Below, piece after piece: positions 1-64,000 of a DNA stretch of 64,000 nt. The stretch covers positions 1,024-65,023 of the forward strand of contig DAOULQ010000005.1 of the NCBI GenBank assembly GCA_034419095.1, given 5' to 3'. Numbering within the stretch: the stretch's first letter is position 1; the number at the start of each line of letters is the position of its first letter. The notes under the pieces were generated by a model that worked only from the letters and a program-made list of their open reading frames with translations, was not told where the DNA came from and did not search any database. The position numbers and the translations under genes are program-made. Source of the stretch: Anaerolineae bacterium. GTDB lineage: Bacteria; Chloroflexota; Anaerolineae; UBA7937.

Positions 1-2
1 AA

Positions 3-479
3 CAGTTGGCCCCGGCTATGGAAAAAGCCTTCCAGTGGGACACCACCTGCCTGGTGGAGGAGCTACTTAAGGGCACGGAAATCACCTGCGGAGTGATAGG
101 CAACGAAAACCCCATCGCCTTTCTCCCCACCGAGACACCCCCGCGCGGCGATTTCCTCACCGTGGAGGAGAAGTTCCTGCCCGGCGAGGGAGAGAATATC
201 ACCCCCGCTCGCCTCCCCCAGGAGATGACAAAGAAGGTACAGGAGGTAATGGTTGAGGCATACAAAGCCTTGGGAACGAAAGTCTACGCCCGCATCGACG
301 GCTTCATAGTCGATGGGGAGGTGATAATCACTGAGACCAACACCCTCCCCGGCATGACCCCCTCCACCTGTATCTTCCACCAGGCCGCCGAAGAGGGGAT
401 GAGCCCCATGGACCTGGTTACCAAAGTGATCGAGTTATCCTTGGAAGCCCATAGCCGAAAGAAAGGGCCGCTGGCCTGA
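3..479 (+). CDS. ddl: D-alanine--D-alanine ligase, C-terminal fragment (5' end outside window)
   Basis: ORF open to window edge. ATP-grasp C-terminal region ...IITETNTLPGMTPSTCIFHQAAEEGMS... is typical of Ddl. Confidence 0.85.
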   Translation, partial: QLAPAMEKAFQWDTTCLVEELLKGTEITCGVIGNENPIAFLPTETPPRGDFLTVEEKFLPGEGENITPARLPQEMTKKVQEVMVEAYKALGTKVYARIDGFIVDGEVIITETNTLPGMTPSTCIFHQAAEEGMSPMDLVTKVIELSLEAHSRKKGPLA

Positions 480-535
480 ATGATTACATGGCTTAGGTAG
501 CAAGCGAAAGAGTGTCACAGGGCAAGCATATAAGT

Positions 536-561
536 GGCGTCAGATGTTACCATCTGACGCC
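536..561. repeat. REP-like perfect hairpin GGCGTCAGATG-TTAC-CATCTGACGCC
   Basis: 11-bp perfect stem read directly. The same words (GGCGTCAG ... GATGTTACCATCTGACGC) recur at 1749-1799. Confidence 0.75.
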
Positions 562-630
562 CTTGGACTAATGCCTCATCCGACTGTTAGGAGGTAGTCC
601 CCGACAGCCCCGTAAATTTTCACGCTTCAC

Positions 631-661
631 GCTTGTCCTGGATTTGAAATCCAGGACAAGC
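631..661. repeat. 31-nt perfect palindrome GCTTGTCCTGGATTT-G-AAATCCAGGACAAGC
   Basis: Perfect 15+1+15 palindrome between convergent ddl and rph. Sister copy with the same core and different outer arms at 9604-9634. Confidence 0.8.
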
Positions 662-674
662 GATATCCATAGCC

Positions 675-1391
675 TCATCGCCCCTTAGATAGGGCCTCCT
701 TCTGAGCCACCAGCAACTCCTCTATACCCTTCTGGGCCAGGTCCAAGAGCCTCTCCATCATCTGGCGAGAGAAAGGTCCCCCTTCTCCCGTCCCCTGCAC
801 CTCCACATACTCCCCTTCCGCGGTCATCACCACATTGAAATCCACCTGCGCTTGCCAATCTTCCTCATAGGTGAGATCCAGGAGAGGCTCGTCCTGTAAC
901 ACCCCCACGCTGACAGCAGCCACTTGGGTCCTGAGGATACCAGGCGGGAGGAGTCCGCCTTGAATCAGTTTACGCAGGGCTATGGCCAAGGCCACATAAC
1001 CCCCAGTGATGGCAGCGGTGCGCGTCCCCCCATCGGCCTGGAGGACATCACAATCTATGATCACCGTCCGCTCTCCCAAGAGGCGTAGATCCACCGCCAC
1101 ACGCAAGGCTCGGCCGATGAGACGGCGGATCTCAAGGGTGCGGCCGCCTAAGCCCCGGGTCTCCCGGGGGGTGCGCTGGCGGGTGGAGCGGGGCAACATA
1201 GCGTACTCACCGGTGACCCACCCCTGCGCCTGTTCCCTCAACCAACGGGGTACCATCTCCTCCACGCTAGCGGTGCAGATAACGCGGGTCTCCCCCACCT
1301 CTATGAGCGCCGACCCCTCCGGATAATCCAGATACCCTGGGGTGATCTTCACCGGCCGCATCTCATCGTGTTTCCGGCCATCGAAACGCAT
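675..1391 (-). CDS. rph: ribonuclease PH
   Basis: 238 aa. MRFDGRKHDEMRPVKIT..., GETRVICTASVEE and QADGGTRTAAITG motifs are characteristic of RNase PH. Confidence 0.92.
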   Translation of the reverse strand: MRFDGRKHDEMRPVKITPGYLDYPEGSALIEVGETRVICTASVEEMVPRWLREQAQGWVTGEYAMLPRSTRQRTPRETRGLGGRTLEIRRLIGRALRVAVDLRLLGERTVIIDCDVLQADGGTRTAAITGGYVALAIALRKLIQGGLLPPGILRTQVAAVSVGVLQDEPLLDLTYEEDWQAQVDFNVVMTAEGEYVEVQGTGEGGPFSRQMMERLLDLAQKGIEELLVAQKEALSKGR

Positions 1392-1879
1392 CCTCGCTCC
1401 CTTCTAGACGAAGACATAACTTATTTTTGGTGGCGTCAGCCTGCCCCTGGCCCGCCCGTGCTGTACGTAAAGTACAGGGTGCGAAGCATTGATGCTAGGA
1501 CGGGCTGGCGATGACAGGCCAGGTGAGGTAACTCCTGCCAACACAAGCACCTGTTTGTAGGGGCGGGGTTTATCCCCGCCCGCTTCACCCCCCACGACGC
1601 AGATATCGTTATCTGATGCTATAGATAGTGGGAGGCCACAAGGGCCTCCCCTACTTTGCCCTTGGGTAATGACTCAACCGGCTGTCCCTCGGGATCCCGT
1701 AGGGAAAGCCTCGATCCCCCATTCCCATCAGGAATGGGTCATTCTGGTGGCGTCAGCCCGCCCTGGCATCGTCGGGCCAGGGATGTTACCATCTGACGCT
1801 TCTGGCTAGCACTGGAATAGGGTCAAGCAGGGGGAGAGCGCACAGGTCACACTCTTCCCCCAATCACTCGTCGAGCATT
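1392..1879. repeat. ~490-bp intergenic block packed with serial and nested REP-like hairpins
   Basis: Hairpins read directly: CTGTAC-GTAA-AGTACAG, GGGCGGGG-TTTA-TCCCCGCCC, GGGAGGCC-ACAA-GGGCCTCCC, CATTCCC-ATCA-GGAATG, and nested GGCGTCAG...CCCTGGC...GCCAGGG...CTGACGC. Also contains GTCCCTCGGGATCCCGTAGGGAAAG (1684-1708), the same word as the 45.4-kb repeats. Confidence 0.65.
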
Positions 1880-2917
1880 CTACCCTATCTTCGTTCCGCA
1901 GTTGGGACAGAACTTGGAGCCCGCGGGGACATCGGCTTTGCAGTTGGGGCAGATCATCTCCTCCCCGATCTTGGCCCCGCATTGAGGGCAGAACTTGGAA
2001 CCGGCTGGGATCTGGGCCGAGCAACTGGGACAGAGCATAGTGGGCGGCTGGGCTCCGGCCTGCATGGCCTGGGTCATCATCCCAGCCATCATGGCTCCCA
2101 TCCCCACGCCAGCCCCCAAGCCCATACCCGCCTGGGCCAGACCGCCTCCTTCGCCTGCGGGGGCACCTGCCGCCTCCTCCAAGGCCCGCGCGGCCTTGAA
2201 CTGGAGGTAAGCCTGCATGTTGCCGATGGCTCCCATGGCCGCCCGCTCGTCGATAGCCTTGGCCGTCTCCTCCGTGGGCGAGATATTGCTCACGTAGAGG
2301 GCCTTCAGGTCGATCCCCAGGGCCTCGAAGTCATCTTGGGCCTTGACCTTGGTCCCCGCCCCTACCTCGTCGTACATACTTGGCAACTCGAAGAGGGACT
2401 TCTGCGTCTCCCCCAAGAGGTCAGTGAGGTTGGAGATGAGGATACTGCGTAAGAAATTGCCTATATCCGCCGTCTCATAGAGACCCTGAGTCCCTACGAT
2501 CTTGGTGACGAAGAGTTGAGGCTCTTTTATCTGCATAGAATAGGTGCCGAAAGCCCGCAACCGCACCATCCCTAAGTCAGTGTCCCGCAGAGCGATCGCT
2601 TCCGGGGTTCCCCACTTCTGATCCAAGAACTCCCGCATGTTGACGAAGTAGACTTCGGCCTTGAAGGGGGTCTCGCCGCTGAACGCCTTGCCGATGAGGT
2701 TCACCAAGAGCGGTATGTTGGCCGTGGCTATGGTATGTCTCCCGGGCTCAAGGGTATCCAGCGCCTTCCCATCACGGTAGAAGACCGCCGCCTGGGCCTC
2801 CCGCACGATCAACTGAGAGCCGATGCGGAAATCCCCAGAGCCCTGTTCCGGGATCCGATGGACCATCTCCCTCCCCGAGGGGTCGAACCATTCGATTATG
2901 TCAAATATCCTAGGCAT
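1880..2917 (-). CDS. SPFH (band-7)-type protein, YdjI-like, with Gly/Ala/Met-rich linker and two C-terminal CxxC...CxxC zinc-ribbon motifs
   Basis: 345 aa. The N-terminal ~270 aa resemble the COG4260 'virion core protein-like' SPFH family. C-terminus has CPSCSAQIPAGSKFCPQCG and CPNCKADVPAGSKFCPNCG. GGAGG-type RBS upstream. Confidence 0.75.
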   Translation of the reverse strand: MPRIFDIIEWFDPSGREMVHRIPEQGSGDFRIGSQLIVREAQAAVFYRDGKALDTLEPGRHTIATANIPLLVNLIGKAFSGETPFKAEVYFVNMREFLDQKWGTPEAIALRDTDLGMVRLRAFGTYSMQIKEPQLFVTKIVGTQGLYETADIGNFLRSILISNLTDLLGETQKSLFELPSMYDEVGAGTKVKAQDDFEALGIDLKALYVSNISPTEETAKAIDERAAMGAIGNMQAYLQFKAARALEEAAGAPAGEGGGLAQAGMGLGAGVGMGAMMAGMMTQAMQAGAQPPTMLCPSCSAQIPAGSKFCPQCGAKIGEEMICPNCKADVPAGSKFCPNCGTKIG

Positions 2918-2957
2918 CTTTCCCTCCTCCCTTATCTGATTTGGTGCTCTGTCTCAA

Positions 2958-3497
2958 TTAGCCCTCCTCGCTCGCTGCGGTCTCCACCAGACCGAGTATC
3001 ACATCCATCCTCTTGCTGAAGGTGGTATTGATCTCCTCCAGAAGGGAGACCAGATCCTCGCCGGCGGCGGCTATCACCTCCGCCGCGGTGGCGGCAGCCA
3101 AACTATCTAACTTTTCCGACAACCGATCCACCCCCGCAGCCAGGACGTAGTCATAATCATAGAGGGCATCCAACTCCTCCTGTTTTACCTTCACCGCGTC
3201 AAAGAGACCAGCATGGCCATAAGCGGCCGTCCTAAGACGGTCGATAAGGAGTTGTAGTCTCATCATGGCCCGCTCCAAGGCCACCACTGCCTTAAGTTCT
3301 CCCGCCTCGACGAGTCGAGACTGAACACCAGTGAGCCTTCCCCGCTGCTCCTCGAACCGGCGCACCAGGTGCATCCGCAGGAGTTTGTCCGCTTCCCGTC
3401 GCAACTCCTTCTCTTTGTACCCCTTGTAGCCCGGGATGACCCCGGCAAGCCTCTCCAACGCTTCCCGGGCGCCGGCTACCCTTTTCCTCAGATCCAT
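2958..3497 (-). CDS. coiled-coil hypothetical protein (SPFH operon member)
   Basis: Start moved to MDLRKRV..., which is preceded by AAGGAGGGAGG. Helical heptad-rich sequence. Tightly packed between neighbouring genes. Confidence 0.55.
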   Translation of the reverse strand: MDLRKRVAGAREALERLAGVIPGYKGYKEKELRREADKLLRMHLVRRFEEQRGRLTGVQSRLVEAGELKAVVALERAMMRLQLLIDRLRTAAYGHAGLFDAVKVKQEELDALYDYDYVLAAGVDRLSEKLDSLAAATAAEVIAAAGEDLVSLLEEINTTFSKRMDVILGLVETAASEEG

Positions 3498-3507
3498 ACC
3501 TCCCTCC

Positions 3508-4026
3508 TTATAAGAAGAGTTCCGCGCCGCAATATTCACACTTGACTATGCCCTTGCCCACGAACTCCCTGGTGGCACCACAATTAGGGCACTTGTTGGT
3601 CTCCATCTCGGCCGCTTCCTTGGCGTAGAGTACCCCCTCCTTCCAGTCGATATAGCCGGTGAAGAGCCCCTTCCCCACCAAATCGTAGATGTAACCTTTC
3701 ACCTGGTCGCGACTCACGTTCAGTTCTAAGGCCACATCCGAGACCCGCGCCCTTCCCTGGGTCTGAACCATGTTTAGGACCCTCTTCTCCTTCTCCACCT
3801 GGGCGAACTCCCGGGTCTCCTCCCGGCCTCGGATGAGCAAGAAGCCGCCAGCGCCCAGGGTGGGAGCCACCAGAACTATGAGCACCAGGGCCAGCCCCAA
3901 GATGAAACCTGTTATCTGCAACTGGCCGCTGGCCACGTTGGAGAGGAGCCAGAGGCCTGCTACCACTCCCAGTGCTAGACCAACGAGGATGAGGATCACC
4001 CCAGTGAGCCTTCCTTGTCCAACCAC
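3508..4026 (-). CDS. membrane protein (2 TM) with wHTH-like segment and C-terminal zinc ribbon
   Basis: 172 aa, GTG start with AGGAGG 8 nt upstream. Two hydrophobic helices. C-terminus CPNCGATREF...CEYCGAELF. Confidence 0.6.
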   Translation of the reverse strand: MVGQGRLTGVILILVGLALGVVAGLWLLSNVASGQLQITGFILGLALVLIVLVAPTLGAGGFLLIRGREETREFAQVEKEKRVLNMVQTQGRARVSDVALELNVSRDQVKGYIYDLVGKGLFTGYIDWKEGVLYAKEAAEMETNKCPNCGATREFVGKGIVKCEYCGAELFL

Positions 4027-4092
4027 GATAACGCCTCCTAGGTATCAATCTGGCTCTATTATACAGAGGAAAGCAAAGGTCAACAAGAGCGG

Positions 4093-5958
4093 CTAGCCAG
4101 CGCCACCCCCGCCACCTCCGCCACCGCCTCCGCCTCCGCCACCACCGCCACCACCGCCTCCGCTCCAGCCGCCACCACCGCCCGAACTGCTAGGAGCACT
4201 GGAAAAGGTGGAGCCAGCGGAATTGAGAAGCGAGACCAGCCCATCGCTCATCGACTGGAGCGAGGTGGCCATGCCATCGCTCACCCCTTGCAGGGAGGGC
4301 AGCCCTACTCCCCTACCACCACTGATCGGTCCCCCTGCTCTGCCCCCCCCTCCAGTGTAGATCACAGGAGGATAGGAGGTATACCACTCCGGGGCGGGGG
4401 CCCCCGCGGCAGCGAATTTGCGCACCCAACTCTGCTCCAGGCCGAAAGCGATGGCGTAAGGTAGATACCGGTCGAAGATATCCTTGGCTTCCTTGAGGTC
4501 TGTGTAGCGCTCGATATTCTCCAGGTAACGCTTGAAGGCTCGCCATTTCGCAGCCGCCATCGACCCTTCACCGCTTTTGCGAGGCATAAATCGCCCAAAG
4601 ATGATCACACCCAGGAAGGCTAGCCCCACCCCGATGAAGGGGAAGATCGCCAGGGGCGTGATAGCGCTCAAAGGGACCATGGCACAGAAACCCAAGACGC
4701 CAGAGAGGACCATCCCGGCCACACCCAAGCCGGTGTAGATATTGCGCGTCCGCTCCGGGCTCTGGGTGAAGAAGCCCATCTTCACCACTTCCTCATACAA
4801 CTGCTTCTGTAGGGTGGGGATATCCTTGTAGAACTTGTTCTTCAGATCGGACAAATCCTTCCTGCTGCGATGGCCGAAGATCTTCCGAATGAGGGTGCGT
4901 TCATATCCCCTTAAACCCTCTTCCTGGCCGGTTCGCTCGAAGGTGAAATCTCGGTGAGTGCCGATGCCCAAGAAGCCCCTCTCCTCGATCTCCTGCATCC
5001 GTATGACACCTCGTCGAGCCAGATCCACCATGGTGGCCACGATATCTTTCATATCGGCATGCTCATCGAGGAGGGTGCCCACCACACCAGCAGGAAGGTC
5101 GCTGGGCGGCTCAGCCAAGTAGTCGGCGGGCATCCGGATGGGGCGATCCCGCCCTCTAGTATACCAGAGGGTATAGAGCCCCAGGAAAGCGGCTAATGGT
5201 ACGAAGAGGCCCAGGCAAAGAGAGCCCAGGTTAGCCAAGGGGCGAATCGAGGCTCTACGCTCCTCCGCTGCAACTCTAAGATCGTCCGCCGCTTGCCAAG
5301 AGGGAGCGCTCCCCTCGACAATGCCATGGGGGAACTGCACCCTCACCTCCAACTCCCGCCCAGGGCTTATATCCTGAGCCACGAAGACCACCGTCCTCGC
5401 GTCGCGGATGTCGTACTGAGCATCCCAGCCGTAGGTAGCCACCTTCTGTACCTCTTCTACCCCCTCTGGCAGATGGACGGTCACCGTCGAGGAGCGGACC
5501 ACGAAATCCCGATCGGAGAAGACCGCCTTCCACCACACCTGGTCGCCGCCTTCGTAGATGCGGAGGCCACCTTGCACTAGGTAACTGATAATATAGGTGC
5601 GAGTGGCATCCTGGGTATAGGGGAAATAGACCTTTATCACGTAGTCGCCATCATCGTAATAGGTCTCATAGGTGTAAGGATCCTCTCGCCCGGGCACCGT
5701 TGCCTTGCCGTCTACCAAGACCTCCACCAGGCTTATATCTTCCAAGCGACCGGTGGGGACACTGCGATAGATGAAGTGGAAACTGCCTTCGGTGAAAGCG
5801 AGTTCCCAGGTCTCGGTAACCAGGATATCGGAGTTCTTCTGCACGGTGATATCCACGTCCAGCCGCTTCCAATAGTACTCCTTGTCCTGGGCCTGGACAC
5901 CCCCTACCAGACCTAAGAACAGGATGACGATCAGCGCTATAGAGACTTTTCTATCCAT
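4093..5958 (-). CDS. DUF2207-like membrane protein with poly-glycine C-terminal tail
   Basis: Start set at MDRKVSIALIVILFLGLVGGVQA (signal-like, GGGAGGAG RBS). Extracellular beta-rich N-half, TM helices, and a tail ...GGGGGWSGGGGGGGGGGGGGGGGGGGGAG. Confidence 0.7.
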   Translation of the reverse strand: MDRKVSIALIVILFLGLVGGVQAQDKEYYWKRLDVDITVQKNSDILVTETWELAFTEGSFHFIYRSVPTGRLEDISLVEVLVDGKATVPGREDPYTYETYYDDGDYVIKVYFPYTQDATRTYIISYLVQGGLRIYEGGDQVWWKAVFSDRDFVVRSSTVTVHLPEGVEEVQKVATYGWDAQYDIRDARTVVFVAQDISPGRELEVRVQFPHGIVEGSAPSWQAADDLRVAAEERRASIRPLANLGSLCLGLFVPLAAFLGLYTLWYTRGRDRPIRMPADYLAEPPSDLPAGVVGTLLDEHADMKDIVATMVDLARRGVIRMQEIEERGFLGIGTHRDFTFERTGQEEGLRGYERTLIRKIFGHRSRKDLSDLKNKFYKDIPTLQKQLYEEVVKMGFFTQSPERTRNIYTGLGVAGMVLSGVLGFCAMVPLSAITPLAIFPFIGVGLAFLGVIIFGRFMPRKSGEGSMAAAKWRAFKRYLENIERYTDLKEAKDIFDRYLPYAIAFGLEQSWVRKFAAAGAPAPEWYTSYPPVIYTGGGGRAGGPISGGRGVGLPSLQGVSDGMATSLQSMSDGLVSLLNSAGSTFSSAPSSSGGGGGWSGGGGGGGGGGGGGGGGGGGGAG

Positions 5959-6031
5959 CGTCTCTCTCCTCCCAGGTAGGCTAAAAACATTATACCCCAA
6001 TTGGCGACTCAAGGGAAGGGGGCAAGAAGTC

Positions 6032-6601
6032 CTAACCTGGTTGGGCTTCTGCCTCTCTTAGCGAATAGAAGCAAAGCAGGGTACTCCCATATCTTCTACG
6101 CTCTTGGAGTCCCAAGGTTTCAAGCCTCAACTCCTCATATTCCTTGGGGTGCATCTGGGCGATAACCAACCCCTCTAGTTTAAGAACTCCCTGATGGCTG
6201 TCCAAAGCCCGCAAGGTCTCGGCCCAAAGCCCTCGATACTGGGGTGGTGCTAGATATACGATATCGAAGGGGGCCACTGCCCCCTTCCGGATAAAGCGAA
6301 AGACGTCCCCTCGTATGACCTGGGCTCTATCCGTCAAGCCGGTGAGAGTCAGGTTCTCCTTGATCAACTCAACCGCCTTTCGACCCTGCTCCACGAAGAC
6401 GGCCCTTTCCGATCCTCTACTGAGGGCCTCTATGCCCACGCTCCCCGTGCCGGCGAAAAGGTCGAGGAAGTGTGCCCCCTCCAGCCTAGGCCCCAGGATG
6501 TCGAAAAGGGCCTCCTTCACCCGGTCGGTGATGGGGCGCGTAGCAGAGCCCGGCAGGGACTTTAACCGTCTCCCCTTGGCTATTCCGGCGATAACCCGCA
6601 C
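6032..6601 (-). CDS. rsmD: 16S rRNA (guanine966-N2)-methyltransferase RsmD
   Basis: 189 aa. MRVIAGIAKGRRLKSLPG..TRPITDRVKEALFDIL and DLFAGTGSVGIEALSRG motifs. GTG start directly abuts the valS stop. Confidence 0.85.
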   Translation of the reverse strand: MRVIAGIAKGRRLKSLPGSATRPITDRVKEALFDILGPRLEGAHFLDLFAGTGSVGIEALSRGSERAVFVEQGRKAVELIKENLTLTGLTDRAQVIRGDVFRFIRKGAVAPFDIVYLAPPQYRGLWAETLRALDSHQGVLKLEGLVIAQMHPKEYEELRLETLGLQERRRYGSTLLCFYSLREAEAQPG

Positions 6602-9277
6602 TTAGGACAGTTCCTCCAACTTCTCCAAGAGCCTCTCCTTCTCCTCCTCAAACCTGGCCAGTTTCTCCCGCTCCCGTTCTTGCACATCTAGAGGAGCCTT
6701 GGCTCTGAAGTTCTCATTGTCTAGCAGGGCTTTCGCCCTGGCGATTTCCCCATCCAGTCGCAAAATCTGTTTGTTCAGACGCTCTCGTTCTTCCTCTTTA
6801 TCTATTTCGATCTCTAAAATGGTAGAAAAGGTGCCGGTTACGATGGGAACGCCGTCAAGGGGCTTTGCTAGCGAGGGTACCCAATCTTGCTCCTCCACTC
6901 CGGCTAGCCTCTCGAAGGTCGCTCCCTCCCCCATCAACAACTGGTGAAGATCACCCATCTCCGTGTGCGCCAAAGGCACAACTCCGGGCTCCAATCTCTC
7001 CTCCGCCTTCCAGTTGCGGATGGCCCGGATATGCTCCCAGAGGGTCTCTTGGACCTGTTCCGCCTCCTCGTCTACCGGCCCCGCTTCCGGCCAAGGAGCG
7101 ATAATGAGGCTCCCCCCCTCATGAGGAAGATGCTGCCATATCTCCTCGGTGACGAAGGGCATGAAGGGGTGCAAGAGCCGCAAAGCCCGCTCTAACACAT
7201 AGACCAGAACGTGGCGCGTCCTCTCCTTCGCCTTCTCGTCATTGCCGTAGAGGGCCACCTTGCTGGCCTCGATGTACCAGTCGCAATACTCCCCCCAAAG
7301 GAACTCATATATCTGACGCCCCGCCTCGCCAAACTGATACCCTTCCATGAGGCGATTCACCTCACCCATGAGCCGGTTATGCCGGCTGAGGATCCAACGA
7401 TCAGGTGGGGTAAGGTCATACTCCCAGGGATCGAGTAAGTCGTACTCCTCAGATAGATTGCTGGTCACGAAGCGAGCGGCGTTCCATATCTTGTTGGCGA
7501 AGTTGCGGCTAGCCTCCACCTGCTGCAGAGAGAGCCTCATATCGTTACCGGGAGTGCTGCCGGTCATGAGGGTGAAGCGCAAGGCGTCGGTGCCGTACTC
7601 GTCCATCACCTCCAAGGGGTCGATAACGTTGCCTTTGGAGCGGCTCATCTTCTCACCATGTTCATCCCTGACTAAGCCGTGCAGATAGACGATATGGAAG
7701 GGGACATCGCCCGCGCACTCCAACCCCATCATGATCATCCGCGCCACCCAGAAGAAGAGGATATCATAGGCCGTCTCCATCACCGTCGTGGGGTAGAAAT
7801 AGCGCAGATCCTCGGTATCATCAGGCCAGCCCAAGGTGGAGAAAGGCCATAGCGCCGAGGAGAACCAAGTGTCCAGGATATCGGGGTCCTGGCGAAGGTT
7901 CGTCCCCTTGCAACTCATACACTCACGGGGTTCATCGATAGAGACGATGACCCCTCGGCAATCGTCACAGTACCAGACAGGGATGCGGTGCCCCCACCAG
8001 AGTTGCCGGGAGATACACCAGTCGCGGATATTCTCTAGCCAGTTGTAATAGACCTTGGTGAACCGCTCCGGGATGATCTCGATCCGCCCTTTGCGCACCA
8101 CATCCAAGGCTCGCTCGGCCAAGGGCTTTATCTTGACGAACCACTGCTCGGAGATGAGGGGCTCGATCATAGTATGGCAGCGCTGGCACCGCCCCGGCGC
8201 GTGGAGGTGATCCTCGACCTTGATCAACAGCCCTTCCTCCTCCAAATCAACCAGCAACCGTTCCCTAGCCTCATAACGATCCAACCCAGCATAAGGACCT
8301 GCCTCCTCGCTCATGGTGCCATCGGGGTTCATGGCGTTAACGATAGGCAGGTTATGGCGCTGGCCGATTTCGTAGTCGTTGGCATCGTGGCCTGGGGTGA
8401 CCTTCACGGCTCCAGTACCGAACCCCATATCCACCGCTCGGTCAGCGATGATGGGGATCCGACGACCCAAGATGGGTAAGATAGCCCTCTTACCCACTAA
8501 CCCCTTGTACCGCTCATCATGGGGATTGACGGCCACCGCCGTATCCCCCAGGATCGTCTCCGGCCGGGTCGTAGCCACCTCGATATATCCGCCCTTGACC
8601 AAGAGGTAACGCACCCAGTAGAGTTTACCCCGCTCCTCCTCGTGCTCCACCTCCAAGTCCGAGATAGCCGTCCCACAGCGAGGACACCAGTTGACCAGAT
8701 ACTCGCCCCGATAGATGAGACCCCTCTCATAGAGGCGGACGAAGGCCGTCCGGACCGCTTGCGAAAGGCCTTCGTCCATGGTGAACCTTTCCCGCTCCCA
8801 GTCGCAGGAGGCCCCCAGCCGCCGGAGTTGCCGGTTTATGTAACCGCCGTATCTCTCCTTCCAAGCCCAGCCTAGCCTGACAAACCACTCCCTGCCCAAA
8901 TCATGGCGGGCCAGCGGCCGACTATCTGAGGGCACCGGATACCCTATCTCCCCCAGAAGATCATCCAGTTCCCTCTTTCCCAACGCCTTTTCGATCACAT
9001 TATGAGTAGCGATGCTAGCATGGTCGTTGCCGGGCAGCCAGAGGGTGGGCTCGCCCCGCATCCGGTGCCAACGAATCATGATGTCTTGGACGGTCATGGT
9101 GAGAGCATGGCCGATATGCAATTCCCCAGTGATATTGGAGGGGGGCATGGAGATGACGAAAGGCTCATACTCTGGGTCGACCTGGGGGGTGAAATAACCC
9201 CTGCCTTCCCAAAACTCGTAGAGCCGTCCCTCAGTCGTTTTAGGATCGTAGGTCTTGGACATCTTCTGCTTACCCAT
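6602..9277 (-). CDS. valS: valine--tRNA ligase
   Basis: Class I aaRS with PPSNITGELHIGHA (HIGH) and KMSRSKGN (KMSKS) motifs and a C-terminal coiled coil. Start set at MGKQKMSKTYDPK with GGGGAGG 5 nt upstream. The longer track ORF runs into the leader. Confidence 0.95.
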   Translation of the reverse strand: MGKQKMSKTYDPKTTEGRLYEFWEGRGYFTPQVDPEYEPFVISMPPSNITGELHIGHALTMTVQDIMIRWHRMRGEPTLWLPGNDHASIATHNVIEKALGKRELDDLLGEIGYPVPSDSRPLARHDLGREWFVRLGWAWKERYGGYINRQLRRLGASCDWERERFTMDEGLSQAVRTAFVRLYERGLIYRGEYLVNWCPRCGTAISDLEVEHEEERGKLYWVRYLLVKGGYIEVATTRPETILGDTAVAVNPHDERYKGLVGKRAILPILGRRIPIIADRAVDMGFGTGAVKVTPGHDANDYEIGQRHNLPIVNAMNPDGTMSEEAGPYAGLDRYEARERLLVDLEEEGLLIKVEDHLHAPGRCQRCHTMIEPLISEQWFVKIKPLAERALDVVRKGRIEIIPERFTKVYYNWLENIRDWCISRQLWWGHRIPVWYCDDCRGVIVSIDEPRECMSCKGTNLRQDPDILDTWFSSALWPFSTLGWPDDTEDLRYFYPTTVMETAYDILFFWVARMIMMGLECAGDVPFHIVYLHGLVRDEHGEKMSRSKGNVIDPLEVMDEYGTDALRFTLMTGSTPGNDMRLSLQQVEASRNFANKIWNAARFVTSNLSEEYDLLDPWEYDLTPPDRWILSRHNRLMGEVNRLMEGYQFGEAGRQIYEFLWGEYCDWYIEASKVALYGNDEKAKERTRHVLVYVLERALRLLHPFMPFVTEEIWQHLPHEGGSLIIAPWPEAGPVDEEAEQVQETLWEHIRAIRNWKAEERLEPGVVPLAHTEMGDLHQLLMGEGATFERLAGVEEQDWVPSLAKPLDGVPIVTGTFSTILEIEIDKEEERERLNKQILRLDGEIARAKALLDNENFRAKAPLDVQEREREKLARFEEEKERLLEKLEELS

Positions 9278-9321
9278 TTGAACCTCCCCAGCATAGGTTG
9301 GGCGAGGGCACCATCGGCCCC

Positions 9322-9560
9322 TCATTAAAAACCCCTTCCATCTCCAGGACGGAAGGGGCCGCGGTACCACCTCGATTCCGGCTTAAACCGGCACTCTTCG
9401 CTATAACGGGCTCACCCGAGAGAACTTACTTATCGTTCACTCCTCTGGCTCCCAGGCGACCTTCAGCGGCTTTCGTTGCGGGGGCTTTCAGCCACTGGCC
9501 TCCCTTCTCTACCAACCCCGGTCCGCTTACTCCTCCTGTTCATCGCCTTTGCAGGGTTTG
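9322..9560 (-). promoter_or_regulatory. T-box riboswitch leader of valS (candidate Val specifier GUC)
   Basis: The minus strand carries the conserved T-box sequence GGUGGUACCGCGG (plus coordinates 9359-9371), which overlaps a terminator. Upstream are an AGAGA-type GA motif (GGUAGAGAAGGGA) and GAAGGUCGCC containing GUC (plus 9458-9460). Confidence 0.8.
9327..9360 (-). terminator. intrinsic terminator of the T-box leader
   Basis: Minus strand reads CCCCUUCC-GUCCUGGAGAU-GGAAGGGG followed by UUUUU. Confidence 0.8.
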
Positions 9561-9603
9561 AGGTTATTCTAACATGTTTTAGGGCCCGCGTCAAGACACC
9601 CAT

Positions 9604-9763
9604 GCTGGTGCTGGATTTTAAATCCAGCACCAGCGAAATCCAATGTAGGTCGGGTTTCCATACCCGACCTACTACGGACAGGGCAGGTATGGAGACCTGC
9701 CCTACTTACTAACCCGTCAAGGTCAAGAAGAACGCAAAATGGACACAATTTCCTGTGTCCATT
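9604..9763. repeat. array of four consecutive perfect hairpins (REP-like)
   Basis: 9604-9634 is GCTGGTGCTGGATTT-T-AAATCCAGCACCAGC. 9646-9671 is TAGGTCGGGT-TTCCAT-ACCCGACCTA. 9680-9703 is AGGGCAGGT-ATGGAG-ACCTGCCCT. 9738-9763 is AATGGACACA-ATTTCC-TGTGTCCATT. Confidence 0.8.
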
Positions 9764-9784
9764 CCGGCGATTATAGTATTTAGA

Positions 9785-9857
<73 letters not shown>

Positions 9858-9969
9858 AAATCACCCCAAGTCTTTCAATATTTTATAGCACCTTTTTACC
9901 CCTGTCAAGATCAACATTCTTTCCTTGATATGGGCTCTAGTCGATGGTAGAATCCTCTAGGGGTGCAGT

Positions 9970-11325
9970 ATGGGCATCACTATCATCGGATTGGGTCCCG
10001 GCGATCCCTCCCTCATGACTTGTGAGGCGCGAGAACTGTTGGAGAAGGCCAAGGAGGTCTACCTCCGCACAGAACGCCACCCTACGGTAGATTCCTTGCC
10101 CCACCATCTTCAACTCCACTCCTTCGACCATCTCTATGAAAAAGCCGAGACCTTCGAGGAGATCTACGAAGGGATCGCTCAAGAGATCTTACACCTAGGA
10201 AAACGGCCAGAGGGGGTCCTCTACGCCGTCCCCGGCCATCCCCTGGTGGGAGAGGCATCGGTGCATCGCATATTGGCCTTGGCCCAGGAGAAAGGGGTAC
10301 CGGTAACTATCGTGGCGGGGATGAGCTTCCTGGAGCCGGTCTTCTCCCTGTTAAAAGTCGATCCCCTCGCCGGCCTCCAGGTCGGCGATGCGGCGACCTT
10401 AGCCTCTCGTGCTCATCCCGGCCTCAACCCCGATACCCCAGCCCTTATCGGACAACTCTACAGCCGGACGATAGCCTCCGACTTGAAACTCACTTTGATG
10501 AACCTCTACCCCGACGATCATCCGGTGACCCTGATTCAGGGAGCTGGCACCCCCGAGATGAAGACGCGCACCATCCCCCTCTACGAACTGGATCACGAGG
10601 AAGGGATCGATCCGTTGTCTCACCTCACCTCTCTCTTCATCCCTCCCCTTTCCGCTCCCAGTTCTTTCGCCTCCCTGCAAGATATAGTGGCCCGGCTGCG
10701 GGCTCCCGATGGGTGCCCCTGGGATAGGGAACAGACCCTCCAAAGCCTGCGCCCCTTCCTCTTAGAGGAGACCTACGAGGCGTTAGAGGCCTTGGATTTA
10801 GAAGATATGGAGCGGCTTCGTGAGGAACTTGGCGATCTCCTCCTGGAGGTCCTGATGCAGGTTCAGATAGCGGCCGAGGGCGGGGAGTTCAAGATACCCG
10901 ACGTGCTAAGAGGCATCATCGCCAAAATGATACGCAGACACCCCCATGTCTTCGGAGAAGGAGAGGCCACTACACCTGATGAAGTGATCTCCCACTGGCA
11001 GGAGATCAAGAGGGAAGAAGGGCAACTTGCCGAGGGCCCCTTCGCCGACCTGCCCCTTACCATGCCCGCCTTGGCCCGAGCCAGAAGGATACAGGAGGTG
11101 GCACCGGGCAGGGGCTTCACCGCCGAGCAAGACGAGGCGGAACTCCTGACCAGGGTGAAAAAAGGATTCCAAGAGGTCTCGCAGTTAGCGGGGGAAAAGG
11201 CCGAAGAAGCCTGGGGCAGGCTCCTCTTCGACCTGGTAGCCTTGGCCAGCCTGAAAGGGGTGGATGCCGAAAGCGCCTTGCGCAAGGCCGTGCGGGACCT
11301 GGAAAAAGGGGCTCAACAAACGTAG
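9970..11325 (+). CDS. YabN-like fusion: tetrapyrrole-methylase-fold domain + MazG nucleoside-triphosphate pyrophosphohydrolase domain
   Basis: 451 aa. N-terminus MGITIIGLGPGDP... is a TP-methylase-like fold. The C-terminal half has CPWDREQT...LEETYEALEA and a second EExGDLL-type MazG repeat. Confidence 0.85.
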   Translation: MGITIIGLGPGDPSLMTCEARELLEKAKEVYLRTERHPTVDSLPHHLQLHSFDHLYEKAETFEEIYEGIAQEILHLGKRPEGVLYAVPGHPLVGEASVHRILALAQEKGVPVTIVAGMSFLEPVFSLLKVDPLAGLQVGDAATLASRAHPGLNPDTPALIGQLYSRTIASDLKLTLMNLYPDDHPVTLIQGAGTPEMKTRTIPLYELDHEEGIDPLSHLTSLFIPPLSAPSSFASLQDIVARLRAPDGCPWDREQTLQSLRPFLLEETYEALEALDLEDMERLREELGDLLLEVLMQVQIAAEGGEFKIPDVLRGIIAKMIRRHPHVFGEGEATTPDEVISHWQEIKREEGQLAEGPFADLPLTMPALARARRIQEVAPGRGFTAEQDEAELLTRVKKGFQEVSQLAGEKAEEAWGRLLFDLVALASLKGVDAESALRKAVRDLEKGAQQT

Positions 11326-11442
11326 CGTCGCCTGTCCTAGCTGTAGTGGGCCAGGGGCCTGTCCTGGCATCGTTAGCCAGGGGCTTCAGCCCGACGACGA
11401 AAACGTCGCCCTAAAGGACGATGCTACAACGAGAGAGTTATG

Positions 11443-11519
<77 letters not shown>

Positions 11520-11561
11520 TACCTTTACAATACCTCAAGAATTGGCTATAATTTCTAAAGA

Positions 11562-11636
11562 GCCCCTATAGCTCAGTCCGGATAGAGCAGTGGTTTCCTA
11601 AACCATGTGTCGCAGGTTCGAATCCTGCTAGGGGCA
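11562..11636 (+). tRNA. tRNA-Arg (anticodon CCU)
   Basis: GCCCCTATAGCTCAGTCCGGATAGAGCAGTGGTTTCCTAAACCATGTGTCGCAGGTTCGAATCCTGCTAGGGGCA. The cloverleaf pairs and the anticodon loop is TTCCTAA. Confidence 0.92.
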
Positions 11637-13150
11637 CCTTCCGTTCCACCGTCCTCGAGCGGGAAGGAGTAGGTCAGCACTCCGTAGTCTCGATACACCT
11701 CGATCCGCTGCACCATCCTCCTGAGATACTTGCGCCCCTCCATGCCTCCTTGCGACAGCGCCTCATGCAACCCTTCTAAGTATGCCACGATTTGATCTTT
11801 TGTCAAGTTCGGTACCTCAGGTTGGCCAGCCTCCAGCTGCGCTAAGCGACTGAGAACCTGAGCCTTCTCGTGCTGGCGCTCTTCTATCCTCTTGCTGATC
11901 TCCTCCCTGAGCCCTCCCACTTCCAGACCCTCGATGAGGTTCTGAATCTTCCTCTCCAGGGACCGCAGCTCCTTCTTCAGCCCCTTGATCGTCTTTTCGG
12001 CATCATCCGTCTCTTGGGAGAGGGCCGCGTTGGCCTCCTCCACCAACCGGGTGACGTGCTCGTCGGTCATCGACTCCTTCAGCTTCTCGATGATCGCGCT
12101 CTCCAACGCACGGGCCCCGGTCTTCTTCGCCTTGGCACAGGCTTCCGCTCCTCTACGCTCCTTAGTGGAGCAGCGATAGAAGACCCAGCCCACCCTGCGA
12201 CCCTGGTGCCTATCCACGCCGCCATTCATGGGGGCTTTGCAGTACCCGCAGTAGACCAGACCTGAGAGCAGATAGGGACTGGCCCTCCGGCGGGGATGAT
12301 CGTGAGGATCCTTCGCTTTTGGACTCACTTTGCGCCTCCTAGATTGAACTATGTCCCAGGTCTCCTGGTCGATCCTCGCAGTGTGGGCATCGGGCACCTC
12401 CAGCTCTCCACACTTCCGGATGCCGAGATACGTCTTGTTAGTCCACATGCTGCAGTAGCAGCCCATGTTCTTGAAGATCCGCGTCTTTCTGTGGATCTCC
12501 CTGTCGCTGTGGCCTTCACGCTTCATCTGCCAGGCCAGGCCTACCCGGTCCCAGTATTCGGGATCGGGAACCCAGCGGCGGACCTTTCTCTTCCCGTCTC
12601 CCAGTTGGATCTCCATTTCTTCGGCCTTGTACCCACGAGGAGGGAAACCACCTGGGGCGTAGCCAAGTTTGGCGATGGTGTGAAGGCCCCGCTTGATGGC
12701 CTTGGCTTGGTCTTTCAACCGCTGGGCGTCTTTCCAGTGGATCAGGGACTCTATGATGTACCTCATCCCCCGGTCTTCGACGGGCACATCGTCGGTGGCG
12801 GAGATAACCTCGATACCTAGCCTGCGGAGATCCGCCTTGAAAAAGTGGGCATCGTCCTCGTCTCTGGCGAAACGAGACCAGGAGAAGAGGATGATGGCGG
12901 CAGGCTTCGGCTCCACCTGGTGTGCCTGGTAGATCATCTGGTTAAAGTCGTCTCTCTTCACCACGTCGCTGCCGGGCTTCGCCTCGTCGACAAACCAGCG
13001 GGTGATGACCAGGCCGTGGTCTCGACCCCAGTTCTCCATGAACTCGCGCTGACTGACGATGGTGCCTCTCTCTTGCTGCTCCGGGCCCGAGACGCGGAGA
13101 TAGGCCCAGACGGAGGAACCGCGAGGTAGTGGGGAACCTTGATTAGTCAT
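11573..13150 (-). CDS. large serine recombinase (resolvase domain + recombinase domain + zinc ribbon + coiled coil); 3' end overlaps tRNA-Arg antisense
   Basis: 525 aa. N-terminal resolvase motif AYLRVSGPEQ (catalytic Ser). CGYCKAPMNG...YRCSTKERRGAEAC zinc ribbon, then a long coiled coil. The last ~21 codons (GAPSRIRTCDTWFRKPLLYPD) are the reverse complement of the tRNA. Confidence 0.88.
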   Translation of the reverse strand: MTNQGSPLPRGSSVWAYLRVSGPEQQERGTIVSQREFMENWGRDHGLVITRWFVDEAKPGSDVVKRDDFNQMIYQAHQVEPKPAAIILFSWSRFARDEDDAHFFKADLRRLGIEVISATDDVPVEDRGMRYIIESLIHWKDAQRLKDQAKAIKRGLHTIAKLGYAPGGFPPRGYKAEEMEIQLGDGKRKVRRWVPDPEYWDRVGLAWQMKREGHSDREIHRKTRIFKNMGCYCSMWTNKTYLGIRKCGELEVPDAHTARIDQETWDIVQSRRRKVSPKAKDPHDHPRRRASPYLLSGLVYCGYCKAPMNGGVDRHQGRRVGWVFYRCSTKERRGAEACAKAKKTGARALESAIIEKLKESMTDEHVTRLVEEANAALSQETDDAEKTIKGLKKELRSLERKIQNLIEGLEVGGLREEISKRIEERQHEKAQVLSRLAQLEAGQPEVPNLTKDQIVAYLEGLHEALSQGGMEGRKYLRRMVQRIEVYRDYGVLTYSFPLEDGGTEGAPSRIRTCDTWFRKPLLYPD

Positions 13151-13222
13151 CGTTTGCTGTCCAGATTCTTGCTGTGCTCTGTTCCTTGGTTGAGACGCCG
13201 GCCCAGATGACGGTACGAACGG

Positions 13223-13885
13223 TTATTGTGGAAGCTGTGACCGTTCCGGTAGATATATGTTGAGAACCCTTATTGCTTCATCCAATCGCTTCACAAGGAA
13301 CCCGCATTGCCATTTCATGACCTCACATATCCTTTCGCGGTTTTTCTTCGCCGTGCTGAGGCTTTGAGAAATCCCCACAGAGAGATCTATTAGCAAAGGT
13401 AAGAGCACATTGATGTCCTCGATTGTGGTATACACGTGAAGCAATGGAAAGAGCAACTCAGCGGGGATATTATCTAATAGCGGGCCCGAACTGACGGATC
13501 TCCAGCCACCCGTTGGGAGGGGGTTGGTGGGGATCCATCCTTCTTCCAGGCCTGTCTCCAGCCATTCGGTGACTTGCGACTGCGTTTTGTGGAGCTCGGA
13601 ACGCAGTAGTTCTAGGACTTTTCTTGCCTTCTCGGCCTTCTCTTCAGCTCTAGCTCTGCGCTCCAACCATCCTACGACCAAGACACCGATGGCAATAGCC
13701 ACCAGGAGGTCAGACAACAGGTTGGCAGAGAACTGTTGTGCCCAGTTTGGGCTCCTTCGAACCCCGATAGTCCACAGCAGTATCATGGCCAAAGCCACCA
13801 TAGTTAACCAAAACCACCATTGAGCCCAGAATCGATTCCGTGGCCTCACGCTCACACCCTCACATTCCTTCTTCCACTCTGCCAC
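13223..13885 (-). CDS. hypothetical 2-TM membrane protein with cytoplasmic helical domain
   Basis: 220 aa. Two N-terminal hydrophobic helices followed by a coiled-coil segment. The GTG start lies inside repeat R1a, so the start is uncertain. Confidence 0.5.
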   Translation of the reverse strand: MAEWKKECEGVSVRPRNRFWAQWWFWLTMVALAMILLWTIGVRRSPNWAQQFSANLLSDLLVAIAIGVLVVGWLERRARAEEKAEKARKVLELLRSELHKTQSQVTEWLETGLEEGWIPTNPLPTGGWRSVSSGPLLDNIPAELLFPLLHVYTTIEDINVLLPLLIDLSVGISQSLSTAKKNRERICEVMKWQCGFLVKRLDEAIRVLNIYLPERSQLPQ

Positions 13886-13922
13886 CAGATGGTGAATACC
13901 CCTGGTGGGTGATTGAAGTGCT
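13853..13922 (-). repeat. R1a conserved intergenic element
   Basis: Plus strand reads CACACCCTCACATTCCTTCTTCCACTCTGCCACCAGATGGTGAATACCCCTGGTGGGTGATTGAAGTGCT. Near-identical blocks at 16085-16154 and 20331-20400. Confidence 0.85.
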
Positions 13923-14425
13923 CAGCCTCGGTGATTGTTGTTCTTCTCCGCCCTTGCTCTAGCACGAGAAATATATCCCCCCTCGAAGCTAGCAACGTAC
14001 TGATCGAACGGCGTATTGGGATCTATCTTGTCTTTGTCATGGTAGAGCCTACGAAAGCGACGGCATCTATTGATCATGTTCTTCGAGATCCCTAAGTCCC
14101 GTGTTAGATGTTTGACCATTCCGTCCAGGAAGAACATGCCATCCTCGTATTTACGCTCATATTGAAAGATCCTATCACCCAGCTCCCAGTACAAGAACAC
14201 TCTCGGTTGGCCGCCATTCTGATTTGCGAGCGAGGCGAGTATTCCTCTCAAGTCATCTATCAAGTCCCAATATCCCTTCTCAAGAGATTCGAGAAGTGCT
14301 TCGACGTCGTCGTTCGTGACTTCTTCTTGGAATATCGAGGCAACCGGTATGGTTGCCCTAACGGTTTCCTTGCCGTCCGGCGATCTGATCTTCTGGACCT
14401 TGAAGCCGATTCTTATTTGTGTCAT
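13922..14425 (-). CDS. YhcG/DUF1016 N-terminal-like helical protein (no nuclease domain), partner of the GHKL ATPase
   Basis: Start set at MTQIRIG. Its ATG overlaps the upstream TGA (ATGA coupling). The segment LYWELGDRIFQYERKY...MVKHLTRDLGISKNMINRCRRFRRLY resembles the DUF1016 N-terminal module. Confidence 0.6.
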   Translation of the reverse strand: MTQIRIGFKVQKIRSPDGKETVRATIPVASIFQEEVTNDDVEALLESLEKGYWDLIDDLRGILASLANQNGGQPRVFLYWELGDRIFQYERKYEDGMFFLDGMVKHLTRDLGISKNMINRCRRFRRLYHDKDKIDPNTPFDQYVASFEGGYISRARARAEKNNNHRG

Positions 14426-15957
14426 TGCTGCTCTCCCCAAAGAGTGAAAACCTGGCCCATGAGATCGAAGGCCTTTTGACATGATGGTTCGGGATCGTGG
14501 TCCATCGAGAACCTTGTAAGTTCTACAGCGGTGGTCTTCAGGACATGGTAGTTTGCTGCTTCTCGTGCTCTAGAAGATCTGACATATGCAGGATGGGCCG
14601 TGTTGATGACAATCGTCTCGCCATCGAACCACCCTTCATTTGAGAGATCGGCTCTCTCCTCAAAACCCAAACGAATGCCCCCACGAATGACGCGCCGATG
14701 TACCTCGGCTCGTCTTCCCTCCCCAGGTTCGACTGTCGGTGCAACCCCTTCTTCTGGCCCTGGGTAGACATCAATTCCTTCTCCGGTTCCCGGTCCTCCT
14801 TCTGTTCCGGGAGCCTTTTGTGTTCCGCTACCGAGGCTTCGCTCCTCCCCACTCTCGTCAGGGATTGCAGCACGCGCTACTCTGCGTGCTCCGAAGAAGG
14901 TCAATGATGGGATTTGCTTGAGTATCCGGTTGATTTCCCGTTCCAGCTCAGGGAATACAAGGGGTCGTGGTTCTCTCTTTTCTAGGAGCCCTGCGCCCTC
15001 CAGCCATATTGCGAATTCCTTCTGTGCCCGGCGAAAGAAACCCTCCCAATTCTTGTTTCCCCTCTGGAATCGGCATTTGTCCGTTGTGACAGCTTTGATA
15101 AGATATGGAGCCTCAATCCATCCGAAGATTCTATCCTTATGGCGTGGCTCCTTCTTGAACCACGTCCGCTCTATGACCTTCCCATAGGTCGTTACGGCCA
15201 CCCCCTGAAGATGTTCGGGGAGCACCTCTTCTGCTAGCCCAAAGAATCCCCATCCCTGCGGTTTCTTGTAGCGAAGGATGGAGAACTCTTTCCGATGATT
15301 CAATGTCGTTTCGATCGGGCCACTAGTGATGACTGAGGCGTTCACCACGAACTTCAGGCCTTTCCGGTACTGCTCACGATACACTTCAAGCCTGCCCCTG
15401 CCGCCCTTTAGCAGGGGACGGTCTCCGGTATAGACCTGGACTAATTGCGGATCAAGTAGTGGGAAATAATGGTCTTCGAGAATTTGCTTTACTAGAGTAG
15501 GTGTATAGAATGACTTGCGATCCTTTTCCAGATATAGAGAGACTCGCGTTCCCGTCCCCGACAGTGTTCTCTCGTCAATGTAACGATATGGTGCATCATC
15601 ACCCTCCAATCTCCATATCGTTGCATCATGATAGTTCTTGCTGCGAGTCTCACTGATGATTCTATCGCAGAAGTTCAGTGCCAGTTTGGCGCCCTGCCCT
15701 GCAAAGCCGATTCCGGCACCTCTTTCCTTAGTGGTGGTTGCGAAATCGTGGTACTCCTTGAACTGCTTTCGCGTCATTCCAACACCGTCGTCGGTTACTC
15801 GGAGGATTGCATCTGAAATCTGGATGTCGATTACACGAGCTTTGGCGTCAAGTGCATTCGCTACTAGTTCGATCAGGGTAGCGACCTCGGGTTCGAAAGG
15901 ATATTGGTCCGCAATGTTTTGAGCCAGTCTTCGGATATTTACACCACTCTTCGGCAT
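14422..15957 (-). CDS. GHKL-superfamily ATPase (HATPase_c_3 / MORC-like)
   Basis: Start set at MPKSGVN with GGAGGAGG 8 nt upstream. Bergerat-fold motifs ELVANALDA (N box), DDGVGM (G1) and GIGFAGQGAKLA (G2). Long C-terminal region of unknown function with a Gly/Pro/Glu-rich linker. Confidence 0.8.
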   Translation of the reverse strand: MPKSGVNIRRLAQNIADQYPFEPEVATLIELVANALDAKARVIDIQISDAILRVTDDGVGMTRKQFKEYHDFATTTKERGAGIGFAGQGAKLALNFCDRIISETRSKNYHDATIWRLEGDDAPYRYIDERTLSGTGTRVSLYLEKDRKSFYTPTLVKQILEDHYFPLLDPQLVQVYTGDRPLLKGGRGRLEVYREQYRKGLKFVVNASVITSGPIETTLNHRKEFSILRYKKPQGWGFFGLAEEVLPEHLQGVAVTTYGKVIERTWFKKEPRHKDRIFGWIEAPYLIKAVTTDKCRFQRGNKNWEGFFRRAQKEFAIWLEGAGLLEKREPRPLVFPELEREINRILKQIPSLTFFGARRVARAAIPDESGEERSLGSGTQKAPGTEGGPGTGEGIDVYPGPEEGVAPTVEPGEGRRAEVHRRVIRGGIRLGFEERADLSNEGWFDGETIVINTAHPAYVRSSRAREAANYHVLKTTAVELTRFSMDHDPEPSCQKAFDLMGQVFTLWGEQQ

Positions 15958-16084
15958 TGCTCGTCCTCCTCCACGCTCCGAGTTCTGCATGTCTTCCGGC
16001 AGGGGTGAAGCTAGTTCCGCTAATCTTCGTTTGTCCGGCCTTTTCCTTCAGGCGTCAGCATTGCATCCCCACTTGGTGGGTGCC

Positions 16085-16154
16085 CACACCCTCACATTCC
16101 TTCTCCCACTCTGCCACCAGATGGTGAACGCCCCTAGGCAGATGATTGAAGTCC
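16085..16154 (-). repeat. R1b conserved intergenic element
   Basis: Plus strand reads CACACCCTCACATTCCTTCTCCCACTCTGCCACCAGATGGTGAACGCCCCTAGGCAGATGATTGAAGTCC. Lies between the MTase stop (16181) and the GHKL start. Confidence 0.85.
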
Positions 16155-16180
16155 AGCTCGTTGTATCCTGACTGAACATC

Positions 16181-19100
16181 CTAACTCAACTCCTCAAGCG
16201 AACGTTTGATCTCTGCTAGTTCCTTATCGGTGAAGCCCCAGAGTTCTGCGGCTTTGCGGTCTATCTCCTCCTCGACCTGCTTTAGGGCTTCCTTCTCCCC
16301 CTTGGCGGCCAACTCATGAGCACCCTGGGAGAGGGCGGAGAGTTCCTGGTGGAGAGGGTTCTGGGGATCGAATTTGGGGATGTCAGCATATTCCAACAGG
16401 TGGGCAGAGGCGAAGCTCTTGCCGACGGAATAAGACCTTGCTATGAAATCGACAATGGAGGAATTCAGCACCGTAGATAAAAAGTGAGCTTCCTTGTGAT
16501 CACTTGCTTCCACGAACAGTACTGTGTTTTTGTGAATGGGCACCTTTTCGCCGACGAAATGATCAGCAAATGGCGTCACAACGGCGGCCTCTAGGCTTGG
16601 GCCCATAGACTTCCAAATGACCTTGCTAGTCGCGAAGGTGTATGGCCCAACGTTATAGATAGAATAGAACGGGTCTGACTGGGGATCAAAGTACTTCTTG
16701 TATCCGCTTCTCTCCCTCAAAATGTGCTCAAATTGCTTGAGGTAAGAATAAGTGTTTGGCAGTTCCACCTTCAGCCATCTTTCGTCATAGCCCACCCTGC
16801 GGTCCGGGTCTTGCACCATGAGAATATAGAAGGAAGGCTTTGCGGAAAAGGGACTAACGTTCTTCCATGGGATGAATGGGTAGACCAGCGTGGGCTCTAA
16901 TACAGCCTGCACCTGCTTAATATCTTTCTTGCCAAGCTCTGGCAAATTCTCAACAACCAAGAGTCCATCTGAACGCTTTTCAATAATCCGAAGCCAATAG
17001 ATACCATCGGCCCATGTAGTTGCCCCTGCCCTCGCTTGGTATTCAGATGAGCCAAAAGCCCTACGGATGGCGCTAATGGCCTTTGCCCTTGCGGTGAACC
17101 AGGGAGCTGTGGGCTGAGCCGCGCGGACCGGTTCTGCTTGGAAGTGGCTTGTGGTGGTAAGTTGCTTCACTTCCTCAAGAGAGTTATCCACTCCCAGGCT
17201 AACCCTTTTTCTCTTGCGCCAGAGTGTGTAGGGAACTGGATATGACGTGGAATGGCCCTTCTGTAGCACGATCACGCTGGTCCAATTTGAAGCCCCCTCA
17301 AAAGGCTGCAAGGCCACCATGTCGTCCACATGAAGCACCCGTAAATCGGCCCCTTCCTCACCCAACTTGAAGCGCCGAAAGCCATCCCCGGCCCCTTTGG
17401 TCTTGAACAGCGTTTGCGTAATGACAAAGCCCAATTTACCCTTATCCTTCAAGTAATGGTCTATGCAGGCATAGGCAAAGAGCGCCGCTAAATCTTTCTT
17501 TCCGCCGCCAAGCCTAGCGCGCCAGCCTTTGAGGCTAAAGAGACCATAATCCACCCAGAGGGGCTTGGTGGCATCCCTGTACTCGTCAGACAGGCTCTCC
17601 CAGTTGACCCAAGGAGGATTGCCCACGACGTAGTCAAAGGGCTCCTGGAAGATAGGAGCAAAGGCGTTCTTGAGAATACGAGCCCAGATGCGGTTGCGTC
17701 CCTCCTTTTCAAGTTGCAGAAGCGTTTGGTATAGTGAAGATAGACCAGTGCTCGTGGCTCCCTCCTTGAAAGCGAGTTCACGCTCTGCTCGCTCCAGGAA
17801 CTCCTTCTCCTCGTACTGGCTTTTCACGCATTCCTCTAGTAATTGACTGAGTGCATCCATTTGCCTATTAACAATGATCTCCCTAGGCATCATAAATTTG
17901 CCTGCAACAGTGGTAATCACTGGGCCTTGCTCAAATAGGCCTGGTTTCAACGGCTCCGAAGGCGTGAGGATGGAGTCGCACATGTAAACAGGGATAGTGA
18001 TGGGGGAGATGGCCCGGCGGAGATTACCGAGAGCCAGAAGATAGGTAGTCCGGGCGGCGATGACCGCTATAGGGTTGAGATCGAAGCCCACCACATTTTT
18101 CAACACCTTTTGAGCCACATCTGCGTACTCCAGCAGTTTCTCGTCGGCGTATTCGCGGATACGCTTGATAGCCAGAGCCAGGAAAGTGCCGGAGCCGCAA
18201 GCGGGGTCTAAGAGGCGGAGATCAGGGTTGCCGTCGTAGCCAACTTGATTTAGAAGGCGTTCAGCAAGCCAATCGGGAGTATAGTATTCGCCTAAGTCAT
18301 GGCGAAGTTTCTTAGGGACCAGATATTGATAGAGTTTCTTCAAGAGGTCACGAGTGGCTTCCGGGTCTATCTCAGCGGTGGCGGGCTCAAAGTCGGATAG
18401 ACGACGGGCCATGCGGCGAATGGCCGCGCTAACATCTCCATTCCAGTCGGCGAGATACCAACCGAAGAAGTCGCCTTCCAGAAAGTTCAGGATGCCGAAG
18501 GCCTGAAAGTGCCCGCCATCCTCAAGGTTGCTAAGCTGGCTTTGCAACTCAGCATCCGAAAGTGCAGCCAGTTGAGTGACGAAGGAGGGAACATACGACT
18601 CAGGCTGAAGGGAGAGGAGTTCAGCGACGAGAAGTTTCATCAGAAGAGCGTAGTAAGTGTGGACGGCGAAGAGCAAGGGCTTCAATTCTACCCGCATGTC
18701 TACGCCGTACCTCTTTGCCAATTGAGCGGCGTCCTTCTCGGCTTTGCTTATATCTTGCCCGTAGACAATGCCAAAGATGCGGTCCCACTCTTTGAAAAAG
18801 GTATCGACCTTGGGGCTCTTGGAAGCCAAAAGCGTCTGGTAGAAGGTATTCACGGCTTGGCGAGCAGTTTCAGCGTCGGGCCCGAATTCCTTGGTTAGTT
18901 CCTCTGGGGTGAGAGGATAGCGGTGGAGGGCGCGGATATAGGTAAGGAATAGTGAGATGGTCTGGGCATTAACCGGATTAGGTCCATCGAGGTCAAAACC
19001 GCCGGGGAGGATTGCTTCAGGCAAGAGAGGGAGTTGAGCACTGGGTTTCCTCTTGGGAAAAGGTACTTTTGCCCTGGCCTTGGTGCCAGTGTATCGCACG

Positions 19101-19477
19101 AAGAGTATCTGAAATCCGTCGAGGGAGACGCCGACCATCCTCTTCAAAGCGGCCTCTTTCTGCTTCTCTCCATGGCGCGAGGCCTCGGCGTCGAGATATT
19201 TGACGAGTTGCTCAATCGTCTCCTCTTGTCCCCTCTTGCTCTTGAGTTTGCCTGGACGCTCGTATTCGAGAATTAGGTGGCCGTGGATGGCATCATAGAA
19301 AGAGGTACTGGTGGCTTTCTCATATCGAGGCTCGGTAGTGATGTCGAGGGCTTTCAGCACGGGATCGAGGGCTTTTTCCACGCCGATGCGAAGGTCCTCC
19401 TCTGTATCGGCTCGCTTAGCTACTGTGAGGATGTCTTTCGCCAATTGCTCTGCCAAGGGTTGTCGCTTGTTGATCAC
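16181..19477 (-). CDS. large gamma-class N6-adenine DNA methyltransferase (Type IIG/IIL- or PglX-like architecture)
   Basis: 1098 aa. Motif I LDPACGSGTFL, motif IV VVGNPPWVNWESL, and a long C-terminal TRD-like region. The N-terminal segment FYDAIHGHLILEYERPGKLKS resembles an MmeI-type D-x(8-9)-E-x-K nuclease motif but reads E-Y-E. Confidence 0.85.
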   Translation of the reverse strand: MINKRQPLAEQLAKDILTVAKRADTEEDLRIGVEKALDPVLKALDITTEPRYEKATSTSFYDAIHGHLILEYERPGKLKSKRGQEETIEQLVKYLDAEASRHGEKQKEAALKRMVGVSLDGFQILFVRYTGTKARAKVPFPKRKPSAQLPLLPEAILPGGFDLDGPNPVNAQTISLFLTYIRALHRYPLTPEELTKEFGPDAETARQAVNTFYQTLLASKSPKVDTFFKEWDRIFGIVYGQDISKAEKDAAQLAKRYGVDMRVELKPLLFAVHTYYALLMKLLVAELLSLQPESYVPSFVTQLAALSDAELQSQLSNLEDGGHFQAFGILNFLEGDFFGWYLADWNGDVSAAIRRMARRLSDFEPATAEIDPEATRDLLKKLYQYLVPKKLRHDLGEYYTPDWLAERLLNQVGYDGNPDLRLLDPACGSGTFLALAIKRIREYADEKLLEYADVAQKVLKNVVGFDLNPIAVIAARTTYLLALGNLRRAISPITIPVYMCDSILTPSEPLKPGLFEQGPVITTVAGKFMMPREIIVNRQMDALSQLLEECVKSQYEEKEFLERAERELAFKEGATSTGLSSLYQTLLQLEKEGRNRIWARILKNAFAPIFQEPFDYVVGNPPWVNWESLSDEYRDATKPLWVDYGLFSLKGWRARLGGGKKDLAALFAYACIDHYLKDKGKLGFVITQTLFKTKGAGDGFRRFKLGEEGADLRVLHVDDMVALQPFEGASNWTSVIVLQKGHSTSYPVPYTLWRKRKRVSLGVDNSLEEVKQLTTTSHFQAEPVRAAQPTAPWFTARAKAISAIRRAFGSSEYQARAGATTWADGIYWLRIIEKRSDGLLVVENLPELGKKDIKQVQAVLEPTLVYPFIPWKNVSPFSAKPSFYILMVQDPDRRVGYDERWLKVELPNTYSYLKQFEHILRERSGYKKYFDPQSDPFYSIYNVGPYTFATSKVIWKSMGPSLEAAVVTPFADHFVGEKVPIHKNTVLFVEASDHKEAHFLSTVLNSSIVDFIARSYSVGKSFASAHLLEYADIPKFDPQNPLHQELSALSQGAHELAAKGEKEALKQVEEEIDRKAAELWGFTDKELAEIKRSLEELS

Positions 19478-19554
19478 CGGTTGCTCCTTCTCCCCCTGTC
19501 ACCCTCCCGCAGAAGATCTGACCATCAGGCACACCAGAATATCAAATGTTTTGT

Positions 19555-20217
19555 CTATGTAACGGTGCCAATCTCCAGCACGTGCCCAATGTACTCTCGG
19601 AGCACTTTGACATCTTTGTTCCTCAGGTAGTCCTTGTCAGGCCAGAAGGGATTTAGGCGCGATACGTATCTTAGGTCAGGCAACTCGTCGCCGATCTTCA
19701 AATGTGGTTGTTGATGATCATCCACTTGAACTTCAACGAGTTGGAGGTCTGGTGGCGTGCCGTTAGCCAGGAGAGCAGCAAACAACACCGGCAATTTGGT
19801 CTCCTGTACGAGGTTGCGTGTCTCACGAAGGCGTCTTACTATCTCCTCTTCATTGAGCTGAGCACTATAGCAGTGCCAAAGACACACCCGATCGAAACCG
19901 AATCTAAGCAAACCTATTGCTTGCTCAAGACCGAGGTAGGTCGGGAATCTCCCGCTAGCCACGGGGATGAATTTCAGCTCTATTGCAATCCAGAAGTTGT
20001 CTCGGATAACCAGTAGGTCAATATCCGGCTGGACCGGCGGGGGAATACCCTCATACTGACTGTTCCAATAGTCAATGAACTTCTTTGACGTCAATCTCCG
20101 GCGGCAGAAGATCAACTTGTAGTCGCCAGTCTCTTCGAGGCGTTTGGCAACTTCGTGTGCGATGACACTCTCCGTCAACTCCTGTCTGGCCACGGACCCT
20201 GTTTCAGCTTCCATCAT
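19555..20217 (-). CDS. PD-(D/E)xK nuclease-fold protein (candidate restriction partner)
   Basis: 220 aa. PDIDLLVIRDNFWIAIELKF gives a D...E-x-K signature. Lies immediately upstream of, and co-oriented with, the MTase (78-nt gap). Confidence 0.6.
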   Translation of the reverse strand: MMEAETGSVARQELTESVIAHEVAKRLEETGDYKLIFCRRRLTSKKFIDYWNSQYEGIPPPVQPDIDLLVIRDNFWIAIELKFIPVASGRFPTYLGLEQAIGLLRFGFDRVCLWHCYSAQLNEEEIVRRLRETRNLVQETKLPVLFAALLANGTPPDLQLVEVQVDDHQQPHLKIGDELPDLRYVSRLNPFWPDKDYLRNKDVKVLREYIGHVLEIGTVT

Positions 20218-20226
20218 CCTCTATCT

Positions 20227-20280
20227 CTACTTGCCGTTGTTTACTGCCTCCAACCCTCCCTACTTCCCGAAGACGATTCC
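20227..20280 (-). repeat. R2-1 conserved upstream element (diverged copy)
   Basis: Plus strand reads CTACTTGCCGTTGTTTACTGCCTCCAACCCTCCCTACTTCCCGAAGACGATTCC. It aligns with R2 at 24305-24362. Ends ~10 nt upstream of the PD-(D/E)xK start. Confidence 0.65.
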
Positions 20281-20330
20281 GCTCCGTGTTCATTGCTCTC
20301 ACCCTGCCGCAGAAGAGGCGGGGCCTCGGC

Positions 20331-20400
20331 CACACCCTCACATTCTTTGCCCATTCTGCCACCAGATGCCCAGCCCCTAGCAGTAGGATGATTCCAATCC
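20331..20400 (-). repeat. R1c conserved intergenic element
   Basis: Plus strand reads CACACCCTCACATTCTTTGCCCATTCTGCCACCAGATGCCCAGCCCCTAGCAGTAGGATGATTCCAATCC. Lies just after the stop (20418) of the 1264-aa gene. Confidence 0.8.
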
Positions 20401-20417
20401 CCTTCTGGGCTAAGGGG

Positions 20418-23400
20418 CTAAAAGTCACGTCTTTCTTCTTCAATTCTTGCCCGTTCAATCTGTTGATCCAATGAAGACACGTACTCATCAATCCAGCCCT
20501 TCACACTTTCGTTGTCTTCTCCTTTTTTGAAATCAAGCAATCGTTGTTTTTTCCCTTGATAGTGCAAGCTTCGCGGCCCTGTCCAGCCTTCTGTTGAGAA
20601 GTTTGCCATTAGATTCCGTCGCACATCTTCTCTTGATCCATATCTCGCAAGAACTTCTCTTGCTATACAGATTCTTCCCTCCTCTCGAAAAAGCACTTTA
20701 GGAGCAAAACTGGCTAGGTACCAAGCGCGATTCTCCACATCCTCATCAACCCATTCCCAGATTCTCTCCAAAGGAATCATAGCCAGTGCTCCTTCACTTC
20801 CCGTTTCAAAGAATTGGCCACCTCTTAGCCATTCCTTTATGCCAAACGCTCGTGAATCTATCGGCGGCCCCAGGTATCTTGTCGTCAGAGCCCAGACTTC
20901 TTTTGGGTATCGTCGGGTAATTTCGTTAAGTACAGCTTGAGTGCGCGAGTGGAAACCCTCGACAATTGTGCCCTCTTCTCCGAAATGCTCGAGGATTCTT
21001 TCTCCAAGGTGCAAACCTTTTTCCGGATAGAGTTGGACAAACGCCTTCCCGATTTCCACCCAATTGTAGTCATCCATTTGATCGCGTCTGCCTGCTTCAG
21101 GCTTTTGAAACAATGCTGTGTGCGTCAGAAGTTTCAGGGTTAGTTCTTCTGGCAAAGTGTGCTTGGACTCCTTGGCAAGATAGTGGGAGCGGTACAAATC
21201 CAGTGCAATAGAAGCAGCGTGAGCGTCGGAATCACCAAGTAAGAACTCAATGCAGTTCTTGAAGACATCCTCAGATAGGTCTCGAATAGCACCCCCTAAA
21301 ACAAGCATCCGGAACTGACCAATGCCAATGATACCTTTTTCTGCAAGACCCAGGATACGCAGAGCCGCTTGATCAGAAATTCCCGACCGCCAGGTCAATT
21401 CAGGAACCCAACCGTTCAAGTTTTCATCTTCGGTGAGAGCGTCCAATTGGTCTTCCCATTTCTGTTGATCCTTCTCAAAGAGCGCGCGAAAATACCCCCC
21501 GAGGAAATAGACGCTTGCGCTCTTGCCTGCCCTTCGCTGCGCTTCGAGAAGTATCGGCAAGAGCGAGAAATCCATATCTCTCTTTCCCAGTTCATATCCA
21601 AACCGGTAGCCGTTCTGCGCTTCCGTTGTCAGAAGCCAGTCTAACTCTGGCCGCAGTAGGTCGCTCTTTTCAATTGCTTGTGTGGCCAACTCTTCAATTC
21701 TTGGTTGCGTTTGGTCTACATAGTTGCCTTCCTGGTCAAATCTGTCTTCCAAGAGATCCATGGCCACATAGCGCTCCATAAGCGAGGAAAAATCGCTGCC
21801 GGTAAGGTCGTCTCTGAGTTCTTCCCAACGCTGACGTACTTCTGGCGGCATCTCTTGGCCGTCATAACGTAGAATCTGAACGACCTTAGCGAGTACCTTC
21901 TTGCCATCTACATAGGGTTTTCCTCTTAGTTCGTCCACGGTTTCAATGACCATGTCGGTTAAGTTCAGAATCCTGGCTAACCCTCTCGCGCGCTGGAGAA
22001 GGATGTTGACTGCTTGTTGTTGCTCATCTTCTGGCAGACTATCTAACCGCTTGCATAGCAATTGCCATACTCGCCGGTACCCATCAAATAACTCCCTGTA
22101 TGTTTGTGGCGTCCAAAGCTGAGGCTCCTGTCGCAGTCCTTGCCGTTCAGCACCAATCATCCGGGTGAAAAACTGTGACTCCAATGCCCGATCACAAGCA
22201 CGCAAGGCAAGAAGCCTCCTGTCTTTTGAACTCGACTCAAAGGCTTCCTTGAGAACAGGAAAGCGTTCCTGCGGAGAAGCCTCTGTTGGGGCAACCCGTC
22301 CAGGGCCTAGAGAAAACAGTTCTGCAAAAACGCCACTGGCATTGTTTGACCAGGTTTCGTTTTCTGCCTCTCCGAGGGCTAGAAGCAGCCTTGCTGCATC
22401 CGCAAACAAGTCCCGCCACATTGCGATCTTCTCAAGGGCCCATACTACCTCCCTCCGACCCGTTGTGAATTTCAGAAGATCCTCTTTGCTCCAGGTTCCA
22501 ATTGTGTTCTTCAGACATTCCAATGCTGACCCCGGATCGGCTTCTGAAAGAGCCTGAAAGAACTGTGCGCCCGGGCTTGATCTCAAGTAGTTGCCAGTTC
22601 TGAAAGGGCCCCTTTTGTCCAGAAGCTCTCGACCGATACCAGACGCAACCTCAGACTCAGCCGCATACTTAAACATCTCGTAGAACCACTCAAGCAGTTT
22701 CGGCCGCCAACCTCCGGAGAAATCCTCTAGATCGAATGTGTCGCCGTAGGTATTCCACCACCTAGTCCACAAGTAGATATGGAGTGCTTTGGGTGTGATG
22801 TAGAGCGTATTCTCACCTTGAAGAATCCGCTTCGCCTTCAAATCATGGATGATCTCCTGAAACCTTGGCCAAGTGATCTGAGGGTCCGCCTGTTCAACCA
22901 TCTTGGCTATCGCTTGTGCCTCAGCGACAACTGGCCGTCCATAACCGAACCGCTTGAAAAGCGCAATGTGTTGGAGCACCAGTCGCCTTTGTCGCACCTG
23001 TTGGCTATCTGGATCATCTCCGGCCACAATGTAGCGATTCCATACATCGACAGTAGCGGGAGCTCTTAGCAGATCCTCTGGGTGGTTTTTCAAGTTCCAC
23101 CCGATGACATGGGCAACTCTGGGAGAACCACTGCACAAATCCGCCCACCGGTCTGCCTTGTCTTTGGGAATGCCATACTCTTGAATGATGCTACTTATCT
23201 GTTCTTCTTGTAGCGGCGCCGCATCAAGGTAGGTTATATCGCCAGCAGTCCGATCGTACTCGCTATAGATCGAGACAAGTTTGATCCTCGGACTATGATA
23301 TTGGAGTTTGTTCCAGATATAGGATCTGCTATCTAGATCGCATTCATCGATAACCAGAATAGCGAAGAAAGGATTGTCATCTCTCAGGATCTCATACATT

Positions 23401-24212
23401 AGGTTGCTATCTCTGAACCGGCTCGCGCTGTCACAATAAACAACCAGTGGCTGTAGGTCCTCTGCGCGCGTTGCCTCCAGTACGAGTCTCGTCTTGCCGA
23501 TTCCAGGCTCACCCCATACGTGTATATGAACGGGCGCGCCGTTCTTGCGCAATTCGCTTTGAATACTCAATATGCGGTCTTCTTGTGTCTGACCGATCTT
23601 CAATGGCCTTCTCATCTCGGATTCCCGAGACCAACTTCGATGTGTCTGAAACCCTAGTCCTGTCCGTCCCGTCAATTGCAGCGCCAATGATGGAAATGGC
23701 TTGAGGAACCCAATGAGGGTGTTCTGCCGCCATATCTCGATCTTTGCATCCTTGTACCTACGATCTATATCGGCCAGTTTCCTCTTGAACTTGTCTTTGC
23801 AATAGTCGTCCGTCACGTCTGGATTGTCCCAACCGAACAGTACCACAACCAATGTTCCGTTCTTCTCTAGACATGACTTCACCCTCGGTCTAAGTTCGTC
23901 GGAGCCCTCTCTAAACAAGATGCTTCTGATATCACTCTCTCTGGTCGGAGAGAGGTCACCAGTCTTGATTTGGTAACAAGTTAGGCCTTGTCTAATGATT
24001 CCCTGTCCACCACTAATCTGAACATCTTGTACTTTCCCATCTACGCCACCGTCCGCAACAGTAATTGCACTCGGTACCTCTATGAGATTCTTTCCGATTC
24101 CAAGAGCCGTCCCTTCTGCCCAAAGCAACTCACGGAAAAAGTTCACAGCCTCTTGAGGGCTCAAGCGCTCCAAGTCTTGATTCCTTACTGAGAAAATCGT
24201 GTCCATGCTCAC
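20418..24212 (-). CDS. Avs-like STAND NTPase: Mrr-like PD-(D/E)xK N-terminal domain + P-loop NTPase + long helical-repeat C-terminus
   Basis: 1264 aa. N-terminus FFRELLWAEGTALGIGKNLIEVPSAITVADGGVDGKV...CYQIKTG matches the Mrr-cat pattern (DGGxD ... QxK). Walker A VWGEPGIGKTRLVLE, Walker B ILVIDECD, and ~900 aa of helical repeats. Confidence 0.7.
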   Translation of the reverse strand: MSMDTIFSVRNQDLERLSPQEAVNFFRELLWAEGTALGIGKNLIEVPSAITVADGGVDGKVQDVQISGGQGIIRQGLTCYQIKTGDLSPTRESDIRSILFREGSDELRPRVKSCLEKNGTLVVVLFGWDNPDVTDDYCKDKFKRKLADIDRRYKDAKIEIWRQNTLIGFLKPFPSLALQLTGRTGLGFQTHRSWSRESEMRRPLKIGQTQEDRILSIQSELRKNGAPVHIHVWGEPGIGKTRLVLEATRAEDLQPLVVYCDSASRFRDSNLMYEILRDDNPFFAILVIDECDLDSRSYIWNKLQYHSPRIKLVSIYSEYDRTAGDITYLDAAPLQEEQISSIIQEYGIPKDKADRWADLCSGSPRVAHVIGWNLKNHPEDLLRAPATVDVWNRYIVAGDDPDSQQVRQRRLVLQHIALFKRFGYGRPVVAEAQAIAKMVEQADPQITWPRFQEIIHDLKAKRILQGENTLYITPKALHIYLWTRWWNTYGDTFDLEDFSGGWRPKLLEWFYEMFKYAAESEVASGIGRELLDKRGPFRTGNYLRSSPGAQFFQALSEADPGSALECLKNTIGTWSKEDLLKFTTGRREVVWALEKIAMWRDLFADAARLLLALGEAENETWSNNASGVFAELFSLGPGRVAPTEASPQERFPVLKEAFESSSKDRRLLALRACDRALESQFFTRMIGAERQGLRQEPQLWTPQTYRELFDGYRRVWQLLCKRLDSLPEDEQQQAVNILLQRARGLARILNLTDMVIETVDELRGKPYVDGKKVLAKVVQILRYDGQEMPPEVRQRWEELRDDLTGSDFSSLMERYVAMDLLEDRFDQEGNYVDQTQPRIEELATQAIEKSDLLRPELDWLLTTEAQNGYRFGYELGKRDMDFSLLPILLEAQRRAGKSASVYFLGGYFRALFEKDQQKWEDQLDALTEDENLNGWVPELTWRSGISDQAALRILGLAEKGIIGIGQFRMLVLGGAIRDLSEDVFKNCIEFLLGDSDAHAASIALDLYRSHYLAKESKHTLPEELTLKLLTHTALFQKPEAGRRDQMDDYNWVEIGKAFVQLYPEKGLHLGERILEHFGEEGTIVEGFHSRTQAVLNEITRRYPKEVWALTTRYLGPPIDSRAFGIKEWLRGGQFFETGSEGALAMIPLERIWEWVDEDVENRAWYLASFAPKVLFREEGRICIAREVLARYGSREDVRRNLMANFSTEGWTGPRSLHYQGKKQRLLDFKKGEDNESVKGWIDEYVSSLDQQIERARIEEERRDF

Positions 24213-24304
24213 GTCATCTCCTAGCCTCTTCTCATCGTCCTCGACTCTGCGCTAACACAGAACACGGACCGATGACTCCACCCAAACATGCCACGCGCCA
24301 CCTG

Positions 24305-24362
24305 CCAAACCACTTACTGAGTACTGCCTCCTATGCTCCCTTCCCGAATAGACCACTACCCC
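24305..24362 (-). repeat. R2-2 conserved upstream element
   Basis: Plus strand reads CCAAACCACTTACTGAGTACTGCCTCCTATGCTCCCTTCCCGAATAGACCACTACCCC. Lies ~93 nt upstream of the Avs-like start and overlaps the stop codon of the CI-like repressor gene. Confidence 0.8.
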
Positions 24363-25051
24363 TTCATCTTCGCTCTATACGATCCCACTGCGACACCCAG
24401 CACCCGCGCATCTTTCAATCGGAGGATGGGATAACCCTGATTGCCGGCCTGCAAGTGGGGCCCCTTCGCATCCTCTTTGTATATCCTCAACACCACGTCC
24501 TCGTCCTTTCGCGCCACGACTACATCACCAGGCTGAGCCTGACGTTTGGCGTCAACGAAGATCACATCCCCATCCAAGATCCGGCGTTCGATCATCGAGT
24601 CTCCCTTGACGCGGAGAGCGTAGGCACCATCTCGCTTCTTGATCTGTTCAACTGAGCAGGGATAGAACTCCTCGGCTTCGTGTTCTTCTTGCCATTCGGG
24701 GTAGGTGGCGGGGACCGTGCCGATCAGCGGCAGGAAGATCCACTTTCCTGAGTAGGGAAAGACCTCCTGAAGGCGCTTCCGTGTTTCTTCAAGCACCTTC
24801 GTTGCCTTGCGAATTTCAGCCTGGATCTGATTGTCGTAGCTTTCGCGGCCAAGCAAATAGTTAATTGACACAGCATAATGATCGGCGATTTTTTCAAGAT
24901 CCTCAACACCGATCCTTCGGCGGCCAGCTTCATATCCGGCTACGGTTGCTTGGCTGTGGCCAAGATGGGCGGCCAGTTCCTGCTGAGTCTCACCGTACCG
25001 TTCTCTAATGTCCCTGATTCGGCTGCCGATAACTTTGAATCTATCCATCAT
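24356..25051 (-). CDS. CI/LexA-like repressor (XRE HTH + S24 self-cleaving peptidase domain)
   Basis: 231 aa. HTH region TQQELAAHLGHSQATVAGYEAGRR. C-terminal S24 motif LRVKGDSMIERRILDGDVIFV...VVARKDEDVVLRIYK. Confidence 0.85.
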   Translation of the reverse strand: MMDRFKVIGSRIRDIRERYGETQQELAAHLGHSQATVAGYEAGRRRIGVEDLEKIADHYAVSINYLLGRESYDNQIQAEIRKATKVLEETRKRLQEVFPYSGKWIFLPLIGTVPATYPEWQEEHEAEEFYPCSVEQIKKRDGAYALRVKGDSMIERRILDGDVIFVDAKRQAQPGDVVVARKDEDVVLRIYKEDAKGPHLQAGNQGYPILRLKDARVLGVAVGSYRAKMKG

Positions 25052-25078
25052 ACGTGCTCCTCACGGAACGTCATACTC

Positions 25079-25084
25079 ATTATA
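25079..25084 (-). promoter_or_regulatory. candidate -10 box (TATAAT on minus strand) for the repressor gene
   Basis: Plus ATTATA is TATAAT on the minus strand, ~25 nt upstream of the ATG. The -35 region is weak (TGTCAA). Confidence 0.35.
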
Positions 25085-25116
25085 GCACAAACTACCAGAT
25101 TTTGACACTAACCCTC

Positions 25117-25145
25117 TTGACAGTTCAATGACATGGTGTTATAAT
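25117..25145 (+). promoter_or_regulatory. consensus sigma-70-type promoter facing rightward (TTGACA-17 nt-TATAAT)
   Basis: TTGACA at 25117-25122, a 17-nt spacer, TATAAT at 25140-25145. Divergent from the repressor gene. Three TGACA(C/G/T) half-site-like words at ~25103, 25118 and 25129. Confidence 0.65.
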
Positions 25146-25194
25146 CTTTATAGCGCTCAGCACTAGCATTTCTTTTGTCTCCAATTAGGACAGT

Positions 25195-25386
25195 ATGTCA
25201 TGCAAATTAGAGCGCAAGGGAATAATGGAGAGTGAAGCTCGCAGGTCCACGGTGGCTTGCATCGTGACCGAGCATGATCAGGCAGTCATTGAAGCGCTGG
25301 GCTTTCTGAGGAGGAGCACCATCAGCGACGTGGTCTATGCCTGGACCAAACTGTTGATTGACGAGGCGGAGAAGGCACGGAAGTGA
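25195..25386 (+). CDS. small ribbon-helix-helix-like protein (Cro/regulator analogue); start may be M11 at 25225
   Basis: 63 aa. The STVACIVTEHDQAVIEALGFLRRSTISDVVYAWTKLLI pattern is strand-helix-helix. First gene downstream of the consensus promoter. Confidence 0.45.
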   Translation: MSCKLERKGIMESEARRSTVACIVTEHDQAVIEALGFLRRSTISDVVYAWTKLLIDEAEKARK

Positions 25387-25694
25387 CCCCGGCTAGACAC
25401 AAGAAAGGCCCTGGCCCAAAGCGTGCCAGGACAGGCGAGCCCTTTCCCCTTGTGGTCCACGGTGGGGACAGGTACCAGTCCCTGGACGAGGCCATGGCTG
25501 CTGGCCTTCCGATCCTGGGGAAGATCATCGCCGACTTGGCACGCAGGGACTGGCGCCCTGCCCCGGTACTTGCCAACCCGGGGAGCCAGGCGAAGGGCAT
25601 AGACGATGGGCAGGAGAAGGAAGGAGTTGGAATCCTTTCTGGAGGTGATGGAAGGTCAGTACCTATAATCCCTGGAGGGGATGGAGAGCTTTGA
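25383..25694 (+). CDS. hypothetical protein (weak call)
   Basis: 103 aa. GTG overlaps the previous stop (GTGA). Gly/Pro-rich with no recognisable motif. Confidence 0.25.
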   Translation: MTPARHKKGPGPKRARTGEPFPLVVHGGDRYQSLDEAMAAGLPILGKIIADLARRDWRPAPVLANPGSQAKGIDDGQEKEGVGILSGGDGRSVPIIPGGDGEL

Positions 25695-26132
25695 GTGCCT
25701 AGTCAGGAGTGGCCGAGTGACTATCGTGAGTGGCTCATCAAGCTACGCAGTAGGTTATTGATCCCCTCGACGGTTCAGGGACAGGTGAGCTAACCGGAAA
25801 GAAGATGAGGATCTGGTCAGCCAACGATCTCACCATCCTGTAGGAGAATATCTCATCTATCCAAGGCGAAGAGATACCCGATACCAACCTAATGGCCATC
25901 GCCTAAACCGGCCAAAGGGCGACGGCAAGAGCTAGGGAGACCTTCTCAGCGTTCATGGTCGGACCCTGCCTTGAGGAGGAAGAGCTTTCAGAAAGCGAGA
26001 GGCCCAGCCGGATCAGGGCCGAGCCTCTCACAGAAACCGGGTACAGTTTGGGCTCTGGCTTAGCACTAGAGGGGGAGATCGGCAAGTGATAGCGGATCGG
26101 ATGGTAGCGCCGGCTTTTGAAGGGGGATTTTT

Positions 26133-27185
26133 GTGTCCAAGCAAGGCAAGGCGACGAAGATGTTCCCCGGCTTCCGCAAGCCGACCTACACGATGGTCCC
26201 AGATGAGCTATTCGACGAGCTCCTCGCTGACCTGACAGGATCGGAGCTCAAGGTCTTGCTCTACATCACCCGCCGTACCTTCGGCTTCAAAAAAGAAAGC
26301 GACAACATCTCCCTTAACCAGATGCTCTCGGGCATCCGCACCAAAGACGGCCGGATCCTGGACCGGGGAACGGGTCTTGCCAAGTCCACTCTGGTTTCCG
26401 CCCTCAAGAGCCTGGCAGCCAAGAACATCGTCATGGCTGAGAGGCGCAAGAGCGCTAGGCGCGGCTACGAGCCCACCAACTACCGCCTCAACGTCATCAC
26501 CCCTAGTTCGAAAATCGATCAACCCTTGTCCGAAAGCCCTACCAAGCCCTTGGGTAAGAAAGCGGACATACAACAAACAGTTATACAAGATACAGATGAC
26601 AACAATAGTGTTGTTGCTCTTTTGATGAATAGGGGAATAACCAAGCGCACCGCTGCCAGGCTGGCAAGAGAATACCCTGAAGCTCTGATCAGACAGAAGA
26701 TCGAACTTCTTGACTACTTGCAGGAGACCCAAAGCCCGTTGGTGAGAAAAAACCCAGCTGGCTACCTCAGGCGCGCGATCGAGGAAGACTACAAGCTCCC
26801 TAGAGGCTTCAAGACCAAAGCTGAGAGGGAAGCCGAGGCCCGAGAATGGGAAAAGGCCCAAGGCCGGGCTGAACGCGCCCGGAAGGCCCATCGCGAGAAG
26901 ACTGACCGACGAGGTCAGGCGTTCAAGAGATACGGCACTAGCGAGAGGCTGATCTCTTTGTGGCGGGAAGCCCAACAGAGCCTCCAGGCCAGGCTCACCA
27001 AGGCCACCTATGAGACCTACCTCAAAGATGCCGCCCTGCTTAGCCTTGACAACAGCGTGGCGGTTTTAGGCGTCTCTAACCAGTTTGCCCAGGAATGGAT
27101 TGAGGGCCGGCTTGCCAAGATAATCACGCGGGTGCTGGAGGATATCCTCAAAGAACCCCTTGAGCTGAGGGTGGAAGTCTACTGA
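26133..27185 (+). CDS. replication initiator-like protein (N-terminal wHTH replication-protein module + C-terminal DnaA-domain-I-like module)
   Basis: 350 aa. N-terminus TMVPDELFDELLADLTGSELKVLLYITRRTFGFKKESDNISLNQM is typical of phage/plasmid replication organisers. C-terminus ATYETYLKDAALLSLDNSVAVLGVSNQFAQEWIEGRL resembles DnaA_N. Confidence 0.7.
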   Translation: MSKQGKATKMFPGFRKPTYTMVPDELFDELLADLTGSELKVLLYITRRTFGFKKESDNISLNQMLSGIRTKDGRILDRGTGLAKSTLVSALKSLAAKNIVMAERRKSARRGYEPTNYRLNVITPSSKIDQPLSESPTKPLGKKADIQQTVIQDTDDNNSVVALLMNRGITKRTAARLAREYPEALIRQKIELLDYLQETQSPLVRKNPAGYLRRAIEEDYKLPRGFKTKAEREAEAREWEKAQGRAERARKAHREKTDRRGQAFKRYGTSERLISLWREAQQSLQARLTKATYETYLKDAALLSLDNSVAVLGVSNQFAQEWIEGRLAKIITRVLEDILKEPLELRVEVY

Positions 27186-27836
27186 CAACTCTGCATACTG
27201 GGGTGACCATCCCTTCGGGAAAACATCATCTTGAAAACCGGAAAAGGCCCCTCTTGGAAGGAAGGTGGAAAGTGACCAGTTAGGAGAAGAAGGGCGAGGG
27301 AGGTAGGGTTTTCAAGTAGAAGTGTGAAGGCTGAATAGCGGCTACTGATAGGCTAGAAGGCCGCCTTATCGAAGCGGGTCAAAGCACTGTCACCTTTGCG
27401 ACCCAGGTACTAGACTTCTCGAGTATTCGGGGGAGGAGCGGAGGTTTGCTCCGGAGATGATTGGGAGGGGAGACCAAGAGGCCGAGAGGACTACTATCTT
27501 CTTGCTGGCTATGCAGATGAAGTGGCAGGCAAGTGGCGTTGGATTACGCTCGGGGTGGCGGTCGCAACCCTCCTTGTGCCTATTGTCTCTCCAATTCTCT
27601 CTCGCTAATCAAGTGAGGAGGGTCTTTGGGGTGGTGAGGCCTGCGAAAGCAGCTCTCTTTTCTGGTTCCTTTTACCTTTCGCATGGCTCCTGTTCATTGA
27701 AAAGTGAGAGCGTGACCCAGTCCTGACGAGGAAGCAGACGGCAATTTACACCACGTGACAAGACGCCAACCTTCCCCGGGGCTTATCACTGTTTGGTCCG
27801 CTATCGAGAGTCACCCCTATGCTCAGCAATTCTGCT

Positions 27837-28733
27837 TCACGACGGCAGGCTCAAGCCTTTCCGGATGGCTTCAAAGAGATCTTTCCGTCGTTGATACGGA
27901 TCCCTTGCCAACCTTACTTCATCGGGCGATAGATCACGGAGAAAGCGATAGCCCTCCATACACCGTGCAATGACAGTTTCACTCTCAGGTCGACGATCCC
28001 TGCGAATCAACCGTGTCAGGTCACCCCATTCGTAACGGCCCGACCGGATGTTGGCGAAGAACCGATCAGGGTCGAAGGGGTCTCCCACTAACCAGCATTT
28101 GAGGACAGCCACAGTCCGTACTAGGTTGCGATCGAAGGGCATCTGCTGAAACTGGAACAGATCGTAGACATCTCGCGCCGTGGTCCGTTGATACGAAGCC
28201 CTGATCTTCTCGGCAACGATTTCCTCGAAGTGCAAGGTGGTGACCGACGGCGGCTCGATCTCCAACTGCTTGAAATAGGCGTCAACGATCAGGGGCAAGG
28301 TCTGTATTCCTAGGACGGGCTCCTCTCGCAGGCTGACATCAAAGGCAAACTGTGCCGATGGGTTCCACGCGTGGAAGTAGCTCACCCTTGCCCCACAGGC
28401 CTGGCGATCCTCGCGGACGTAGAAGTCTTCGGTCCTAACCGAAAAGGTGATGCCGTAATACGCCTTTCCATCGAAGAGGCCGGCGATGGCCAGGATCAGA
28501 TCTTCGGGGTCGGAGATCTCCGGGGCGGTGAAGTCCAGATCCTCGGAGAACCGCCCAGCCCGCCCCAAGAAAACCTTGCGCATGCAGGTTCCCCCTTTGA
28601 AGATCAACCGCTGCAGCAACCCTCCATCGGCCAGGATGCGCAGAACGTAGGTCAGAACCACATCCCGCTCGGCCACAGGAAGGATCACGCCAGAGCCCCT
28701 GGCGAATAGATCGGCGAACTTCTGCTCCAGCAC
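27837..28733 (-). CDS. AbiEii/AbiGii-family nucleotidyltransferase toxin
   Basis: 298 aa. LIFKGGTCMRKVF...RFSEDLDFT nucleotidyltransferase motifs. GTG start 1 nt after the AbiEi stop. Confidence 0.85.
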   Translation of the reverse strand: MLEQKFADLFARGSGVILPVAERDVVLTYVLRILADGGLLQRLIFKGGTCMRKVFLGRAGRFSEDLDFTAPEISDPEDLILAIAGLFDGKAYYGITFSVRTEDFYVREDRQACGARVSYFHAWNPSAQFAFDVSLREEPVLGIQTLPLIVDAYFKQLEIEPPSVTTLHFEEIVAEKIRASYQRTTARDVYDLFQFQQMPFDRNLVRTVAVLKCWLVGDPFDPDRFFANIRSGRYEWGDLTRLIRRDRRPESETVIARCMEGYRFLRDLSPDEVRLARDPYQRRKDLFEAIRKGLSLPS

Positions 28734-28734
28734 C

Positions 28735-29556
28735 CTAAACGATCCTTATCTCACTCCAAAGCTGCTGCGCCGGGACGTTCACCACTATCTGCCATTTGGA
28801 CTCATAGTCCCCGCCGGTTCCCCACCGGCTGATCGGCCCCAGGTAGGTCTTGGACTTGCCGATGGCCACCAGTAGCTTCGCCGCAAGCTCCTGTGGCAGG
28901 GGGTCGGTCAGGGTCTCCAGCAGGTACCCCAGCCGCTGTGTGAGGGCATGGGACCCCATCCGCAGGGCGTAATCGGCCAGTTTCTCCAAGTCAACCTTGC
29001 TCCGGGCGGAGTGCACCACACGAGCAACCTCTACGATCCCTCCAGCATAGCTCATCTTATCCAGGGAATCCACCACTGCCTTCTCTGGCTCGGCCATCAT
29101 CACCTCGGTGGTATAGACCTTGGTCTCATGGTAGCCGAAGAACTTGGAGGGTGAAAGAGCAACGAACCGGTATTCCACACCTCGGATCTCCATGGGGCGC
29201 TTCGAATGGGTGGTGGCGATGTAGACCGTGGCCGGCACTTGAGGGGTGAAACCATAGAAGTGGTTGGCCGTGGCGTAGGAGTAGTAATAGGGGGCGACGA
29301 GCACACTCCCTGCCAGGAGGGGGTTCATATCCGGGACTGCCTCGCTGCCTCGACTGGCGGGGATAAACTGGTACTTCCCCGGCTCCAGCCGGTCTAGCCA
29401 CCGCTTCTTCTCCAACTGGTGAGCCAGCTTGCGGGCGTGGACATAGGAGCAGCCCAGGATGTCCATCACATCCTGCAGGGTGACCAGCTTCTGCTCCCTC
29501 CACTCGAGCTCCATGACCAGCTTGGACTCCAAATTGGACAGCGTTCGGGACACCAT
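28735..29556 (-). CDS. AbiEi-family antitoxin / transcriptional regulator
   Basis: Start set at MVSRTLSNLESKLVMELEWREQKLVTLQDVMDIL... with AAAGGTGG upstream, giving 273 aa. wHTH N-terminus. The track's 410-aa ORF extends into the REP cluster. Confidence 0.8.
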   Translation of the reverse strand: MVSRTLSNLESKLVMELEWREQKLVTLQDVMDILGCSYVHARKLAHQLEKKRWLDRLEPGKYQFIPASRGSEAVPDMNPLLAGSVLVAPYYYSYATANHFYGFTPQVPATVYIATTHSKRPMEIRGVEYRFVALSPSKFFGYHETKVYTTEVMMAEPEKAVVDSLDKMSYAGGIVEVARVVHSARSKVDLEKLADYALRMGSHALTQRLGYLLETLTDPLPQELAAKLLVAIGKSKTYLGPISRWGTGGDYESKWQIVVNVPAQQLWSEIRIV

Positions 29557-29679
29557 TTTTGAACCACCTTTGTTGTTTGTCTTAAATCGAGTTACTATTT
29601 CAGTAACATCATGCAATATGCTTAACCAATTATATCGCCACCTCCCTCTGTTTGCAAGCCCGCAAGGCAAGGGGTTGTG

Positions 29680-29900
29680 CTCACCAGTCAACGCCTGGCT
29701 CACCTTGCGTAAGTGTTGCTCCCCAGGCTGCCCTCCCCTGCCCTGCCTGTCCTGGCGCTTGACAGGCCAGGGGCACGTGGCAGGCCAGGGACCCTGTCGG
29801 CCTGTCCCGGTACTTGTCAGGCCGGGGGTTCGGCCCAGTCCTGGCGGAAGTGGGCCAGGGGACAGGGCGTGGCAGAGCAGGCAGGACAGGCAGAGAGGAG
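29680..29900. repeat. REP-like cluster (GCCAGGGG / TGTCCTGGC word family)
   Basis: Read directly: ...CCTGTCCTGGCGCTTGACAGGCCAGGGGCACGTGGCAGGCCAGGGACCCTGTCGGCCTGTCCCGG...GGGCCAGGGGACAGGGCG... The same words occur at 11330-11380 and 1428-1790. Confidence 0.7.
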
Positions 29901-30573
29901 AGAACACTCTTCCATAGCTCCTTCGCGAACCGCCGCACCTCCTGGAGAGGAATCTCCTCCAGATCATTCATATTCAACCCATCTCGTGGCAAACTTATCT
30001 TGAGGGTCTTTTCTCCTCCCAGGATCCTGTTAAGGAGACTCCCAGCATTTAGGCCCACCTCCATTTCTAGTGGTGATCTGTACAGAGTGAGCCCATTGCT
30101 TTTTCCCTCTCTGTCAAGTGCCAAAAGTGGCACGCATCCGAAAGCCTAGGGAGGAAGCTTGCCCATCTGAAGAGGCTTCAAGCCTTGTCGACGTGCTAAG
30201 ATTCTAGGGACAAGGAAAGCCCTCCATGTAGAGGGCTTGCACACAGCTCAGATGCATATGTGGTTTTTTGTATCCCCACCCAATTTTCGCGCCTTTAGGG
30301 GCTTCAGAGAGGCTCAAGCGTGGTCAGGAAAGCGTCCTATCACCCCTATCAGCTTGCTTAGGGTTTTGCTGCCCCACCGGTTCGCTCAGGGGCTGCTCAG
30401 AACAACCCTGCCACCTCTGGCAGGCAACTCCCCCCTTCTGGGCAGAGATGACGGATGGTCTCATCTTGGCGCGCTCCCAACGGGCCCATCGTTGGGGAAG
30501 CCGCGAAAGGCGTATTAGGCACTGTGTCCCTGCTCTCTTATCGCGCTGTGCATGGGTGCGGCCAGCTGAGACA

Positions 30574-31533
30574 TCATCTTTTTAAGACTCGATAAACGAT
30601 CGATCTTACGACTGCAACAGCACTACCCGATGTAGGGCCTGTGAAAATTGAAGCGTCCCTAGTTATTGCCAACTCACCGCTCCGTTCCCAATAGGGTTGA
30701 TAGCTCTCCTTCAGCTTTAACCCGCGATAAGCCATGTAGTCCTCAAGTGTGTTGGAGGTATAGATGTGCTTGTAGATTGTGTCCACTTTCTCGCAGAGTG
30801 TAGTTGCTCTGGTTTCTGAGGCATCCAAGATTGTGACCAGCGGACCGCCTTGATCGGCGTATGATTTCAGGTCAAATCTGGTCAGGATGTCCCCGATGCG
30901 GAAGTCTTGCTGAATGAAGATAGTGCCTTTCTGAGCATCCACCAAGGTCGGAACATAGCTGTAGTGTGTAGCATGGTGACGGATATCCAGTAGCTTGTCA
31001 CACTCGTCCAACATTGTCTCTAAGGTGGGATAGTCCGGGTGGCTATTATTCTTAAGCCAACCCTTCACATCTGAGGGATTCAGGCCAGTCAGCACCTTCT
31101 GCTTGCGCTTTACTACTGGCTTATAGTGTTTGCGATTCAGCAGGGTAAAGAGTTGATTCGCGAGTGCGCATACAGCCTGGTACAGGTCAGCGTGGAGCGC
31201 GTCGAAAGCTTCTTTGGCTTCGAACATCCGTAGTTCAAAGGTATGGCTCGGGGGTGAGGCAGGATCAAGGAGTTCCCGCATTTGCTCTAGTTGATGATAC
31301 GCGCCTGCCAACTTCACATATACCGTATAGAGTAGAGTCTGCAGATAAGCGAACTCCTTCTGCTGCTCCCTACTAGGGGGGGCTCCAGAGACGGTTGCCA
31401 AATTGTCTACATTGAAAGCTGCCGCCAATTCTCGGAGTCCCCACCAGTAGTCGATGACAGCAATATCTTTGTATTTCTCCTCTTCATCTTGCCCATGGCA
31501 CAGATCGCGATCGATAGTTGCCGGTTTTGACAT
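30574..31533 (-). CDS. hypothetical protein with HEPN-like Rx4H motif (Cthe_2314-type HEPN candidate)
   Basis: Start set at MSKPATIDRDL with AGGAG 8 nt upstream (319 aa). Helical. LLDIRHHATHYSY fits R-x4-H. Confidence 0.55.
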   Translation of the reverse strand: MSKPATIDRDLCHGQDEEEKYKDIAVIDYWWGLRELAAAFNVDNLATVSGAPPSREQQKEFAYLQTLLYTVYVKLAGAYHQLEQMRELLDPASPPSHTFELRMFEAKEAFDALHADLYQAVCALANQLFTLLNRKHYKPVVKRKQKVLTGLNPSDVKGWLKNNSHPDYPTLETMLDECDKLLDIRHHATHYSYVPTLVDAQKGTIFIQQDFRIGDILTRFDLKSYADQGGPLVTILDASETRATTLCEKVDTIYKHIYTSNTLEDYMAYRGLKLKESYQPYWERSGELAITRDASIFTGPTSGSAVAVVRSIVYRVLKR

Positions 31534-32415
31534 TAGATTTCTCCTATTAGGATTCGATTGACGATAATAACCGCCGAAATGGAATCTAACCGCGCCACAT
31601 GCGGACTCACCCGAATGATGCCAGAAGAGATTGCGCGTGTCAACCGTTACCACTGGCCGGTTGTTTGTCAAACCACCATTAGGCGAAGAAAACGCCCGCG
31701 CGCGGCGACTTTTCCTACCACTAAAGATCGTCAAATTGGTAGTTTGACGAGCGTATTCTCGCCATACTACAAGAGGCTGCCGCCCGAAATCCAGCCCTAG
31801 CTCATCACGAGCGATCTTTTCCTCAAAGACACCTTGGAGTCTTGCAAATCAATATACATGACCACCGAGGGGATGCCAGAAGAGAAGAGGAAATGCTGAG
31901 ATTGACAAGGTAGATGGATATGTATAGCCATGATCGATATGTCCTACCAATAGAGCATCATCATGAGCTTTACCGTGCACTGGACTTCGAAAACCTGATG
32001 CTGGGTTCTTTAGCTAGTGGAAGATGGAGAGGATCACCAGGCGAAGGGACGGCTATCGGTCGAGGAAAGGAGGGGTGTAGTGGGTGTGAGTGGTAATTAG
32101 ATACTATGAGTCTCACCCCTGCTGGGGCTTCTGATTACCCATTTCCTGCAAGGGAGGCATCGCATCTCGCCCCCTCCCGAAGCATCATACGAAATTTACG
32201 CCGCAAAACCCGTTCACAGCGTTGGAGTACCAGAGAGCAACCTATGACCCTGTGGATTCCATAAGAAGAGGTGAGGTGTTTGGGTTGACAAGGGAAATGG
32301 GTATCTATACCCATCATGGATGTATCTTCCCAGGAAAGAATCATTGGAGGTCTTGTAAGGCACTGGGCTTCCACGGTCCAACGTTGTGTTCTGGGGTGAA
32401 TACAGGACGGAGAGC

Positions 32416-32772
32416 CTGGCTGTGCATTCCGCAGAAAGATGGGTTACCTTTCGAGCTGGAACTGTGCCTGGCGTGATCTCTCCAACGCAGTGTGATTGAG
32501 AAGCAAAGGGACAAGGATTCAGGGCGAGAAGATCGAATCTTGTGTTGGCGAAATCTATGCTGAGGCTGTGCGCAAGAAGCTTGTAAGGGTGACCCCGAAG
32601 GTCGCGTTCTGCCTGTTACTTGTGTGAACACCGAACGGACCTAAAAACGATAGGTGTTTGACCTTTACAATCGACACCAGTCTACCACGTGGCCGCAAGA
32701 CTCGCAAGAAGCAAGGCGTAGAAGCAGGAGCCAAGAGTCGCTCCTCTTTCATATGTCAGGAAATGAGCGCAG
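32416..32772 (+). repeat. conserved non-coding leader, copy 1 (paralogue of 46371-46798)
   Basis: The first ~150 nt (CTGGCTGTGCATTCCGCAGAAAGATGG...GGCGAAATCTAT) are ~90+% identical by eye to 46371-46515. More similar blocks follow (CTAAAAACGATAGG..TTGACCTT.ACAATCGA...GTCTACCA.GTG, and a GGAGCC...GCTCC hairpin before the start codon). Confidence 0.8.
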
Positions 32773-33253
32773 ATGAGTGAGGAAGACCTGAAGGTAGTTG
32801 GGGAACTCTTCGACAAGGCAAAGGAGAAGTCTGAGCGGGACGGCTACCTGACACCAGTTCTCTTCGCCTGGGCACCCTGTGGGCGCCTGACAATCAGCTT
32901 CATTGAGGGCAATCTGCGCAACATCTTGCCAAGTACGTGCCACACGCTACGGCTCTCGGGCTATGATAGGTTCGCCCTGATAATCGAGGGGTGGATCGTT
33001 CTGGGAGAAGAGAACCTCCAAAGACATCGAAAGCTGGGTAGGAAGGATGCAAGAGCAGCCAAAGGTACAAACCTCTATCCAGATCATCTTTGTTAGCCCA
33101 GAAGAGACCTTTGGCAAGTTTGCCATCTATGATGAGACCCAGGGCGGTTGGGTTCTGCTCAAAGAAGTAGAAAGCACGCCAGATTGGAGCCTCGCTGGTG
33201 TCTTGATAGATGCCACAAAGGGAGGCGTAGATCGAGAACACAAAGAGGAATAA
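32773..33253 (+). pseudogene. frameshifted paralogue of the 159-aa protein at 48059-48538
   Basis: ORFs 32773-33096 and 33047-33253 together align to the whole 159-aa protein. There is one extra C at ~33018-33019 (AACCTCCAAAGAC versus AACCTCAAAGAC). Confidence 0.8.
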
Positions 33254-33289
33254 GGGATCTTTCAGAAGCAGAACCCAACAAGGCAGAGC

Positions 33290-33500
33290 GTGAGAACAGG
33301 AAAAGGCTAACGAACCCCCTCCGTCCTCACTCGAACCCATAAACCAGCCTTATCACCGTATCAGAGCCTCTCTCACCCGTTCTCTCAGGCGATTCTTGGG
33401 GGTAGACAGGAGCCATGGGGCCAGGTGTGATCTCAAGGGTCTAAGCGGGTCTTCATATGATCTTATGCCTAGAAAGAACGTGGCAATGGGAGGGCAGACG
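33290..33500 (+). repeat. R3 dispersed repeat, copy 1 (intact, shows the empty IS110 target)
   Basis: ...CCGTCCTCACTCGAACCCATAAACC...CTCTCTCACCCGTTCTCTCAGGCGATTCTTGGGGGTAG...GTGATCTCAAGGGTCTAAGCGGGTCTT... aligns with 60840-60914 + 62596-62775 and with 59830-60085. Confidence 0.75.
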
Positions 33501-33722
33501 GACTGGGAGAATAGTCATAGTAGGCCACCATCAAGATGGCAGTTCTGCTCCGGGAGCAGGGTTTGCTGGCGCAATCAGCACAATCCGGATACGAGAGGAG
33601 GCAGTTCCTGCCACAAGTAGCAATCGGGAGCCCTGTTATCAATGTGTCTGACGCATGAACTCATGGTACTAAGAGAGAACGGGAGGCCGAAGTCCATTGG
33701 CGGATACCACAAGCATTCCGGC

Positions 33723-36700
33723 TCATGATCGTTTGGCTTCAGGGAAGACGACATACGTGCCATCCTCGACTATCCTTCCATCATTGAGTAGCTCCATGAC
33801 AATATGGTCTACAACAGCGTTCATGTCACTCGTAGTACGCTTGAACCCAAATAGTTTGCATACTTCATTCGGAATCATTTCGCGCTGTATCCCATAAGAG
33901 GCTCCGACAACCTTCGATATCGCTAATTCAATCTCTTCTGGCGCTATCAAGCGAATATGTCGTGATGCATTGGGCAGGCCTGATCTTGAACGAAGCTTCG
34001 GCTGCTTCATACCCGGTCGCCAGAGGAACGGTCCCCTTCCAATTACGAAACCCTCATCAATAGCAGCTCTCAAACCCAGCTCAAAGGTTGTCCGAATTCG
34101 CCTTCCAATTCGCTTAACCCCTGCGCAGTTCGCAATCCGTCTGGCCACTTCGTCCTGGTGAACAGGGCTTTCAGTATCAACCACGTCTTTGATCCAAGCG
34201 GCCATTCGGCGCCGCGAAACTTCATGCAACTGCTCTCTGTAGTATAAGGTAATGTTCGGCTTCGCTGTCTTGTATGGCTCAGAATCAAGGGCAGGTCTTT
34301 TGGCCATTCCTGGCTTGTGCCTCTCGATTGGTGGTGCTCGTTGAACGTGACTGTGTGGCGAACTCATTTCGGACTGCGCCTCAGATGCGCGGTGTCCCTT
34401 GGCTGCCTCAATGCCTTTTTCTAGTCGCTGCATCTCTCGTCCAGGATTGCGAAACCAATCCGTGCTCCAAATTCGATGAATCTGCCAGCCTAAGTTTTCT
34501 AGCACTTCTTGTCGTAGACGATCTCGATCTCGGGCTGACCTTGCGCTGTGGTAGGTTGCGCCATCGCATTCAATGCCAAGCAAGTACCTTCCCGGTTGGT
34601 CCTCATCAACAATCGCGAGATCAATGAAGAACCCTCCGGTTCCAACCTGATGTTCCACTCGATGGCCCAATTGCCTTAGTCTGGCTGAGACAGCTTCTTC
34701 AAACGGGGATTCGACCTCTCCTCCAGAAGGTATAGGAATATCAAGATAACCTGTGTCGGCGTATTTCAGGAATCTCTTCAAGACTTCAACACCTCTAGCT
34801 CTTGTCTTACCTAGGTCTATGTCGTCGGCCTTTAGATTCGTGAATACTTCGCATCGCTTTCGAGCCCTTGTGATTAGGACGTTTAGTCGACGTTCTCCCC
34901 CCTCATGATTCAGCGGACCGAAATTCATGCTCACTCGACCGTCGCTAGTTCGTCCATAGCCCACACTTATGAAAATCACGTCACGCTCATCACCCTGAAC
35001 GTTTTCTAGATTCTTGACGAAGAACGGCTCTTCCGGATGGCTACGGAAGAATTCCTCGCAGGATACATCCTGGCGCCGACCTATCTCAAGTTGGTCCCGA
35101 ATAGCCTCTGTTTGGCTAATACTAAAAGCAGCTACTCCTAACGTAAGGTCAGGGGAGGTTTTTGCGTGGCGCATGATCGCCTCGGCAACCTTCTTGGCTT
35201 CTCCTAGATTTTTGCGACTCTTTCCTCGGTCATACTCCGTATTAGGCAGATAATGATAGAAAAGCCCCACTTCTCTCTTGCCCTTGTCAGGACTAGGGAA
35301 TACAACTAACTTGTTGTGATAAAACTCGTAGTTGGAAACGGTAATCAAGGATTCATGTTGGCTCCTGTAGTGCCAACGAAGCATTCTTTGAGGGATTCCT
35401 TGAGCGACAGATAGACCCAATATGCTCTCAAGGTTGACTGGTTCGCTCTCAGAGTAATCCTCATCCACATCGATCACAGTTTCAAAAAAAGGTGTCGGAG
35501 GGAGTTGGCGATCATCTCCAACAACCACCACCTGCGTTCCTCTCAAGATCGCGCCAAACGCATCAACAGGTTTCACCTGACTCGCCTCGTCAAAGATGAC
35601 CATATCGAAATCTACTGTGTCGGGGGGCAAGAACTTGGCAATCGAAAGTGGGCTCATCATAAAGACCGGCTTCACGACTTGGATGACGTTCCCGGCCTCC
35701 TGCATCAGTTTCCTGATCGGTCTATGACGCCGTTTCTTTGCGAACTCATAATACAGGACACCAAGCTGACCACTAGCTCGATGTTTGGGTAAGGTCTTCC
35801 AATGGTCATAGGCTAGTTGAACACGATTCTGGTCTAGTAATCTCGTATCCAATTCGCAAAACTTCCTCATGGAGAGTTCATGGATTTCACCATCGAAATC
35901 CCGCAATATCGGACGCTCTACCCATGCTCTTTCAAGCAACATGCTTAACCATGTATGTTGGAGGAGATCAACAAGGTGGCGGTGTGCAAGCGGCCATGAA
36001 AGTGAGGTTTCTACAACGCTCTCAAGACCTGTCTCATCTAATTGGCGTGCTAGGCCCCTCAGCGCTATGATTTCTTGTAAACGGTCTAGCTCATTTAGCC
36101 AGTTCTTGAGATGGTTGTCCTGCTCCTTCAAAGGAAGGTCGATGAGCGTCTTGCCCTCTCCAAATCTCATCGACTGATCAAGTTCAAGGCTTTCGATTGC
36201 TTCTTGAGTTGCATTCTCGTGCCCTGCAAGCTTGCTTCTCAATTGAGCGTTCTCTTGTTCAAGGACCGATGAGCCGGCCAAGGTGGCGACGAAGTCTACA
36301 ATCTGAGTTGGCAGTTCGCCTTCATTGATCTTCCTGTGCAATCCTGCAAGCCAACTCGAAATGCCAATTAACTCTTCCCAGTTTGATTGGACGCCTCGCC
36401 ATCTTGCACCAAAGAGATCGCTTGCTTCTTCATTGAAATCTTCTACAGTAGGGGTTAACCTATTGACTTCGAGGATTGCATCAAGAATCTCAAGCTGGCG
36501 GTCGCTGGACTTCGGCAGATCCTTCGTGCAAAGATCGGCCAGTCTTGTCTTAGCTTCCCGGTAACTCCTCGATAGTGTGCGCCACCACTTTGGCCCATAA
36601 TGAGCAATCAAGCCACGGAGCTCCAGGACGTCCTCATCCCATGACTCATCTCTTACGATCTTGTCGTACACGTCGTGCAGGCACTTGATCCTGTGGCCAG

Positions 36701-38510
36701 CTTCTAGGGTCCTCTCAATTTCACTCGCTTTTGCTCCCCAGACTTCTGAATCAACTTTCACCCTCTCCAAATTCGGGGCACTCAAGACAAAATGCGACGT
36801 CTCTAGCATAGTCTTGATCTCAGCTGTTGATGCTGCCTCAGGCAGAAGCAGGAGTTCAGAGACTTCTCTCGAATTGTATCGAAGATCATCAAGTGATTGT
36901 ACTGCATTTGATAACTGCTCTCGAATATGATCCTTCTTGGCCGGAAGGAGGATAGAAACTTGACTTCCCCAAAAAGGGTGGTCAACAGGTCGTCCGATTT
37001 TGTTTATGAAAAGCTGAAGCTCCTCGACCAAGGACAGATTCTCATGGACTTCTTCACTTGTCCAAGTATCCACCGCGCTTATCTCGAGCTTAGGGAGTTC
37101 TATCCCGGAAAGAATCTCTTTGATTTGGATTAGACGACCATATACTTCATAGGGTGTTAATCTACTATCGCCAATCTCTGCATTTACCGCTTTGCTATAG
37201 CCATTCAACCTGGCCTGATGCCGTATCAACTGCTTTGTGTCAACAGGCGCGCCAAGCTTGGGTTGACCCAGTTCTAAGGATCGCTTCAGTTCATCTAGCA
37301 CGATTCTTTTCTTTGTCTTTTGGCTATGCAGTTCTAGGCATGCGTCTCCGAGGCCTACTTGATCCAACCGACGCTTGACTACTTCAAGTGCTGCCATTTT
37401 CTCTGACACAAACAGGACGGTTTTCTCATGACCAATCGCTTCCGCGATTAGGTTGGTTATCGTCTGCGATTTTCCTGTGCCTGGCGGGCCTTGGATGACC
37501 AAATTCCGCCCCTTATTGACTTCGAGAATGGCCAGTATCTGCGAGCTATCCGCATCGACAACATGATGGATTTCTTCTGGAGAGACGTGCGTATCGATCT
37601 CGATTTCATCATTGAATTCCAGCCTGGATCCATCGAACCCATCAAGTGATAGTAGGCTGCGTAGAATTGGATGTCTTTCTGGCCTTGATTCCTCTGACCA
37701 ATTGTTCGAATCAAGATCGTTGAACATCAAGAACTTGCCAAAGGAGAAGAAGCCCAGGGCAACCGCCTTCGTATCCACTTCCCATCTTGGATAATCCCCA
37801 ATCGCCTTTGATATCTCTTGAAAATATGAATTGATGTCGATGTCCTCCGCCTCAGGGAATTCCGGGAGCTTGATCCCAAAATCCGATTGGAGTTTCGCTC
37901 GTAGCGATAGATTCTCGTCAATATCGTCCCCCGAATACCGAACGCGAAATCTCGACCGCACGTTCGATCGGCTAGGCTCAACAGGGACAAGGATAAGCGG
38001 GGCCTTGCGGACATCATCGCTTGATGGAGACTCATACCAATGAAGCATGCCAAGAGCCAGGAATAGTATGTTCACACCCTGCTCTTCTATATAAGTGCGC
38101 GCGGCGTAGTACGTATTCAGTAGACGTCTTTGAAGTGCTTGCGATATATACGGGCTTTGTAGCTTATTATCCATGTGTCGAAGGGCAATTCCGTTCTCAT
38201 CTTCCTCCGGCTGTCCCAAACCTTCGATGATGATGTCTTGCTCCTCTCGAAACAGGGCCTGTTGATTACCCTTCTCTTGTTCTTCCTCAGGGATCGACAA
38301 GAAGGACATTGAACGTCCTTCATTCACCAGAATCCGAAATACTTCGGTGGGAAGCTCATCGATAATTTCAACACCTTTCGTCTTCAGCGGCCTATAGTTC
38401 AGGAGCTTGTTCCGAAGGCTGAGATCGAGAAGGTCTTTGCGTGCGTCATCGAGCGTTGCTCTAACAGGATCTTCGGTTTCCTCGATTGTGGGTATCTCTT
38501 GCTTCTGCAT
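33723..38510 (-). CDS. Hhe-type giant: DUF4011 + Upf1-like SF1 helicase + Vsr/DUF559 endonuclease + DUF3320-like C-terminus
   Basis: 1595 aa. Helicase motifs VIQGPPGTGKSQTITNLI and MVIFDEASQV, then VGDDRQLPP. Vsr-like fold GIECDGATYHS...RDRDRLRQEVLENLGWQIHRIWSTDW. Confidence 0.85.
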   Translation of the reverse strand: MQKQEIPTIEETEDPVRATLDDARKDLLDLSLRNKLLNYRPLKTKGVEIIDELPTEVFRILVNEGRSMSFLSIPEEEQEKGNQQALFREEQDIIIEGLGQPEEDENGIALRHMDNKLQSPYISQALQRRLLNTYYAARTYIEEQGVNILFLALGMLHWYESPSSDDVRKAPLILVPVEPSRSNVRSRFRVRYSGDDIDENLSLRAKLQSDFGIKLPEFPEAEDIDINSYFQEISKAIGDYPRWEVDTKAVALGFFSFGKFLMFNDLDSNNWSEESRPERHPILRSLLSLDGFDGSRLEFNDEIEIDTHVSPEEIHHVVDADSSQILAILEVNKGRNLVIQGPPGTGKSQTITNLIAEAIGHEKTVLFVSEKMAALEVVKRRLDQVGLGDACLELHSQKTKKRIVLDELKRSLELGQPKLGAPVDTKQLIRHQARLNGYSKAVNAEIGDSRLTPYEVYGRLIQIKEILSGIELPKLEISAVDTWTSEEVHENLSLVEELQLFINKIGRPVDHPFWGSQVSILLPAKKDHIREQLSNAVQSLDDLRYNSREVSELLLLPEAASTAEIKTMLETSHFVLSAPNLERVKVDSEVWGAKASEIERTLEAGHRIKCLHDVYDKIVRDESWDEDVLELRGLIAHYGPKWWRTLSRSYREAKTRLADLCTKDLPKSSDRQLEILDAILEVNRLTPTVEDFNEEASDLFGARWRGVQSNWEELIGISSWLAGLHRKINEGELPTQIVDFVATLAGSSVLEQENAQLRSKLAGHENATQEAIESLELDQSMRFGEGKTLIDLPLKEQDNHLKNWLNELDRLQEIIALRGLARQLDETGLESVVETSLSWPLAHRHLVDLLQHTWLSMLLERAWVERPILRDFDGEIHELSMRKFCELDTRLLDQNRVQLAYDHWKTLPKHRASGQLGVLYYEFAKKRRHRPIRKLMQEAGNVIQVVKPVFMMSPLSIAKFLPPDTVDFDMVIFDEASQVKPVDAFGAILRGTQVVVVGDDRQLPPTPFFETVIDVDEDYSESEPVNLESILGLSVAQGIPQRMLRWHYRSQHESLITVSNYEFYHNKLVVFPSPDKGKREVGLFYHYLPNTEYDRGKSRKNLGEAKKVAEAIMRHAKTSPDLTLGVAAFSISQTEAIRDQLEIGRRQDVSCEEFFRSHPEEPFFVKNLENVQGDERDVIFISVGYGRTSDGRVSMNFGPLNHEGGERRLNVLITRARKRCEVFTNLKADDIDLGKTRARGVEVLKRFLKYADTGYLDIPIPSGGEVESPFEEAVSARLRQLGHRVEHQVGTGGFFIDLAIVDEDQPGRYLLGIECDGATYHSARSARDRDRLRQEVLENLGWQIHRIWSTDWFRNPGREMQRLEKGIEAAKGHRASEAQSEMSSPHSHVQRAPPIERHKPGMAKRPALDSEPYKTAKPNITLYYREQLHEVSRRRMAAWIKDVVDTESPVHQDEVARRIANCAGVKRIGRRIRTTFELGLRAAIDEGFVIGRGPFLWRPGMKQPKLRSRSGLPNASRHIRLIAPEEIELAISKVVGASYGIQREMIPNEVCKLFGFKRTTSDMNAVVDHIVMELLNDGRIVEDGTYVVFPEAKRS

Positions 38511-39023
38511 TGGCTTGGTCCCTGTTGTTACGTTCTCACTATTGCACCCATCTTTGAGCCTGCAACCATGACAGCATACCGAGTAGTTGAGTGCACTCGA
38601 TAAGCCATAGATACAATGCGAAGCGAATGCCGCCTAACTATTCGTGCTGCCGAACCCTTTCGGCCTGGCCGCTCAGTCTTGGTAGATGGAAGAGTTCCAG
38701 CACAGCACCCTCACCGGGGTGCATTGTTTCCACATTTTGCTCATAGAAGCCAAACTCTGAACTCAAACACAAGGCCGACCCCCTCCTAGCATTGGCCAGG
38801 CAGACAGTCGGCTTCACATTCACGCTATCACCTCCCACAACGCTCTATTGCGATGATCCTGCGATGTGAGTGCTTGCCAGGTCTTCTCTTCCCATTCTAC
38901 CATAGCCGCAGGGGCAAATCAATGGGCATAGAACGGTAAGACGCCCTTCCATCCCCTCTGGAACGCGTGAGCGACCAGCCACACCACGCCGCGCCCTCTC
39001 CACACCCTACCGCTCGCCTCTCA

Positions 39024-39081
39024 CCAAACCACTTACTGTCTATTGACGCCTATGCTCCCTTCCCGACTCAACTACGACCCC
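39024..39081 (-). repeat. R2-3 conserved element
   Basis: Plus strand reads CCAAACCACTTACTGTCTATTGACGCCTATGCTCCCTTCCCGACTCAACTACGACCCC. Lies 70 nt downstream of the PIN stop and ~510 nt upstream of the Hhe start. Confidence 0.8.
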
Positions 39082-39151
39082 AAGGATGCACACTGATCGC
39101 AATCGCTTGATTTCAGAAGATCCTCATGTGTTCTGTGTTCTTGTCCAGTTG

Positions 39152-40246
39152 TTACTCGAGCTTCTTGCCGATGGATACGAAGTCAACCGACGTTACTTCG
39201 CTCGTAGCCGGGTCAAAGGTCATCTCTACTTCCATGTCGAGCCATCTTGAGGTACGCACTTCAACATGGTAGCGATCCCAATCATGATCTGGGACCTCAG
39301 GAGCGTCCCGGCCCCTCATTGCATAGTAGTCCGCTCTTGAAACAAGAACGGAGAACTCACATTCTACAGGCACCAGAACATAAAGTAGGAACTCGCCGGA
39401 ATGAAGCTCGCGGACATCCAATACATGGGGGGGCTCTGAGTCTGAAACGCCTGCTAGACGCAATCTCTCGAATGTCGAAGGAAATCCCAGTTTAGCGGGG
39501 TCCCAGCGGGCATCACTCATAGCGTAAGGCAAGCGGCTAACGACGACAGCCACTTCTTTCCACAGATCAAGTCCAGGATATCGGCCGCCCGCAATCCGCT
39601 GGCGTATGTCCTCCAGAGCCTCCATCGTAGGTTTGATATGTTCGTCCACGAATTCCCTTAGGCTGCCAAACAGAACAATTCGACCAGATTGGATGCCTCT
39701 CACCTCCATGTCGGCAACCAAGTCGGGATGGAGATTGCCCTCGTCATCGCAGAAGTCCTGCCTGTTTGCGGAAATGAACCCGATGTCCTGGCCCGGCCTG
39801 GCACCGAGATCGATGACATTTTCCCAGATTAGAGCGTCTCGATAGCCCGCGTCGCCTCGTGAGAAGGGCTTCCTTCGATTTAGTGCGCGCTTAACAATCT
39901 CTTCGTGGGGGATACTGGGGTAGTCCATAATAGTCGCTCCAGCCTGTGCAAATCGAGACGGCAACATTTGGCTGTAGTCTTCGACCAGACTATCAATGTC
40001 GGCATCGGTGAGAGGGGATTCGATCTCCGTACCGCTGAGTCTTCGAGCCTTGTCGAGCGACCCTTCGATTCTGCGCTGGCAATCACGTAGCCTCTCTGCG
40101 TACTTGTTCGTAGTCTCATCGATGACAAGTTTTGGGATGTGGAGCGAGTGATCGGCCCGAGGCAGGCCATCGAACAACACCCGAAATGGGCTACCAGACA
40201 TTGGGAAGTCTTGGCATATAATATTGGTGTCGAGGACTATTCGCAT
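39152..40246 (-). CDS. PIN-like nuclease domain protein (DUF4935-like) with C-terminal unknown domain
   Basis: 364 aa. MRIVLDTNIICQDF (first PIN acidic residue), with later YRDALIWENVI and FISANRQDFCDDEG acidic motifs. Confidence 0.65.
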   Translation of the reverse strand: MRIVLDTNIICQDFPMSGSPFRVLFDGLPRADHSLHIPKLVIDETTNKYAERLRDCQRRIEGSLDKARRLSGTEIESPLTDADIDSLVEDYSQMLPSRFAQAGATIMDYPSIPHEEIVKRALNRRKPFSRGDAGYRDALIWENVIDLGARPGQDIGFISANRQDFCDDEGNLHPDLVADMEVRGIQSGRIVLFGSLREFVDEHIKPTMEALEDIRQRIAGGRYPGLDLWKEVAVVVSRLPYAMSDARWDPAKLGFPSTFERLRLAGVSDSEPPHVLDVRELHSGEFLLYVLVPVECEFSVLVSRADYYAMRGRDAPEVPDHDWDRYHVEVRTSRWLDMEVEMTFDPATSEVTSVDFVSIGKKLE

Positions 40247-40276
40247 GATCTCCTCTTGAGCTACCCTGGCCTATAC

Positions 40277-40316
40277 CTTCTCACCTATGGTCCCTTCCCG
40301 AATAGAGTACCACTCC
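40277..40316 (-). repeat. R2-4 conserved upstream element
   Basis: Plus strand reads CTTCTCACCTATGGTCCCTTCCCGAATAGAGTACCACTCC. Lies ~30 nt upstream of the PIN start. Confidence 0.75.
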
Positions 40317-40616
40317 TATCATCAACACAACGGGCTCGCCCGCCAGGTGGGCAGACAAGCCCATGTATCCGTTGCGATTGCCAGGTATCTGCTGCAACCC
40401 CTGGCCTTGGCCTCGAAGGCTAGGTGCAAGCCACGAGGCTTTTTCTATTCTTTTCCGCAACCATTCTAGCGTGGCTTTCAAGCGATGTCAACAGTGCAGC
40501 AGCGCCGAATGACCAACGGAAGGGCTACCACTCTCACCACCCGCGAGGCCGTTTTCGCCGTCCAGAGGCGGCCCTTACCTCAACGAAGTTCTGCCGCCAA
40601 CGAAGAACCCAATCCC

Positions 40617-42833
40617 TCAGACAGTTCTGATGTTGGAGCTCTTTTCCGTAGATGATCGGCTAGCTACCTTCTGCCTCAGATAAGTATACCTACGTTGAAC
40701 CTCATTGTTCCTCACCGCAATGGCGATGGCCTTCTTCGTCCCCACGAGCACCGCCAGCTTCTTTGCTCTGGTTATGGCCGTATACAGTAGGTTCCTCTGC
40801 AGCATCACGTAGTGCTGAGTCAGAATGGGGACCACCACGGCTGGATACTCGTTGCCCTGGGATTTGTGGATGGAGATAGCGTAGGCCAACACCAGGTCAT
40901 CGAACTCGCTCCAATCGTAGCCGATCCGCCTGCCATCGAACTCCACCCACATCTGTTGGACTTCCAGATCAACTTGGGCTATTCTACCGATCTCGCCGTT
41001 GAAGACCTCCTTCTCATAATTGTTGCGTATCTGCATCACCTTGTCTCCGAGCCTGAACCTTCTCCCTCCTCTGACCATCTCCTCCCCAGCCGGATTGAGC
41101 AGGTTCTGAAGCTCCCTGTTCAGATTGCCCACGCCAACCACCCCTCTGTGCATGGGAGTGATCACCTGGATCTCATCCAGAGGGTTTAGGCCGAAAGCCT
41201 CAGGTATCCTCTCGGCGCAGAGTTGTTTGATGGTTTTCAAGGCCATCTCTGGATCTTCCCTCTCGATGAAGTAGAAGTCCGATAGCCCTTCACCTGCACG
41301 ATCGGTTCGTGGGAACTCTCCTCTGTTGACCCGGTGGGCGTTGACGACCAGCAGGCTCTTTTGAGCTTGCCTGAAGATCTCGGTCAGCCTAACCGTCTCC
41401 ACGGTGCCCGACTCGATGATATCCCTGAGGACGTTGCCCGGCCCCACCGAGGGAAGCTGATCCACGTCGCCCACCAACACCAGCGTCGCTGAGGGTGGTA
41501 TCGCCTTCAGCAGGTGGTTCATGAGCAGGATATCCACCATGGAGGCCTCATCGATGACCACCAGGTCCGCCTGCAGGGGCTTCTTGTCGTTCCTCTTGAA
41601 CTCGGCTTCGCGAGGGCTGTATTCCAATAGGCGGTGGATGGTCTTGGCCTCCCTACCCGTAACCTCCGCCAGCCTCTTGGCTGCCCTGGCGGTGGGAGAA
41701 GCCAGAACTATGCGTTGCCCCTTCTTCTCCAGTATCCGGATCAGGCTGTCCACCAGAGTCGTCTTGCCCGTGCCAGGCCCCCCGGTCAATACCAAGACCT
41801 TCCCCTCTATCGCCTTCCTGATCGCTTCCTTCTGCATCTCAGCCAGCTCGACCTCAGTCTGCTCCTGGACCCACTCGATGGAGGCTTCAACATCGATCTG
41901 CAAGAGCTGCTTTGGCCATCTAAGGAGGTCCCGTAGTCTGCTCGCTGTGTTCTCTTCTGCCACACGCAAGGGCGTGAGATACACAACCTTGGCACCCTTC
42001 CACTCCTCGATCGTCACCTTCTCCTGGCGGGCGAGAGAGTCCAACGCACCTTCCAAGATCCCCCTCTCTATCTCCAAGGTCCTCGTTGTCTTCTCCAGCA
42101 ACTGATCCTGGGGGTAGCAAACGTGCCCTTCGTCGACCAACTGACTCAGGGAGTAGAGCAGGCCAGCCTCAGCCCTGATCCGGGAGTGGGGATCGATCCC
42201 CATGTTCTGAGCGATCCTGTCGGCGGTCTTGAACCCTATGCCAGATATCTCCGTTGCCAGGCGGTATGGGTTCTCCTTGACGACGACAATCGCCTGGTTA
42301 CTGTAGCGCTTGTAGATCTTCACCGCATACGAGGTGTTCACCCCACAGCCCTGGAGGAAGATCAAAACTTGCCTGATCTCCTTCTGCTCCTCCCAGGCCC
42401 TGGTGATGCGCTCGCTCCTGATTGGGCCGATGCCGTCCACCTCCAGCAGCCGCTCAGGCTCCCCTTCGATGACGTCTAGAGTCTCTAGCCCAAAGCACTC
42501 CACCAGCCTCTTAGCCATGATGGGTCCGATGCCCCGGATCAGCCCTGAGCTGAGATACTTTTGGATCCCGGTGAGTGTGGCAGGCTGCATGGATAGCCAG
42601 CTCTCTACCCTGAACTGCTCCCCGAACTTCTTGTCGACCACCCACCTGCCTTCCAACCTCAAGCTCTCGCCAGGGTTGACCCCCGGCATGTGGCCCACCA
42701 CTGTCACCAGATCCTTCTGTCCCTCCACCTGAAGTCTGGCCACGGTGAAGCCGTCTTCCTCGTTGAGGTACACTATCCTCTCCAGGACCCCTTGTACAGT
42801 TGATTGGTCTCTAGCTTGTGCCATATCTTGCAT
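40617..42833 (-). CDS. recD2: RecD2-type SF1B ATP-dependent DNA helicase
   Basis: 738 aa. N-terminal OB/HhH region, LTGGPGTGKTT (Walker A), VIDEASMVD, and the C-terminal SH3-like/2B region typical of RecD-like helicases. Confidence 0.88.
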   Translation of the reverse strand: MQDMAQARDQSTVQGVLERIVYLNEEDGFTVARLQVEGQKDLVTVVGHMPGVNPGESLRLEGRWVVDKKFGEQFRVESWLSMQPATLTGIQKYLSSGLIRGIGPIMAKRLVECFGLETLDVIEGEPERLLEVDGIGPIRSERITRAWEEQKEIRQVLIFLQGCGVNTSYAVKIYKRYSNQAIVVVKENPYRLATEISGIGFKTADRIAQNMGIDPHSRIRAEAGLLYSLSQLVDEGHVCYPQDQLLEKTTRTLEIERGILEGALDSLARQEKVTIEEWKGAKVVYLTPLRVAEENTASRLRDLLRWPKQLLQIDVEASIEWVQEQTEVELAEMQKEAIRKAIEGKVLVLTGGPGTGKTTLVDSLIRILEKKGQRIVLASPTARAAKRLAEVTGREAKTIHRLLEYSPREAEFKRNDKKPLQADLVVIDEASMVDILLMNHLLKAIPPSATLVLVGDVDQLPSVGPGNVLRDIIESGTVETVRLTEIFRQAQKSLLVVNAHRVNRGEFPRTDRAGEGLSDFYFIEREDPEMALKTIKQLCAERIPEAFGLNPLDEIQVITPMHRGVVGVGNLNRELQNLLNPAGEEMVRGGRRFRLGDKVMQIRNNYEKEVFNGEIGRIAQVDLEVQQMWVEFDGRRIGYDWSEFDDLVLAYAISIHKSQGNEYPAVVVPILTQHYVMLQRNLLYTAITRAKKLAVLVGTKKAIAIAVRNNEVQRRYTYLRQKVASRSSTEKSSNIRTV

Positions 42834-42962
42834 CTAGACGCTCTTGCCTCTTCCTTAGGACTTCACGCCTCACACCTACTGCTGGAGCTAGTACGAAAGC
42901 GAGTCCGATCTCCGTCTCCCTAGAAGCTCTTGGCCATTCACGCCGGAAACGATCGATCCCTC

Positions 42963-43715
42963 CTAAGACAGGTGCCACCTCTTCTCCTCTTCCTCCCGCT
43001 CGACATCGTCATCTACCCAGACCATCCAAGGTTTTCGCCCCGGAACCCTTCGCGCCCTGCCAGCACGATAACGAGGACAATCCCTTGGCCCATAGCAATG
43101 GGTCTCAAAGCGCCACCTCTTCTTGCCGGGGTTCCAAGGATCGAGGATGATCTCGGTGGCCATCACCAATCCAAAGGGACACTTTTGGCAAGAGGCCTTA
43201 TAGGTCCTGGGATCAAGCCGGATATGTCCCCGCTTTCGATACTCCGGCAGCGGCGGCGCGATCCCTCCCTCCGGATGGGCTTCGGTCTCCTGCTCTGCTG
43301 GGCCGCGAGAGAGGAGTCGCAAACCGCTGACCTTGTAGTGGGTAGCCCACTCTTGCTTCGGATCTGGGACTGGAACCGCCCCGCCTTCGACACGGTCCCC
43401 GACGCGAAAGAGGTGCTTTCGGTAGATCTTGGGCCCGATGCCAACCCGCAACTCTGAACAGGGCAAATCCTCGACACTACCATCCAAGACCAAGGTGTAT
43501 CCCAGATAGGCGTGGCTCACCTCATCGAAGGAGCGGATCAGGCGGATGCGAGCCTTCACCGCCAGGACTCTCCCCTCAAAGTGGACCTTCTCACTGCTAC
43601 GGGTTCGCGTCACAGCTCCCTCTCTCCCAGCGCAGCCGTCTTGCCCGATGGCTCCATCTGATCTATGATCCGAGAATAGCACCCTACGCGGTGCTTGGCC
43701 GCTTCTGCCATGCAC
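42963..43715 (-). CDS. hypothetical protein (Cys-containing C-terminus); start uncertain
   Basis: 250-aa ORF between yhaM-like and recD2 on the same strand. C-terminus CQKCPFG...HCYGPRDCPRY. No family recognised. Confidence 0.45.
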   Translation of the reverse strand: MHGRSGQAPRRVLFSDHRSDGAIGQDGCAGREGAVTRTRSSEKVHFEGRVLAVKARIRLIRSFDEVSHAYLGYTLVLDGSVEDLPCSELRVGIGPKIYRKHLFRVGDRVEGGAVPVPDPKQEWATHYKVSGLRLLSRGPAEQETEAHPEGGIAPPLPEYRKRGHIRLDPRTYKASCQKCPFGLVMATEIILDPWNPGKKRWRFETHCYGPRDCPRYRAGRARRVPGRKPWMVWVDDDVEREEEEKRWHLS

Positions 43716-43784
43716 CGAAAGGTCGGAGGCCTCAGCCCCTCTCCATCCGCCGCACTATGGACACCACACAGGCACGGGTGCTGT

Positions 43785-44786
43785 TCAGAAAGGAATCTCC
43801 TCCTCCGGGACTTCGTCTTCTTCACGGGTCAAGAACCCCCGGTACAGCTCCGTCCTGAACATCCTGCTGTAGCGCGTCCACTCACTCTCGGTCACGGGCT
43901 CCGTCTGTACATGGTCCATGAATCCACGCAAATCGCCGTCTAACCAATCCGCGTGGTGCAGGGCTAAGGCCTCCAGAGTCTTGGGAGTCACTGGGGAGCC
44001 TCTTTCCTGCGCCCCATGGTGAGCCAGAATGGCGTGCAACAGAGCCACTCTTAGACCTGAGGGGAAGGTTTCTACTCTCACAACAGCCTGGTTGACGATC
44101 AGGGCTCCCTGAACCACATGGCCTACTAGTCTCCCCTCGTCAGTGAGATTGAACCCAGGGGTTGATTCGTAGGCAGACACCTTCCCTACGTCGTGGAGCA
44201 GAGCTGCTGTCAGGAGCAGATCGCGATTCAGCTCGGGATGCCGACCGTAGAGGTATCGGCAGAGATTGGCCACCGCCAATGAGTGCTCCAGTAGGCCACC
44301 TATGCACGCATGGTGATACATTTTGGCCGCAGGCCCTTTGAAGAAGATGTCTCGGAAGGATTGCTCGGACAAGAGAATATCCAGAAGGGCCAAGAGATGA
44401 GGATCCTTGATCTCTCCCACTAAGTGGCCGAGCTCTTCGACCATGTCACTCAGGGATCGCTTCGCGTGGGGCAGGAACTCCTGCAGATCTTCCAACGCGA
44501 TGGGAGTGATCCTGTCGATGTGTATCTGCAATTCGCCTGATTCTGGCGGATAGCTGGTCACAGTTCCATCTACCTGAACGCCAGTGCCTACTTCCAGCAA
44601 GGAGTATAACTGGGTTGGCACATCCCAATACCGTACTTCCACTCGCCCGGTCCTGTCACCCAGCACGGCCTTGAGATAAAGGGAGCCCTCCCTGGTCTGA
44701 GCAAGCTGTTTCTCCAAAAGAACGAAGACCTCGCCCCGCAACCTGGTGCCGTCGCGGAGATCCCTCACGAAGAGACTCTTTGCCAT
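43785..44786 (-). CDS. yhaM: YhaM-like 3'-5' exoribonuclease (OB fold + HD domain)
   Basis: Start set at MAKSLFVRDL. OB-fold N-terminus. HD domain HHACIGGLLEHSLAV...LLHDVGKV. Confidence 0.8.
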   Translation of the reverse strand: MAKSLFVRDLRDGTRLRGEVFVLLEKQLAQTREGSLYLKAVLGDRTGRVEVRYWDVPTQLYSLLEVGTGVQVDGTVTSYPPESGELQIHIDRITPIALEDLQEFLPHAKRSLSDMVEELGHLVGEIKDPHLLALLDILLSEQSFRDIFFKGPAAKMYHHACIGGLLEHSLAVANLCRYLYGRHPELNRDLLLTAALLHDVGKVSAYESTPGFNLTDEGRLVGHVVQGALIVNQAVVRVETFPSGLRVALLHAILAHHGAQERGSPVTPKTLEALALHHADWLDGDLRGFMDHVQTEPVTESEWTRYSRMFRTELYRGFLTREEDEVPEEEIPF

Positions 44787-45367
44787 GGTAGATTCGTAGC
44801 ACCTCCCGATAGGCTCAACAACGACTTCGAACTGTAGGAGTGACAACCCCATCATAGCGTATCCTCACAAAGGATTCAAGGACTCTAGAGGTGGGCCTCA
44901 CCAGTCAAGTGCACGTGTCAACTGCAATCGAATTCTACTACTCGCAAAGGCGTGAAGAGAGGCGGCACCTCCTACTTCATAGATGTTGTCCAGAGAAGGC
45001 AGCCCAGACCTGCTCTTGTGTCACTGCCGAGGTCTGCTTCCTACCCACGAGCACCTCTGCGTTGAGGCTGGCCGCGACACCAGCCGTCCTTTGTCTTGTG
45101 CGAGTACCAGACTTGGCCGTTCTTCTCTCGACGCTTCATCCTCATACCCCCCCTTTTTTCCTGTGGATGGGGGCACCAAGAGAGGTCTACGGGCTTCTCC
45201 CTGGCCCTAGTAACGCCAGGACGGGCTGAGGGCTCGTGGGACGCCTTCTGGGAGTTGTGGTCGATAAGAAGTTGTCAGTTGCCCCGCTAACTCGCTGTAA
45301 GGGCTCTTCTGTGCGTCCCTCGGGTCCTCTTTCTCATTTCTGCCCATGCCTCGCCAGTGGGGATGTT

Positions 45368-45392
45368 GTCCCTCGGGATCCCTGTGGGAAAG
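45368..45392 (+). repeat. REP-like word GTCCCTCGGGATCCCTGTGGGAAAG (copy A)
   Basis: Related copies at 45443-45467, 45652-45677, 45825-45848 and 46165-46182, and outside the region at 1684-1708. Confidence 0.7.
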
Positions 45393-45442
45393 GCGATGTT
45401 GCTTACCTGGCTATCGCTGTTGGCAGCCTCGATAGCCTCGCG

Positions 45443-45467
45443 GTCCGTCAAGGATCCCTGTGGGAAA
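45443..45467 (+). repeat. REP-like word GTCCGTCAAGGATCCCTGTGGGAAA (copy B)
   Basis: See copy A. Confidence 0.7.
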
Positions 45468-45651
45468 TGTGCATTCTCTGGCGTCGTAAGTGCCAAGGTC
45501 TGGGAAGTCGAAGCCCTGGTATGGAAAGAGGAGAGGAGAGCTTTATCAAGCCCGGAGGCCATCTAGGCAGCCGTGCAAGCCCGCTACCAGGCCCTCAATG
45601 CAGACCAGCTTCACAGTGAACTTGAAGCATCTAAGACGGAGATAGATCGTC

Positions 45652-45677
45652 TTCCGTCAAGGATCCCTGCGGGAAAA
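45652..45677 (+). repeat. REP-like word TTCCGTCAAGGATCCCTGCGGGAAAA (copy C)
   Basis: See copy A. Confidence 0.7.
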
Positions 45678-45824
45678 GAAGCAAGAGGCCGACCTTGATA
45701 TACCTTCATCGGGTTGGGGAGTACGCTGAGGAACTGCTACCTGCGGAGGTTTGGAGATTGAAAGAAAGCCAGAGGAGGACCACAAGCAGGCATCACGAGC
45801 TCAAGCGTCAACTACTCGTAATCT

Positions 45825-45848
45825 CTTCCCGTAGGGATCCTGTAAGGA
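45825..45848 (+). repeat. REP-like word CTTCCCGTAGGGATCCTGTAAGGA (copy D, diverged)
   Basis: See copy A. Confidence 0.55.
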
Positions 45849-46370
45849 CAAGCGGCTGAGCGAATGCAGAGCCTCGAGACTACTGCGTGCGGCCAAGCCG
45901 AAACCTGGAGAGCCTGGATTTTGATTAGAAGCGCCTTGTGTTGGAAGCCCTAGACGTTCAAGCTATCGTGGACGGCAAGAAGGTTATGATTAGAGGGTTT
46001 TTGCCTATTGGAAGCCCTTCGTTCATCCCTGCGTCCTTTACACCAACATGTAGCCATTCCAGGGAAAAACACCCCACCATTGCCTTTGAGTTGGCGGCAA
46101 TGCTGGCCTAAAGATCGCAGTAACTAGGACATGAAGACAGAGGAGCTTATCGAGTACGCCTATACGGAGATCCCTGCGAGGCCCAAGCCCTTTTGCTGGG
46201 AGAGAGGGTCGCTCTGTTGGAGGGTGAACTAGGGTGCGCGGTGCGGCGGTACTGGTGCGCGCGTTCGAATCCCCGGAGGAATTCAGAATAAAGGCGCGCA
46301 CCCTAGAACTGGTCTTCGCCTAAGCCTGCTGGCGTAGTGTGAGTGAGAAGCATGGGAAGGGGGATTGAGA

Positions 46371-46798
46371 CTGGCTGTGCATTCCGCAGAAAGATGGATT
46401 AGCCTTCGAGCTGGAACTGTGCCTGGCGTGATCTCTCCAATGCAGTGTGAGTGAGAAGCAAAGGGAGAAGGATTCAGGGCGAGAAGATTGAATCTTGCGT
46501 TGGCGAAATCTATCTGTTGTCTGCGTGAAGACCGAACCAATCTAAAAACGATAGGCTTTTGACCTTCACAATCGAGATTAGTCTACCATGTGACTGAAGG
46601 ACTCGCAAGAATCGAAGCAAATAGCGAATAGATATAAAGCATGTGAGGTCGAGATTGCACCCACAACATCCTGGTGTTATAGATGCAATATTAGGTTACC
46701 TTTCGAGGTGCAACTCGAATTAGAACCCGGGGGTACAGGGGTGGGACGCAGAGGAGCCAAGAGTGGCTCCTCTCTCATATCTCACGAAAGGAGGACCC
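46371..46798 (+). repeat. conserved non-coding leader, copy 2 (paralogue of 32416-32772)
   Basis: Homology with copy 1 starts sharply at CTGGCTGTGC. It carries an extra ~125-nt insert and ends with the perfect hairpin GAGGAGCCA-AGAG-TGGCTCCTC just before the RBS. Upstream, 46330-46370 partly duplicates an internal block (GTGTGAGTGAGAAGCA.GGGA). Confidence 0.8.
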
Positions 46799-48034
46799 AT
46801 GAAAGATGAAACAGTAGGGGCAAGTCAAAGCCAAGACGTTGCTGATCAATTCGAGGTTGTAGGGATAGACGCTGCCTTGCTACTGGAGGAGAAATCCCTT
46901 GGCCGAGTGCTGAGGGCGGTTGAGAATCTCGGCAAGGACAGGAAGTACCTCATCCTCACCCTCGAAGGCGATAGCACTGAAGAGGCAGCCAAAGCTTTTG
47001 TGAAGGACTTCGGGCTAGCTGCCAGCGAGATTAGGCAACTATCTCGAAGGATCGATGAAGCCCCAGTCCTCATTGGCAGCGTCCTGGGTCGAGACGGAGA
47101 CTGGACTCTGGCAGAGAAGATCGTGGCTGGAAAGAAGATCCTCCACCTGGCAAAGCGAAGAAGTCCCTTCATCAGTGTATTCAAACCTCCCCGGGGGGTA
47201 GTCTGTCACAGGTTCCACAAACTAGTCCTGGGAACCGAATGCCCCTATGACTGCTCCTATTGCTACCTCCAACTTACATTCCGGATGGCTCCATACACCA
47301 GGCAGTACCTCAACCTGGAGGACCTGTGGCAAGAAATGGAAAGGCTCAACAGGAAGATAAACAAGCCCATACTCCTGAATACGGGCGAGCTGGCGGATCC
47401 ATTGGCGACGGATCACATCACAGGTATCGTGAATGAAGTGGTCTCTCAGATGTGGAAATATGAGAGGCTGCAATTGCTCCTCCCAACCAAGAGTGCAAAC
47501 GTTGACCATCTACAACCGGTGGATAATGGACGAGTGGTCTTTAGCGTGAGCCTGACAACCCCAGAGAATGCCAAGGAGTTCGAACATGGGGCTGCAGAAC
47601 CCTACGATCGGATTGAGGCTCTGAGTATGGCTGAAATGAAGGGTTACAGGACGCGATGCAGGATTGACCCTATCATCTGCGGGAATGAGGATTGGGAAAC
47701 AGACTATAGAAGATTGATAGAGGCCCTCTTTGAAAAGGGCAAGGTTGAGATGATAACGTTAGGCCAGCCAAGGTTCCATCCTCCCCTTCTGAACTTGGTT
47801 CGTAAGCGCTATCCAGAGGCTGGTCAGGTCCTGTCCAGGCTTCCACCTTGGCCTGGCATGGAGACATCCCTGGCTGGTAACCCAAGTGACAGGATTGACG
47901 TCTATCGGAAGATATTGAGCATGATCGATGAGCATAGCCGGGGAAATCGTCCTCTCATGATGATGTGCAAGGAAGACCCTGCCACTGTGCGAGCCCTCAA
48001 CTTTAAGTATCGGAGATGCAATTGTCTGGCGTAG
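46799..48034 (+). CDS. radical SAM enzyme of the spore-photoproduct-lyase-like (SplB/COG1533-type) family with ~150-aa N-terminal extension
   Basis: Start at MKDETVG with AGGAGG upstream (411 aa). CxxxCxxC cluster motif in LGTECPYDCSYCYLQL. The downstream TIM-barrel-like region resembles SPL-family proteins. Confidence 0.7.
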   Translation: MKDETVGASQSQDVADQFEVVGIDAALLLEEKSLGRVLRAVENLGKDRKYLILTLEGDSTEEAAKAFVKDFGLAASEIRQLSRRIDEAPVLIGSVLGRDGDWTLAEKIVAGKKILHLAKRRSPFISVFKPPRGVVCHRFHKLVLGTECPYDCSYCYLQLTFRMAPYTRQYLNLEDLWQEMERLNRKINKPILLNTGELADPLATDHITGIVNEVVSQMWKYERLQLLLPTKSANVDHLQPVDNGRVVFSVSLTTPENAKEFEHGAAEPYDRIEALSMAEMKGYRTRCRIDPIICGNEDWETDYRRLIEALFEKGKVEMITLGQPRFHPPLLNLVRKRYPEAGQVLSRLPPWPGMETSLAGNPSDRIDVYRKILSMIDEHSRGNRPLMMMCKEDPATVRALNFKYRRCNCLA

Positions 48035-48058
48035 GCCGCTAACAAGAAAGGAGGCCAA

Positions 48059-48538
48059 ATGAATGAGCAAGACCTAAAGATTGTTAGGGAACTCTTCAAC
48101 AGGGCAAAGGAGAACTTTGAGCGGGATGGCTACCTAGCACCAGTCCTCTTTGCCTGGGCAATGGGTCGGCCCCCGACGATCAGCTTCATTAAGGGCAATC
48201 TCCACAACATCTTGCCAGGTATGTGCGACACTCTACGGCTCTTGGGCTATGACAGGTTCGCCCTCATAATCGAAGGATGGATCGTTATGGGTGAAGAGAA
48301 CCTCAAAGACATCGAGCGTTGGGTGGGAAGGATGGGAGAGCATCCAAAGGCACAAACCTCTATCCAGATCGTCTTCGTTAGCCCAGAAGAGACCTATGGC
48401 AAGTTTGCCGTCTATGACGAGACCGAGGCCGATTGGGTCTTAGTCAAAGAGGTAGAAGCAGCGCCAGATTGGACCCTAGCTGGTCTTCTGATAGAGGCGA
48501 TGAAGGGGAGTGTAGATGGAGAAGACACAGAGTGGTAG
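48059..48538 (+). CDS. hypothetical 159-aa protein (paralogous pseudogene at 32773-33253)
   Basis: AAAGGAGG RBS, 24 nt after the radical SAM stop. No recognisable motif. Confidence 0.7.
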   Translation: MNEQDLKIVRELFNRAKENFERDGYLAPVLFAWAMGRPPTISFIKGNLHNILPGMCDTLRLLGYDRFALIIEGWIVMGEENLKDIERWVGRMGEHPKAQTSIQIVFVSPEETYGKFAVYDETEADWVLVKEVEAAPDWTLAGLLIEAMKGSVDGEDTEW

Positions 48539-48574
48539 GGGATTCGCGCAAATGAGTGTCATGTAGGTAGAGCA

Positions 48575-48700
48575 TGAGAGAACGAAAAGGCAATGAGCCC
48601 CTTCCATCCTCGCCCGGTCCGGGCTGCTGTAGCCCGCACGGACTCCTCGCACCCACGGGTAGGAAAGGATAGCCACGCCCTCAAGTATCTTCGCCCACCA
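48575..48700 (+). repeat. R3 left-part-like sequence (diverged, truncated)
   Basis: GAGAACGAAAAGGCAATGAGCCCCTTCCATCCTCGC...TCGCACCCACGG parallels GAGAACAGGAAAAGGCTAACGAACCCCCTCCGTCCTCACTCGAACCCA at 33290-33340. Confidence 0.45.
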
Positions 48701-48707
48701 TCCCTGC

Positions 48708-49223
48708 TCAGGCTGAAGGCGCCAGGTGGCAACAGCGCATGCTCATACGAACCATCAGCATGATCAAAGCCTCATCCCTTGGTCTATTTCCTTTCTGAAC
48801 CGCCCGAACTAGAGCATATTGTTCTCTTCTGGTCAGCCACTTCGGGGCGGTCCGCACCTCAGGAACTATACCGATCTCATCACAGGGATTGCCATCGGCA
48901 AGCCCCTGCTCCTGTGCCCACTCGCAGAAGGCGGATATGCTGGCAACTCTTCTGTTGACTGTGGCTGGCTTGAACCCCCGATCCTCCAAGAGGTAACGCT
49001 CATACTCTCTGAGATCGATCGGGGTTCTGGATTGTGGGGTTAGCTCTTCCTTATTGGTTTCGTAGAACCACTTGGCAAGGAGCTTGAGGTCACTAGAATA
49101 GGATTTGATGGTACGTTCCCTTCTGTCGTGTGAGGGCAGATGGTCGATGAATCGTCGGAGGAGTTCTGAGATCCGTTCAACCTGTCCCCTCCCCCGCAGC
49201 CTTTCCTGTTGACTACGTGACAT
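48708..49223 (-). pseudogene. truncated tyrosine recombinase (XerC/D-like N-terminal SAM-like domain only)
   Basis: 171 aa. The core-binding domain (TIKSYSSDLKLLAKWF...ATVNRRVASISAFCEWAQEQGL) runs into the start of the catalytic domain (RPRDEALIMLM), then gives way to unrelated residues and a stop. Confidence 0.7.
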
Positions 49224-49531
49224 TATCTTAGGCGTTTTTCTCGCCTTATCTAGTACATTGTAGCAGCGGTGTCAATACAGTCAACGCCATTTTCCTAAGA
49301 TGAGCATACTTATATGAGGAGATGTTCGATCGGGGGGCTGGGCCCGCAAAAGGCCACGGTGGGTGATAGGTTTTAGGGGTCATCGTGGCTACAGGAAAGA
49401 CAATCCTAACCGGCAACTTGGGCGACAGGCATGCTACACTGTCATATCGTAAAAAGCAGCCCCATCTGGCCTCAACATGCAGATGTCTCCACTGTCGAGC
49501 TTGTCGCATTTGACTAAGACATACCGGAATC

Positions 49532-49560
49532 TTGACAAGGCGATAGAGACATGGTATACT
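49532..49560 (+). promoter_or_regulatory. sigma-70-type promoter (TTGACA-17 nt-TATACT) for the regulator/catabolic cluster
   Basis: TTGACA at 49532-49537 and TATACT at 49555-49560, ~38 nt upstream of the regulator start. Confidence 0.55.
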
Positions 49561-49597
49561 TACTACTAAAGGCTAGAAAGGTTACTCAACACAAAGC

Positions 49598-50392
49598 ATG
49601 TTTTGGCGAATCAGCGAGGTGGCCGAAGCCATTGGTGTCAGTCCCAGTGTCTTGCGGTACTGGGAGAGCAGAGGGCTCATTGCCTCACGTCGTTCCTCGA
49701 AGGGATACAGGTTGTATTCGGAGAACGACATTACGCTTCTCAGGAAGGCCAAATATCTTCGAGAGGTCATGAAGATGAGCCTGACAAGTATAGCTCGTGT
49801 GCTTCACGAGCAAGCTAATGGCGAGCCACACGATTCCGAATCATCCTCGTCTTCAGCGGAGATTGGCAGGCGGCTGCGGGCAATCCGCAGGCGGAAACGT
49901 ATCTCTCTACGCGAGATTGCCGAGCAAAGTGGCCTCTCGACTTCCTTCATCAGTTTGTTTGAGCGAGGCCTTTCTAACATCGCGGTCGACAAGTTGCGTG
50001 GACTGGCAAGTGCATATGGAACGACCGTTGGCGAGCTGTTGGCATCCGAAGGCGAGAGTCCGCGAAGACGGGTGAAGCCCGCAGAAAGGCGCTACCTCGA
50101 AACAGGTGGTGTGAGGGTCGAAAACTTGTCACTTGGACCGTTGCGGTTAATGGAGCCACAACTATTCACTGTTGAACCGGGCGCGGGTAGTGAAGAAGCC
50201 TATGCACACGATGGAGAAGAATTCCTATTTGTGATGGAAGGTCGCTTCGACGTGTGGCTCGACGAGAAGGAGCACTATGAGCTTGAGGCTGGCGACAGTC
50301 TATACTTCCCTAGTTCTGTTCTGCATAGATGGAGCAATCCTGGTGAAAAGCCTGCCAGAATTCTGTGGGTGAACAGTCCACCTACGTTCTAG
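49598..50392 (+). CDS. three-module regulator: MerR-type HTH + XRE-type HTH + cupin sensor domain
   Basis: 264 aa. ISEVAEAIGVSPSVLRYWESRGLI (MerR HTH), ISLREIAEQSGLSTSFISLFERG (XRE HTH), and C-terminal cupin GEEFLFVMEGRFDVWL...GDSLYFPSSVLHRWSN. Confidence 0.8.
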   Translation: MFWRISEVAEAIGVSPSVLRYWESRGLIASRRSSKGYRLYSENDITLLRKAKYLREVMKMSLTSIARVLHEQANGEPHDSESSSSSAEIGRRLRAIRRRKRISLREIAEQSGLSTSFISLFERGLSNIAVDKLRGLASAYGTTVGELLASEGESPRRRVKPAERRYLETGGVRVENLSLGPLRLMEPQLFTVEPGAGSEEAYAHDGEEFLFVMEGRFDVWLDEKEHYELEAGDSLYFPSSVLHRWSNPGEKPARILWVNSPPTF

Positions 50393-50454
50393 CGACCGGT
50401 TACCTTATGAGAGACCTAGAGAAAGGAACACCAACCAAGTCGGCCGGCTCAGAG

Positions 50455-51825
50455 ATGGGTGATCGAAGAATCTCTTGTACCAGTGGCGGATGCATCGCGG
50501 TTTCGGACTGGGCCTTGGGAGAGCAAGCTGAAGATCTCATGCGCAGGCGCCTTGCCAATGTGCCGAGGGGAGTGTATTGGGCGCTTCCCATCTTTGCAGG
50601 TCATGCCCATGGCAGTAGTCTAACGGATATTGATGGAAGAGAGTATCTCGACTTTACTGGGGGCATCGGAGCGCTTAATGTAGGCCACTCAAATCCGGTT
50701 GTGATAGACGCGATCAAGCAGCAACTGGAGCGGTTTACACACACTTGCTTCCATGTGGCGATGTACGAGTCGTACATTGCGTTGGCCGAAACATTGAACC
50801 GGCTACTTTCCGGGCATGGCCCGCGCAAGACGATGTTTGCCAATAGCGGTGCTGAAGGTGTAGAGAATGCGGTAAAGATCGCCCGACACTTCACGTCGCG
50901 CTCGGCAATTATTTGTTTCGAACATGCATTTCACGGCCGCACTCTATTGACGATGAGCCTAACGGGAAGAGTCAGTCCTTTCAAGAAAGCCTTTGGCCCA
51001 TTCGCCCCAGAGATATACAGGGTATCATTCCCCTATTGCTACCGCTGCCCTAATAACCTTGCGTATCCGGAGTGTGACACACGTTGCTTTGATGACCTGG
51101 AGAAAGCGCTCGGCACCCGAGTTCCTGGGGACGAAGTGGCAGCGGTCATTCTCGAGCCCGTTCTGGGGGAGGGAGGATTCGTCGTGGTGCCAGCAGAGTA
51201 CATGGCGAAGTTAGAACGGCTGTGTCGAGCGAATGACATCTTGTTGATACTTGATGAGGTTCAGACGGGTTTTGGACGCACAGGCCGAATGTTTGCCTTT
51301 GAGCACTTCGGAGTTGAACCAGATATTGTGGTTGCGGGCAAATCGCTGGCCAGTGGGTTGCCCCTGAGTGGGATAACCGGACGGTCCGAAGTAATGGACT
51401 CGCCACAAGTGGGGGGACTAGGGGGGACATATGGAGGCAATCCTCTGGCCTGTGCGGCGGCTCTAGCCGTCATTGACGTGCTTGAAAAAGAACGGCTTGT
51501 GGATCGAGCGGGAGAGCTCGGTAGCAGAATCAAGAAGAGGTTTTTGGACCTCCGCGAGCGCTATCCCATCGTAGGAGATGTCAGAGGCCTTGGTGCAATG
51601 ATGGCAATAGAATTTGTTACGGACCGCGAAAGCAAGGTGCCGGCGAGTGAGGAAACACAACGGGTGGTGGCGAAGTGCTTCGAGAAGAAGTTGATGATCC
51701 TTACTTGTGGAACGTATGGGAACGTGATTCGACTTCTAGTTCCGCTCGTGGTGTCAGACAGTGATTTAGAGAGAGGACTGGATGTCTTGGAGCAATCGAT
51801 CGCTCAGGTGTCCCGGTCTGGCTAG
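50455..51825 (+). CDS. class-III PLP aminotransferase (GabT / diaminobutyrate transaminase DoeD-like); start uncertain (50365-50539)
   Basis: Region LMRRRLANVPRGV...DIDGREYLDFTGGIGALNVGH, DEVQTGFGRTG, and the Lys motif region VVAGKSLASG. Confidence 0.85.
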   Translation: MGDRRISCTSGGCIAVSDWALGEQAEDLMRRRLANVPRGVYWALPIFAGHAHGSSLTDIDGREYLDFTGGIGALNVGHSNPVVIDAIKQQLERFTHTCFHVAMYESYIALAETLNRLLSGHGPRKTMFANSGAEGVENAVKIARHFTSRSAIICFEHAFHGRTLLTMSLTGRVSPFKKAFGPFAPEIYRVSFPYCYRCPNNLAYPECDTRCFDDLEKALGTRVPGDEVAAVILEPVLGEGGFVVVPAEYMAKLERLCRANDILLILDEVQTGFGRTGRMFAFEHFGVEPDIVVAGKSLASGLPLSGITGRSEVMDSPQVGGLGGTYGGNPLACAAALAVIDVLEKERLVDRAGELGSRIKKRFLDLRERYPIVGDVRGLGAMMAIEFVTDRESKVPASEETQRVVAKCFEKKLMILTCGTYGNVIRLLVPLVVSDSDLERGLDVLEQSIAQVSRSG

Positions 51826-51923
51826 TGTTATAGCACCGCTTCCATGCACTTGTGCGAGGGGTCCACGGCCATGCGAAATCGCCCACGGACGGTTGGTGGC
51901 TCGCGTACAAGGGGGATTCTTAC

Positions 51924-53432
51924 ATGTATGACTATAGTAGAATGTTTATCAACGGCGACTGGGTTCCGGCGTCCGGCGAGCGTACGCGTGAGATCGTGAA
52001 TCCGGCCAATGGTGAGGCTGTCGCGGTTGTGGCAGAAGGCGGGTTGGAAGATGTGGACGAAGCAATCTCGGCTGCCAAGTCAGCGTTCGGAGATGGTCGC
52101 TGGTCAGGGCTGACTCCTAGCGACAGAGCGCGCTTTATCCACCGGGTTGCCGATCTTGCCGAAGAGCGAACCAAGGAGCTAGCAGAGTTGGAGTGCCTGA
52201 ACGTGGGCAAGCCTATTAAGTTAGCCAGGGACTCGGATATCCCACTCTCGGTAGACAATATCCGTTTCTTTGCGGCGGCAGCGCGCAACCTCGAGGGCAA
52301 GGCCGCGGGAGAGTACATGGATGGCTACACGAGCGCAATACGGCGTGAACCAATTGGCGTCGTCGGATCGATTGCTCCGTGGAACTACCCATTCATGATG
52401 GCGGTCTGGAAGATCATGCCGGCACTGGCCGCGGGCAACACGGTGGTGATCAAGCCAGCCAGTCTCACCCCATTGAGCACCTTGGCCTTGGCTCACATTT
52501 GTGAAGAAAGTGGGCTCCCGGCCGGCGTCCTCAACGTGGTGACTGGTCCGGGTGCTATTGTCGGTAGGCGGCTGTGTGAGCACAGAAGCGTTGCCATGGT
52601 CTCCGTCACAGGAGATACGGAGACAGGCAAGGCAGTGATGGCTACTGCCTCTGGCACGGTCAAGCGGGTACATCTGGAACTGGGAGGCAAGGCTCCGTTC
52701 ATCGTGTATGCGGATGCCGATATTGAAGCGGCAGCCAATGGCGCAGTGGTAGGGGGCTACATGAATTCGGGTCAGGACTGCACGGCCGCCGCTAGGGTCT
52801 ATGTTGAACGGCCGGCCTATGGCCAGTTCATGGAGTTGTTCATTGACAAGGCCAAGCAGATAAGGGTTGGTGATCCTCAGCTGGAGTCCACGGATATGGG
52901 CCCCCTCATCTCGGCCGAACACCGCGAAAGAGTGGAAAGTTACATCGACAAGGGAAACAAGTCAGGTGGCCGAATAGTAGTGGGCGGCGGACGCCCTGCA
53001 GGAAGACAATTCGCCAACGGATACTTCTTGGAGCCAACGGTCATCAGCGATCTTCAACAGGATTCCGAGATAGTCCAGGAGGAGATATTTGGGCCAGTCG
53101 TAGTAGTCTTGCCGTTTCGCACCGAGGAGGAGGTGTTGGCGAAGGCCAATGATGTTGTGTATGGGCTCGCTGCCTCTGTCTGGACCAAGGATATTCACAA
53201 GGCCATGAGGGCAGCTCGCAGCTTAGAGTTCGGCACCGTGTGGATCAACGACCACATTCCTTTGGCGTCGGAGATGCCTCATGGTGGGTTCAAAGAGAGC
53301 GGCTTCGGCAAGGATATGTCAGCGTATGCCGTAGAGGAATATACGAAGATAAAGCATGTCATGTTTGACTTGACTGGTGAAAAACGCAAGCCCTGGCACT
53401 ACACGGTATTTGGGGATAGGCTGCGAGATTGA
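51924..53432 (+). CDS. NAD(P)-dependent aldehyde dehydrogenase (DoeC-like position)
   Basis: Start at MYDYSRMFINGDWV with AAGGGGG upstream. ALDH motifs ELGGKAP and the catalytic Cys region NSGQDCTAA. Confidence 0.88.
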   Translation: MYDYSRMFINGDWVPASGERTREIVNPANGEAVAVVAEGGLEDVDEAISAAKSAFGDGRWSGLTPSDRARFIHRVADLAEERTKELAELECLNVGKPIKLARDSDIPLSVDNIRFFAAAARNLEGKAAGEYMDGYTSAIRREPIGVVGSIAPWNYPFMMAVWKIMPALAAGNTVVIKPASLTPLSTLALAHICEESGLPAGVLNVVTGPGAIVGRRLCEHRSVAMVSVTGDTETGKAVMATASGTVKRVHLELGGKAPFIVYADADIEAAANGAVVGGYMNSGQDCTAAARVYVERPAYGQFMELFIDKAKQIRVGDPQLESTDMGPLISAEHRERVESYIDKGNKSGGRIVVGGGRPAGRQFANGYFLEPTVISDLQQDSEIVQEEIFGPVVVVLPFRTEEEVLAKANDVVYGLAASVWTKDIHKAMRAARSLEFGTVWINDHIPLASEMPHGGFKESGFGKDMSAYAVEEYTKIKHVMFDLTGEKRKPWHYTVFGDRLRD

Positions 53433-53511
53433 GCTGGGGTGTCAACGCTGCCAGGAAGGCTAGCAATCAGCAGCTGATCGGTGAGCTTCAAACGAGGAAA
53501 GGAGCGAAAAA

Positions 53512-54666
53512 ATGCCCGTCGGAAACAAGTCGATGCGGATACTAGATTCATATCCAGGCTCTGGTGGGCCCTTACGTGAGGAGCGATATCGCAGAGCTAA
53601 GAAAGCCATGACCGAGGAAGGGTTGGAAGCGCTGGTCGTATTCTCTGGCGCTGCCATATCCGTCAGGGGGGACCTCCGTTTCTTCACGAACTACCACTCC
53701 CCTGATCTCTACAGTTGTGCGGTATTCCCCTTAGCGACTGATCCCATTCTACTCGTCCCCTACTCGGTCGAGCCCGAGTGGGCTCGGGATATGTCTTGGG
53801 TCACAGACATCAGGTATGTGCCCGACTACTCGGCAGGCATAGCGGAGGCGATTGTTGACTTGCCGGACCGTCCCACCAAGATTGGCCTCGTTGGCGAAGC
53901 GGTCGTGCCTCCTCATATCATCTCGGAGCTGCGGGGCCGCTTGCCTAGTGTGAATCTGGTTCCAGCGGACTCTCTTGTTTGGAGGCTCAGAATTGTTCTG
54001 ACCCCGATCGAAATCGAGCTATGCAGGGAATCAGCACGGATCGCCGACACTATACTCGCCCAGGTACAGAGTGTCCTGGAACCGGGTATGAATGAGAGGG
54101 AGATATTGGCGCATGCAGAATACGTTCGCACAATTGAAGGCGGCGAGGGAAGCTTACTACTAGTCGCTTCGACGCCGAGACTCATGCACTGGATTGCGCT
54201 AGACAGGACGATACAGGCCGGTGATCTCATTCAGTTGTCGGTAGAGCCGGTCGCGCCGGGGGGCTATTGGACACAAACCATTCGGATGTTCTCCCTTGGC
54301 GAACCGACGGAGGAAGCGACCAAAGCCTTCCAAGTCATAGCAGACGCAGAACAGCGGATCGCCCAGACTCTTGCCCCGGGCAAGCGATTGGGCGATGTGG
54401 CCAAGATGTGGAACGACATAGCAGGGAAGCACAGGTATCTCGGCGTTGCCAATGTTCCACTTGGCCACGGCATGGGATTGGATCTTGCCTATGGCTTTGG
54501 CCTCACACCTAACAACGACCTATTGGCAGAACCCGGGATGCTCGTAGTATTGCATCCGAACCTCTTCACTGAGCGATACGCGCTCATCTCTGGAAACACA
54601 TATCTAGTGACGGAGACGGGTGCTGAATGCCTGTCCAGCACACGAAAAGAACTGCTCGTAGTGTGA
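53512..54666 (+). CDS. M24-family metallopeptidase-fold hydrolase (creatinase/Xaa-Pro peptidase/ectoine hydrolase DoeA-like)
   Basis: 384 aa. GGAAAGGAG RBS. Pita-bread-fold C-terminal region with ...PLGHGMGLDL... and VLHPNLF. Confidence 0.8.
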   Translation: MPVGNKSMRILDSYPGSGGPLREERYRRAKKAMTEEGLEALVVFSGAAISVRGDLRFFTNYHSPDLYSCAVFPLATDPILLVPYSVEPEWARDMSWVTDIRYVPDYSAGIAEAIVDLPDRPTKIGLVGEAVVPPHIISELRGRLPSVNLVPADSLVWRLRIVLTPIEIELCRESARIADTILAQVQSVLEPGMNEREILAHAEYVRTIEGGEGSLLLVASTPRLMHWIALDRTIQAGDLIQLSVEPVAPGGYWTQTIRMFSLGEPTEEATKAFQVIADAEQRIAQTLAPGKRLGDVAKMWNDIAGKHRYLGVANVPLGHGMGLDLAYGFGLTPNNDLLAEPGMLVVLHPNLFTERYALISGNTYLVTETGAECLSSTRKELLVV

Positions 54667-54694
54667 CTCCCGTCAACGGGGAAAGGCGGCTGAA

Positions 54695-62817: not shown

Positions 62818-64000
62818 CTATCGCACCTTGCCTCTTGCAAGTGACGCAAATATACCACCGAAACAACAGGCAGCAAAAATGATGAGGGCTGTTCTTATGG
62901 AAGCCAAGAAAAGTGGATGGTATTCAGGTGTAATTTGGACCTTGCCAATGTATATGGAGAATATCAACATTGCGATGCCTAAGCTAAGCATCTGTCCAGT
63001 CAGTCGCATGGTTCCCAGCGTTGCTGAGGCTACTCCGTAAAGCCTCTTTTCAACAGAACTCATGACTGCATTTGTATTTGGAGAAGAGAAAAGGGCAAAG
63101 CCAAAACCAAGGAGAACTAGACTGGCTACAATGAACTCTAGAGTCGTTCCTTCATTCAAGAAAGTGAAAAGGGAAAGTCCTACGACGGTCAACGCCATCC
63201 CCATTGAAGCTACTATTCTTGGTTCAATTCTGTCTGACAGCCTGCCGGCAAGTGGTGAAAAAATAGCCATCACAATAGGTTGGGATACTAAGATCACCCC
63301 CGCCTCTTGGGGGCTGAGCACTTTCACATACTGCAGGTAAAGGCTTAAGAGAAAACCCACGGCAGAGGTTGCGCTATAGTTAATCAACGCTGCTAGGTTA
63401 GAGAAAGCGAAGACTGTGTTATCTCTGAACAGGCTCATATTCAAAACGGGACTTTCTACCCTTATTTCCCACCTAACGAATGACGACACCCCCAAGGCAC
63501 CCACTAGAATCAACCATACGCCCGAAATCTCCGGTAACACAGAAAAGCCGTACATAATTGCCACAAGCGAGAGACCGTAGATTATGGACCCGGTAAGATC
63601 GAATTTCTCCCCCTCTGCTTCAGCCCATTCTCCCTTCAATTTCCAGGAAACAAGGGCAACTACTATCAGGCCAAGAGGTACATTCACAAGGAAAATGCTT
63701 CTCCAGCCAGAATGCTGCGTAAGAAACCCTCCTAGAAATGGGCCGAGAGATAGTCCTGAATAGACCGCGGCGACATTTATTCCCAAGACCTTGCCCCTTT
63801 CGCCTACGGGAAATACTGAAGTTAGAATCGCTACGCCTGTGCCGAATATCATTGCACTTCCGATTCCCTGTAGAACTCGGAAGCAGATAAGCAAGGTGGC
63901 CGATGTTGAGATTGCACAGAGAAAAGACGAAAGAGTATAGATCAACATACCGTATGCAAAGATTCTCTTCCTTCCACGTATGTCCGCTATCTTTCCAAAT
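62818..64000 (-). CDS. MFS transporter (DHA2/EmrB-like drug:H+ antiporter type), N-terminus outside window
   Basis: Multi-TM. The reading frame stays open to the window edge (upstream in-frame FGKIADIRGRKRIFAYG is the MFS motif-A loop). Confidence 0.85.
   Translation of the reverse strand, partial: FGKIADIRGRKRIFAYGMLIYTLSSFLCAISTSATLLICFRVLQGIGSAMIFGTGVAILTSVFPVGERGKVLGINVAAVYSGLSLGPFLGGFLTQHSGWRSIFLVNVPLGLIVVALVSWKLKGEWAEAEGEKFDLTGSIIYGLSLVAIMYGFSVLPEISGVWLILVGALGVSSFVRWEIRVESPVLNMSLFRDNTVFAFSNLAALINYSATSAVGFLLSLYLQYVKVLSPQEAGVILVSQPIVMAIFSPLAGRLSDRIEPRIVASMGMALTVVGLSLFTFLNEGTTLEFIVASLVLLGFGFALFSSPNTNAVMSSVEKRLYGVASATLGTMRLTGQMLSLGIAMLIFSIYIGKVQITPEYHPLFLASIRTALIIFAACCFGGIFASLARGKVR

Follow-up and report, generated by a model that had tools for sequence, protein, structure and literature searches.

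A tRNA-Arg-adjoining defence island in a Chloroflexota genome as the probable remnant of a temperate phage

The island and its surroundings

The region at ~11.63-40.4 kb of the stretch of DNA analysed here (64 kb, hereafter the window) is probably what remains, grounded, decayed and mosaic, of a temperate phage with a Chloroflexota host. A stretch of ~29 kb that adjoins a tRNA-Arg gene and is full of anti-phage defence genes is a familiar kind of island; the unusual feature of this one is an integrase that inserts into tRNA gene ends. An earlier note on this DNA had described a tRNA-Arg-flanked island with a mobile-element backbone. The flanked left edge is borne out by the recombinase homologues discussed below, and the backbone stands, sharpened to a temperate-phage lysogeny/replication module. 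The island is a decayed mosaic, with the relic of a second recombinase gene and a pseudogenised segment repeated at 46.4-48.6 kb, and neither an intact nor a single element can be demonstrated from it, given that attR and structural genes are missing (no head, tail or lysis gene is present among the island genes).

The genes for tRNA-Phe (9783-9858, minus strand), tRNA-Pro (11444-11519, minus strand) and tRNA-Arg(CCU) (11562-11638, plus strand), which the same note had placed at the left edge, were recovered with ARAGORN and Rfam, and the gene to the right of the island encodes RecD2 (40617-42833). The right edge (40.40-40.62 kb) is placed by composition and by the last phage-type linker block, without an att or an empty site, and the part at 30-40.4 kb may stem either from this ancestral phage or from a separate accretion. 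No attR or displaced tRNA 3' fragment was found within the window, and a direct-repeat search of it did not turn up the tRNA-Arg 3' end a second time, in agreement with the note's remark that no obvious direct repeat marks the right boundary. An empty site was not found among the closest genome representatives, which are ~50% identical in one flanking protein and show no synteny, and the tRNA-Pro/tRNA-Arg junction had no match in a metagenome scan. The host of the island is an uncultured Chloroflexota bacterium.

The tRNA-Arg junction and the recombinase

The large serine recombinase (LSR; 525 aa, 11573-13150, minus strand) matches Resolvase and Zn_ribbon_recom in Pfam and the phrog_95 integrases (E 2e-60); it is intact, and its alignment with homologues shows every invariant residue of the family. 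The final 66 nt of its gene are antisense to tRNA-Arg(CCU), which is the host-derived part of attL at the left junction, is preceded by a sigma-70-like promoter in a promoter scan (11524-11552) and probably owes its last ~10 nt to the element. The putative attL crossover region and element-side (P-type) arm (11628-11665) lie within the 3' end of the LSR ORF, and in the phage contigs L088 and L092 a palindromic attP-like site occupies the corresponding position. Homologous LSRs overlap tRNA-Glu(UUC) by 55 nt in L094 and tRNA-Arg(CCG) by 64 nt in L096, with the same antisense geometry; the distance from the conserved FP codons of the LSR to the tRNA 3' end is 27 nt here, 29 nt in L094 and 23 nt in L096. 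Because these homologues overlap two other tRNAs in the same way, the tRNA-Arg junction is a genuine recombinase junction.

This geometry suggests that the LSR integrated the phage and that attP, overlapping the 3' end of the LSR gene, would mimic the last ~10 nt of a tRNA; insertion into the acceptor/T-arm region of tRNA-Arg(CCU) would therefore rebuild the tRNA and leave the LSR ORF running antisense into it. With the phage large serine integrases (phiC31, Bxb1, A118 and SPbeta SprA) the LSR shares a resolvase catalytic domain, zinc ribbon and coiled-coil, an attP that adjoins the integrase gene and an identity core too short for visible direct repeats. It differs from them in that its targets are tRNA 3' ends (three independent cases with three different tRNAs) and in that attP overlaps the integrase's own C-terminal codons. 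In the literature covered, attB sites overlapping tRNAs are described for tyrosine integrases (PMC10654092). As in the tRNA islands of tyrosine recombinases, the element lies against a tRNA 3' end and the tRNA stays intact; here, however, the recombinase is an LSR whose ORF enters the tRNA in antisense, and the tRNA 3' half is not directly repeated.

The lysogeny and replication core

The cI-like repressor (24356-25051, minus strand; HTH_3 and Peptidase_S24 in Pfam, phrog_4) is followed by the predicted divergent promoter pair of the immunity switch (25079-25145), whose rightward promoter is a perfect TTGACA-17-TATAAT, by a 63-aa ORF in a Cro/excisionase-like position (25195-25386, plus strand) and by the replication initiator RepO (26133-27185, plus strand; Phage_rep_O and DnaA_N), with a 21-nt tandem repeat (25693-25734) upstream of its gene. 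The 63-aa ORF matched no family in phrog and other profile searches; by eye it looks ribbon-helix-helix-like. No close relative of RepO was found in viral contigs.

The island cI is 73% identical (77% at the nucleotide level) to that of a 55-kb IMG/VR contig (L103/L125) and 36% identical to that of phage L088, and in contigs that have SLT lysis and tail genes, the gene for a protein 49% identical to the LSR (P0004) immediately follows one for a cI-like HTH+S24 protein. The nearest LSR and cI relatives are adjacent in phage contigs, whereas the island pair is parted by ~11 kb of defence genes; in the relatives the space between repressor and recombinase is taken up by just a small ORF or by other cargo, which in L103/L125 amounts to ~7.7 kb. 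Because these relatives adjoin each other in phage contigs, the backbone is taken to be phage-derived, namely a temperate-phage lysogeny/replication module. Its surviving core comprises the cI/S24 repressor, the divergent promoters, the small Cro-position ORF, the RepO-type initiator and the LSR, and the cargo would have accreted inside this prophage scaffold.

Defence cargo

The ~11 kb between LSR and cI consist of lysogen-oriented cassettes, all on the minus strand. Next to the LSR lies a predicted membrane protein of 220 aa (13223-13885) without family match in Pfam, PADLOC, NCBIfam or phrog. It is followed by a 167-aa protein with a DUF1016_N-like wHTH region (13922-14425), the start of whose gene overlaps the stop of the gene for its partner, a GHKL ATPase of 511-522 aa (14422-15990; profile matches to HATPase_c_3) from a widespread family of patchy distribution. 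The pairing is kept in L129 (79% identity) and in L130-L135 (37%), and the cassette as a whole (13929-16121) is 85% identical to L129, where it is flanked by other neighbours. Further on are a Type IIG restriction-modification enzyme of 1098 aa (16181-19477; PADLOC REase_MTase_IIG, E=0, 1075 bits; Pfam Eco57I, N6_Mtase and MmeI_Mtase), a 220-aa PD-(D/E)xK-type protein (19555-20217) whose motif PDIDLLV...IAIELK (PD..D..ELK) is seen in the translation, with no family match in Pfam, PADLOC and NCBIfam profile searches, and a STAND NTPase of 1264 aa (20418-24212; PADLOC PD-Lambda-4_A, E 1.8e-24). In the last of these an N-terminal Mrr-like motif (DGGVDG...YQIK) precedes the Walker A motif GEPGIGKT.

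To the right of RepO, the minus strand carries the AbiE pair (AbiEii 27837-28733, AbiEi 28735-~29556; Pfam, and PADLOC E 4e-65 and 2e-62), near which a promoter scan gave a promoter-like site (29657-29629). There follow a protein of 319 aa (30574-31533) from an uncharacterised family, in which the motif RHHxTH (Rx4H) is invariant, a helicase-nuclease of 1595 aa (33723-38510; PADLOC PDC-S37, E=0; NCBIfam ProA) with the Pfam domains DUF4011, AAA_11/12, MTES_1575 and DUF3320, and a 364-aa PIN_12-domain protein (39152-40246; PF16289, E 6.7e-23) without PADLOC or NCBIfam match.

All the gene modules named in the earlier note are present, and every gene call was confirmed computationally. PADLOC, one of the checks it had proposed, matched the Type IIG enzyme, the PD-Lambda-4_A-like protein, AbiE and PDC-S37; these four, the last being ProA/Hhe-like, are the cargo recognised as defence systems by profile similarity. 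The GHKL ATPase and wHTH pair, the 220-aa PD-(D/E)xK protein, the Rx4H protein and the PIN_12 protein matched no validated defence family and are candidates. What had been called Avs-like is narrowed to Avs8/PD-lambda-4-like by a full-length match (residues 5-1260 to profile positions 2-1276 of 1283). Avs8, equivalent to PD-lambda-4 (bioRxiv 10.64898/2026.01.04.697583), is a STAND NTPase that detects the major capsid protein of phages; the island protein resembles it in this match, the P-loop and the long helical C-terminus, but the score is weak (83.6 bits) and PADLOC detected no PD-Lambda-4_B partner. For the protein labelled Hhe-type, the kinship holds and the assignment is now more precisely ProA/PDC-S37: it shares the DUF4011, SF1 helicase, MTES_1575 nuclease and DUF3320 architecture of these single-gene defence systems and passes the ProA cut-off (1537 bits against 1500), although not the Hhe equivalog cut-off (1052 against 2000), and unlike ProA it lacks the first ~347 profile positions. 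The HEPN-like label stays unproven. The predicted structure of the Rx4H protein (pLDDT 85) had no significant PDB fold match, with HepT as a weak match at most; this protein is a possible HEPN-like effector.

Judging by family membership, the Type IIG enzyme would restrict unmodified DNA, the Avs8-like protein would couple capsid-protein sensing to a nuclease, AbiE would act by abortive infection through its nucleotidyltransferase toxin and the ProA/Hhe-like protein would attack as a helicase-nuclease, so that jointly they may give the host layered defence.

Linker blocks

Short conserved blocks, which recur in related phage and metagenome contigs, appear to mark the cassette boundaries. Block A is found at 24291-24362, beginning at the cI stop codon, at 39010-39081 and, together with an upstream block common to the metagenome contig L120, at 40284-40400, which is the final phage-type sequence ahead of recD2. 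Block B is found at 13850-13903, at 16082-16160, where it carries the remnant of a small ORF upstream of its core, and at 20247-20378, stacked with block D and an A-like block (all on the minus strand). Besides these three copies, block B has one in L102/L103 and occurs in 20 metagenome contigs, and a degenerate core of it stands at the 5' end of the L129 GHKL cassette. Blocks A, D and B recur between the genes of the L125 cargo slot, and one block precedes unrelated genes in different genomes. Most likely they would act as homologous linkers for cargo exchange among phages of the lineage, and possibly as expression leaders; alternatively, they could be left over from a small gene and have no function themselves. 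They resemble the boundary ('linker') sequences of lambdoid mosaic joints and integron cassettes in being short conserved sequences between exchangeable genes; they differ in their imprecise breakpoints and in that block B doubles as the 3' end of a small ORF, and from integrons also in the absence of an integron integrase and of attC-type structure.

Composition, decay and origin

The lower GC noticed by eye in the earlier note at 13.2-24.2 and 30.6-40.2 kb was confirmed by calculation: GC is 0.49-0.54 and 0.48-0.53, and GC3 0.51-0.61 and 0.50-0.58, respectively, against GC 0.56-0.61 and GC3 0.66-0.79 in the left flank and GC3 0.75 in RecD2. The backbone genes are host-like (GC3 0.745 in LSR, 0.70 in RepO, 0.70 in AbiEii and 0.80 in AbiEi), which gives a contrast of 0.70-0.80 with 0.50-0.61 in the cargo. 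At 13179-13215 (minus strand) lies a relic of another LSR gene's 5' end, with the catalytic 'VSTKEQ' codons, 88% identical to the LSR start of IMG/VR L102/L103. A decayed segment at 32412-33328 (plus strand) is repeated with 81-94% identity at 46367-46793 and 48043-48611; the SPL-like gene is missing from it, and its 159-aa ORF bears a frameshift. The second copy belongs to a remnant with a truncated tyrosine integrase at 46.4-49.2 kb.

The GC3 mosaic, the second LSR relic, the repeat shared by the 46.4-49.2 kb remnant and 32.4-33.3 kb, and the host REP-like GC-rich palindromes within the region could all be accommodated by a non-mobile defence hotspot in which several independent insertions gathered beside the tRNA cluster, the LSR being one passenger and no single element existing. 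We consider this unlikely, given that the linker blocks A (24.3, 39.0 and 40.3 kb) and B (13.9, 16.1 and 20.3 kb) connect the two cargo regions with a single phage lineage and that the order cI, cargo, LSR mirrors L103/L125. Accretion in a prophage scaffold belongs to this explanation and to the phage remnant alike, so that the two overlap. A phage satellite or integrative mobilisable island (PICI-like), small, with its own integrase, repressor, Cro-like gene and replication initiator, with defence cargo and never with structural genes, would account for LSR, cI, divergent promoters, small ORF and RepO standing without any capsid, tail or lysis gene, and satellites are known carriers of defence genes. 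Yet the closest LSR and cI relatives are found on phage contigs of full size (L088, which has tail and lysis genes, and L125 of 55 kb), Pfam and phrog profile searches revealed no terminase-small, capsid-remodelling or helper-interference gene, attR was not found in the window and the pseudogenised copies, ORF-poor stretches and LSR relic point to decay, which makes a satellite quite improbable.

That the region is ordinary core chromosome, with a GC dip due to gene-specific composition, is barely credible: solely the absent empty-site comparison speaks for it, against phage integrase, repressor and replication genes, several defence systems, a sharp GC3 step at both edges and cargo cassettes that are met again, with 85-90% nucleotide identity, in unrelated surroundings. 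The gene content and the likeness of single cassettes to unrelated contigs refute it.

A temperate-phage remnant resembles the prophage defence loci found by immunity or integration modules (lambda rexAB beside cI, the P2/P4 hotspots and mycobacteriophage prophage-mediated defence): the defence genes share the orientation of the repressor gene, the cargo lies between the temperate-phage repressor and the integrase, and it differs among otherwise related phages. The island departs from them in its decayed scaffold, without structural genes or attR and in an uncultured Chloroflexota host, in the unusual size of its slot (11 kb plus a second 10-kb block) and in the conserved blocks that recur at its cassette boundaries.

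Organisation and composition of the island

The region between tRNA-Arg(CCU) and recD2 is a defence island carried on the scaffold of a decayed serine-integrase prophage inserted at tRNA-Arg, an arrangement of a known kind. The earlier note had described a mobile-element island with stacked defence modules; the island is real, this interpretation is right in outline, and every gene named there was borne out by profile searches. The three tRNA genes reported at the left edge were found by ARAGORN and Rfam alike: tRNA-Phe (9783-9858) and tRNA-Pro (11444-11519) on the minus strand and tRNA-Arg(CCU) (11562-11638) on the plus strand. At 9342-9552 a T-box leader (Rfam RF00230; 103 bits) precedes valS, as is normal for genes of aminoacyl-tRNA synthetases. 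The island is a record of prophage-borne defence stacking from Chloroflexota, a phylum nearly without experimental phage biology.

The low GC content first judged by eye holds when computed, with values of 0.49-0.54 (13-25 kb) and 0.48-0.53 (30-40 kb) against 0.56-0.61 in the flanks. GC3 of individual genes lies at 0.66-0.79 in the left flank, at 0.75 in recD2 and at 0.50-0.61 in both cargo blocks; the backbone genes are host-like (large serine recombinase, LSR, 0.745; RepO, 0.70; AbiEii, 0.70; AbiEi, 0.80), so that the island consists of a scaffold adapted to the host and two inserts of foreign composition. GC-rich palindromes of the types GCCTGTCCTGGC / GGCCAGGGG occur seven times (0.6 expected), in a core intergenic region as well as within the island, at 11330-11368, 25409-25436, 25550-25583, 29745-29891 and 45215-45226. 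They look like host REP-type elements having colonised the island element.

Attempts to obtain an empty site by a search with the flanking YabN-like protein, a junction scan of metagenomes and exact-protein look-ups gave none, and for this reason the right boundary of the island cannot be proved. The YabN-like protein matched 80 loci, all from Chloroflexota MAGs (Anaerolineae/Thermoflexales-like) with at most 53% identity (best around 51-53%), and synteny with the window was absent from all 80. The tRNA-Pro/tRNA-Arg junction pattern had no match in the metagenome scan, and the exact-protein look-ups led to the same strain only, in run SRR14802572.

Phage-type backbone

The backbone is phage-derived. 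The LSR (11573-13150, minus strand) contains the Pfam domains Resolvase (E 6e-12) and Zn_ribbon_recom (E 2e-11), matches the integrase family phrog_95 (E 2e-60) and keeps the family-invariant residues in the homologue alignment. Among the 92 homologues retrieved, one with 49% identity (P0004) is encoded in contigs that also carry lysis (SLT) and tail genes, in the order cI-like HTH+S24 repressor (233 aa), 56-aa ORF and LSR. The cI/LexA-like HTH+S24 repressor of the window (24356-25051) is 36% identical over its full length to the repressor of those contigs and 73% identical (77% at the nucleotide level) to that of a 55-kb IMG/VR contig (L103/L125). In the latter, about 7.7 kb of other cargo lies between cI and a different LSR: genes for an HNH-domain protein, LysM, DUF2321, a 323-aa protein, a 956-aa IIG-like methyltransferase, a membrane protein and a wHTH protein. 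The same interval in the window holds 11.2 kb of defence genes, all oriented like cI and the LSR. Directly upstream of the present LSR, at 13179-13215, 35 nt of the L103-type LSR remain as a relic, catalytic "VSTKEQ" codons included; this is direct evidence for module replacement.

The immunity switch (25079-25145) shows a perfect TTGACA-17-TATAAT facing the cI promoter, and beyond it a rightward 63-aa ORF is followed by a RepO/DnaA_N initiator (26133-27185), for which the viral-contig search gave no relative. Of the features that define a prophage, the element thus has this switch and an LSR with catalytic and zinc-ribbon domains; it lacks an attL plus attR pair and virion structural, packaging and lysis genes. 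The ORFs between 11.6 and 40.4 kb include none for capsid, tail, terminase or lysis, and neither an attR-like arm nor a displaced tRNA end is present in the window; on these grounds the element is called a grounded prophage remnant, the main alternative being a satellite-type element.

Two details of this module should be mentioned. Between the small rightward ORF and RepO there is a 21-nt tandem repeat in two copies, GAGTGACTATCAGGAGTGGCC (25693-25734), which could be an operator or an iteron. The catalytic Ser of the S24 domain (GDSM/GHSM) is kept in the window cI (residues ~187-193) and in two phage relatives; the position of LexA Lys156 is occupied in all three by Arg or Leu, depending on gap placement, and for this reason RecA-stimulated self-cleavage may be impaired or unconventional.

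The tRNA-Arg junction

The LSR ORF extends 66 nt into tRNA-Arg on the opposite strand, with its end at 11573, and its last residues (…APSRIRTCD…) are the T-arm translated antisense. Two homologues with 41-42% identity to the window LSR have the same antisense geometry: P0015, from a 1.6-Mb genome contig (L094; 11518-11591), overlaps tRNA-Glu(UUC) by 55 nt, and P0009, from contig L096 (11503-11577), overlaps tRNA-Arg(CCG) by 64 nt. In both contigs the LSR side bears element genes and the tRNA side housekeeping genes. In the three cases (window 11573-11665, L094 and L096) the tRNA 3' end starts 23-29 nt past a conserved FP codon pair. Two closer homologues, located in non-integrated phage contigs, have at the equivalent position a strong imperfect palindrome (…GTACCCCTGGAGGrGTA…), which would fit what is expected of attP; the half nearer the LSR is similar to the G-rich 3' acceptor strand found in the three tRNAs.

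This three-way geometry points to a true recombinase junction on the left, with a predicted attL. Crossover would take place some 10 nt before the 3' end of the tRNA, those nucleotides being supplied by the phage, and such a replacement would explain the intact tRNA-Arg, its overlap with the LSR ORF and the missing visible direct repeat. The latter agrees with the earlier remark that the right edge has no obvious direct repeat: the window contains no second tRNA-Arg 3' end and no duplicate of its 3' segment with up to three mismatches allowed. Searches for attR with the inverted P-arm, CCCCTNNAGGGG or AGGGG[CT]A gave chance-level matches only. An 8-nt match at 29769 was rejected, as it falls inside a REP-like GC-rich repeat and is devoid of a P'-like arm, and so was an attP-like string at 25669, which occurs at chance frequency.

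Islands inserted into tRNA genes by tyrosine integrases have a distal repeat of the tRNA 3' end and a tRNA-adjacent tyrosine integrase, whereas the window has neither and the recombinase beside tRNA-Arg is a serine one. Serine integrases are prized for genome engineering, and if this clade truly targets tRNA 3' ends, their known target range would be widened. It has been described that attB sites of tyrosine integrases overlap tRNAs, and serine-integrase sites have been called hard to predict (PMC10654092). A limited literature search found no description of a tRNA-targeting serine integrase. The tRNA-end-targeting geometry suggested for this clade is one of the less ordinary points of the region and deserves follow-up.

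Defence cargo

Four recognised systems are clustered within 25 kb (Type IIG RM, PD-Lambda-4_A, AbiEi/AbiEii and PDC-S37/ProA), and this clustering of several independent systems makes the region a defence island. All four were matched when PADLOC was run on the ORFs, as had been proposed; the models used were of 2023 vintage.

The Type IIG enzyme (16181-19477) matches REase_MTase_IIG with E=0 (residues 165-1098 against profile positions 137-1099 of 1100) and contains the Pfam domains Eco57I, N6_Mtase and MmeI_Mtase. By these matches, a nuclease, a gamma-class N6-adenine methyltransferase and specificity regions are joined in one polypeptide, as is proper to this class. The AbiE pair (27837-29556) is recognised by Pfam (AbiEii, E 2e-25; AbiEi_1 and AbiEi_4) and PADLOC (E 4e-65 and 2e-62), and is a predicted type IV toxin-antitoxin / abortive infection system in which the AbiEi antitoxin/regulator adjoins the AbiEii nucleotidyltransferase toxin.

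The gene first called Avs-like (20418-24212) encodes a 1264-aa P-loop STAND protein, and the label is sustained by an end-to-end match to PD-Lambda-4_A of modest score (E 1.8e-24, 83.6 bits; residues 5-1260 against profile positions 2-1276 of 1283). An Mrr-like motif at the N-terminus and a Walker A motif are visible in its sequence. In PADLOC, PD-lambda-4 is a two-gene system (PD-Lambda-4_A plus PD-Lambda-4_B), and no match to the B partner was obtained in the neighbouring ORFs 19555-20217 and 20204-20491. Under its new name, Avs8, PD-lambda-4 is reported to sense phage major capsid proteins and to be activated by them (bioRxiv 10.64898/2026.01.04.697583).

The supposed Hhe-type gene (33723-38510) does encode a DUF4011 helicase-nuclease, of 1595 aa, assigned by Pfam, PADLOC and NCBIfam. 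However, its score against the NCBIfam Hhe_antiphage equivalog (1051.6 bits) is below the cut-off of 2000, whereas that against antiphage_ProA (1537.1 bits, over profile positions 348-1903 only) is above the cut-off of 1500. It also matches PDC-S37 with E=0 (residues 14-1586 against profile positions 4-1543 of 1550).

Candidate defence modules

Besides the recognised systems, two uncharacterised candidate modules deserve follow-up. The former is a translationally coupled pair (13922-15990) composed of a GHKL ATPase (14422-15990) and a 167-aa DUF1016_N-like (YhcG_N-like) partner (13922-14425). The pair is found with 86%/79% identity in contig L129 (6945-8980), a metagenome defence island with AlwI-type RM and GmrSD, and with 52%/37% identity in another lineage (L130, 5001-7039), between secA and valS. 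Homologues of the ATPase are spread over bacteria and archaea, and none of the named defence systems covered by the libraries was matched by the pair.

The latter module is the protein encoded at 30574-31533, from an uncharacterised family of about 285 aa with a RHHxTH motif. R185-H186-H187-x-T189-H190 (Rx4H) is invariant in 29 sequences, in keeping with the conserved Rx4-6H motif of HEPN nucleases. The AF2 model, a confident one (pLDDT 85), has no significant match among its best PDB hits, and the match to HepT (6m6u) is weak and partial (E 0.8, TM 0.46 on target), so that the original "HEPN-like" label stays hypothetical. PDB sequence searches gave no match for the Rx4H, GHKL or STAND proteins. 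Both modules lend themselves to testing, the GHKL-plus-wHTH pair being conserved from Chloroflexota to archaea and the Rx4H family having no structural relative.

Among the other candidates, the PIN_12 protein (Pfam; 39152-40246) and the 220-aa membrane protein (13223-13885) have no defence-family match. Another 220-aa ORF, upstream of the IIG enzyme gene (19555-20217), is a candidate too and shows a PD..D..ExK motif. On comparison, the two 220-aa ORFs were rejected as paralogues, and so was a membrane protein from the block-B contig L102 as homologue of either. A 61-aa ORF (38638-38823), in the 640-nt gap between the PIN_12 and ProA-like genes, has no family match and is also called in Logan contig L086.

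Boundary blocks between cassettes

Short conserved blocks recur between consecutive minus-strand genes: block A at 24291-24362, 39010-39081 and 40284-40328, and block B at 13850-13903, 16082-16135 (up to 16160 with the small-ORF remnant) and 20330-20378. Block B is also present in L102/L103 (L103, 8897-9008) and in 20 metagenome contigs (L105-L124), a sample biased towards its core because the search pattern demanded it. The core, of about 50 nt, encodes the C-terminal peptide ...IWWQSGRRNVRVWPR* and precedes unrelated cargo genes. Often it is the 3' end of a single-pass membrane ORF of about 75 aa (…ILQVGESELDFNHPxGAFSIWWQSGRRNVRVWPR*), which in L103 is translationally coupled to the methyltransferase gene. 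Roughly one copy in three is preceded by unrelated sequence, and there short ORFs of differing N-termini end in the shared C-terminal peptide; the three copies of the window are 5'-truncated.

Several functions can be considered for these blocks. The B core varies in its stop codon (TGA, TAG, TAA) and shows synonymous changes (AGT/AGC, GGG/GGA), some of which disrupt the sole plausible hairpin by breaking its outer pairs; this argues for a coding sequence and not for an RNA hairpin. RNA elements in general were rejected for A and B, since Rfam gave no match (gathering score or E<=1) and the consensus folds had no covariation support, and sigma-70 promoters were rejected for want of a consensus match. 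Integrons are defined by IntI, a tyrosine recombinase, and by attC sites on the 3' side of their cassettes, whereas the window has no IntI (the one tyrosine recombinase present, at 48.7-49.2 kb, is a truncated fragment), A and B are 5' of the cassettes, and the outer helix pairs are broken. The simplest reading is that A, B and D blocks are linkers for cassette exchange among related phages by homologous recombination. Related to this, L129 shares the GHKL cassette (13929-16121) with 85% identity although the neighbours are unrelated, the homology beginning in a degenerate B core and stopping at the stop codon of the partner; in the cargo slot of L125 the gaps between genes are filled by A-like, D and B-like blocks; and the sequence immediately upstream of the third A copy matches the B-bearing contig L120. 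A shared expression or leader function of A and B is possible, and the B core might be a leader peptide or a mere gene relic.

A broader proposal has two linked parts: the integrase clade would hit tRNA 3' ends using its own C-terminal codons as attP, and the A/B/D blocks, with the B core as one candidate, would be functional cassette-boundary elements of a dedicated defence slot running from repressor to integrase in temperate phages of Chloroflexota. An attP placed in those codons would rebuild the tRNA on integration, and the blocks would serve as shared leader or uORF plus recombination linkers, resulting in an integron-like exchange of defence cassettes without recombinase. As a whole, this combination is considered rather unlikely. 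The recurrent blocks are another less ordinary point that deserves follow-up, and they offer a concrete handle on defence-cassette swapping within one phage lineage.

Right side of the island

The final phage-type block ends around 40400, near the stop of recD2 (40617-42833) at 40617, and composition shifts there. The block between 30 and 40.4 kb may belong to the same phage scaffold or be a later accretion. The segment 32412-33328 is a decayed copy, with 81-94% identity, of 46367-46793 plus 48043-48611. These lie in a second remnant (46367-49223) which contains an SPL-like radical-SAM gene (46763-48034; phrog_13321), of which the phage contig L088 has a short homologue, an intact 159-aa ORF (48059-48538) and, adjoining, a truncated tyrosine integrase (48708-49223) reduced to the N-terminal SAM-like domain. 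The repeat copy and this integrase indicate at least one further mobile-element remnant beyond recD2-HD/OB.

Between 44890 and 46750 (~1.8 kb) there is no convincing ORF. Three TCCGTCAAGGATCCCTGYGGGAAA-type repeats are located there (45376, 45452 and 45661), and neither a CRISPR nor a tandem array was found at 45.3-45.7 kb. A degenerate T-arm-like string lies near 46255-46285. Finally, a dispersed repeat family of about 100-170 nt with internal inverted repeats (TAGGTAT...ATACCTA) is present at 33313-33490, 59906-60007, 60842-60914 and 62594-62701, as well as in four contigs carrying block B (L112, L114, L120 and L123). It has no Rfam match and may represent either a MITE-like element or a small RNA of a new kind.

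Follow-up and report, generated by a model that had tools for sequence, protein, structure and literature searches.

A repeated coding relic, R1, marks the seams at which related phage-derived islands of Anaerolineae carry different defence modules

Results

Organization of the island

The window, i.e. the whole 64,000-bp stretch analysed from an Anaerolineae bacterium (GCA_034419095.1, DAOULQ010000005.1:1024-65023, with positions counted from its first letter), contains a gene coding for a large serine recombinase of 525 aa (11573-13150, minus strand). The protein possesses Resolvase and Zn_ribbon_recom domains, which identify the enzyme adjoining the cargo described below as a serine recombinase and not as a tyrosine recombinase of the IntI type. 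The integration target, a tRNA-Arg(CCT) gene, is located on the plus strand under the 3′ end of the integrase gene (11562-11638), and since the last ~22 codons of the integrase are antisense to it, the att junction is placed at that end. A second, partial copy of tRNA-Arg was sought in the window and none was found.

The cargo consists of four units, all on the minus strand. Unit 1 (13223-13855) codes for a membrane protein of 210-220 aa with two transmembrane (TM) segments and is missing from the related locus L052. Unit 2 (13922-15990) includes a GHKL ATPase (522 aa) and a DUF1016_N-like protein (186 aa), the latter with a weak PADLOC match to PDC-S02. Unit 3 (16181-20217) comprises a 220-aa protein and a Type IIG restriction-modification enzyme (1098 aa; PADLOC E = 0), and unit 4 (20418-24212) a 1264-aa PD-Lambda-4_A-like NTPase. 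The gene content proposed for these units in the first-pass annotation was roughly right according to Pfam and PADLOC. The live integrase gene is separated from the 2-TM gene by an N-terminus relic of a different serine recombinase (TVIWAGVSTKEQ...; 13157-13226, minus strand), homologous to the sequence directly following the repeat R1 (see below) in L052 and L012 and also to L009.

An HTH-Peptidase_S24 (CI/LexA-like) repressor gene (24356-25051, minus strand) heads the block that ends with the integrase gene, and the genes between 25051 and 11573 all run in one direction. Next to it lies a predicted pair of divergent, near-consensus sigma-70 promoters (25079-25145; 12/12 on the plus and 10/12 on the minus strand), which is a phage-type immunity switch; its predicted minus-strand promoter faces the repressor-cargo-integrase block, and the other side of the switch is occupied by a Phage_rep_O / DnaA_N replication-initiator gene (26133-27185, plus strand).

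R1 copies in the window

R1 is present in three copies of the same sense, with the minus strand as the coding strand: R1a (13846-13922), R1b (16080-16176) and R1c (20323-20400). The three direct copies reported previously were thus recovered in place. The core blocks CATCTGGTGGCAGARTGG and GAATGTGAGGGTGTG each occur exactly three times in the 64-kb window, always within R1, while 0.12 matches would be expected by chance for an 18-mer with up to 3 mismatches. All three copies lie inside one gene block; this count covers the 64-kb window only, and the assembly of one relative has copies on a second contig. Each copy follows the stop codon of one minus-strand ORF (stops at 13922, 16181 and 20418, with a gap of 0-26 nt) and precedes the next gene, an arrangement noted before with a gap of 0-20 nt.

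All three are relics of the 3′ end of one gene, designated class A. R1a corresponds to profile positions 226-299; the 2-TM ORF downstream of it is read in the frame of its terminal GTG (13855-13853). R1b, the longest relic (positions 202-295), starts ~5 nt past the stop codon of the Type IIG gene and retains the ...ELDFNH... codons but has a frameshift. R1c, the most eroded one (positions 224-300), has a 1-nt deletion inside the core and is followed by a segment (20247-20322, minus strand) with matches to other loci: 20296-20322 matches CCTCTTCTGCGGCAGGGTGAGAG, which directly precedes the class A start codon in L030 and L043, with sequence of this type recurring upstream of further cargo genes, and 20247-20280 has its counterpart in intergenic sequence of L009 (6901-6934). 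The degenerate R1-like stretch suggested at ~38870-38930 aligns poorly, gives no profile match and is part of another conserved intergenic segment distinct from R1.

Coding origin and native position of R1

Sequence comparison shows R1 to be the terminal 50-95 nt of class A, a gene coding for a predicted single-pass membrane protein of ~77 aa, and it includes a Shine-Dalgarno (SD)-like purine run and then the GTG or ATG start of whichever gene follows. At least 90 protein clusters of ~77 aa match class A, some of them from Anaerolineae MAGs, and the predicted structure is a TM helix with a small beta domain. Translation of the long R1 copies (n = 13) gives ...NYHPRIYRYSEDVTILQVGDSELDFNHPPGAFSIWWQSGRRNVRVWPR*, whose stop codon is conserved at 39 nt past TGGCAG; upstream of the core, their diversity is highest at the third codon position (0.30, versus 0.16 at the first and 0.12 at the second). 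The first-pass view that R1 shares no reading frame and is conserved at the DNA/RNA level therefore holds for the three pseudogenised window copies but fails as regards origin, as R1 goes back to the codons for the C-terminus of a genuine protein.

The extra fragments found in R1 loci are almost solely two gene-boundary modules, at profile positions ~231-301 or ~26-96, the latter being the class A 5′ leader module, which is likewise a pre-start leader. The 3′ boundary of R1 shifts over ~12 nt and its 5′ extent ranges from 50 to more than 220 nt. The apparent invariance of the core in L010-L045 stems in part from the exact-pattern search used to find them; in intact class A genes found independently, conservation is 0.74-0.87 in the core versus 0.79-0.86 in the rest of the gene, so that the core is no better conserved than the remainder and the comparison gives no sign of selection on the relics.

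The intact relatives, from Anaerolineae, are elements resembling temperate phages and carry a large serine integrase homologous to that of the window. In L046-49 and L053/54, whose integrases share 49-57% identity with that of the window, the gene order is S24 (CI-like) repressor, a 56-aa gene, class A and integrase. In these loci the end of class A, with its stop codon, overlaps the ATG of the integrase gene, and where this tail differs from R1 the changes are synonymous or conservative. In L009, L035 and L052, too, a serine recombinase gene lies downstream of R1, while the class A genes and R1 relics of L057-L059 have no integrase gene called within 10 kb. The repressor and integrase genes are neighbours in L046-49 and L053-55, whereas in the window they are separated by ~11 kb of defence cargo, each block of which is headed by a class A relic.

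The GTG or ATG at the core end is the real start codon of the integrase in L046 and L053, a Trans_reg_C gene in L057, the 2-TM ORF of the window and a 328-aa ORF in L023. In most copies the GTG opens an ORF of just 5-68 codons and the cargo gene starts 14-270 nt beyond, so a direct role of R1 as the ribosome-binding site of the cargo is not general.

Differences between relatives at R1

As stated earlier, R1 splits the cargo beside the large serine recombinase into units. The first-pass annotation had proposed looking for relatives whose units differ at R1 edges, and L052 is one: at 88-91% nucleotide identity, it has 2.3 kb in place of window positions 13226-25427, with a single R1 core and different cargo, a Type I R-like pair. 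One breakpoint falls exactly at an R1 edge, since the indel comprising the 2-TM gene ends at GGGTGTG|, the 3′ edge of R1a; no flanking repeat was seen at this indel.

The flanks of 43 R1 copies from metagenomes form 25 upstream and 34 downstream clusters. One downstream sequence occurs with differing upstream ones, and vice versa, with similarity breaking in or at the core (L024/L041, L016/L029, L039/L033, L039/L015 and L034/L024); the cargo swap between L024 and L041 is bordered by R1 at one end and by the leader module at the opposite end. Direct repeats bound units of one to three genes in at least 8 independent contigs, including single-gene units (e.g., L003, L028, L029 and L034), and the units are co-oriented, mostly promoterless cassettes whose contents differ between relatives at the repeat boundaries. 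The cargo occupies a fixed site between core genes of a temperate integrative element, is enriched in defence genes (PADLOC/Pfam) and varies among close relatives, as in a defence hotspot. A search for scattered copies covered 185,579 species genomes and returned single contigs of two Chloroflexi MAGs.

Discussion

Alternative explanations

The layout invites the suggestion that R1 is a true site-specific recombination site and that the neighbouring large serine recombinase, or some other dedicated enzyme, excises and inserts cassettes of R1 plus cargo in the manner of an integron. The units in the contigs mentioned above are indeed delimited by direct repeats similar in size, their flanks combine freely with breakpoints in a core of 31-46 nt, about the size of a serine-integrase att site, the cargo is diverse and rich in defence genes, and R1 stands upstream of serine recombinase genes in the window, in L009, L035 and L052 and in the L046/L053 phages. 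However, sites of serine or tyrosine recombinases need dyad symmetry, and the att site of a large serine recombinase comprises ~40-50 bp with imperfect dyad symmetry about a central dinucleotide, whereas the best match in the R1 core is 7/13 complementary pairs, and with 23 G, 11 A, 11 T and 7 C on one strand the core cannot be symmetric. The palindrome CACCA-GA-TGGTG pointed out earlier is missing in R1c and in many family members, which have CAGCATCTGG or CATCTGCTGG instead. No hairpin was found by DNA or RNA folding of the three copies on both strands (z-scores from -0.42 to +1.85 versus shuffled sequences), nor was covariation in 16 copies, with a consensus fold of -3.8 kcal/mol and 0 compensatory pairs, and the proposed analogy with attC or other recombination sites is not supported. 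Furthermore, R1 does not coincide with the element-host junction, which is at tRNA-Arg, at the opposite end of the integrase gene; the copies are 0.7-8.8 kb inside the element and show no similarity to the target tRNA-Arg. The variable boundaries of R1, its demonstrable decay from coding sequence and the loci with no integrase gene called nearby also speak against such a site, and we consider it improbable. Equally doubtful is the related proposal that the class A tail and the leader module are recognition sequences of a dedicated exchange mechanism shuffling Anaerolineae defence arrays, catalysed either by the neighbouring large serine recombinase at an asymmetric, non-canonical site or by an enzyme that duplicates its target on insertion; if true, a coding junction would have given rise to a system functionally analogous to integrons.

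R1 could instead be purely an expression element (a leader, a short upstream ORF or a translational re-initiation module) within a long lysogeny transcript and play no role in recombination, with the shuffling being ordinary mosaicism on which selection acts at gene boundaries. Its sense invariably matches that of the flanking genes, the next ORF begins 0-270 nt downstream, and R1 carries GGGAGAAGGA...GAGGG before a GTG or ATG that is a real start in the five cases listed above; the other surviving fragment is also a pre-start leader, and no promoter or terminator is predicted in R1. Yet most copies open short ORFs only, with no consistent stop-start coupling to the cargo, ribosome binding does not require as many as 45 or more conserved nucleotides, and the frequent similarity breaks exactly at R1 between contigs are left unexplained, so this is a minor possibility in our estimation. 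Being intergenic, repeated and strand-consistent, R1 might also be taken for a terminator or insulator, an island-specific REP/MITE or a small-RNA gene, e.g., antisense to the class A tail in the manner of type I toxin-antitoxin systems, the class A product being a small membrane protein like type I toxins. But its folding energy is no better than that of shuffled sequences on either strand, the weak consensus structure lacks compensatory pairs, none of the 14 terminator-like sites falls in R1, and R1 has no stem with a T-run. The covariance models of Rfam 15 gave no window match at the gathering score and none at E ≤ 1 in 13100-25300. R1 has no inverted or terminal inverted repeats and is not scattered, its occurrence in single contigs of two MAGs being unlike a genome-wide REP. 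The shared terminator and the island-specific REP, both raised in the first-pass annotation, are thus unsupported, and all of these roles seem very remote.

R1 as a probable recycled gene junction

We favour, with a probability of roughly 60%, the reading in which R1, a recycled junction/leader module in a phage defence hotspot, provides a seam where modules are exchanged through homology. The element is integrated at tRNA-Arg and has gathered defence genes inside its co-directional repressor-to-integrase block, with a truncated, pseudogenised class A tail at the head of each cargo block. As the class A tails and the leader-derived module are the sole sequences common to otherwise unrelated cargo, they could serve as seams, and recombination there between related elements, whether homologous or mediated by microhomology, would add, delete and swap modules; the sequence comparisons suggest such homology-driven exchange. 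Located directly upstream of the next ORF, R1 may supply a leader, a translation re-initiation signal and a start codon, and this putative leader role, likewise suggested by sequence, could explain why this piece survives while the rest of class A erodes. The lysogeny transcript covering the block is probably polycistronic, with co-transcription from the repressor promoter suggested solely by the absence of predicted signals. Homologous recombination by itself does not explain the first joining of each cargo to an R1.

Comparison with known systems

Integron cassette cargo includes defence systems, according to a preprint (bioRxiv 10.1101/2024.07.02.601686). Like integron arrays, the window has co-oriented, mostly promoterless units of one to a few genes with a repeat between them and a recombinase gene at one end. 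Integrons have an IntI-type tyrosine recombinase adjoining attI and the Pc promoter, and their attC sites contain imperfect inverted repeats (R''-L''...L'-R') folding into a hairpin as single-stranded DNA. In contrast, the window has no tyrosine IntI, attC-type imperfect inverted repeats, folded single strand or R'/R'' boxes, its recombinase is at the promoter-distal end of the array, and its repeat is derived from coding sequence.

The ssrA-targeted islands of Dehalococcoides, reportedly described by McMurdie et al. in 2011, are said to have serine recombinases and to occur as tandem islands separated by direct repeats, reportedly copies of the ssrA 3′ end (att-site duplications). They resemble the window in the Chloroflexi host and in the units beside a serine recombinase gene with direct repeats between them, whereas R1 is unlike the target tRNA-Arg and has the integrase gene between it and that target. 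The SAS/ESAS of cluster K mycobacteriophages, a 13-bp motif just upstream of the start codons of several genes, is similar to R1 in being a conserved repeat immediately before start codons in a temperate-phage setting, but it is no gene relic and has no link to cargo boundaries or module exchange.

Modular phage evolution is reportedly covered by the module theory of Susskind and Botstein, and in lambdoid phages such as HK620 short conserved gene-boundary sequences between unrelated modules have been proposed to guide homologous exchange. R1 is likewise conserved at gene boundaries amid unrelated modules; unlike those sequences, it is a recognisable coding relic with several direct copies per element, tied to defence cargo.

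P2-like and P4-like temperate phages and satellites possess defence hotspots with variable anti-phage cargo (Rousset et al. 2022, PMC9122126; PMC13586616), where small intergenic pseudogene remnants have been read as scars of intense recombination (PMC13586616). As in those hotspots, the variable cargo of the window occupies a fixed site between core genes of an integrative phage-type element and is quickly swapped between relatives. The differences are the Anaerolineae host, the large serine recombinase, the location of the hotspot inside the repressor-to-integrase block and the scar itself which, described here on the window side alone, is one reiterated piece (the core-gene tail plus the next start codon) heading each block. 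R1 does not look like an integron-type recombination site, and a dedicated site-specific system behind it is unlikely; the repeat marks the seams at which related phage-derived Anaerolineae islands carry different defence modules.

The gene block carrying the R1 repeats

The block is the immunity and integration module of a temperate phage-type element with about 11 kb of cargo inside, and all its genes lie on the minus strand. Reading towards the integrase, it consists of an HTH-Peptidase_S24 (CI/LexA-like) repressor (24356-25051) and a 1264-aa PD-Lambda-4_A-like NTPase followed by repeat copy R1c, a 220-aa unknown protein and a Type IIG restriction-modification enzyme (PADLOC E=0) followed by R1b, a GHKL ATPase and a DUF1016_N-like protein followed by R1a, a 210-220-aa membrane protein and, lastly, a 70-nt remnant of the N-terminus of another recombinase (TVIWAGVSTKEQ) preceding the integrase, a 525-aa large serine recombinase (Resolvase + Zn_ribbon_recom; 11573-13150). 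Just past the repressor there is a divergent promoter pair (25079-25145) matching the consensus at 12 of 12 positions on the plus strand (TTGACA-17-TATAAT with TG) and at 10 of 12 on the minus strand (GTGTCA-18-TATAAT), across which a Phage_rep_O/DnaA_N gene reads the opposite way, an arrangement that looks like a textbook immunity switch. We infer that the block from the repressor to the integrase is co-transcribed. No virion genes were recognised within the window.

The last ~22 integrase codons are antisense to tRNA-Arg(CCT) (11562-11638), which places the element-host junction at the 3′ end of the integrase gene. The integrase ORF extends about 66 nt into this tRNA gene on the opposite strand (11573-11638; C-terminal tail ...SRIRTCDTWFRKPLLYPD), so the att junction should lie at or near the tRNA 3′ end and integration should alter the integrase C-terminus relative to the phage-form homologues (462 aa); the 3′ ends of three related integrases (L046, L050, L009), compared for attP similarity, have no nucleotide likeness to the tRNA region. 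The cluster of tRNA-Phe, tRNA-Pro and tRNA-Arg lies beside a 922-aa Val-tRNA-synthetase-like gene, which is preceded by a T-box leader (9342-9552, minus strand, 103 bits) and whose counterpart in the close relative L052 has Val_tRNA-synt_C.

Further defence-like cargo of the island includes AbiEi/AbiEii (27837-29967), a 1595-aa DUF4011-helicase-MTES_1575 nuclease protein (33723-38510, minus strand) and a PIN_12 protein (39152-40246, minus strand). A second, purine-rich intergenic repeat family (GGGGTnGTnGTCTATTCGGGAAGGGAGCATAGG...CAGTAAGTGGTTTGG; 24291-24374, 39010-39093 and 40284-40328, minus strand) follows the repressor gene and flanks the PIN_12 gene on either side, and may be another junction or leader module. 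There is also a dispersed duplication of about 850 nt (32412-33258 vs 46367-48543, 78-94% identity in pieces, ~14-15 kb apart), which partly overlaps a spore-photoproduct-lyase-like radical-SAM gene (46763-48034).

Three direct copies of R1 were recovered with MAFFT and a repeat finder at 13853-13922, 16085-16154 and 20331-20400, in the same orientation and at the positions proposed in the first-pass annotation. As was also proposed there, each comes shortly behind a minus-strand ORF stop codon (13922, 16181 and 20418) and is followed by another ORF; the gap to the stop codon measures 0-26 nt here. The core, read on the minus (coding) strand, is CATCTGGTGGCAGA(G/A)TGG-N5-6-GAATGTGAGGGTGTG; the 64 kb contain exactly three occurrences of either core block, all of them in these copies, the chance expectation for the 18-mer block being 0.12 matches at ≤3 mismatches. 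The degenerate fourth copy suspected near 38870-38930 turned out not to be an R1 copy, and the small palindrome put forward as a functional feature is missing from R1c and many relatives and is not conserved. A Chi-like CTGGTGG within R1 was considered and dropped, as about a quarter of the copies have CTGCTGG and the strand bias in the window is weak (10 vs 15).

R1 is the 3′ end of a small membrane-protein gene

Exact-pattern scans detected the R1 core in two Chloroflexi/Anaerolineales MAGs (three copies within 8 kb in L002 and two within 4 kb in L003), one IMG/VR contig (L009) and 31 metagenome contigs. About one third of the aligned copies carry a longer common upstream part with a coding-sequence signature, its pairwise diversity being 0.30 at third codon positions vs 0.16 and 0.12 at the first two. 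The reading frame of this part is ...FWAVFLSIAIIGTITWLAIFEHNYHPRIYRYSEDVTILQVGDSELDFNHPPGAFSIWWQSGRRNVRVWPR*, with a stop (TGA, TAG or TAA) conserved 39 nt past TGGCAG. A protein search with the ORF, termed class A, yielded 91 clusters of typically 74-77 aa, some of them labelled Anaerolineae MAG. The coding signature and these clusters of a ~77-aa single-pass membrane protein therefore identify R1 as the 3′ end of the class A gene. The full-gene profile (302 positions) matches the window copies at positions 226-299, 202-295 and 224-300, and all three are frameshifted or truncated class A relics. An AlphaFold model (mean pLDDT 74.5) predicts a transmembrane helix at the N-terminus, residues 6-31, together with a small domain of five beta strands, in which pLDDT is just 60-70. 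There is no family for class A in Pfam and no match by DNA or by class A protein in the GenBank phage collection.

The native position of the gene is directly in front of an integrase. Homologues of the window integrase are found in phage-like contigs (P0002, P0003 and P0004 with 47%, 57% and 49% identity, respectively), and some phage-like contigs with such homologues also hold lysis or tail-type genes. Six loci (L046-49 and L053/54) share the order S24 repressor, 56-aa transmembrane ORF, an uncalled gap of ~190 nt and integrase, and an intact class A ORF fills the gap, its tail running over the integrase ATG (...ATCTGGTGGCAAAGCGGTAAAAGGAATGTGAGAATATGGCC). In L055 it is a 55-aa ORF that runs over the start of the integrase, and the locus gave no class A match. 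The class A tail in the six loci differs from R1 by synonymous changes (CAG>CAA, AGT>AGC, GGG>GGT, AGG>AGA) and conservative ones (R>K, V>I), a pattern of ordinary protein-level constraint. The GTG GCC that ends R1 is the counterpart of the integrase ATG GCC; given this match and the overlap of the tail with the integrase ATG, R1 is a reiterated class A/integrase gene junction.

In L052 and metagenome contig L012, R1 is directly followed by ATG ACC CT(T/C) CGC ...ATC ATC TG., a recombinase N-terminus which is the same as that of the relic ahead of the live window integrase. This recombinase relic (13157-13226, minus strand), directly upstream of the live gene, corresponds to the N-terminus of a different serine recombinase (TVIWAGVSTKEQSTARIWTANDD*). 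Its presence behind R1 in L052 and L012 and its fusion to the R1 core in metagenome contig L028 suggest a past swap of the integrase module.

Similarity between related loci ends at R1

R1, derived from the gene just before the integrase, marks the points at which similarity among contigs and close relatives breaks off. Over ValRS, the tRNAs, the integrase and the RepO-AbiE side, L052 and the window share 88-91% identity, and window positions 13226-25427, which include the three R1 copies, all the cargo and the repressor, correspond to only 2.3 kb in L052, where a single R1 core abuts the integrase-proximal relic together with a Type I R-like pair. Relative to L052, the membrane-protein gene of the window is an insertion with its left end exactly at the last R1 bases (GGGTGTG|), so a cargo difference at an R1 edge, in keeping with the cassette-like division first proposed, is present in a relative. 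L052 has an extra ~5 kb between the counterparts of window positions 11309 and 11441, including a Type IIG-like methylase (923 aa) and lying between a 451-aa MazG/TP_methylase gene and tRNA-Pro, a second variable spot beside the tRNA cluster. A GC-rich repeat (CTGGCGCCCTGCCCCGGTACTTGCCAACCCGGGG) occurs in the window (25550-25583 and 29794-29827) and in L052, where one copy sits at the right-hand breakpoint of the segment not common to the two.

The flanks of 43 R1 copies from all loci fall into 25 upstream and 34 downstream clusters. A single downstream sequence is found behind four different upstream contexts (L023, L043, L016, L024), a single upstream context precedes at least two downstream sequences (L016 vs L029; L024 vs L041; L039 vs L033), and BLAST similarity between contigs stops inside or at the R1 core. 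The class A 5′ leader (CCTCTTCTGCGGCAGGGTGAGAG + start) is a second such module: it is found on its own ahead of other cargo genes, and in the window it comes after R1c (20296-20322). A swap of ~1.1 kb, with R1 at one side and the leader module at the other, distinguishes L024 from L041. Where these loci contain further class A fragments, nearly all are one or other of the boundary modules; the middle of the gene turns up just twice, both times in L003.

The cargo adjoining R1 is diverse and includes Type IIG R-M, TPR-CHAT, BREX neighbours, LysM proteins, numerous unknowns and small Trans_reg_C (winged-helix) proteins. One of the latter kind lies directly downstream of R1/class A in L028 (1586-1990), L035 (946-1263) and L057 (7276-7575), and that of L035 is directly upstream of a truncated integrase; such a protein could be a candidate regulator or recombination directionality factor. 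R1 is also not confined to the vicinity of an integrase: no integrase gene was called within 10 kb of the intact class A genes and relics of L057-L059, whose neighbours are LysM-TPR-SLT, Trans_reg_C, NucS_C/ScoMcrA_N-like and Type I R-M genes; L057 and L052 belong to the same assembly. An element of about 250 nt (59817-60100 and 62600-62699; no Rfam match in the window), copies of which with ~73-83% identity are found in L002, L003, L057 (two), L058 and L059, is often near class A/R1 loci.

Core conservation and other explanations for R1

An initial argument that the core is hyper-conserved and therefore selected was withdrawn: L010-L045 were retrieved by the exact core pattern, so inferring DNA-level selection from the near-invariance of these metagenome copies is unsafe. 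The independently found intact class A genes show no excess conservation of the core (74-87% identity to the consensus vs 79-86% in the rest of the gene), and conservation of the protein does not peak in its C-terminal tail. Relics have 74-96% identity in the core and ~50%, the background level, upstream; they are truncated, and any constraint on their sequence is only putative.

The coincidence of R1 with cargo boundaries would also be expected of a dedicated site-specific mechanism acting on it, which we consider improbable. The clustering of relic 5′ ends was taken as a sign of site specificity, an argument weakened by a further, diverged upstream motif (...CTTCCGCAG..TCA.CATCTGG) which, judged by eye in the flanks, several relic-type copies (L016, L024, L026, L027 and L035) seem to share. 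With 23 G against 7 C on the core strand and no dyad better than 7 of 13 pairs, R1 cannot have the symmetric half-sites from which serine and tyrosine recombinase sites are built. The likeness to integron attC sites drawn in the first-pass annotation was not borne out either, with no dyad symmetry, no copy folding better than shuffled sequence on either strand, and a consensus structure of 16 diverse copies at -3.8 kcal/mol with 0 compensatory pairs.

Dehalococcoides ssrA islands are of the att-duplication kind. R1 has no similarity to tRNA-Arg and is thus not a duplication of this type; a tRNA-like origin was discarded on the same ground, and no second tRNA-Arg fragment is present in the window. 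R1 as a terminator was rejected, as it has no stable RNA or DNA structure, no promoter-like or terminator-like site in any copy and no Rfam match at the gathering score or at E≤1. A genome-wide REP was likewise rejected: R1 is confined to single contigs of two MAGs among 185,579 species genomes (a set not including the source genome of the window) and is not scattered over genome-wide sites.

Proposed exchange and comparison with known systems

The best-supported reading places a defence hotspot within the lysogeny block, from repressor to integrase, of an element derived from a phage. On this reading each cargo block is headed by a junction module recycled from the class A gene of the element; as the only sequence common to unrelated modules, these junctions would lend themselves to homologous or microhomology-guided exchange among related elements. 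Short shared sequences are present, namely CACCATC(ATC)TGG, common to the class A tail and the recombinase N-terminus, which are fused in L028, and GGGTG(T)GAG, common to R1 and the leader module. Since they lie directly in front of an ORF and include an SD-like purine run plus a start codon, these modules plausibly act as leaders or re-initiation points; a weak point is that most R1 start codons open just short ORFs. Another is that the exchange reading does not explain the initial joining of each cargo to an R1.

The finding bears on how phage and island hotspots exchange their defence systems so fast. The reading of R1 is close to the old idea of linker sequences that separate the modules of phages, and an identifiable remnant is a concrete candidate for the linker postulated by modular phage evolution, here in the poorly studied Chloroflexota/Anaerolineae. 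Class A tails also serve as a sequence handle, since scanning for them finds cargo genes, mostly unannotated, which are candidate new defence systems; unannotated ones include genes for proteins of 220 aa in the window, 321 aa in L003, 378 aa in L028, and 239 aa and 337 aa in L029. Were R1 a dedicated recombination site, the locus would represent a new cassette system; otherwise it adds a clear example, though an incremental one, of hotspot mosaicism.

The closest known kind of locus is the defence hotspot of P2/P4-type phages and satellites, where fast swapping has been documented along with small pseudogene remnants in intergenic positions, and where one mechanism under discussion is homologous recombination, which would need homologous genes at the flanks (PMC9122126; PMC13586616). 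In the P2/P4 work, homologous recombination requires shared flanks and the remnants are anonymous only (PMC13586616), whereas the remnant described here can be named as the class A tail and is reiterated at the head of unrelated cargo blocks. What is new is an identifiable, reiterated remnant that coincides with exchange breakpoints in a serine-integrase element of Anaerolineae.

Follow-up and report, generated by a model that had tools for sequence, protein, structure and literature searches.

The window, a 64,000-nucleotide stretch of DNA from an Anaerolineae bacterium, carries a GHL ATPase gene and a small partner gene that have co-evolved as one unit in bacteria and archaea, over at least 15 phyla. 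The pair is an unnamed module defined by the fixed association of the two proteins, and we favour, with moderate confidence, a reading in which it would work as an ATP-driven GHL clamp with an adaptor, acting on DNA and probably serving in defence.

Both open reading frames lie where the original prediction had placed them on the minus strand, with the overlap and the quoted motifs present (Table 1). The choice of the ATPase start codon matches the N-termini of the homologues in the alignment, and a scan for promoters and terminators found none on the gene strand.

Table 1. Features of the ATPase–partner pair and its borders, in window positions.
Feature	Position	Strand	Basis or remark
GHL (Hsp90/MORC-type Bergerat) ATPase, 511 aa	15957..14422	minus	ORF, Pfam, alignment, AF2
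Shine-Dalgarno GGAGGAGGA	15964..15972	minus	7–15 nt 5' of the ATPase ATG at 15957; sequence read directly
ATGA stop/start overlap, ATPase/partner	14425–14422	minus	sequence; translational coupling
Small partner, 167 aa	14425..13922	minus	ORF, hhalign, AF2
R1 upstream of the pair	16081..16166	minus	carries a 20-codon stump of the 2-TM gene start (MAEWEKECEGV...)
R1 downstream of the pair	13847..13927	minus	begins at the partner stop codon
2-TM protein gene, 220 aa	13885..13223	minus	start codon and first ~12 codons provided by the downstream R1
Third R1 copy	20325–20409		weaker

The coupling of the two genes extends well beyond this locus. A 4-nt NTGA overlap joins them in 43 of 58 loci, and a TAATG overlap does so in 4. 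Conserved Trp-Gly codons (TGGGG) at the ATPase C-terminus, approximately 9 nt 5' of the overlap, look like a Shine-Dalgarno sequence for the partner. The survey of neighbourhoods found the partner directly 3' of the ATPase in approximately 60 of 80 loci from more than 15 phyla, archaea included, so the two genes are indeed conserved together. The correlation between the ATPase and partner distance matrices is r=0.95, a value reached by 0 of 999 Mantel permutations. Compared with the orthologues in locus L002, dN/dS is 0.12 for the ATPase and 0.23 for the partner; both genes are intact and under purifying selection. The translationally coupled two-gene unit that had been proposed is thus co-inherited, and it also occurs on its own elsewhere, as in L027, where it is flanked by two ddl paralogues, and among housekeeping genes in several lineages. 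ATPase clades that lack the partner are found in Ignavibacteriota and Eisenbacteria.

Judged from its sequence, the ATPase retains all the motifs for ATP binding and hydrolysis. Those of the GHL branch of GHKL/Bergerat proteins (I, ExxxNxxD; II, DxGxG; III, GxxGxG; IV, G-T) are all present, and ELVANALDA, DDGVGM and GIGFAGQGAKLA all fall on invariant columns of a 34-sequence alignment, in which E30, N34, D37, D56, G58, G60, G84, G87, G89 and G136 are invariant and T137 nearly so. Pfam assigns HATPase_c_3 (42.1 bits against a cut-off of 25, E 1e-10) and HATPase_c (36.7 bits, over its cut-off). The N-terminal ATPase domain (residues ~1–175) is followed by a middle domain (~200–350), a disordered Gly/Pro/Glu-rich linker (356–425) and a conserved C-terminal alpha/beta domain (428–511), for which a search by sequence gave no PDB match. 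An invariant N..HP motif in this last domain was considered as a His-Me-finger nuclease, a reading that was dropped because the spacing does not fit.

In predicted fold, the N-terminal and middle domains resemble Hsp90. A Foldseek search of the PDB with the AF2 model (pLDDT 79) placed Hsp90-family structures first (E ~1e-14, ~400 aligned columns over both domains), and the best 50 matches all belong to that family (TRAP1, GRP94, Hsp90, HtpG). Similarly, the best matches of a profile-to-PDB sequence search are Hsp90 N-domains (E 1e-7). The label "MORC-like" of the original prediction was therefore imprecise, since these are the nearest folds and the operon context of MORC/paraMORC proteins is not conserved. 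Hsp90/HtpG and MutL share the ATPase head and the N-plus-middle architecture with the window ATPase, while their C-terminal domain differs. Identity with either was rejected: the NCBIfam HtpG model (cut-off 371 bits) reaches 22 bits and covers the head only, with no match to PF00183, and TIGR00585 (MutL; cut-off 180 bits) reaches 28.8 bits, confined to residues 30–68. The true MutL of the genome is encoded on another contig (G000:C43, 459 bits). The ATPase is hence an orthologue of neither HtpG nor MutL, the housekeeping homologies named as the outcome that would count against a novel pairing.

These fold and profile matches are also the grounds for an alternative that we consider quite improbable, namely a Hsp90-like protein chaperone with its co-chaperone or adaptor, which would fold, stabilise or remodel proteins (for example island-encoded or defence proteins) and not DNA. 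Canonical Hsp90 (PF00183) is absent from the genome, as this reading would have it. However, the ATPase shows no sequence match to the middle or C-terminal domains of Hsp90, and the relatives and fusions of the partner are nucleic-acid-related (DUF1016 nucleases, RHH, Mrr_N, sigma70_r4, AlkZ). Moreover, HtpG and the ATPase gene are both missing from most genomes of the order, so the pair does not fill the niche of a missing chaperone.

The small partner has an N-terminal beta-hairpin (residues 6–25) followed by a helical core, and was modelled with a pLDDT of 88.6. The Pfam family DUF1016_N matches it weakly, at 20.7 bits and under the cut-off of 32.8, and such matches recur in 10 of 31 members of the partner family. 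Aligned by hhalign against four bona fide DUF1016_N proteins, the partner gives a probability of 95.4% (E 1.9e-8) over residues 45–145. This profile comparison confirms homology between the helical core and the N-domain of DUF1016/YhcG nucleases. As had been noticed from the sequence, the resemblance stops there: the protein ends at residue 167, it lacks the PD-(D/E)xK nuclease domain, and it matches no nuclease family. Lengths of 140–185 aa hold for nearly all of the best 150 of 489 representatives of the family at E<=1e-3. A fold search of PDB and BFVD with the partner model returned no match.

When the neighbours of approximately 75 loci were clustered, neither helicases, nucleases nor methylases proved to be conserved; conservation was confined to the small partner and, in one clade, to a sigma70_r4 protein. 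This protein, with a sigma70_r4 HTH, follows the partner in 20–24 loci and forms the third gene of clade I. In 4–5 loci the pair is accompanied by an RHH+Mrr_N protein, the partners of some clades carry a C-terminal tail that reads by eye as RHH-like, and the L016 partner continues in frame into an AlkZ-like winged-helix crosslink glycosylase domain (Pfam E 1e-64). The two-gene pairing is therefore one form of a larger family in which other clades add a DNA-binding third gene or a partner fusion. The "minimal pairing" of the original prediction is real as a pair without a nuclease, and is too narrow as a description of the family. HHH_8, considered as a dedicated third component, turned out to be a remnant of PolX, a gene that L121 carries intact.

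The distribution of the pair is patchy. It is carried by 2 of 27 genomes of the order, its tree mixes phyla, and Chloroflexota alone requires at least 7 changes. This pattern points to horizontal transfer and indicates that the pair moves between uncultured bacteria and archaea. The copy in a sister genome is broken, without a replacement. Searches of plasmid and phage collections did not find the pair, and IMG/VR gave one partial head-domain match only.

As originally predicted, none of the named systems in PADLOC, NCBIfam or the literature searched corresponds to the pair; matches to named defence systems in PADLOC, NCBIfam and PHROGs are confined to the head domain or fall below threshold. 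Prokaryotic MORC/paraMORC proteins, which are defined by an operon with SF2 helicase, nuclease and methylase (Iyer, Abhiman & Aravind 2008, PMC2292703), resemble the window ATPase in having an N-terminal HATPase_c_3-type Bergerat ATPase followed by a transducer-like middle domain. Like the pair, they are laterally mobile, patchy, often found amid R-M or defence genes, and proposed to be ATP-driven manipulators of DNA (PMC2292703). The pair, in contrast, has no conserved SF2 helicase, nuclease or methylase, its fixed partner is a DUF1016_N-like protein, and the predicted fold of its ATPase is nearer to Hsp90 than to MutL or MORC.

Two antiphage ATPase-nucleases also invite comparison. Tiamat (TmtA), a Hsp90/sacsin-like GHL protein (doi 10.64898/2026.09.30.754977), has in common with the pair a Hsp90-like ATPase head, a defence-island context and the swapping of downstream modules; the best NCBIfam match of the window ATPase is the sacsin N-terminal domain (E 3e-8). 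The PADLOC TmtA model matches with E 0.0026 over residues 27–84 only, a stretch of approximately 60 residues. Tiamat is one large protein with DUF3684 and a DUF3883 PD-(D/E)xK nuclease, whereas the window ATPase has 511 aa, neither domain and a separate partner. In the GHKL-Shedu protein VcSduA, a GHKL ATPase and an active DUF4263 nuclease are parts of one polypeptide chain (PMC12137116). Both VcSduA and the pair couple a GHKL ATPase to a module from the PD-(D/E)xK world, with a dimeric clamp proposed to control an effector, but here the module is a separate protein, and it comes from another nuclease family, DUF1016, of which it has just the non-catalytic N-domain. The DUF1016/YhcG nucleases themselves (PADLOC candidate PDC-S02, whose models match at 3e-6) have the helical N-domain of the partner; the partner differs by the missing C-terminal PD-(D/E)xK domain, the added N-terminal beta-hairpin and its constant coupling to a GHL ATPase. 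The Mza system (MzaA-E) was rejected too, as the ATPase does not match the MutL-like MzaB and the MzaA match of the clade I third gene covers only a shared sigma70_r4 HTH of approximately 65 residues.

Mechanistically, the reading that we favour would operate as follows. By analogy with all GHL proteins that have been studied, the ATPase dimer would be held together by its C-terminal domain, and ATP binding would close the N-domains, clamping the substrate within the lumen of the middle domains. The co-translated partner would be a stoichiometric adaptor that selects or loads this substrate. DNA is the most probable substrate, given the DNA-binding modules that other clades fuse to the partner or encode after it. 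The module would then act against foreign DNA, as an anti-phage or anti-mobile-element defence, by clamping or compacting the target or by licensing effectors encoded elsewhere. Hsp90 clients are proteins, not DNA. On the side against a DNA clamp, the ATPase fold is nearest to Hsp90, DNA binding by the partner core is putative, and the partner has no counterpart among solved structures. The ATPase clades that do without the partner also count against this reading.

The defence role is inferred from gene context, and we regard the pair as a plausible DNA-targeting defence system. The pair itself has no recognisable effector (nuclease, pore or NADase). On the side of defence, R-M, toxin-antitoxin or defence genes are neighbours in the window and in L002 (AlwI R-M, GmrSD_N), L098 (Type IIG, SNF2-PLD, SLFN_AlbA_2, Fic), L097 (HEPN/MNT) and L120 (HEPN/MNT, ParE). 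On the other side, many loci are not defence islands, with SecA-PolX/ValRS, UvrA or ddl settings. Matches to defence models make up a minority of 99 neighbours within ~4.5 kb, and some of these, to the mad3/mad8 models, are just housekeeping UvrA.

A bolder proposal, which we think distinctly unlikely, is that of a self-sufficient, nuclease-free immune or silencing module, the prokaryotic counterpart of eukaryotic MORC silencing. The DUF1016_N-like adaptor would recognise foreign or aberrant DNA, and the Hsp90-like GHL dimer would clamp and compact it, or block its replication or transcription, in an ATP-dependent manner. Lineage-specific add-ons (RHH, Mrr_N, sigma70_r4, AlkZ-like) would retarget the module.

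GHL ATPases such as gyrase, Hsp90, MutL and MORC are central machines, and to our knowledge no antiviral one has been described as a minimal, nuclease-free unit of two proteins. Proven antiviral GHL proteins in prokaryotes are very few (Tiamat, doi 10.64898/2026.09.30.754977; GHKL-Shedu, PMC12137116). The present module spans 2.0 kb, is sharply bounded and strongly conserved in bacteria and archaea, and exists in natural variants with swapped DNA-binding add-ons; being small, conserved and naturally variable, it is tractable for studying how a separate adaptor targets a GHL clamp. It opens the question of whether DNA clamping alone can confer immunity, and it would provide the first functional context for the DUF1016/YhcG N-domain.

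The main rival to a clamp in defence is an accessory of DNA repair or genome maintenance, in which a MutL-like matchmaker ATPase would work with repair enzymes while the partner recognises damaged or unusual DNA. Repair genes adjoin the pair in three lineages, where its position is stable and syntenic. In a Dehalococcoidales-like lineage the pair lies between SecA and PolX/ValRS, with PolX, full or truncated, directly 3' of it; in an Anaerolineae lineage UvrA lies 5' on the same strand in 8 loci, with a gap of 19 nt in L016, whose partner–AlkZ-like fusion also speaks for repair. However, the UvrA and PolX adjacencies are each one lineage-specific synteny and not independent events. The rarity of the gene within the order, a genome that already encodes MutL, the broken and unreplaced sister-genome copy, and the R-M, toxin-antitoxin or defence neighbours in the window and several other loci likewise argue against such a role, and we consider it unlikely. 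If true, it would reveal a new MutL-like pathway in poorly studied lineages.

In the window, the pair is cargo of a serine-recombinase island integrated at tRNA-Arg, which also carries a Type IIG R-M enzyme, a PD-Lambda-4_A-like STAND protein, AbiE and a DUF4011 helicase-nuclease. A comparison with sister genomes did not delimit the far border of the island, because their flanks map to other contigs. The island further encodes a CI/LexA-like repressor and a replication initiator, and the pair sits between copies of R1, a repeat of cassette borders. These features would suit a module that maintains or regulates the mobile element, silencing or partitioning island DNA or excluding competing elements; eukaryotic MORC-type GHL ATPases do silence DNA (PMC2292703). 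We give this explanation only a small chance, as integrase or element genes are missing from the surroundings of the pair at most other loci, and the pair is absent from the plasmid and phage collections apart from the partial IMG/VR match.

Another alternative assigns the pair to the adjacent Type IIG enzyme as an accessory subunit, after the concept of MORC proteins in R-M systems (Iyer et al. 2008, PMC2292703), or to a three-gene unit with the 2-TM protein as a weakly SLATT-like effector. All these genes lie on one strand, with 223 nt between the end of the upstream Type IIG gene and the pair and 36 nt between the pair and the start of the downstream 2-TM gene; a Type IIG enzyme also adjoins the pair in L098 and L012, and the 2-TM protein has weak SLATT matches (E ~0.006). 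Yet homologues of the window enzyme are absent from every other pair locus, the Type IIG enzyme of L098 is related to it in nothing but the methylase motif, and homologues of the 2-TM protein number only 3, none of which adjoins an ATPase. A copy of R1 separates the pair from each neighbour, and in L002, the closest orthologous locus, the pair is flanked by other genes on either side. Conserved linkage being missing, this alternative is largely refuted and, in our view, highly improbable.

The R1 repeats that were said to bracket the pair are real, whereas bracketing exactly these two genes is particular to this window. The cores of the two copies (16082–16135 and 13850–13903) are 93% identical over 54 nt, a match seen in 0 of 100 shuffles, and the similarity extends to approximately 85 nt. 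A structured RNA was rejected, with no Rfam match and a fold z-score of 0.64. R1 was likewise rejected as a property of the pair: it is a genus-wide dispersed repeat of ~85 nt that marks cassette borders, and its copies in L002 enclose a larger set of genes.

The two genes of the pair were delimited by direct reading of the sequence: an ATPase ORF with a Shine-Dalgarno sequence (GGAGGAGGA) 7-15 nt 5' of its ATG, and a small partner ORF whose ATG overlaps the TGA stop of the ATPase as ATGA. Longer starts from a mechanical listing (522 aa for the ATPase, 186 aa for the partner) were discarded, since homologue N-termini give them no support. Among loci compiled from assemblies and 79 species genomes, with gene calls at related loci taken from our own six-frame ORFs, about 60 of 80 have a partner homologue directly 3' of the ATPase; the partner start overlaps the ATPase stop as NTGA in 43 of 58 loci and as TAATG in four. 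Some 9 nt 5' of the partner start, the codons of the conserved C-terminal Trp-Gly of the ATPase provide a GGGG(A) motif. Pairwise distances of the two proteins are strongly correlated (r=0.95, reached by 0 of 999 Mantel permutations), and dN/dS against the closest orthologues (locus L002; 87% identity for the ATPase, 80% for the partner) is 0.12 and 0.23, respectively. The overlap, the recurrent adjacency across genomes and the correlated distances bear out the original prediction of a coupled unit: the pair is intact, coupled and co-evolving.

The ATPase matches Pfam HATPase_c_3 at 42 bits (cut-off 25), and HATPase_c also matches. Across 34 aligned homologues (42-87% identity), the residues of all four Bergerat motifs (E30/N34/D37; D56/G58/G60; G84/G87/G89; G136/T137) are invariant or nearly so; judged from its sequence, the protein should therefore bind and hydrolyse ATP. 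Conservation extends to the middle region (GKVIERTxFKKEPRxK...GWIEAPYLIxAVTTDKCRFQ) and, beyond a Gly/Pro/Glu-rich stretch, to the C-terminal domain (EAWFDGETVxINxxHPAY...NYH...FxxLWG). No solved structure or known domain matched this last domain; its invariant Asn and His (IN..HP) and terminal Trp-Gly are kept in all clades, partner-less ones included, and persist even in the remotest relatives.

With the AF2 model (mean pLDDT 79; disorder at 356-425, remainder mostly >85), the best 50 Foldseek matches in the PDB were all Hsp90-family proteins (TRAP1, GRP94, Hsp90, HtpG), at E ~1e-14 over ~400 aligned columns of the N and middle domains; the family profile likewise placed Hsp90 N-domains top among PDB sequences (E 1e-7). 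Scores against the NCBIfam models of HtpG (22 bits, cut-off 371) and MutL (29 bits, cut-off 180) are confined to the head, PF00183 has zero matches in the window's genome, and a true MutL is encoded on a different contig of that genome. The ATPase is therefore not orthologous to a housekeeping GHL protein, the alternative against which the original prediction had been set. Given the Hsp90 matches in fold and profile without such orthology, "Hsp90/sacsin-like GHL ATPase" is a better name than the "MORC-like" first proposed.

The partner had been likened to the N-terminal domain of DUF1016/YhcG proteins only, and profile comparisons agree. Pfam DUF1016_N matches this protein below threshold (E 4.7e-4), the same region is matched in 10 of the 31 members of the family, and the PADLOC PDC-S02 models (DUF1016-type candidates) reach E 3e-6. 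Against a profile of four true DUF1016_N proteins, drawn from genomes of the class to which the window belongs, hhalign gave a probability of 95.4% (E 1.9e-8, residues 45-145), with the common signature YWxxGxxI ... L.RDLG.S...L...R.FR..Y; the nuclease domain is absent. AF2 models the partner with confidence (pLDDT 88.6) as an N-terminal beta-hairpin with a long helix and a compact bundle of helices, a fold with no counterpart in PDB or BFVD. Among 1.8 billion representatives, 489 relatives were found at E<=1e-3 and 197 at E<=1e-10; the best 150 of the 489 are nearly all 140-185 aa long and stand alone.

The pair resembles prokaryotic MORC/paraMORC (PMC2292703), Tiamat and GHKL-Shedu (PMC12137116) in its type of ATPase, its mobility and its general logic. 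However, it lacks the helicase, nuclease or methylase partner of the first, the DUF3684 or DUF3883 of the second and the fused DUF4263 of the third. As anticipated, the pairing was not found described in the literature searched on GHKL/MORC/Hsp90-like antiphage proteins, DUF1016, YhcG and HATPase_c_3. We regard it as a GHL-ATPase conflict module whose novel part would be a fixed adaptor.

The maximum-likelihood tree of the ATPase has three deep clades. The partner is present at every complete locus of the window's clade, is accompanied by a third gene in the second, and has been lost from the Ignavibacteriota/Bacteroidota and Eisenbacteria branches of the mixed one. Phyla are thoroughly mixed (Chloroflexota requires at least 7 changes), and proteins from Aenigmatarchaeota, Bathyarchaeia and "Caldarchaeum" are nested among bacteria. 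Within the order, the ATPase gene was seen in only 2 of 27 genomes, and the copy in the genome other than the window's is frameshifted into two pieces; plasmid and phage collections gave no match to the pair, and IMG/VR gave a single partial match to the head domain only. On this sequence evidence, the mixed tree, the sporadic occurrence and the missing plasmid and phage matches, the pair behaves like an accessory module of chromosomes that moves horizontally. Near-identical ATPase-partner-RHH/Mrr_N loci were seen in a Bacteroidota MAG (L010) and a Fervidobacterium MAG (L011) of the same study, with end branches of 0.015 each and agreement of the partner and third-gene products over the stretches compared; the cause is either misbinning or a transfer in the very recent past.

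In the window, the pair stands on a defence island: the surrounding segment is an integrative element whose cargo is rich in defence genes. That the pair serves as an element-maintenance module we consider improbable.

Features of the window and of related loci; window genes are listed in minus-strand order going away from the tRNA-Arg and recombinase
Feature	Sequence	Position	Strand	Remark
tRNA-Arg(CCU)	window	11562-11638	+	
Large serine recombinase	window	11573-13150	minus	3' end (last ~21 codons) overlapped by tRNA-Arg(CCU)
2-TM protein, 220 aa	window	13223-13885	minus	
R1 copy	window	13847-13927		
Pair (partner + ATPase)	window	13922-15957	minus	between 2-TM gene and Type IIG gene
Small partner ORF, 167 aa	window	14425..13922	minus	
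ATPase ORF, 511 aa	window	15957..14422	minus	
ATPase C-terminal domain motifs	window	about 14440-14640		residues 441-474 and 503-508
R1 copy	window	16081-16166		
Type IIG R-M enzyme, 1098 aa	window	16181-19477	minus	PADLOC E=0
PD-(D/E)xK-like protein, 220 aa	window	19555-20217	minus	D...ExK-type motif (DIDLLVI...IAIELK)
R1 copy	window	20325-20409		
PD-Lambda-4_A-like STAND protein, 1264 aa	window	20418-24212	minus	PADLOC E 2e-24, end to end
CI/LexA-type repressor; replication-O/DnaA_N protein; AbiEii/AbiEi	window		minus	next, in this order
DUF4011-helicase-MTES_1575 protein; PIN_12 protein	window		minus	then
2-TM family member	C76 (window's genome)	2617-3261	minus	
PolX gene	L121	9620-11338		intact
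HHH_8 gene	L003	10083-10385		
HHH_8 gene	L005	10036-10335		
Partner-AlkZ-like fusion	L016	4978-6531		
Acidic 75-78-aa protein	L095	9062-9289		
Acidic 75-78-aa protein	L121	9387-9623		

No recognisable PD-Lambda-4_B accompanies the PD-Lambda-4_A-like protein. Because the Type IIG model aligns with the window enzyme from residue 165 onward only and a D...ExK-type protein lies upstream, the sequences suggest that the nuclease of this unit may be supplied in trans. The same tRNA-Arg in the sister genome G021 also has a recombinase, related to this one at 85-87% DNA identity. In G021 and also in genome G025, insertions of several kb separate the MazG gene from the tRNA-Pro/Arg pair, so the site is a variable hotspot.

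Dependence of the pair on its immediate neighbours is very improbable. Both were excluded as module members: no other pair locus has a relative of the Type IIG enzyme, and the 2-TM protein, with weak matches to SLATT (E about 0.006), has only three homologues in 5.8 billion proteins, none adjoining an ATPase. At some other loci the pair has neighbours comparable to those in the window, with an AlwI R-M system and GmrSD_N at L002 and Type IIG, SNF2-PLD, SLFN_AlbA_2 and Fic at L098. Two further loci (L097, L120) have HEPN/MNT and ParE as neighbours. Often, too, the pair is alone amid housekeeping genes (SecA-PolX-ValRS, UvrA, ddl, GatB).

The R1 copies said to bracket the pair are real, belonging to a dispersed ~85-nt family with 15 copies in the window's genome (elsewhere on contigs C166, C238, C207, C22, C155, C39, C251, C52, C81 and C76), 1-10 copies apiece in 5 of the genus's other 6 genomes, and three in a second genus of the order. 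R1 is generally found 0-180 nt 5' of accessory genes of diverse kinds, many defence-like; four copies run ~150 nt farther upstream into a small 1-TM ORF (...WLAIFEHNYHPRIYRYSE...ELDFNHPEGVFTIWWQSG...). No RNA-family match or folding signal was found. Its 3' part is the first ~12 codons (MAEW.KECEGV) of the 2-TM gene family, and the copy upstream of the ATPase keeps a 20-codon stump of the 2-TM gene start. Most simply, a segment comprising the pair and R1 would have recombined into the R1 ahead of the 2-TM gene. R1 has the look of a portable border for cassettes or a substrate for recombination. The bracketing is not tied to the pair, which moves with or without R1, because at L002 weak copies enclose more than the pair (GmrSD_N and two further genes as well) and L027 has none.

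Neighbour clustering, whose statistics carry no random-gene baseline, found no universally conserved additional neighbour. In clade I, a ~500-aa sigma70_r4 HTH protein directly follows the pair (24 loci by clustering; Pfam model matched in 20 scanned members); it was rejected as MzaA, the PADLOC matches being limited to the HTH. Part of the window's clade has a 179-aa RHH+Mrr_N protein next, with a 4-nt overlap, and longer partners in clade III carry a ~100-residue tail, ribbon-helix-helix-like by eye, on which Pfam is silent. The partner is fused to a GNAT domain at L029 and, at L016, in frame to a full AlkZ-like domain (YcaQ-type crosslink glycosylase, E 1e-64); there the ATPase starts 19 nt after uvrA, with the fused partner directly 3'. 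In a Dehalococcoidales-like lineage the pair lies within a conserved SecA-[pair]-PolX-230aa-ValRS block, and some of these genomes have PolX cut down to a stump of 99 aa, which still appears among gene calls as HHH_8. At L003 and L005, where it comes after the pair, HHH_8 is such a remnant of the PolX gene that L121 has intact, and it was accordingly rejected as a dedicated component.

These fusions and followers point, at sequence level, to nucleic acid rather than protein as substrate, and it is mainly for this reason that we favour a DNA clamp over a protein chaperone, which we consider improbable. The main rival is a repair accessory, suggested by the links to PolX, UvrA and an AlkZ-like domain seen in three lineages; two of these links each amount to one synteny block, and the sporadic distribution speaks against a core repair function. 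This reading is unlikely. GHL proteins dimerise C-terminally, and ATP drives closure of their N-termini round the substrate that the middle domains hold (doi 10.64898/2026.09.30.754977). By analogy with this behaviour, the ATPase would form a clamp with the partner as its stoichiometric adaptor; the fusions and neighbours suggest DNA as the clamped substrate, and the context suggests a role in defence or other conflict with foreign DNA. We give this clamp-and-adaptor proposal, taken whole, roughly an even chance.

A conserved, very acidic protein (..DYYEWLKDNF..PDWDW..) also lies 3' of the partner at two loci and is possibly a small regulator or DNA mimic.

Follow-up and report, generated by a model that had tools for sequence, protein, structure and literature searches.

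The window analyzed here is a stretch of 64,000 nucleotides from a contig of an Anaerolineae bacterium (DAOULQ010000005.1), and it contains an island in which a phage-type repressor gene is followed on the minus strand by unrelated cargo genes. The repressor is an intact protein of 231 aa (24356-25051, minus strand) with XRE-HTH and Peptidase_S24 domains, as in CI/LexA, that ends in …VLGVAVGSYRAKMKG. By domain identity it is a chimera: its HTH domain is 84% identical to that of P0026 versus 45% for P0002, whereas in the S24 domain the higher identity is to P0002 (86-95%, versus 40-53% for P0026). A related pair, P0002 and P0022, have near-identical N-terminal parts (~first 100 residues) and different S24 domains. 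Consensus matching places divergent sigma-70-like promoters upstream of the repressor, in an immunity region at 25079-25145. The minus-strand promoter (25108 to 25079) matches at 10 of 12 positions and the plus-strand promoter (25117-25145) at 12 of 12, each with a TG. Transcription of the repressor and of the genes beyond it is likely to start from these promoters, and neither a promoter nor a terminator is predicted in the interval that separates the repressor from its first cargo gene.

The cargo is heterogeneous, and all of it is encoded on the minus strand. A 1264-aa STAND/AAA_16-like protein (20418-24212) is followed by a block (16181-20217) consisting of a 220-aa open reading frame (19555-20217) and, by family search, a type IIG restriction-modification enzyme of 1098 aa (16181-19477). 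Elsewhere, a 364-aa protein with a Pfam PIN_12 domain (39152-40246) precedes a 1595-aa DUF4011 helicase-nuclease (33723-38510). The preliminary description of this DNA took all of these genes to serve in defence. That assignment holds for the helicase-nuclease (PADLOC PDC-S37/Hhe) and the type IIG enzyme, both strong matches; it is weak for the 1264-aa protein, which has a full-length PADLOC match to PD-Lambda-4_A at 83.6 bits, and it finds no database support for the PIN protein, which has no PADLOC match, or for the 220-aa frame, earlier labelled PD-(D/E)xK, which matches nothing in Pfam or PADLOC. Where the island borders tRNA-Arg, an intact large serine recombinase with Resolvase and Zn_ribbon_recom domains (11573-13150, minus strand) overlaps the tRNA-Arg gene (11562-11638, plus strand) through its 3′ end. 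Just upstream and out of frame lies a relic of the N-terminus of another serine recombinase, of the type found at the related locus L043 (ITVRTVIWAGVSTKEQS, 13176-13226, minus strand).

A short element, R2, recurs among these genes. Its core, TCGGGAAGGGASCATAGG, occurs three times in the whole window, always on the minus strand and without mismatch, at 24330-24347 (R2-A), 39049-39066 (R2-B) and 40284-40301 (R2-C); the chance expectation is 0.13, and none of 100 shuffles reached three matches. R2-A and R2-B are 78% identical across 72 nt (24291-24362 versus 39010-39081; repeat family D9), and R2-C shares with them the core and ~20 nt 5′ of it, diverging immediately past CATAGG. Scanned over the window, a DNA profile made from the three copies recovered these and no others, with E values of 1e-17 to 1e-19. 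A fourth copy, R2-D, was recovered in the window scan neither by this profile nor by a profile of the encoded protein tail. It is the top local match to R2-A window-wide after the other copies, with 26 of 30 aligned positions identical, one in-frame 3-nt insertion and a score of 32, against a maximum of 30 among 30 shuffles. R2-D (20242-20271) is thus probably a real but degenerate copy, less well supported than A, B and C. The repetition reported in the preliminary description is therefore confirmed, as are its distances from each copy to the next start codon: 10 nt for D (taken as 20227-20280), 93 nt for A, 31 nt for C and 514 nt for B.

Read in gene sense, R2 encodes the C-terminus of an XRE-HTH/S24 repressor, …GVV(V/L)YSGR(E/D)HR[RQ] before a stop codon, and longer versions in metagenomic relatives run on into clear S24 domain sequence. 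At L020, L049, L058 and L059 the R2 core terminates S24 fragments of ~45-65 codons, and P0050 and P0051 have precomputed PF00717 matches. Against a profile of the repressor C-terminus, the translations of A, B and C score 18.6, 32.1 and 15.6 bits, respectively, versus a best null score of 11.5 in 20 shuffled windows. Pairwise differences among 10 copies are distributed 115:44:242 over codon positions 1:2:3, and this excess of third-position variation indicates that R2 was once part of an intact gene; the six core codons vary less than those immediately 5′ of them. Judged by its sequence, R2 is the 3′-terminal fragment of a CI/LexA-like (XRE-HTH and S24 peptidase) repressor gene, consisting of the last ~10-20 codons and the stop, accompanied in three copies by a 3′ flank of ~45-60 nt.

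The copies differ in how much of this gene end they keep. R2-A (24276-24365, minus strand) carries the relic GVVVYSGREHRRQ (24362-24321), whose stop has been destroyed (TAG to TAC), and then ~45 nt of a conserved "type I" flank reaching 24276. Its first codons coincide with the intact repressor's stop (24356-24358) but are read in a different frame, and the overlap already reported for the copy at 24305-24362 is thus confirmed; on our reading of the sequence a 7-nt microhomology, GGGGTAG, is common to this junction. A very short relic immediately past an intact repressor is found at two independent loci, R2-A of the window and L020 (3081-3107). R2-B (38989-39111, minus strand) comprises the relic IKRLRSVCILGVVVESGREHRRQ with its stop (39111-39040) and a type I flank extending to 38989, and is 84% identical to L039 across 102 nt; it lies 41 nt past the PIN stop codon, ahead of the Hhe gene. 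R2-C (40281-40322, minus strand) encodes MIGVVLYSGRDHR with a TGA stop followed by a "type II" flank, and forms the 3′ portion of a ~210-nt leader homologous to L027 that precedes the PIN gene. In R2-D (20241-20280, minus strand) the degenerate relic SGSREGWRQ ends at TAA, ~24 nt ahead of the ATG of the 220-aa gene. The PIN gene is indeed flanked on both sides by R2, with C and B in direct orientation, and the order C-PIN-B-Hhe is seen again at L001 of an independent assembly, Logan SRR14802572. The terminal residues are YSGREHR(RQ) in the relics and GSYRAKMKG in the resident repressor; all four copies are recognizable as truncated, non-functional relics, each of an allele other than the resident one.

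These observations bear directly on the earlier proposal that R2 acts in cis to coordinate defence genes, as an operator bound by the S24 repressor, as a promoter module or through a structured 5′UTR. Its position upstream of four cargo genes in a single orientation, the almost invariant 18-nt core and the repressor gene adjoining copy A would all suit such a role. However, R2 derives from coding sequence and is a piece of such a repressor gene rather than a site for its product to bind; it contains no inverted repeat or other dyad symmetry and has no repeat in common with the repressor's control region (25052-25330). The promoter scan found no sigma-70-like promoter within or across any copy, even though canonical ones are clearly in use in this organism. 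The strong ones predicted nearby lie upstream of R2-C (TTGACA-17-TAGAAT, 40463-40491, minus strand, 11/12, ~150 nt away and conserved in L027 as TTGACA-17-TACAAT) and downstream of R2-B, before the Hhe gene (TTGATT-17-TAGAAT, 38894-38922, minus strand, 9/12 with TG). R2 has no Rfam match and no stable fold (z-scores -1.6 to +1.2), and the covariance check that the preliminary description had called for gave no covariation (term 0.06). In related loci, moreover, the cargo that follows a relic, such as LysM, TPR, DUF2321 and glycosyltransferase-region genes, mostly has no match among known defence families, which argues against coordination of defence. A regulatory device is very improbable.

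Far better upheld is the fallback offered at the same time, that R2 marks a cassette boundary, so that the preliminary interpretation is partly supported overall. In eleven related loci, all of them metagenomic contigs of uncultured organisms, relics separate successive unrelated cargo genes downstream of a repressor, and eight of these loci have at least two relics on the same strand. Between two and four such relics occur in each of L020, L039, L048, L049/50, L051-53 and L058. For instance, the IMG/VR viral contig L054 has the order intact repressor, HNH gene, relic MKDARILGVVAESRKEYR, LysM gene, relic …RILGVVVEWRRGSRS, DUF2321 gene, both relics ending at stop codons. The relics reach from ~9 to more than 65 codons in the 5′ direction, and their 3′ end is constant. 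At L043 and L044 the stop codon of the repressor gene overlaps the start of a serine recombinase, and a relic of that recombinase start (ATGACCCT) is also present in L039 and L058. The window's own cargo block from 24.3 to 13.2 kb is likewise bounded by R2-A and the relic of the first 17 codons of an L043-type recombinase.

We therefore favor, with a probability of roughly 0.65, the reading that R2 copies are repressor-tail scars left at cargo joints as genes accreted by recombination between related temperate elements. The donor gene would belong to a repressor family of temperate integrative elements that resemble phages, encode serine recombinases and receive their cargo immediately past the repressor gene; relics would lie at the joints because this cargo site adjoins the repressor's 3′ side. 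The repressor-recombinase overlap of the simplest relatives would represent the canonical junction. Cargo would be gained when related elements with different cargo recombine, through an out-of-register and partly illegitimate join between the cargo end of one and a point inside the repressor gene of the other, so that each added cassette is headed by a repressor 3′ end of variable length. Repetition would produce same-strand arrays of repressor, cargo, relic, cargo and relic. The coding origin of R2, its recurrence at cassette joints and its lack of promoter, operator or RNA signatures are demonstrated by sequence analysis, and we infer the mechanism of recombination, read-through transcription and any role of the relics as homology patches or ribosome-binding linkers. 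No empty site or alternative cassette was found at an otherwise identical locus, so the recombination event itself is not directly observed. The low variation of the six core codons, the very short relics immediately past intact repressors at two loci and the metagenomic nature of all the relatives also weigh against this reading.

Single genes bracketed by direct relics (the window PIN gene and a 200-aa gene in L020) are also compatible with circular cassettes inserting through recombination at R2. This would suit an integron-like platform on which a serine or phage recombinase moves "gene + R2" circles at the repressor 3′ end. In integrons, a tyrosine integrase recombines attC sites, which are imperfect palindromes able to form hairpins. 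R2 arrays resemble integron arrays in being unidirectional, with unrelated, promoterless-looking genes, a repeat at every joint and one upstream promoter; the constant 3′ boundary of R2 and the recombinase gene adjoining R2-equivalent sequence in L043 and L044 also fit. Unlike attC, however, R2 has no symmetry or hairpin, variable 5′ ends and serine recombinases nearby, and its copies vary mainly at synonymous-type positions rather than showing a fixed core with variable arms. Serine integrases, for their part, act on attP and attB sites that differ in sequence, and their reaction produces no long direct repeats, and the window recombinase is unrelated to that of L043 and sits 11 kb from R2-A. 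Such a platform is improbable. Another parallel is PeSL of T4-type phages, mobile regulatory cassettes made of a sigma-70 promoter and a stem-loop terminator, for which mini-circles have been demonstrated (PMC2839356; PMC4122927). Both are short repeats among the variable, mostly uncharacterized genes of a plastic region, both have a Shine-Dalgarno sequence and a start codon at the 3′ edge, and both have been proposed as homology for modular shuffling. PeSLs are set apart by their mini-circles, and R2 by its coding origin and its want of promoter or stem-loop.

A different role is suggested by the way some relics meet the next gene. Relic stops overlap the following start as ATGA or GTGA in L054 (where MKDARILGVVAESRKEYR is joined to the LysM gene by ATGA), L020 (3107), L049/50, L051-53 and L058, and an overlap is present in L043 too; L054 (7855-7909) and L051 (9437-9571) contain complete mini-ORF relics coupled at both ends. 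R2 could accordingly be a selected, portable expression linker whose purine-rich tail (AAGGGAG/GGAGG) and stop-start overlap serve ribosome binding and coupling, with "leader + gene" units travelling together. The exact YSGREHR tail was found in no intact repressor gene, and all database proteins that end in it are fragments of 42-84 aa, so that this variant may spread as a fragment rather than arise anew from intact donors. The type I flank, ~45-60 nt of non-coding sequence after the stop, is kept before differing cargo in five loci (A, B, L027, L039 and L059); this conservation could reflect a function and also weighs against a simple scar. Against a linker, no window copy overlaps a start codon, the PIN and 220-aa genes have their own GGAG-type sites near the ATG on our reading, and the next starts after A and B are distant. 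R2-A, moreover, has lost its stop and lies in another frame than the preceding gene, and the third-position variation records a past within an intact gene. We consider a selected linker unlikely, if less so than the integron-like platform, and the absence of start-codon overlap makes the window relics most likely inert scars.

The joints of mosaic tailed-phage genomes fall at gene boundaries through illegitimate recombination followed by selection. The island shares with them joints at or near gene ends, the microhomology seen at R2-A, different alleles across a joint and shuffling of repressor domains, and it departs from general phage mosaicism in that one gene end is left repeatedly, yielding a recognizable repeat family across many loci. 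In mycobacteriophage BPs, immunity depends on integration and attP lies within the repressor gene (PMC4557955). The adjacent repressor and recombinase genes of L043 and L044, and a repressor 3′ end parted from its gene body, recall this arrangement; however, the tails here (…RTHR, …RGKP) are not ssrA-like, truncation points vary, and in L061, a relative in the integrated state, the repressor at the apparent prophage end is intact.

Further parallels are lambda cI-rexAB and BstA of BTP1, in which defence or accessory genes lie directly downstream of a prophage repressor and have a promoter in common with it, in a region described as a hotspot of mosaic diversity (PMC8585504). As in these systems, the window has its cargo, defence genes among it, behind a CI-like repressor and in the same orientation. 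Unlike them, the window has stacked cassettes with a repressor 3′-end relic at each joint. We know of no description of repeated repressor relics at rexAB or BstA loci, although our search was not exhaustive. Read-through of the arrays from the promoter of the repressor, as in lambda, is probable. In some relatives the relics also contain a purine tract of Shine-Dalgarno type as well as the ATGA or GTGA overlap, which may couple translation of the next gene, and once in place they would form short direct repeats through which cassettes may be further gained, lost and shuffled.

The short element R2 recurs in the window around an 18-nt core, TCGGGAAGGGASCATAGG. A whole-window scan finds this core three times without a mismatch, always on the minus strand, at 24330-24347 (copy A), 39049-39066 (copy B) and 40284-40301 (copy C). 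The chance expectation is 0.13 and none of 100 shuffles contained three matches, so the repeated element that the preliminary description placed upstream of unrelated genes is real. The distances it gives from the copies to the downstream starts are also correct, and A does overlap the resident repressor's stop codon. Copies A and B are 78% identical across 72 nt; C has the core and ~20 nt upstream of it in common with them and diverges immediately past CATAGG. A DNA profile of A, B and C finds no further copy in the window beyond those three. The fourth copy of the preliminary description, D (20227-20280), is less secure. It is the best remaining local match to A window-wide, with 26 of 30 aligned positions identical, one 3-nt in-frame insertion and a score of 32, where 30 shuffles reached at most 30, but it is missed both by the three-copy DNA profile and by a protein profile of the repressor C-terminus.

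Read in gene sense, R2 derives from coding sequence: it is the 3′ tail of a repressor gene of CI/LexA-like type and no intergenic motif, as indicated by its in-frame match to such tails and by differences weighted towards third codon positions. A metagenome scan returned 33 exact core matches, of which only those in three related loci (L020, L027 and L039) also have their flanks in common with R2. In these loci the gene-sense flank forms an open reading frame with the core at its end (…KEGQIVGVVVYSGREHR(RQ), then stop). For instance, an 84-codon ORF of L020 ends in the core; its upstream part is plain S24 peptidase sequence (VDAKRQAQPGDIVVARKDEEVVLRIYNRDDKGPYLDAANEGYKRLRLKEGQIVGVVVYSGREHR), and the ORF is 69% identical to the C-terminus of the window repressor. 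The window copies translate as GVVVYSGREHRRQ (A, which has lost its stop and is not in frame with the intact repressor whose end overlaps it), IKRLRSVCILGVVVESGREHRRQ (B), MIGVVLYSGRDHR (C) and SGSREGWRQ (D), the last three each closed by a stop codon. The repressor C-terminus profile scores B at 32.1, A at 18.6 and C at 15.6 bits, against a null maximum of 11.5 in 20 shuffled windows. Longer copies run into a recognisable S24 domain, as in L020 (3867-4121) and in fragments from L049, L058 and L059, and PF00717 matches the proteins P0050 and P0051. Pairwise differences fall 115:44:242 at codon positions 1:2:3 (13 codons, 10 copies, seven loci), and the one variable core position, given in the preliminary description as G or C, is itself a third codon position, in a triplet for Glu or Asp (GAG, GAC or GAA). 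The exact core had 0 matches in viral contigs, and 8 single matches in genome contigs were set aside as chance, being in unrelated taxa with unrelated flanks.

The preliminary description had proposed that R2 acts as an operator, a promoter or a 5′UTR RNA element. Its coding origin speaks against this, as does the lack of any promoter, dyad, stable fold, covariation or Rfam match. Sigma-70 promoters of the canonical kind are in use in this organism, as seen around the repressor start, where a 12/12 TTGACA-17-TATAAT site is paired with a divergent one of 10/12. None of the R2 copies is overlapped by a site of this sort. Some 150 nt ahead of C there is an 11/12 promoter, also kept in L027, and a 9/12 promoter with extended TG is situated downstream of B, before the gene for the helicase-nuclease Hhe. 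No inverted repeat was reported in R2, and no repeat family links it to the repressor control region (25040-25330). An operator-motif search of that region yielded only candidate short repeats that are not enriched in the window and are absent from R2; the same holds for the trial motif AGTATGWCRT. At the RNA level, R2 and its vicinity have no Rfam match at the gathering threshold or at E<=1, the R2 fold is no more stable than shuffled sequence (z -1.56 to +1.19), and covariation is absent, with an alignment-fold covariation term of 0.06 kcal/mol. With no predicted promoter or terminator separating the repressor from the 1264-aa gene behind it, read-through from the repressor promoter would more simply explain any coordination of these genes. 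A separate feature is the ~210-nt leader between the strong promoter and the PIN gene (40330-40500), which is kept in L027 (1776-1940). It includes a ~45-nt stretch, directly upstream of C, with only two differences from L027 (ACAYGGGCTTGTCTGCYCACCTGGCGGGCGAGCCCGTTGTGTTG), and has no Rfam match.

Metagenomes commonly contain homologues of the repressor found in the window, and these are strongly mosaic; P0002 and P0022, for example, are almost identical over their first ~100 residues and have different S24 domains. In the simplest relatives, L043 and L044, the repressor ends in GVVVESRRTHR, with an ATGA overlap between its stop and the start codon of a gene for a serine recombinase. The cleanest pattern is found in L054, a predicted viral contig. 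Here an intact repressor is joined by an ATGA overlap to a 389-aa HNH gene, which is followed by the mini-ORF MKDARILGVVAESRKEYR with its stop, a second ATGA overlap and a LysM gene; the relic …RILGVVVEWRRGSRS, again closed by a stop, then precedes a DUF2321 gene. Two to four such relics, leftover 3′ ends of repressor genes, lie on the same strand with single unrelated genes between them in each of L020, L039, L048, L049/50, L051-53 and L058, and single relics occur in L027, L045-47 and L059. This recurrence of relics between cargo genes, the genes that follow a repressor or relic, bears out the fallback suggestion of the preliminary description that R2 marks a cassette boundary. The 3′ end of a relic is always the gene end, its 5′ extent ranges from ~9 to >65 codons, and its allele is unlike that of the resident intact repressor at the same locus. 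The cargo mostly has no assigned function: PADLOC gave no match for 9 of 10 related-locus proteins and matched the tenth via its HNH domain only, and the relic neighbours in L048 are cell-envelope glycosylation genes. Two further candidates were dropped. A second relic behind A and B, as in L039, fails because the L039 homology ends short of its second relic, and a comparison of L049 with L050 for a cassette swap at the relic placed their differences elsewhere, as likely assembly or strain indels. L051 (3251-4621) and L052 (2433-3803) each have a 185-aa piece of RecA and a 194-aa piece of a serine recombinase placed back to back, and recA may have been the insertion site of such an element.

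In several relatives the relic contains a Shine-Dalgarno-like tract rich in purines and overlaps the following gene by ATGA or GTGA; in such an arrangement it may act as a translational coupler. This does not extend to the window, where the PIN gene and a 220-aa gene carry ribosome-binding sites of their own and no R2 copy supplies a stop-start overlap. Alternatively, the tail-leader might be an expression linker that travels and is under selection in its own right. The intact repressors P0026 and P0027 end in GVVVESRRTHR, whereas no intact repressor with the exact tail YSGREHR was found: database proteins with that tail are all 42-84-aa fragments, and among viral contigs it appears in the L054 contig only. 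A conserved non-coding stretch of ~45-60 nt after the YSGREHR stop, the type I flank (TAGACAGTAAGTGGTTTGGTGAGAGGCG…), is also kept ahead of differing cargo in A, B, L027, L039 and L059. Both observations favour a linker. The type I flank (at 24276-24320 and 38989-39039 in the window) is G-rich, with no promoter and no stable fold. In L059 (35-912), the YSGREHR relic and type I flank precede a gene with a PycTM domain, a Pycsar-effector-like transmembrane domain by precomputed Pfam annotation, for which PADLOC gave no match.

The genes beside R2 in the window are broadly those of the preliminary description. They comprise the resident repressor (XRE-HTH and Peptidase_S24; 24356-25051, minus strand), a STAND-like protein of 1264 aa that matches PD-Lambda-4_A weakly over its full length, a type IIG restriction-modification enzyme, a PIN_12 protein of 364 aa with no PADLOC match and a DUF4011 helicase-nuclease of 1595 aa (PDC-S37/Hhe). 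The exception is the 220-aa ORF described as PD-(D/E)xK, which matches nothing and is unrelated to the 200-aa cargo of L020. The PIN protein has no relatives in viral contigs, and look-ups of identical proteins returned nothing for the resident repressor or for RecD2. The order C-PIN-B-Hhe is reproduced in an independent assembly, and the C-PIN-B unit has no recombinase inside. The resident repressor is chimeric, with a P0026-type HTH (84% identity) and a P0002-type S24 domain (86-95%), and its stop shares a 7-nt overlap, GGGGTAG, with R2-A. It reads VPATYP where most homologues read VPAGYP, and several homologues also lack AG. By our own reading of the alignment, this position corresponds to the Ala-Gly self-cleavage site of LexA; from its sequence the repressor may resist cleavage, which would keep the element 'grounded'. 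From R2-A to 13.2 kb, a block containing the 1264-aa gene, the IIG operon, a HATPase gene and two small ORFs is bracketed by a repressor-end relic on one side and a recombinase-start relic on the other. The latter (13226-13176) is an out-of-frame remnant, ITVRTVIWAGVSTKEQS, covering codons 1-17 of a serine recombinase of the L043 type, and directly precedes an unrelated intact serine recombinase (11573-13150) beside tRNA-Arg, which the 3′ end of the intact gene overlaps on the opposite strand. An AbiEi/AbiEii pair (27837-29967) lies beyond a phage O-like replication gene (26133-27185), with no R2 relic in front.

The account of this arrangement with the best support is that cargo accreted when related temperate elements with different cargo at the same site recombined; no such event was observed directly. 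An out-of-register join would connect the cargo end of one element to a point inside the repressor gene of the other, adding a cassette headed by a variable length of repressor 3′ end. Selection would retain joins that spare the incoming gene and its ribosome-binding region, which would fix the 3′ boundary of the relics. Accretion of this kind would explain their orientation, position, variable 5′ ends, coding-type divergence and allele mismatch, as well as the chimeric resident repressor, and the GGGGTAG overlap at the repressor stop/R2-A junction fits it. As they stand, the relics constitute direct repeats of 30-120 nt, able in principle to mediate additional gain or loss of cargo.

Several known systems resemble parts of this pattern. 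Cargo or defence genes placed just after a prophage repressor and transcribed from its promoter are well known, including lambda rexAB and BstA, and the region has been described as a mosaic hotspot (PMC8585504). The PeSLs of T4-type phages are short repeats that flank variable genes, with a proposed role in shuffling, and are built as promoter-terminator units (PMC2839356). R2 relics are similar as direct repeats that could in principle mediate gain and loss, but they lack the sigma-70 promoter and stem-loop terminator. Integron attC sites also form same-orientation arrays with one repeat per cassette, as in L054, L020, L048, L049, L058 and the window, and the tail-leader might likewise be the recombination site of an integron-like platform. 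Single genes bracketed by direct relics (C-PIN-B in the window, and in L020) and a very short relic directly behind an intact repressor (again in the window and L020) suit such a site as well as they suit a linker. An integron-like site is nevertheless weakened by the variable 5′ boundaries, by the absence of symmetry, R2 being no imperfect palindrome or hairpin with conserved core sites, and by the window recombinase, which lies at the tRNA-Arg end of the island, 11 kb from R2-A, and is unrelated to that of L043. No tyrosine integron integrase is adjacent; only serine recombinases were seen, and a 63-aa Phage_integrase fragment occurs in L045 only. Unlike a unit between the att repeats of an integrative island, C-PIN-B carries no integrase. 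R2 resembles none of tRNA-Arg, tRNA-Pro and tRNA-Phe, and a search for a direct repeat derived from tRNA-Arg at the far end of the island was negative. In BPs-type integration-dependent immunity attP lies in the repressor gene (PMC4557955), whereas R2 has variable 5′ ends and the repressor tails here, RTHR and RGKP, are not ssrA-like. The attC and BPs-type arrangements have single features in common with R2, and their defining features are absent here.

On its chromosomal side the island is delimited by clustered genes for tRNA-Phe, tRNA-Pro and tRNA-Arg (9.8-11.6 kb), and a 922-aa ORF (6602-9370) is preceded by a T-box leader (9342-9552; 103 bits). A separate intergenic repeat, R1-like (core CATCTGGTGGCAGAGTGGGAGAAGGAATGTGAGGGTGTG, minus sense), occurs at 13835-13921, 16070-16156 and 20312-20400, each copy starting 0-25 nt past the stop of the last gene in three successive cargo blocks. 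Indels disrupt any reading frame shared by the copies, and the profile of this repeat matches none of the related loci. Its 5′ part resembles the 3′ end of tRNA-Arg (TTCGAATCCTGCTAGGGGC; nominal p ~0.005-0.015 in 18 tests), inverted relative to the tRNA gene. The joint at 20.2-20.4 kb is a double-repeat junction of R1-like and R2-D. Elsewhere there is an IS110-family transposase gene (60966-62333), with end-like repeats recurring at three further places, 33313-33453, 59906-59939 and 62600-62663, the first just downstream of the Hhe stop. The region around a spore-photoproduct-lyase-like gene (46763-48034) is partially duplicated (32412-33258 and 46367-48543, 78-94% identity), the first copy lacking that gene; Hhe, PIN, RecD2 and an HD-domain gene lie in the stretch between the copies.

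To our knowledge, the repeated reuse of one gene's tail as an inter-cassette repeat has not been described. A more far-reaching and rather unlikely reading is that repressor-tail repeats are the working joints of an undescribed cassette-accretion system in temperate phage-like elements. Immediately behind the lysogeny repressor, units of 'tail-leader + gene' would be taken up, stacked and shuffled, with the tail providing both recombination homology (or a site) and translational coupling. If true, this would amount to an integron-like platform for lysogeny-expressed cargo, defence genes included, and propagation of the leader itself would account for the YSGREHR tail and flank being found as fragments only, at no fewer than five loci with differing cargo.

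Overall, the R2 observation is confirmed, its regulatory interpretation is not supported, and the cassette-boundary idea is supported and explained. This removes the tempting but wrong reading of R2 as the master regulatory element of a defence island. In its place stands a testable evolutionary reading: in this lineage of uncultured temperate elements, the post-repressor site gathers cargo, and each addition leaves a repressor-tail relic. The distribution of relic lengths could distinguish illegitimate, homologous and site-specific growth of phage cargo arrays. If the pattern is general, a six-frame tail profile would mark cassette boundaries and flag lysogeny-expressed cargo, most of it without known function and some of it defensive.
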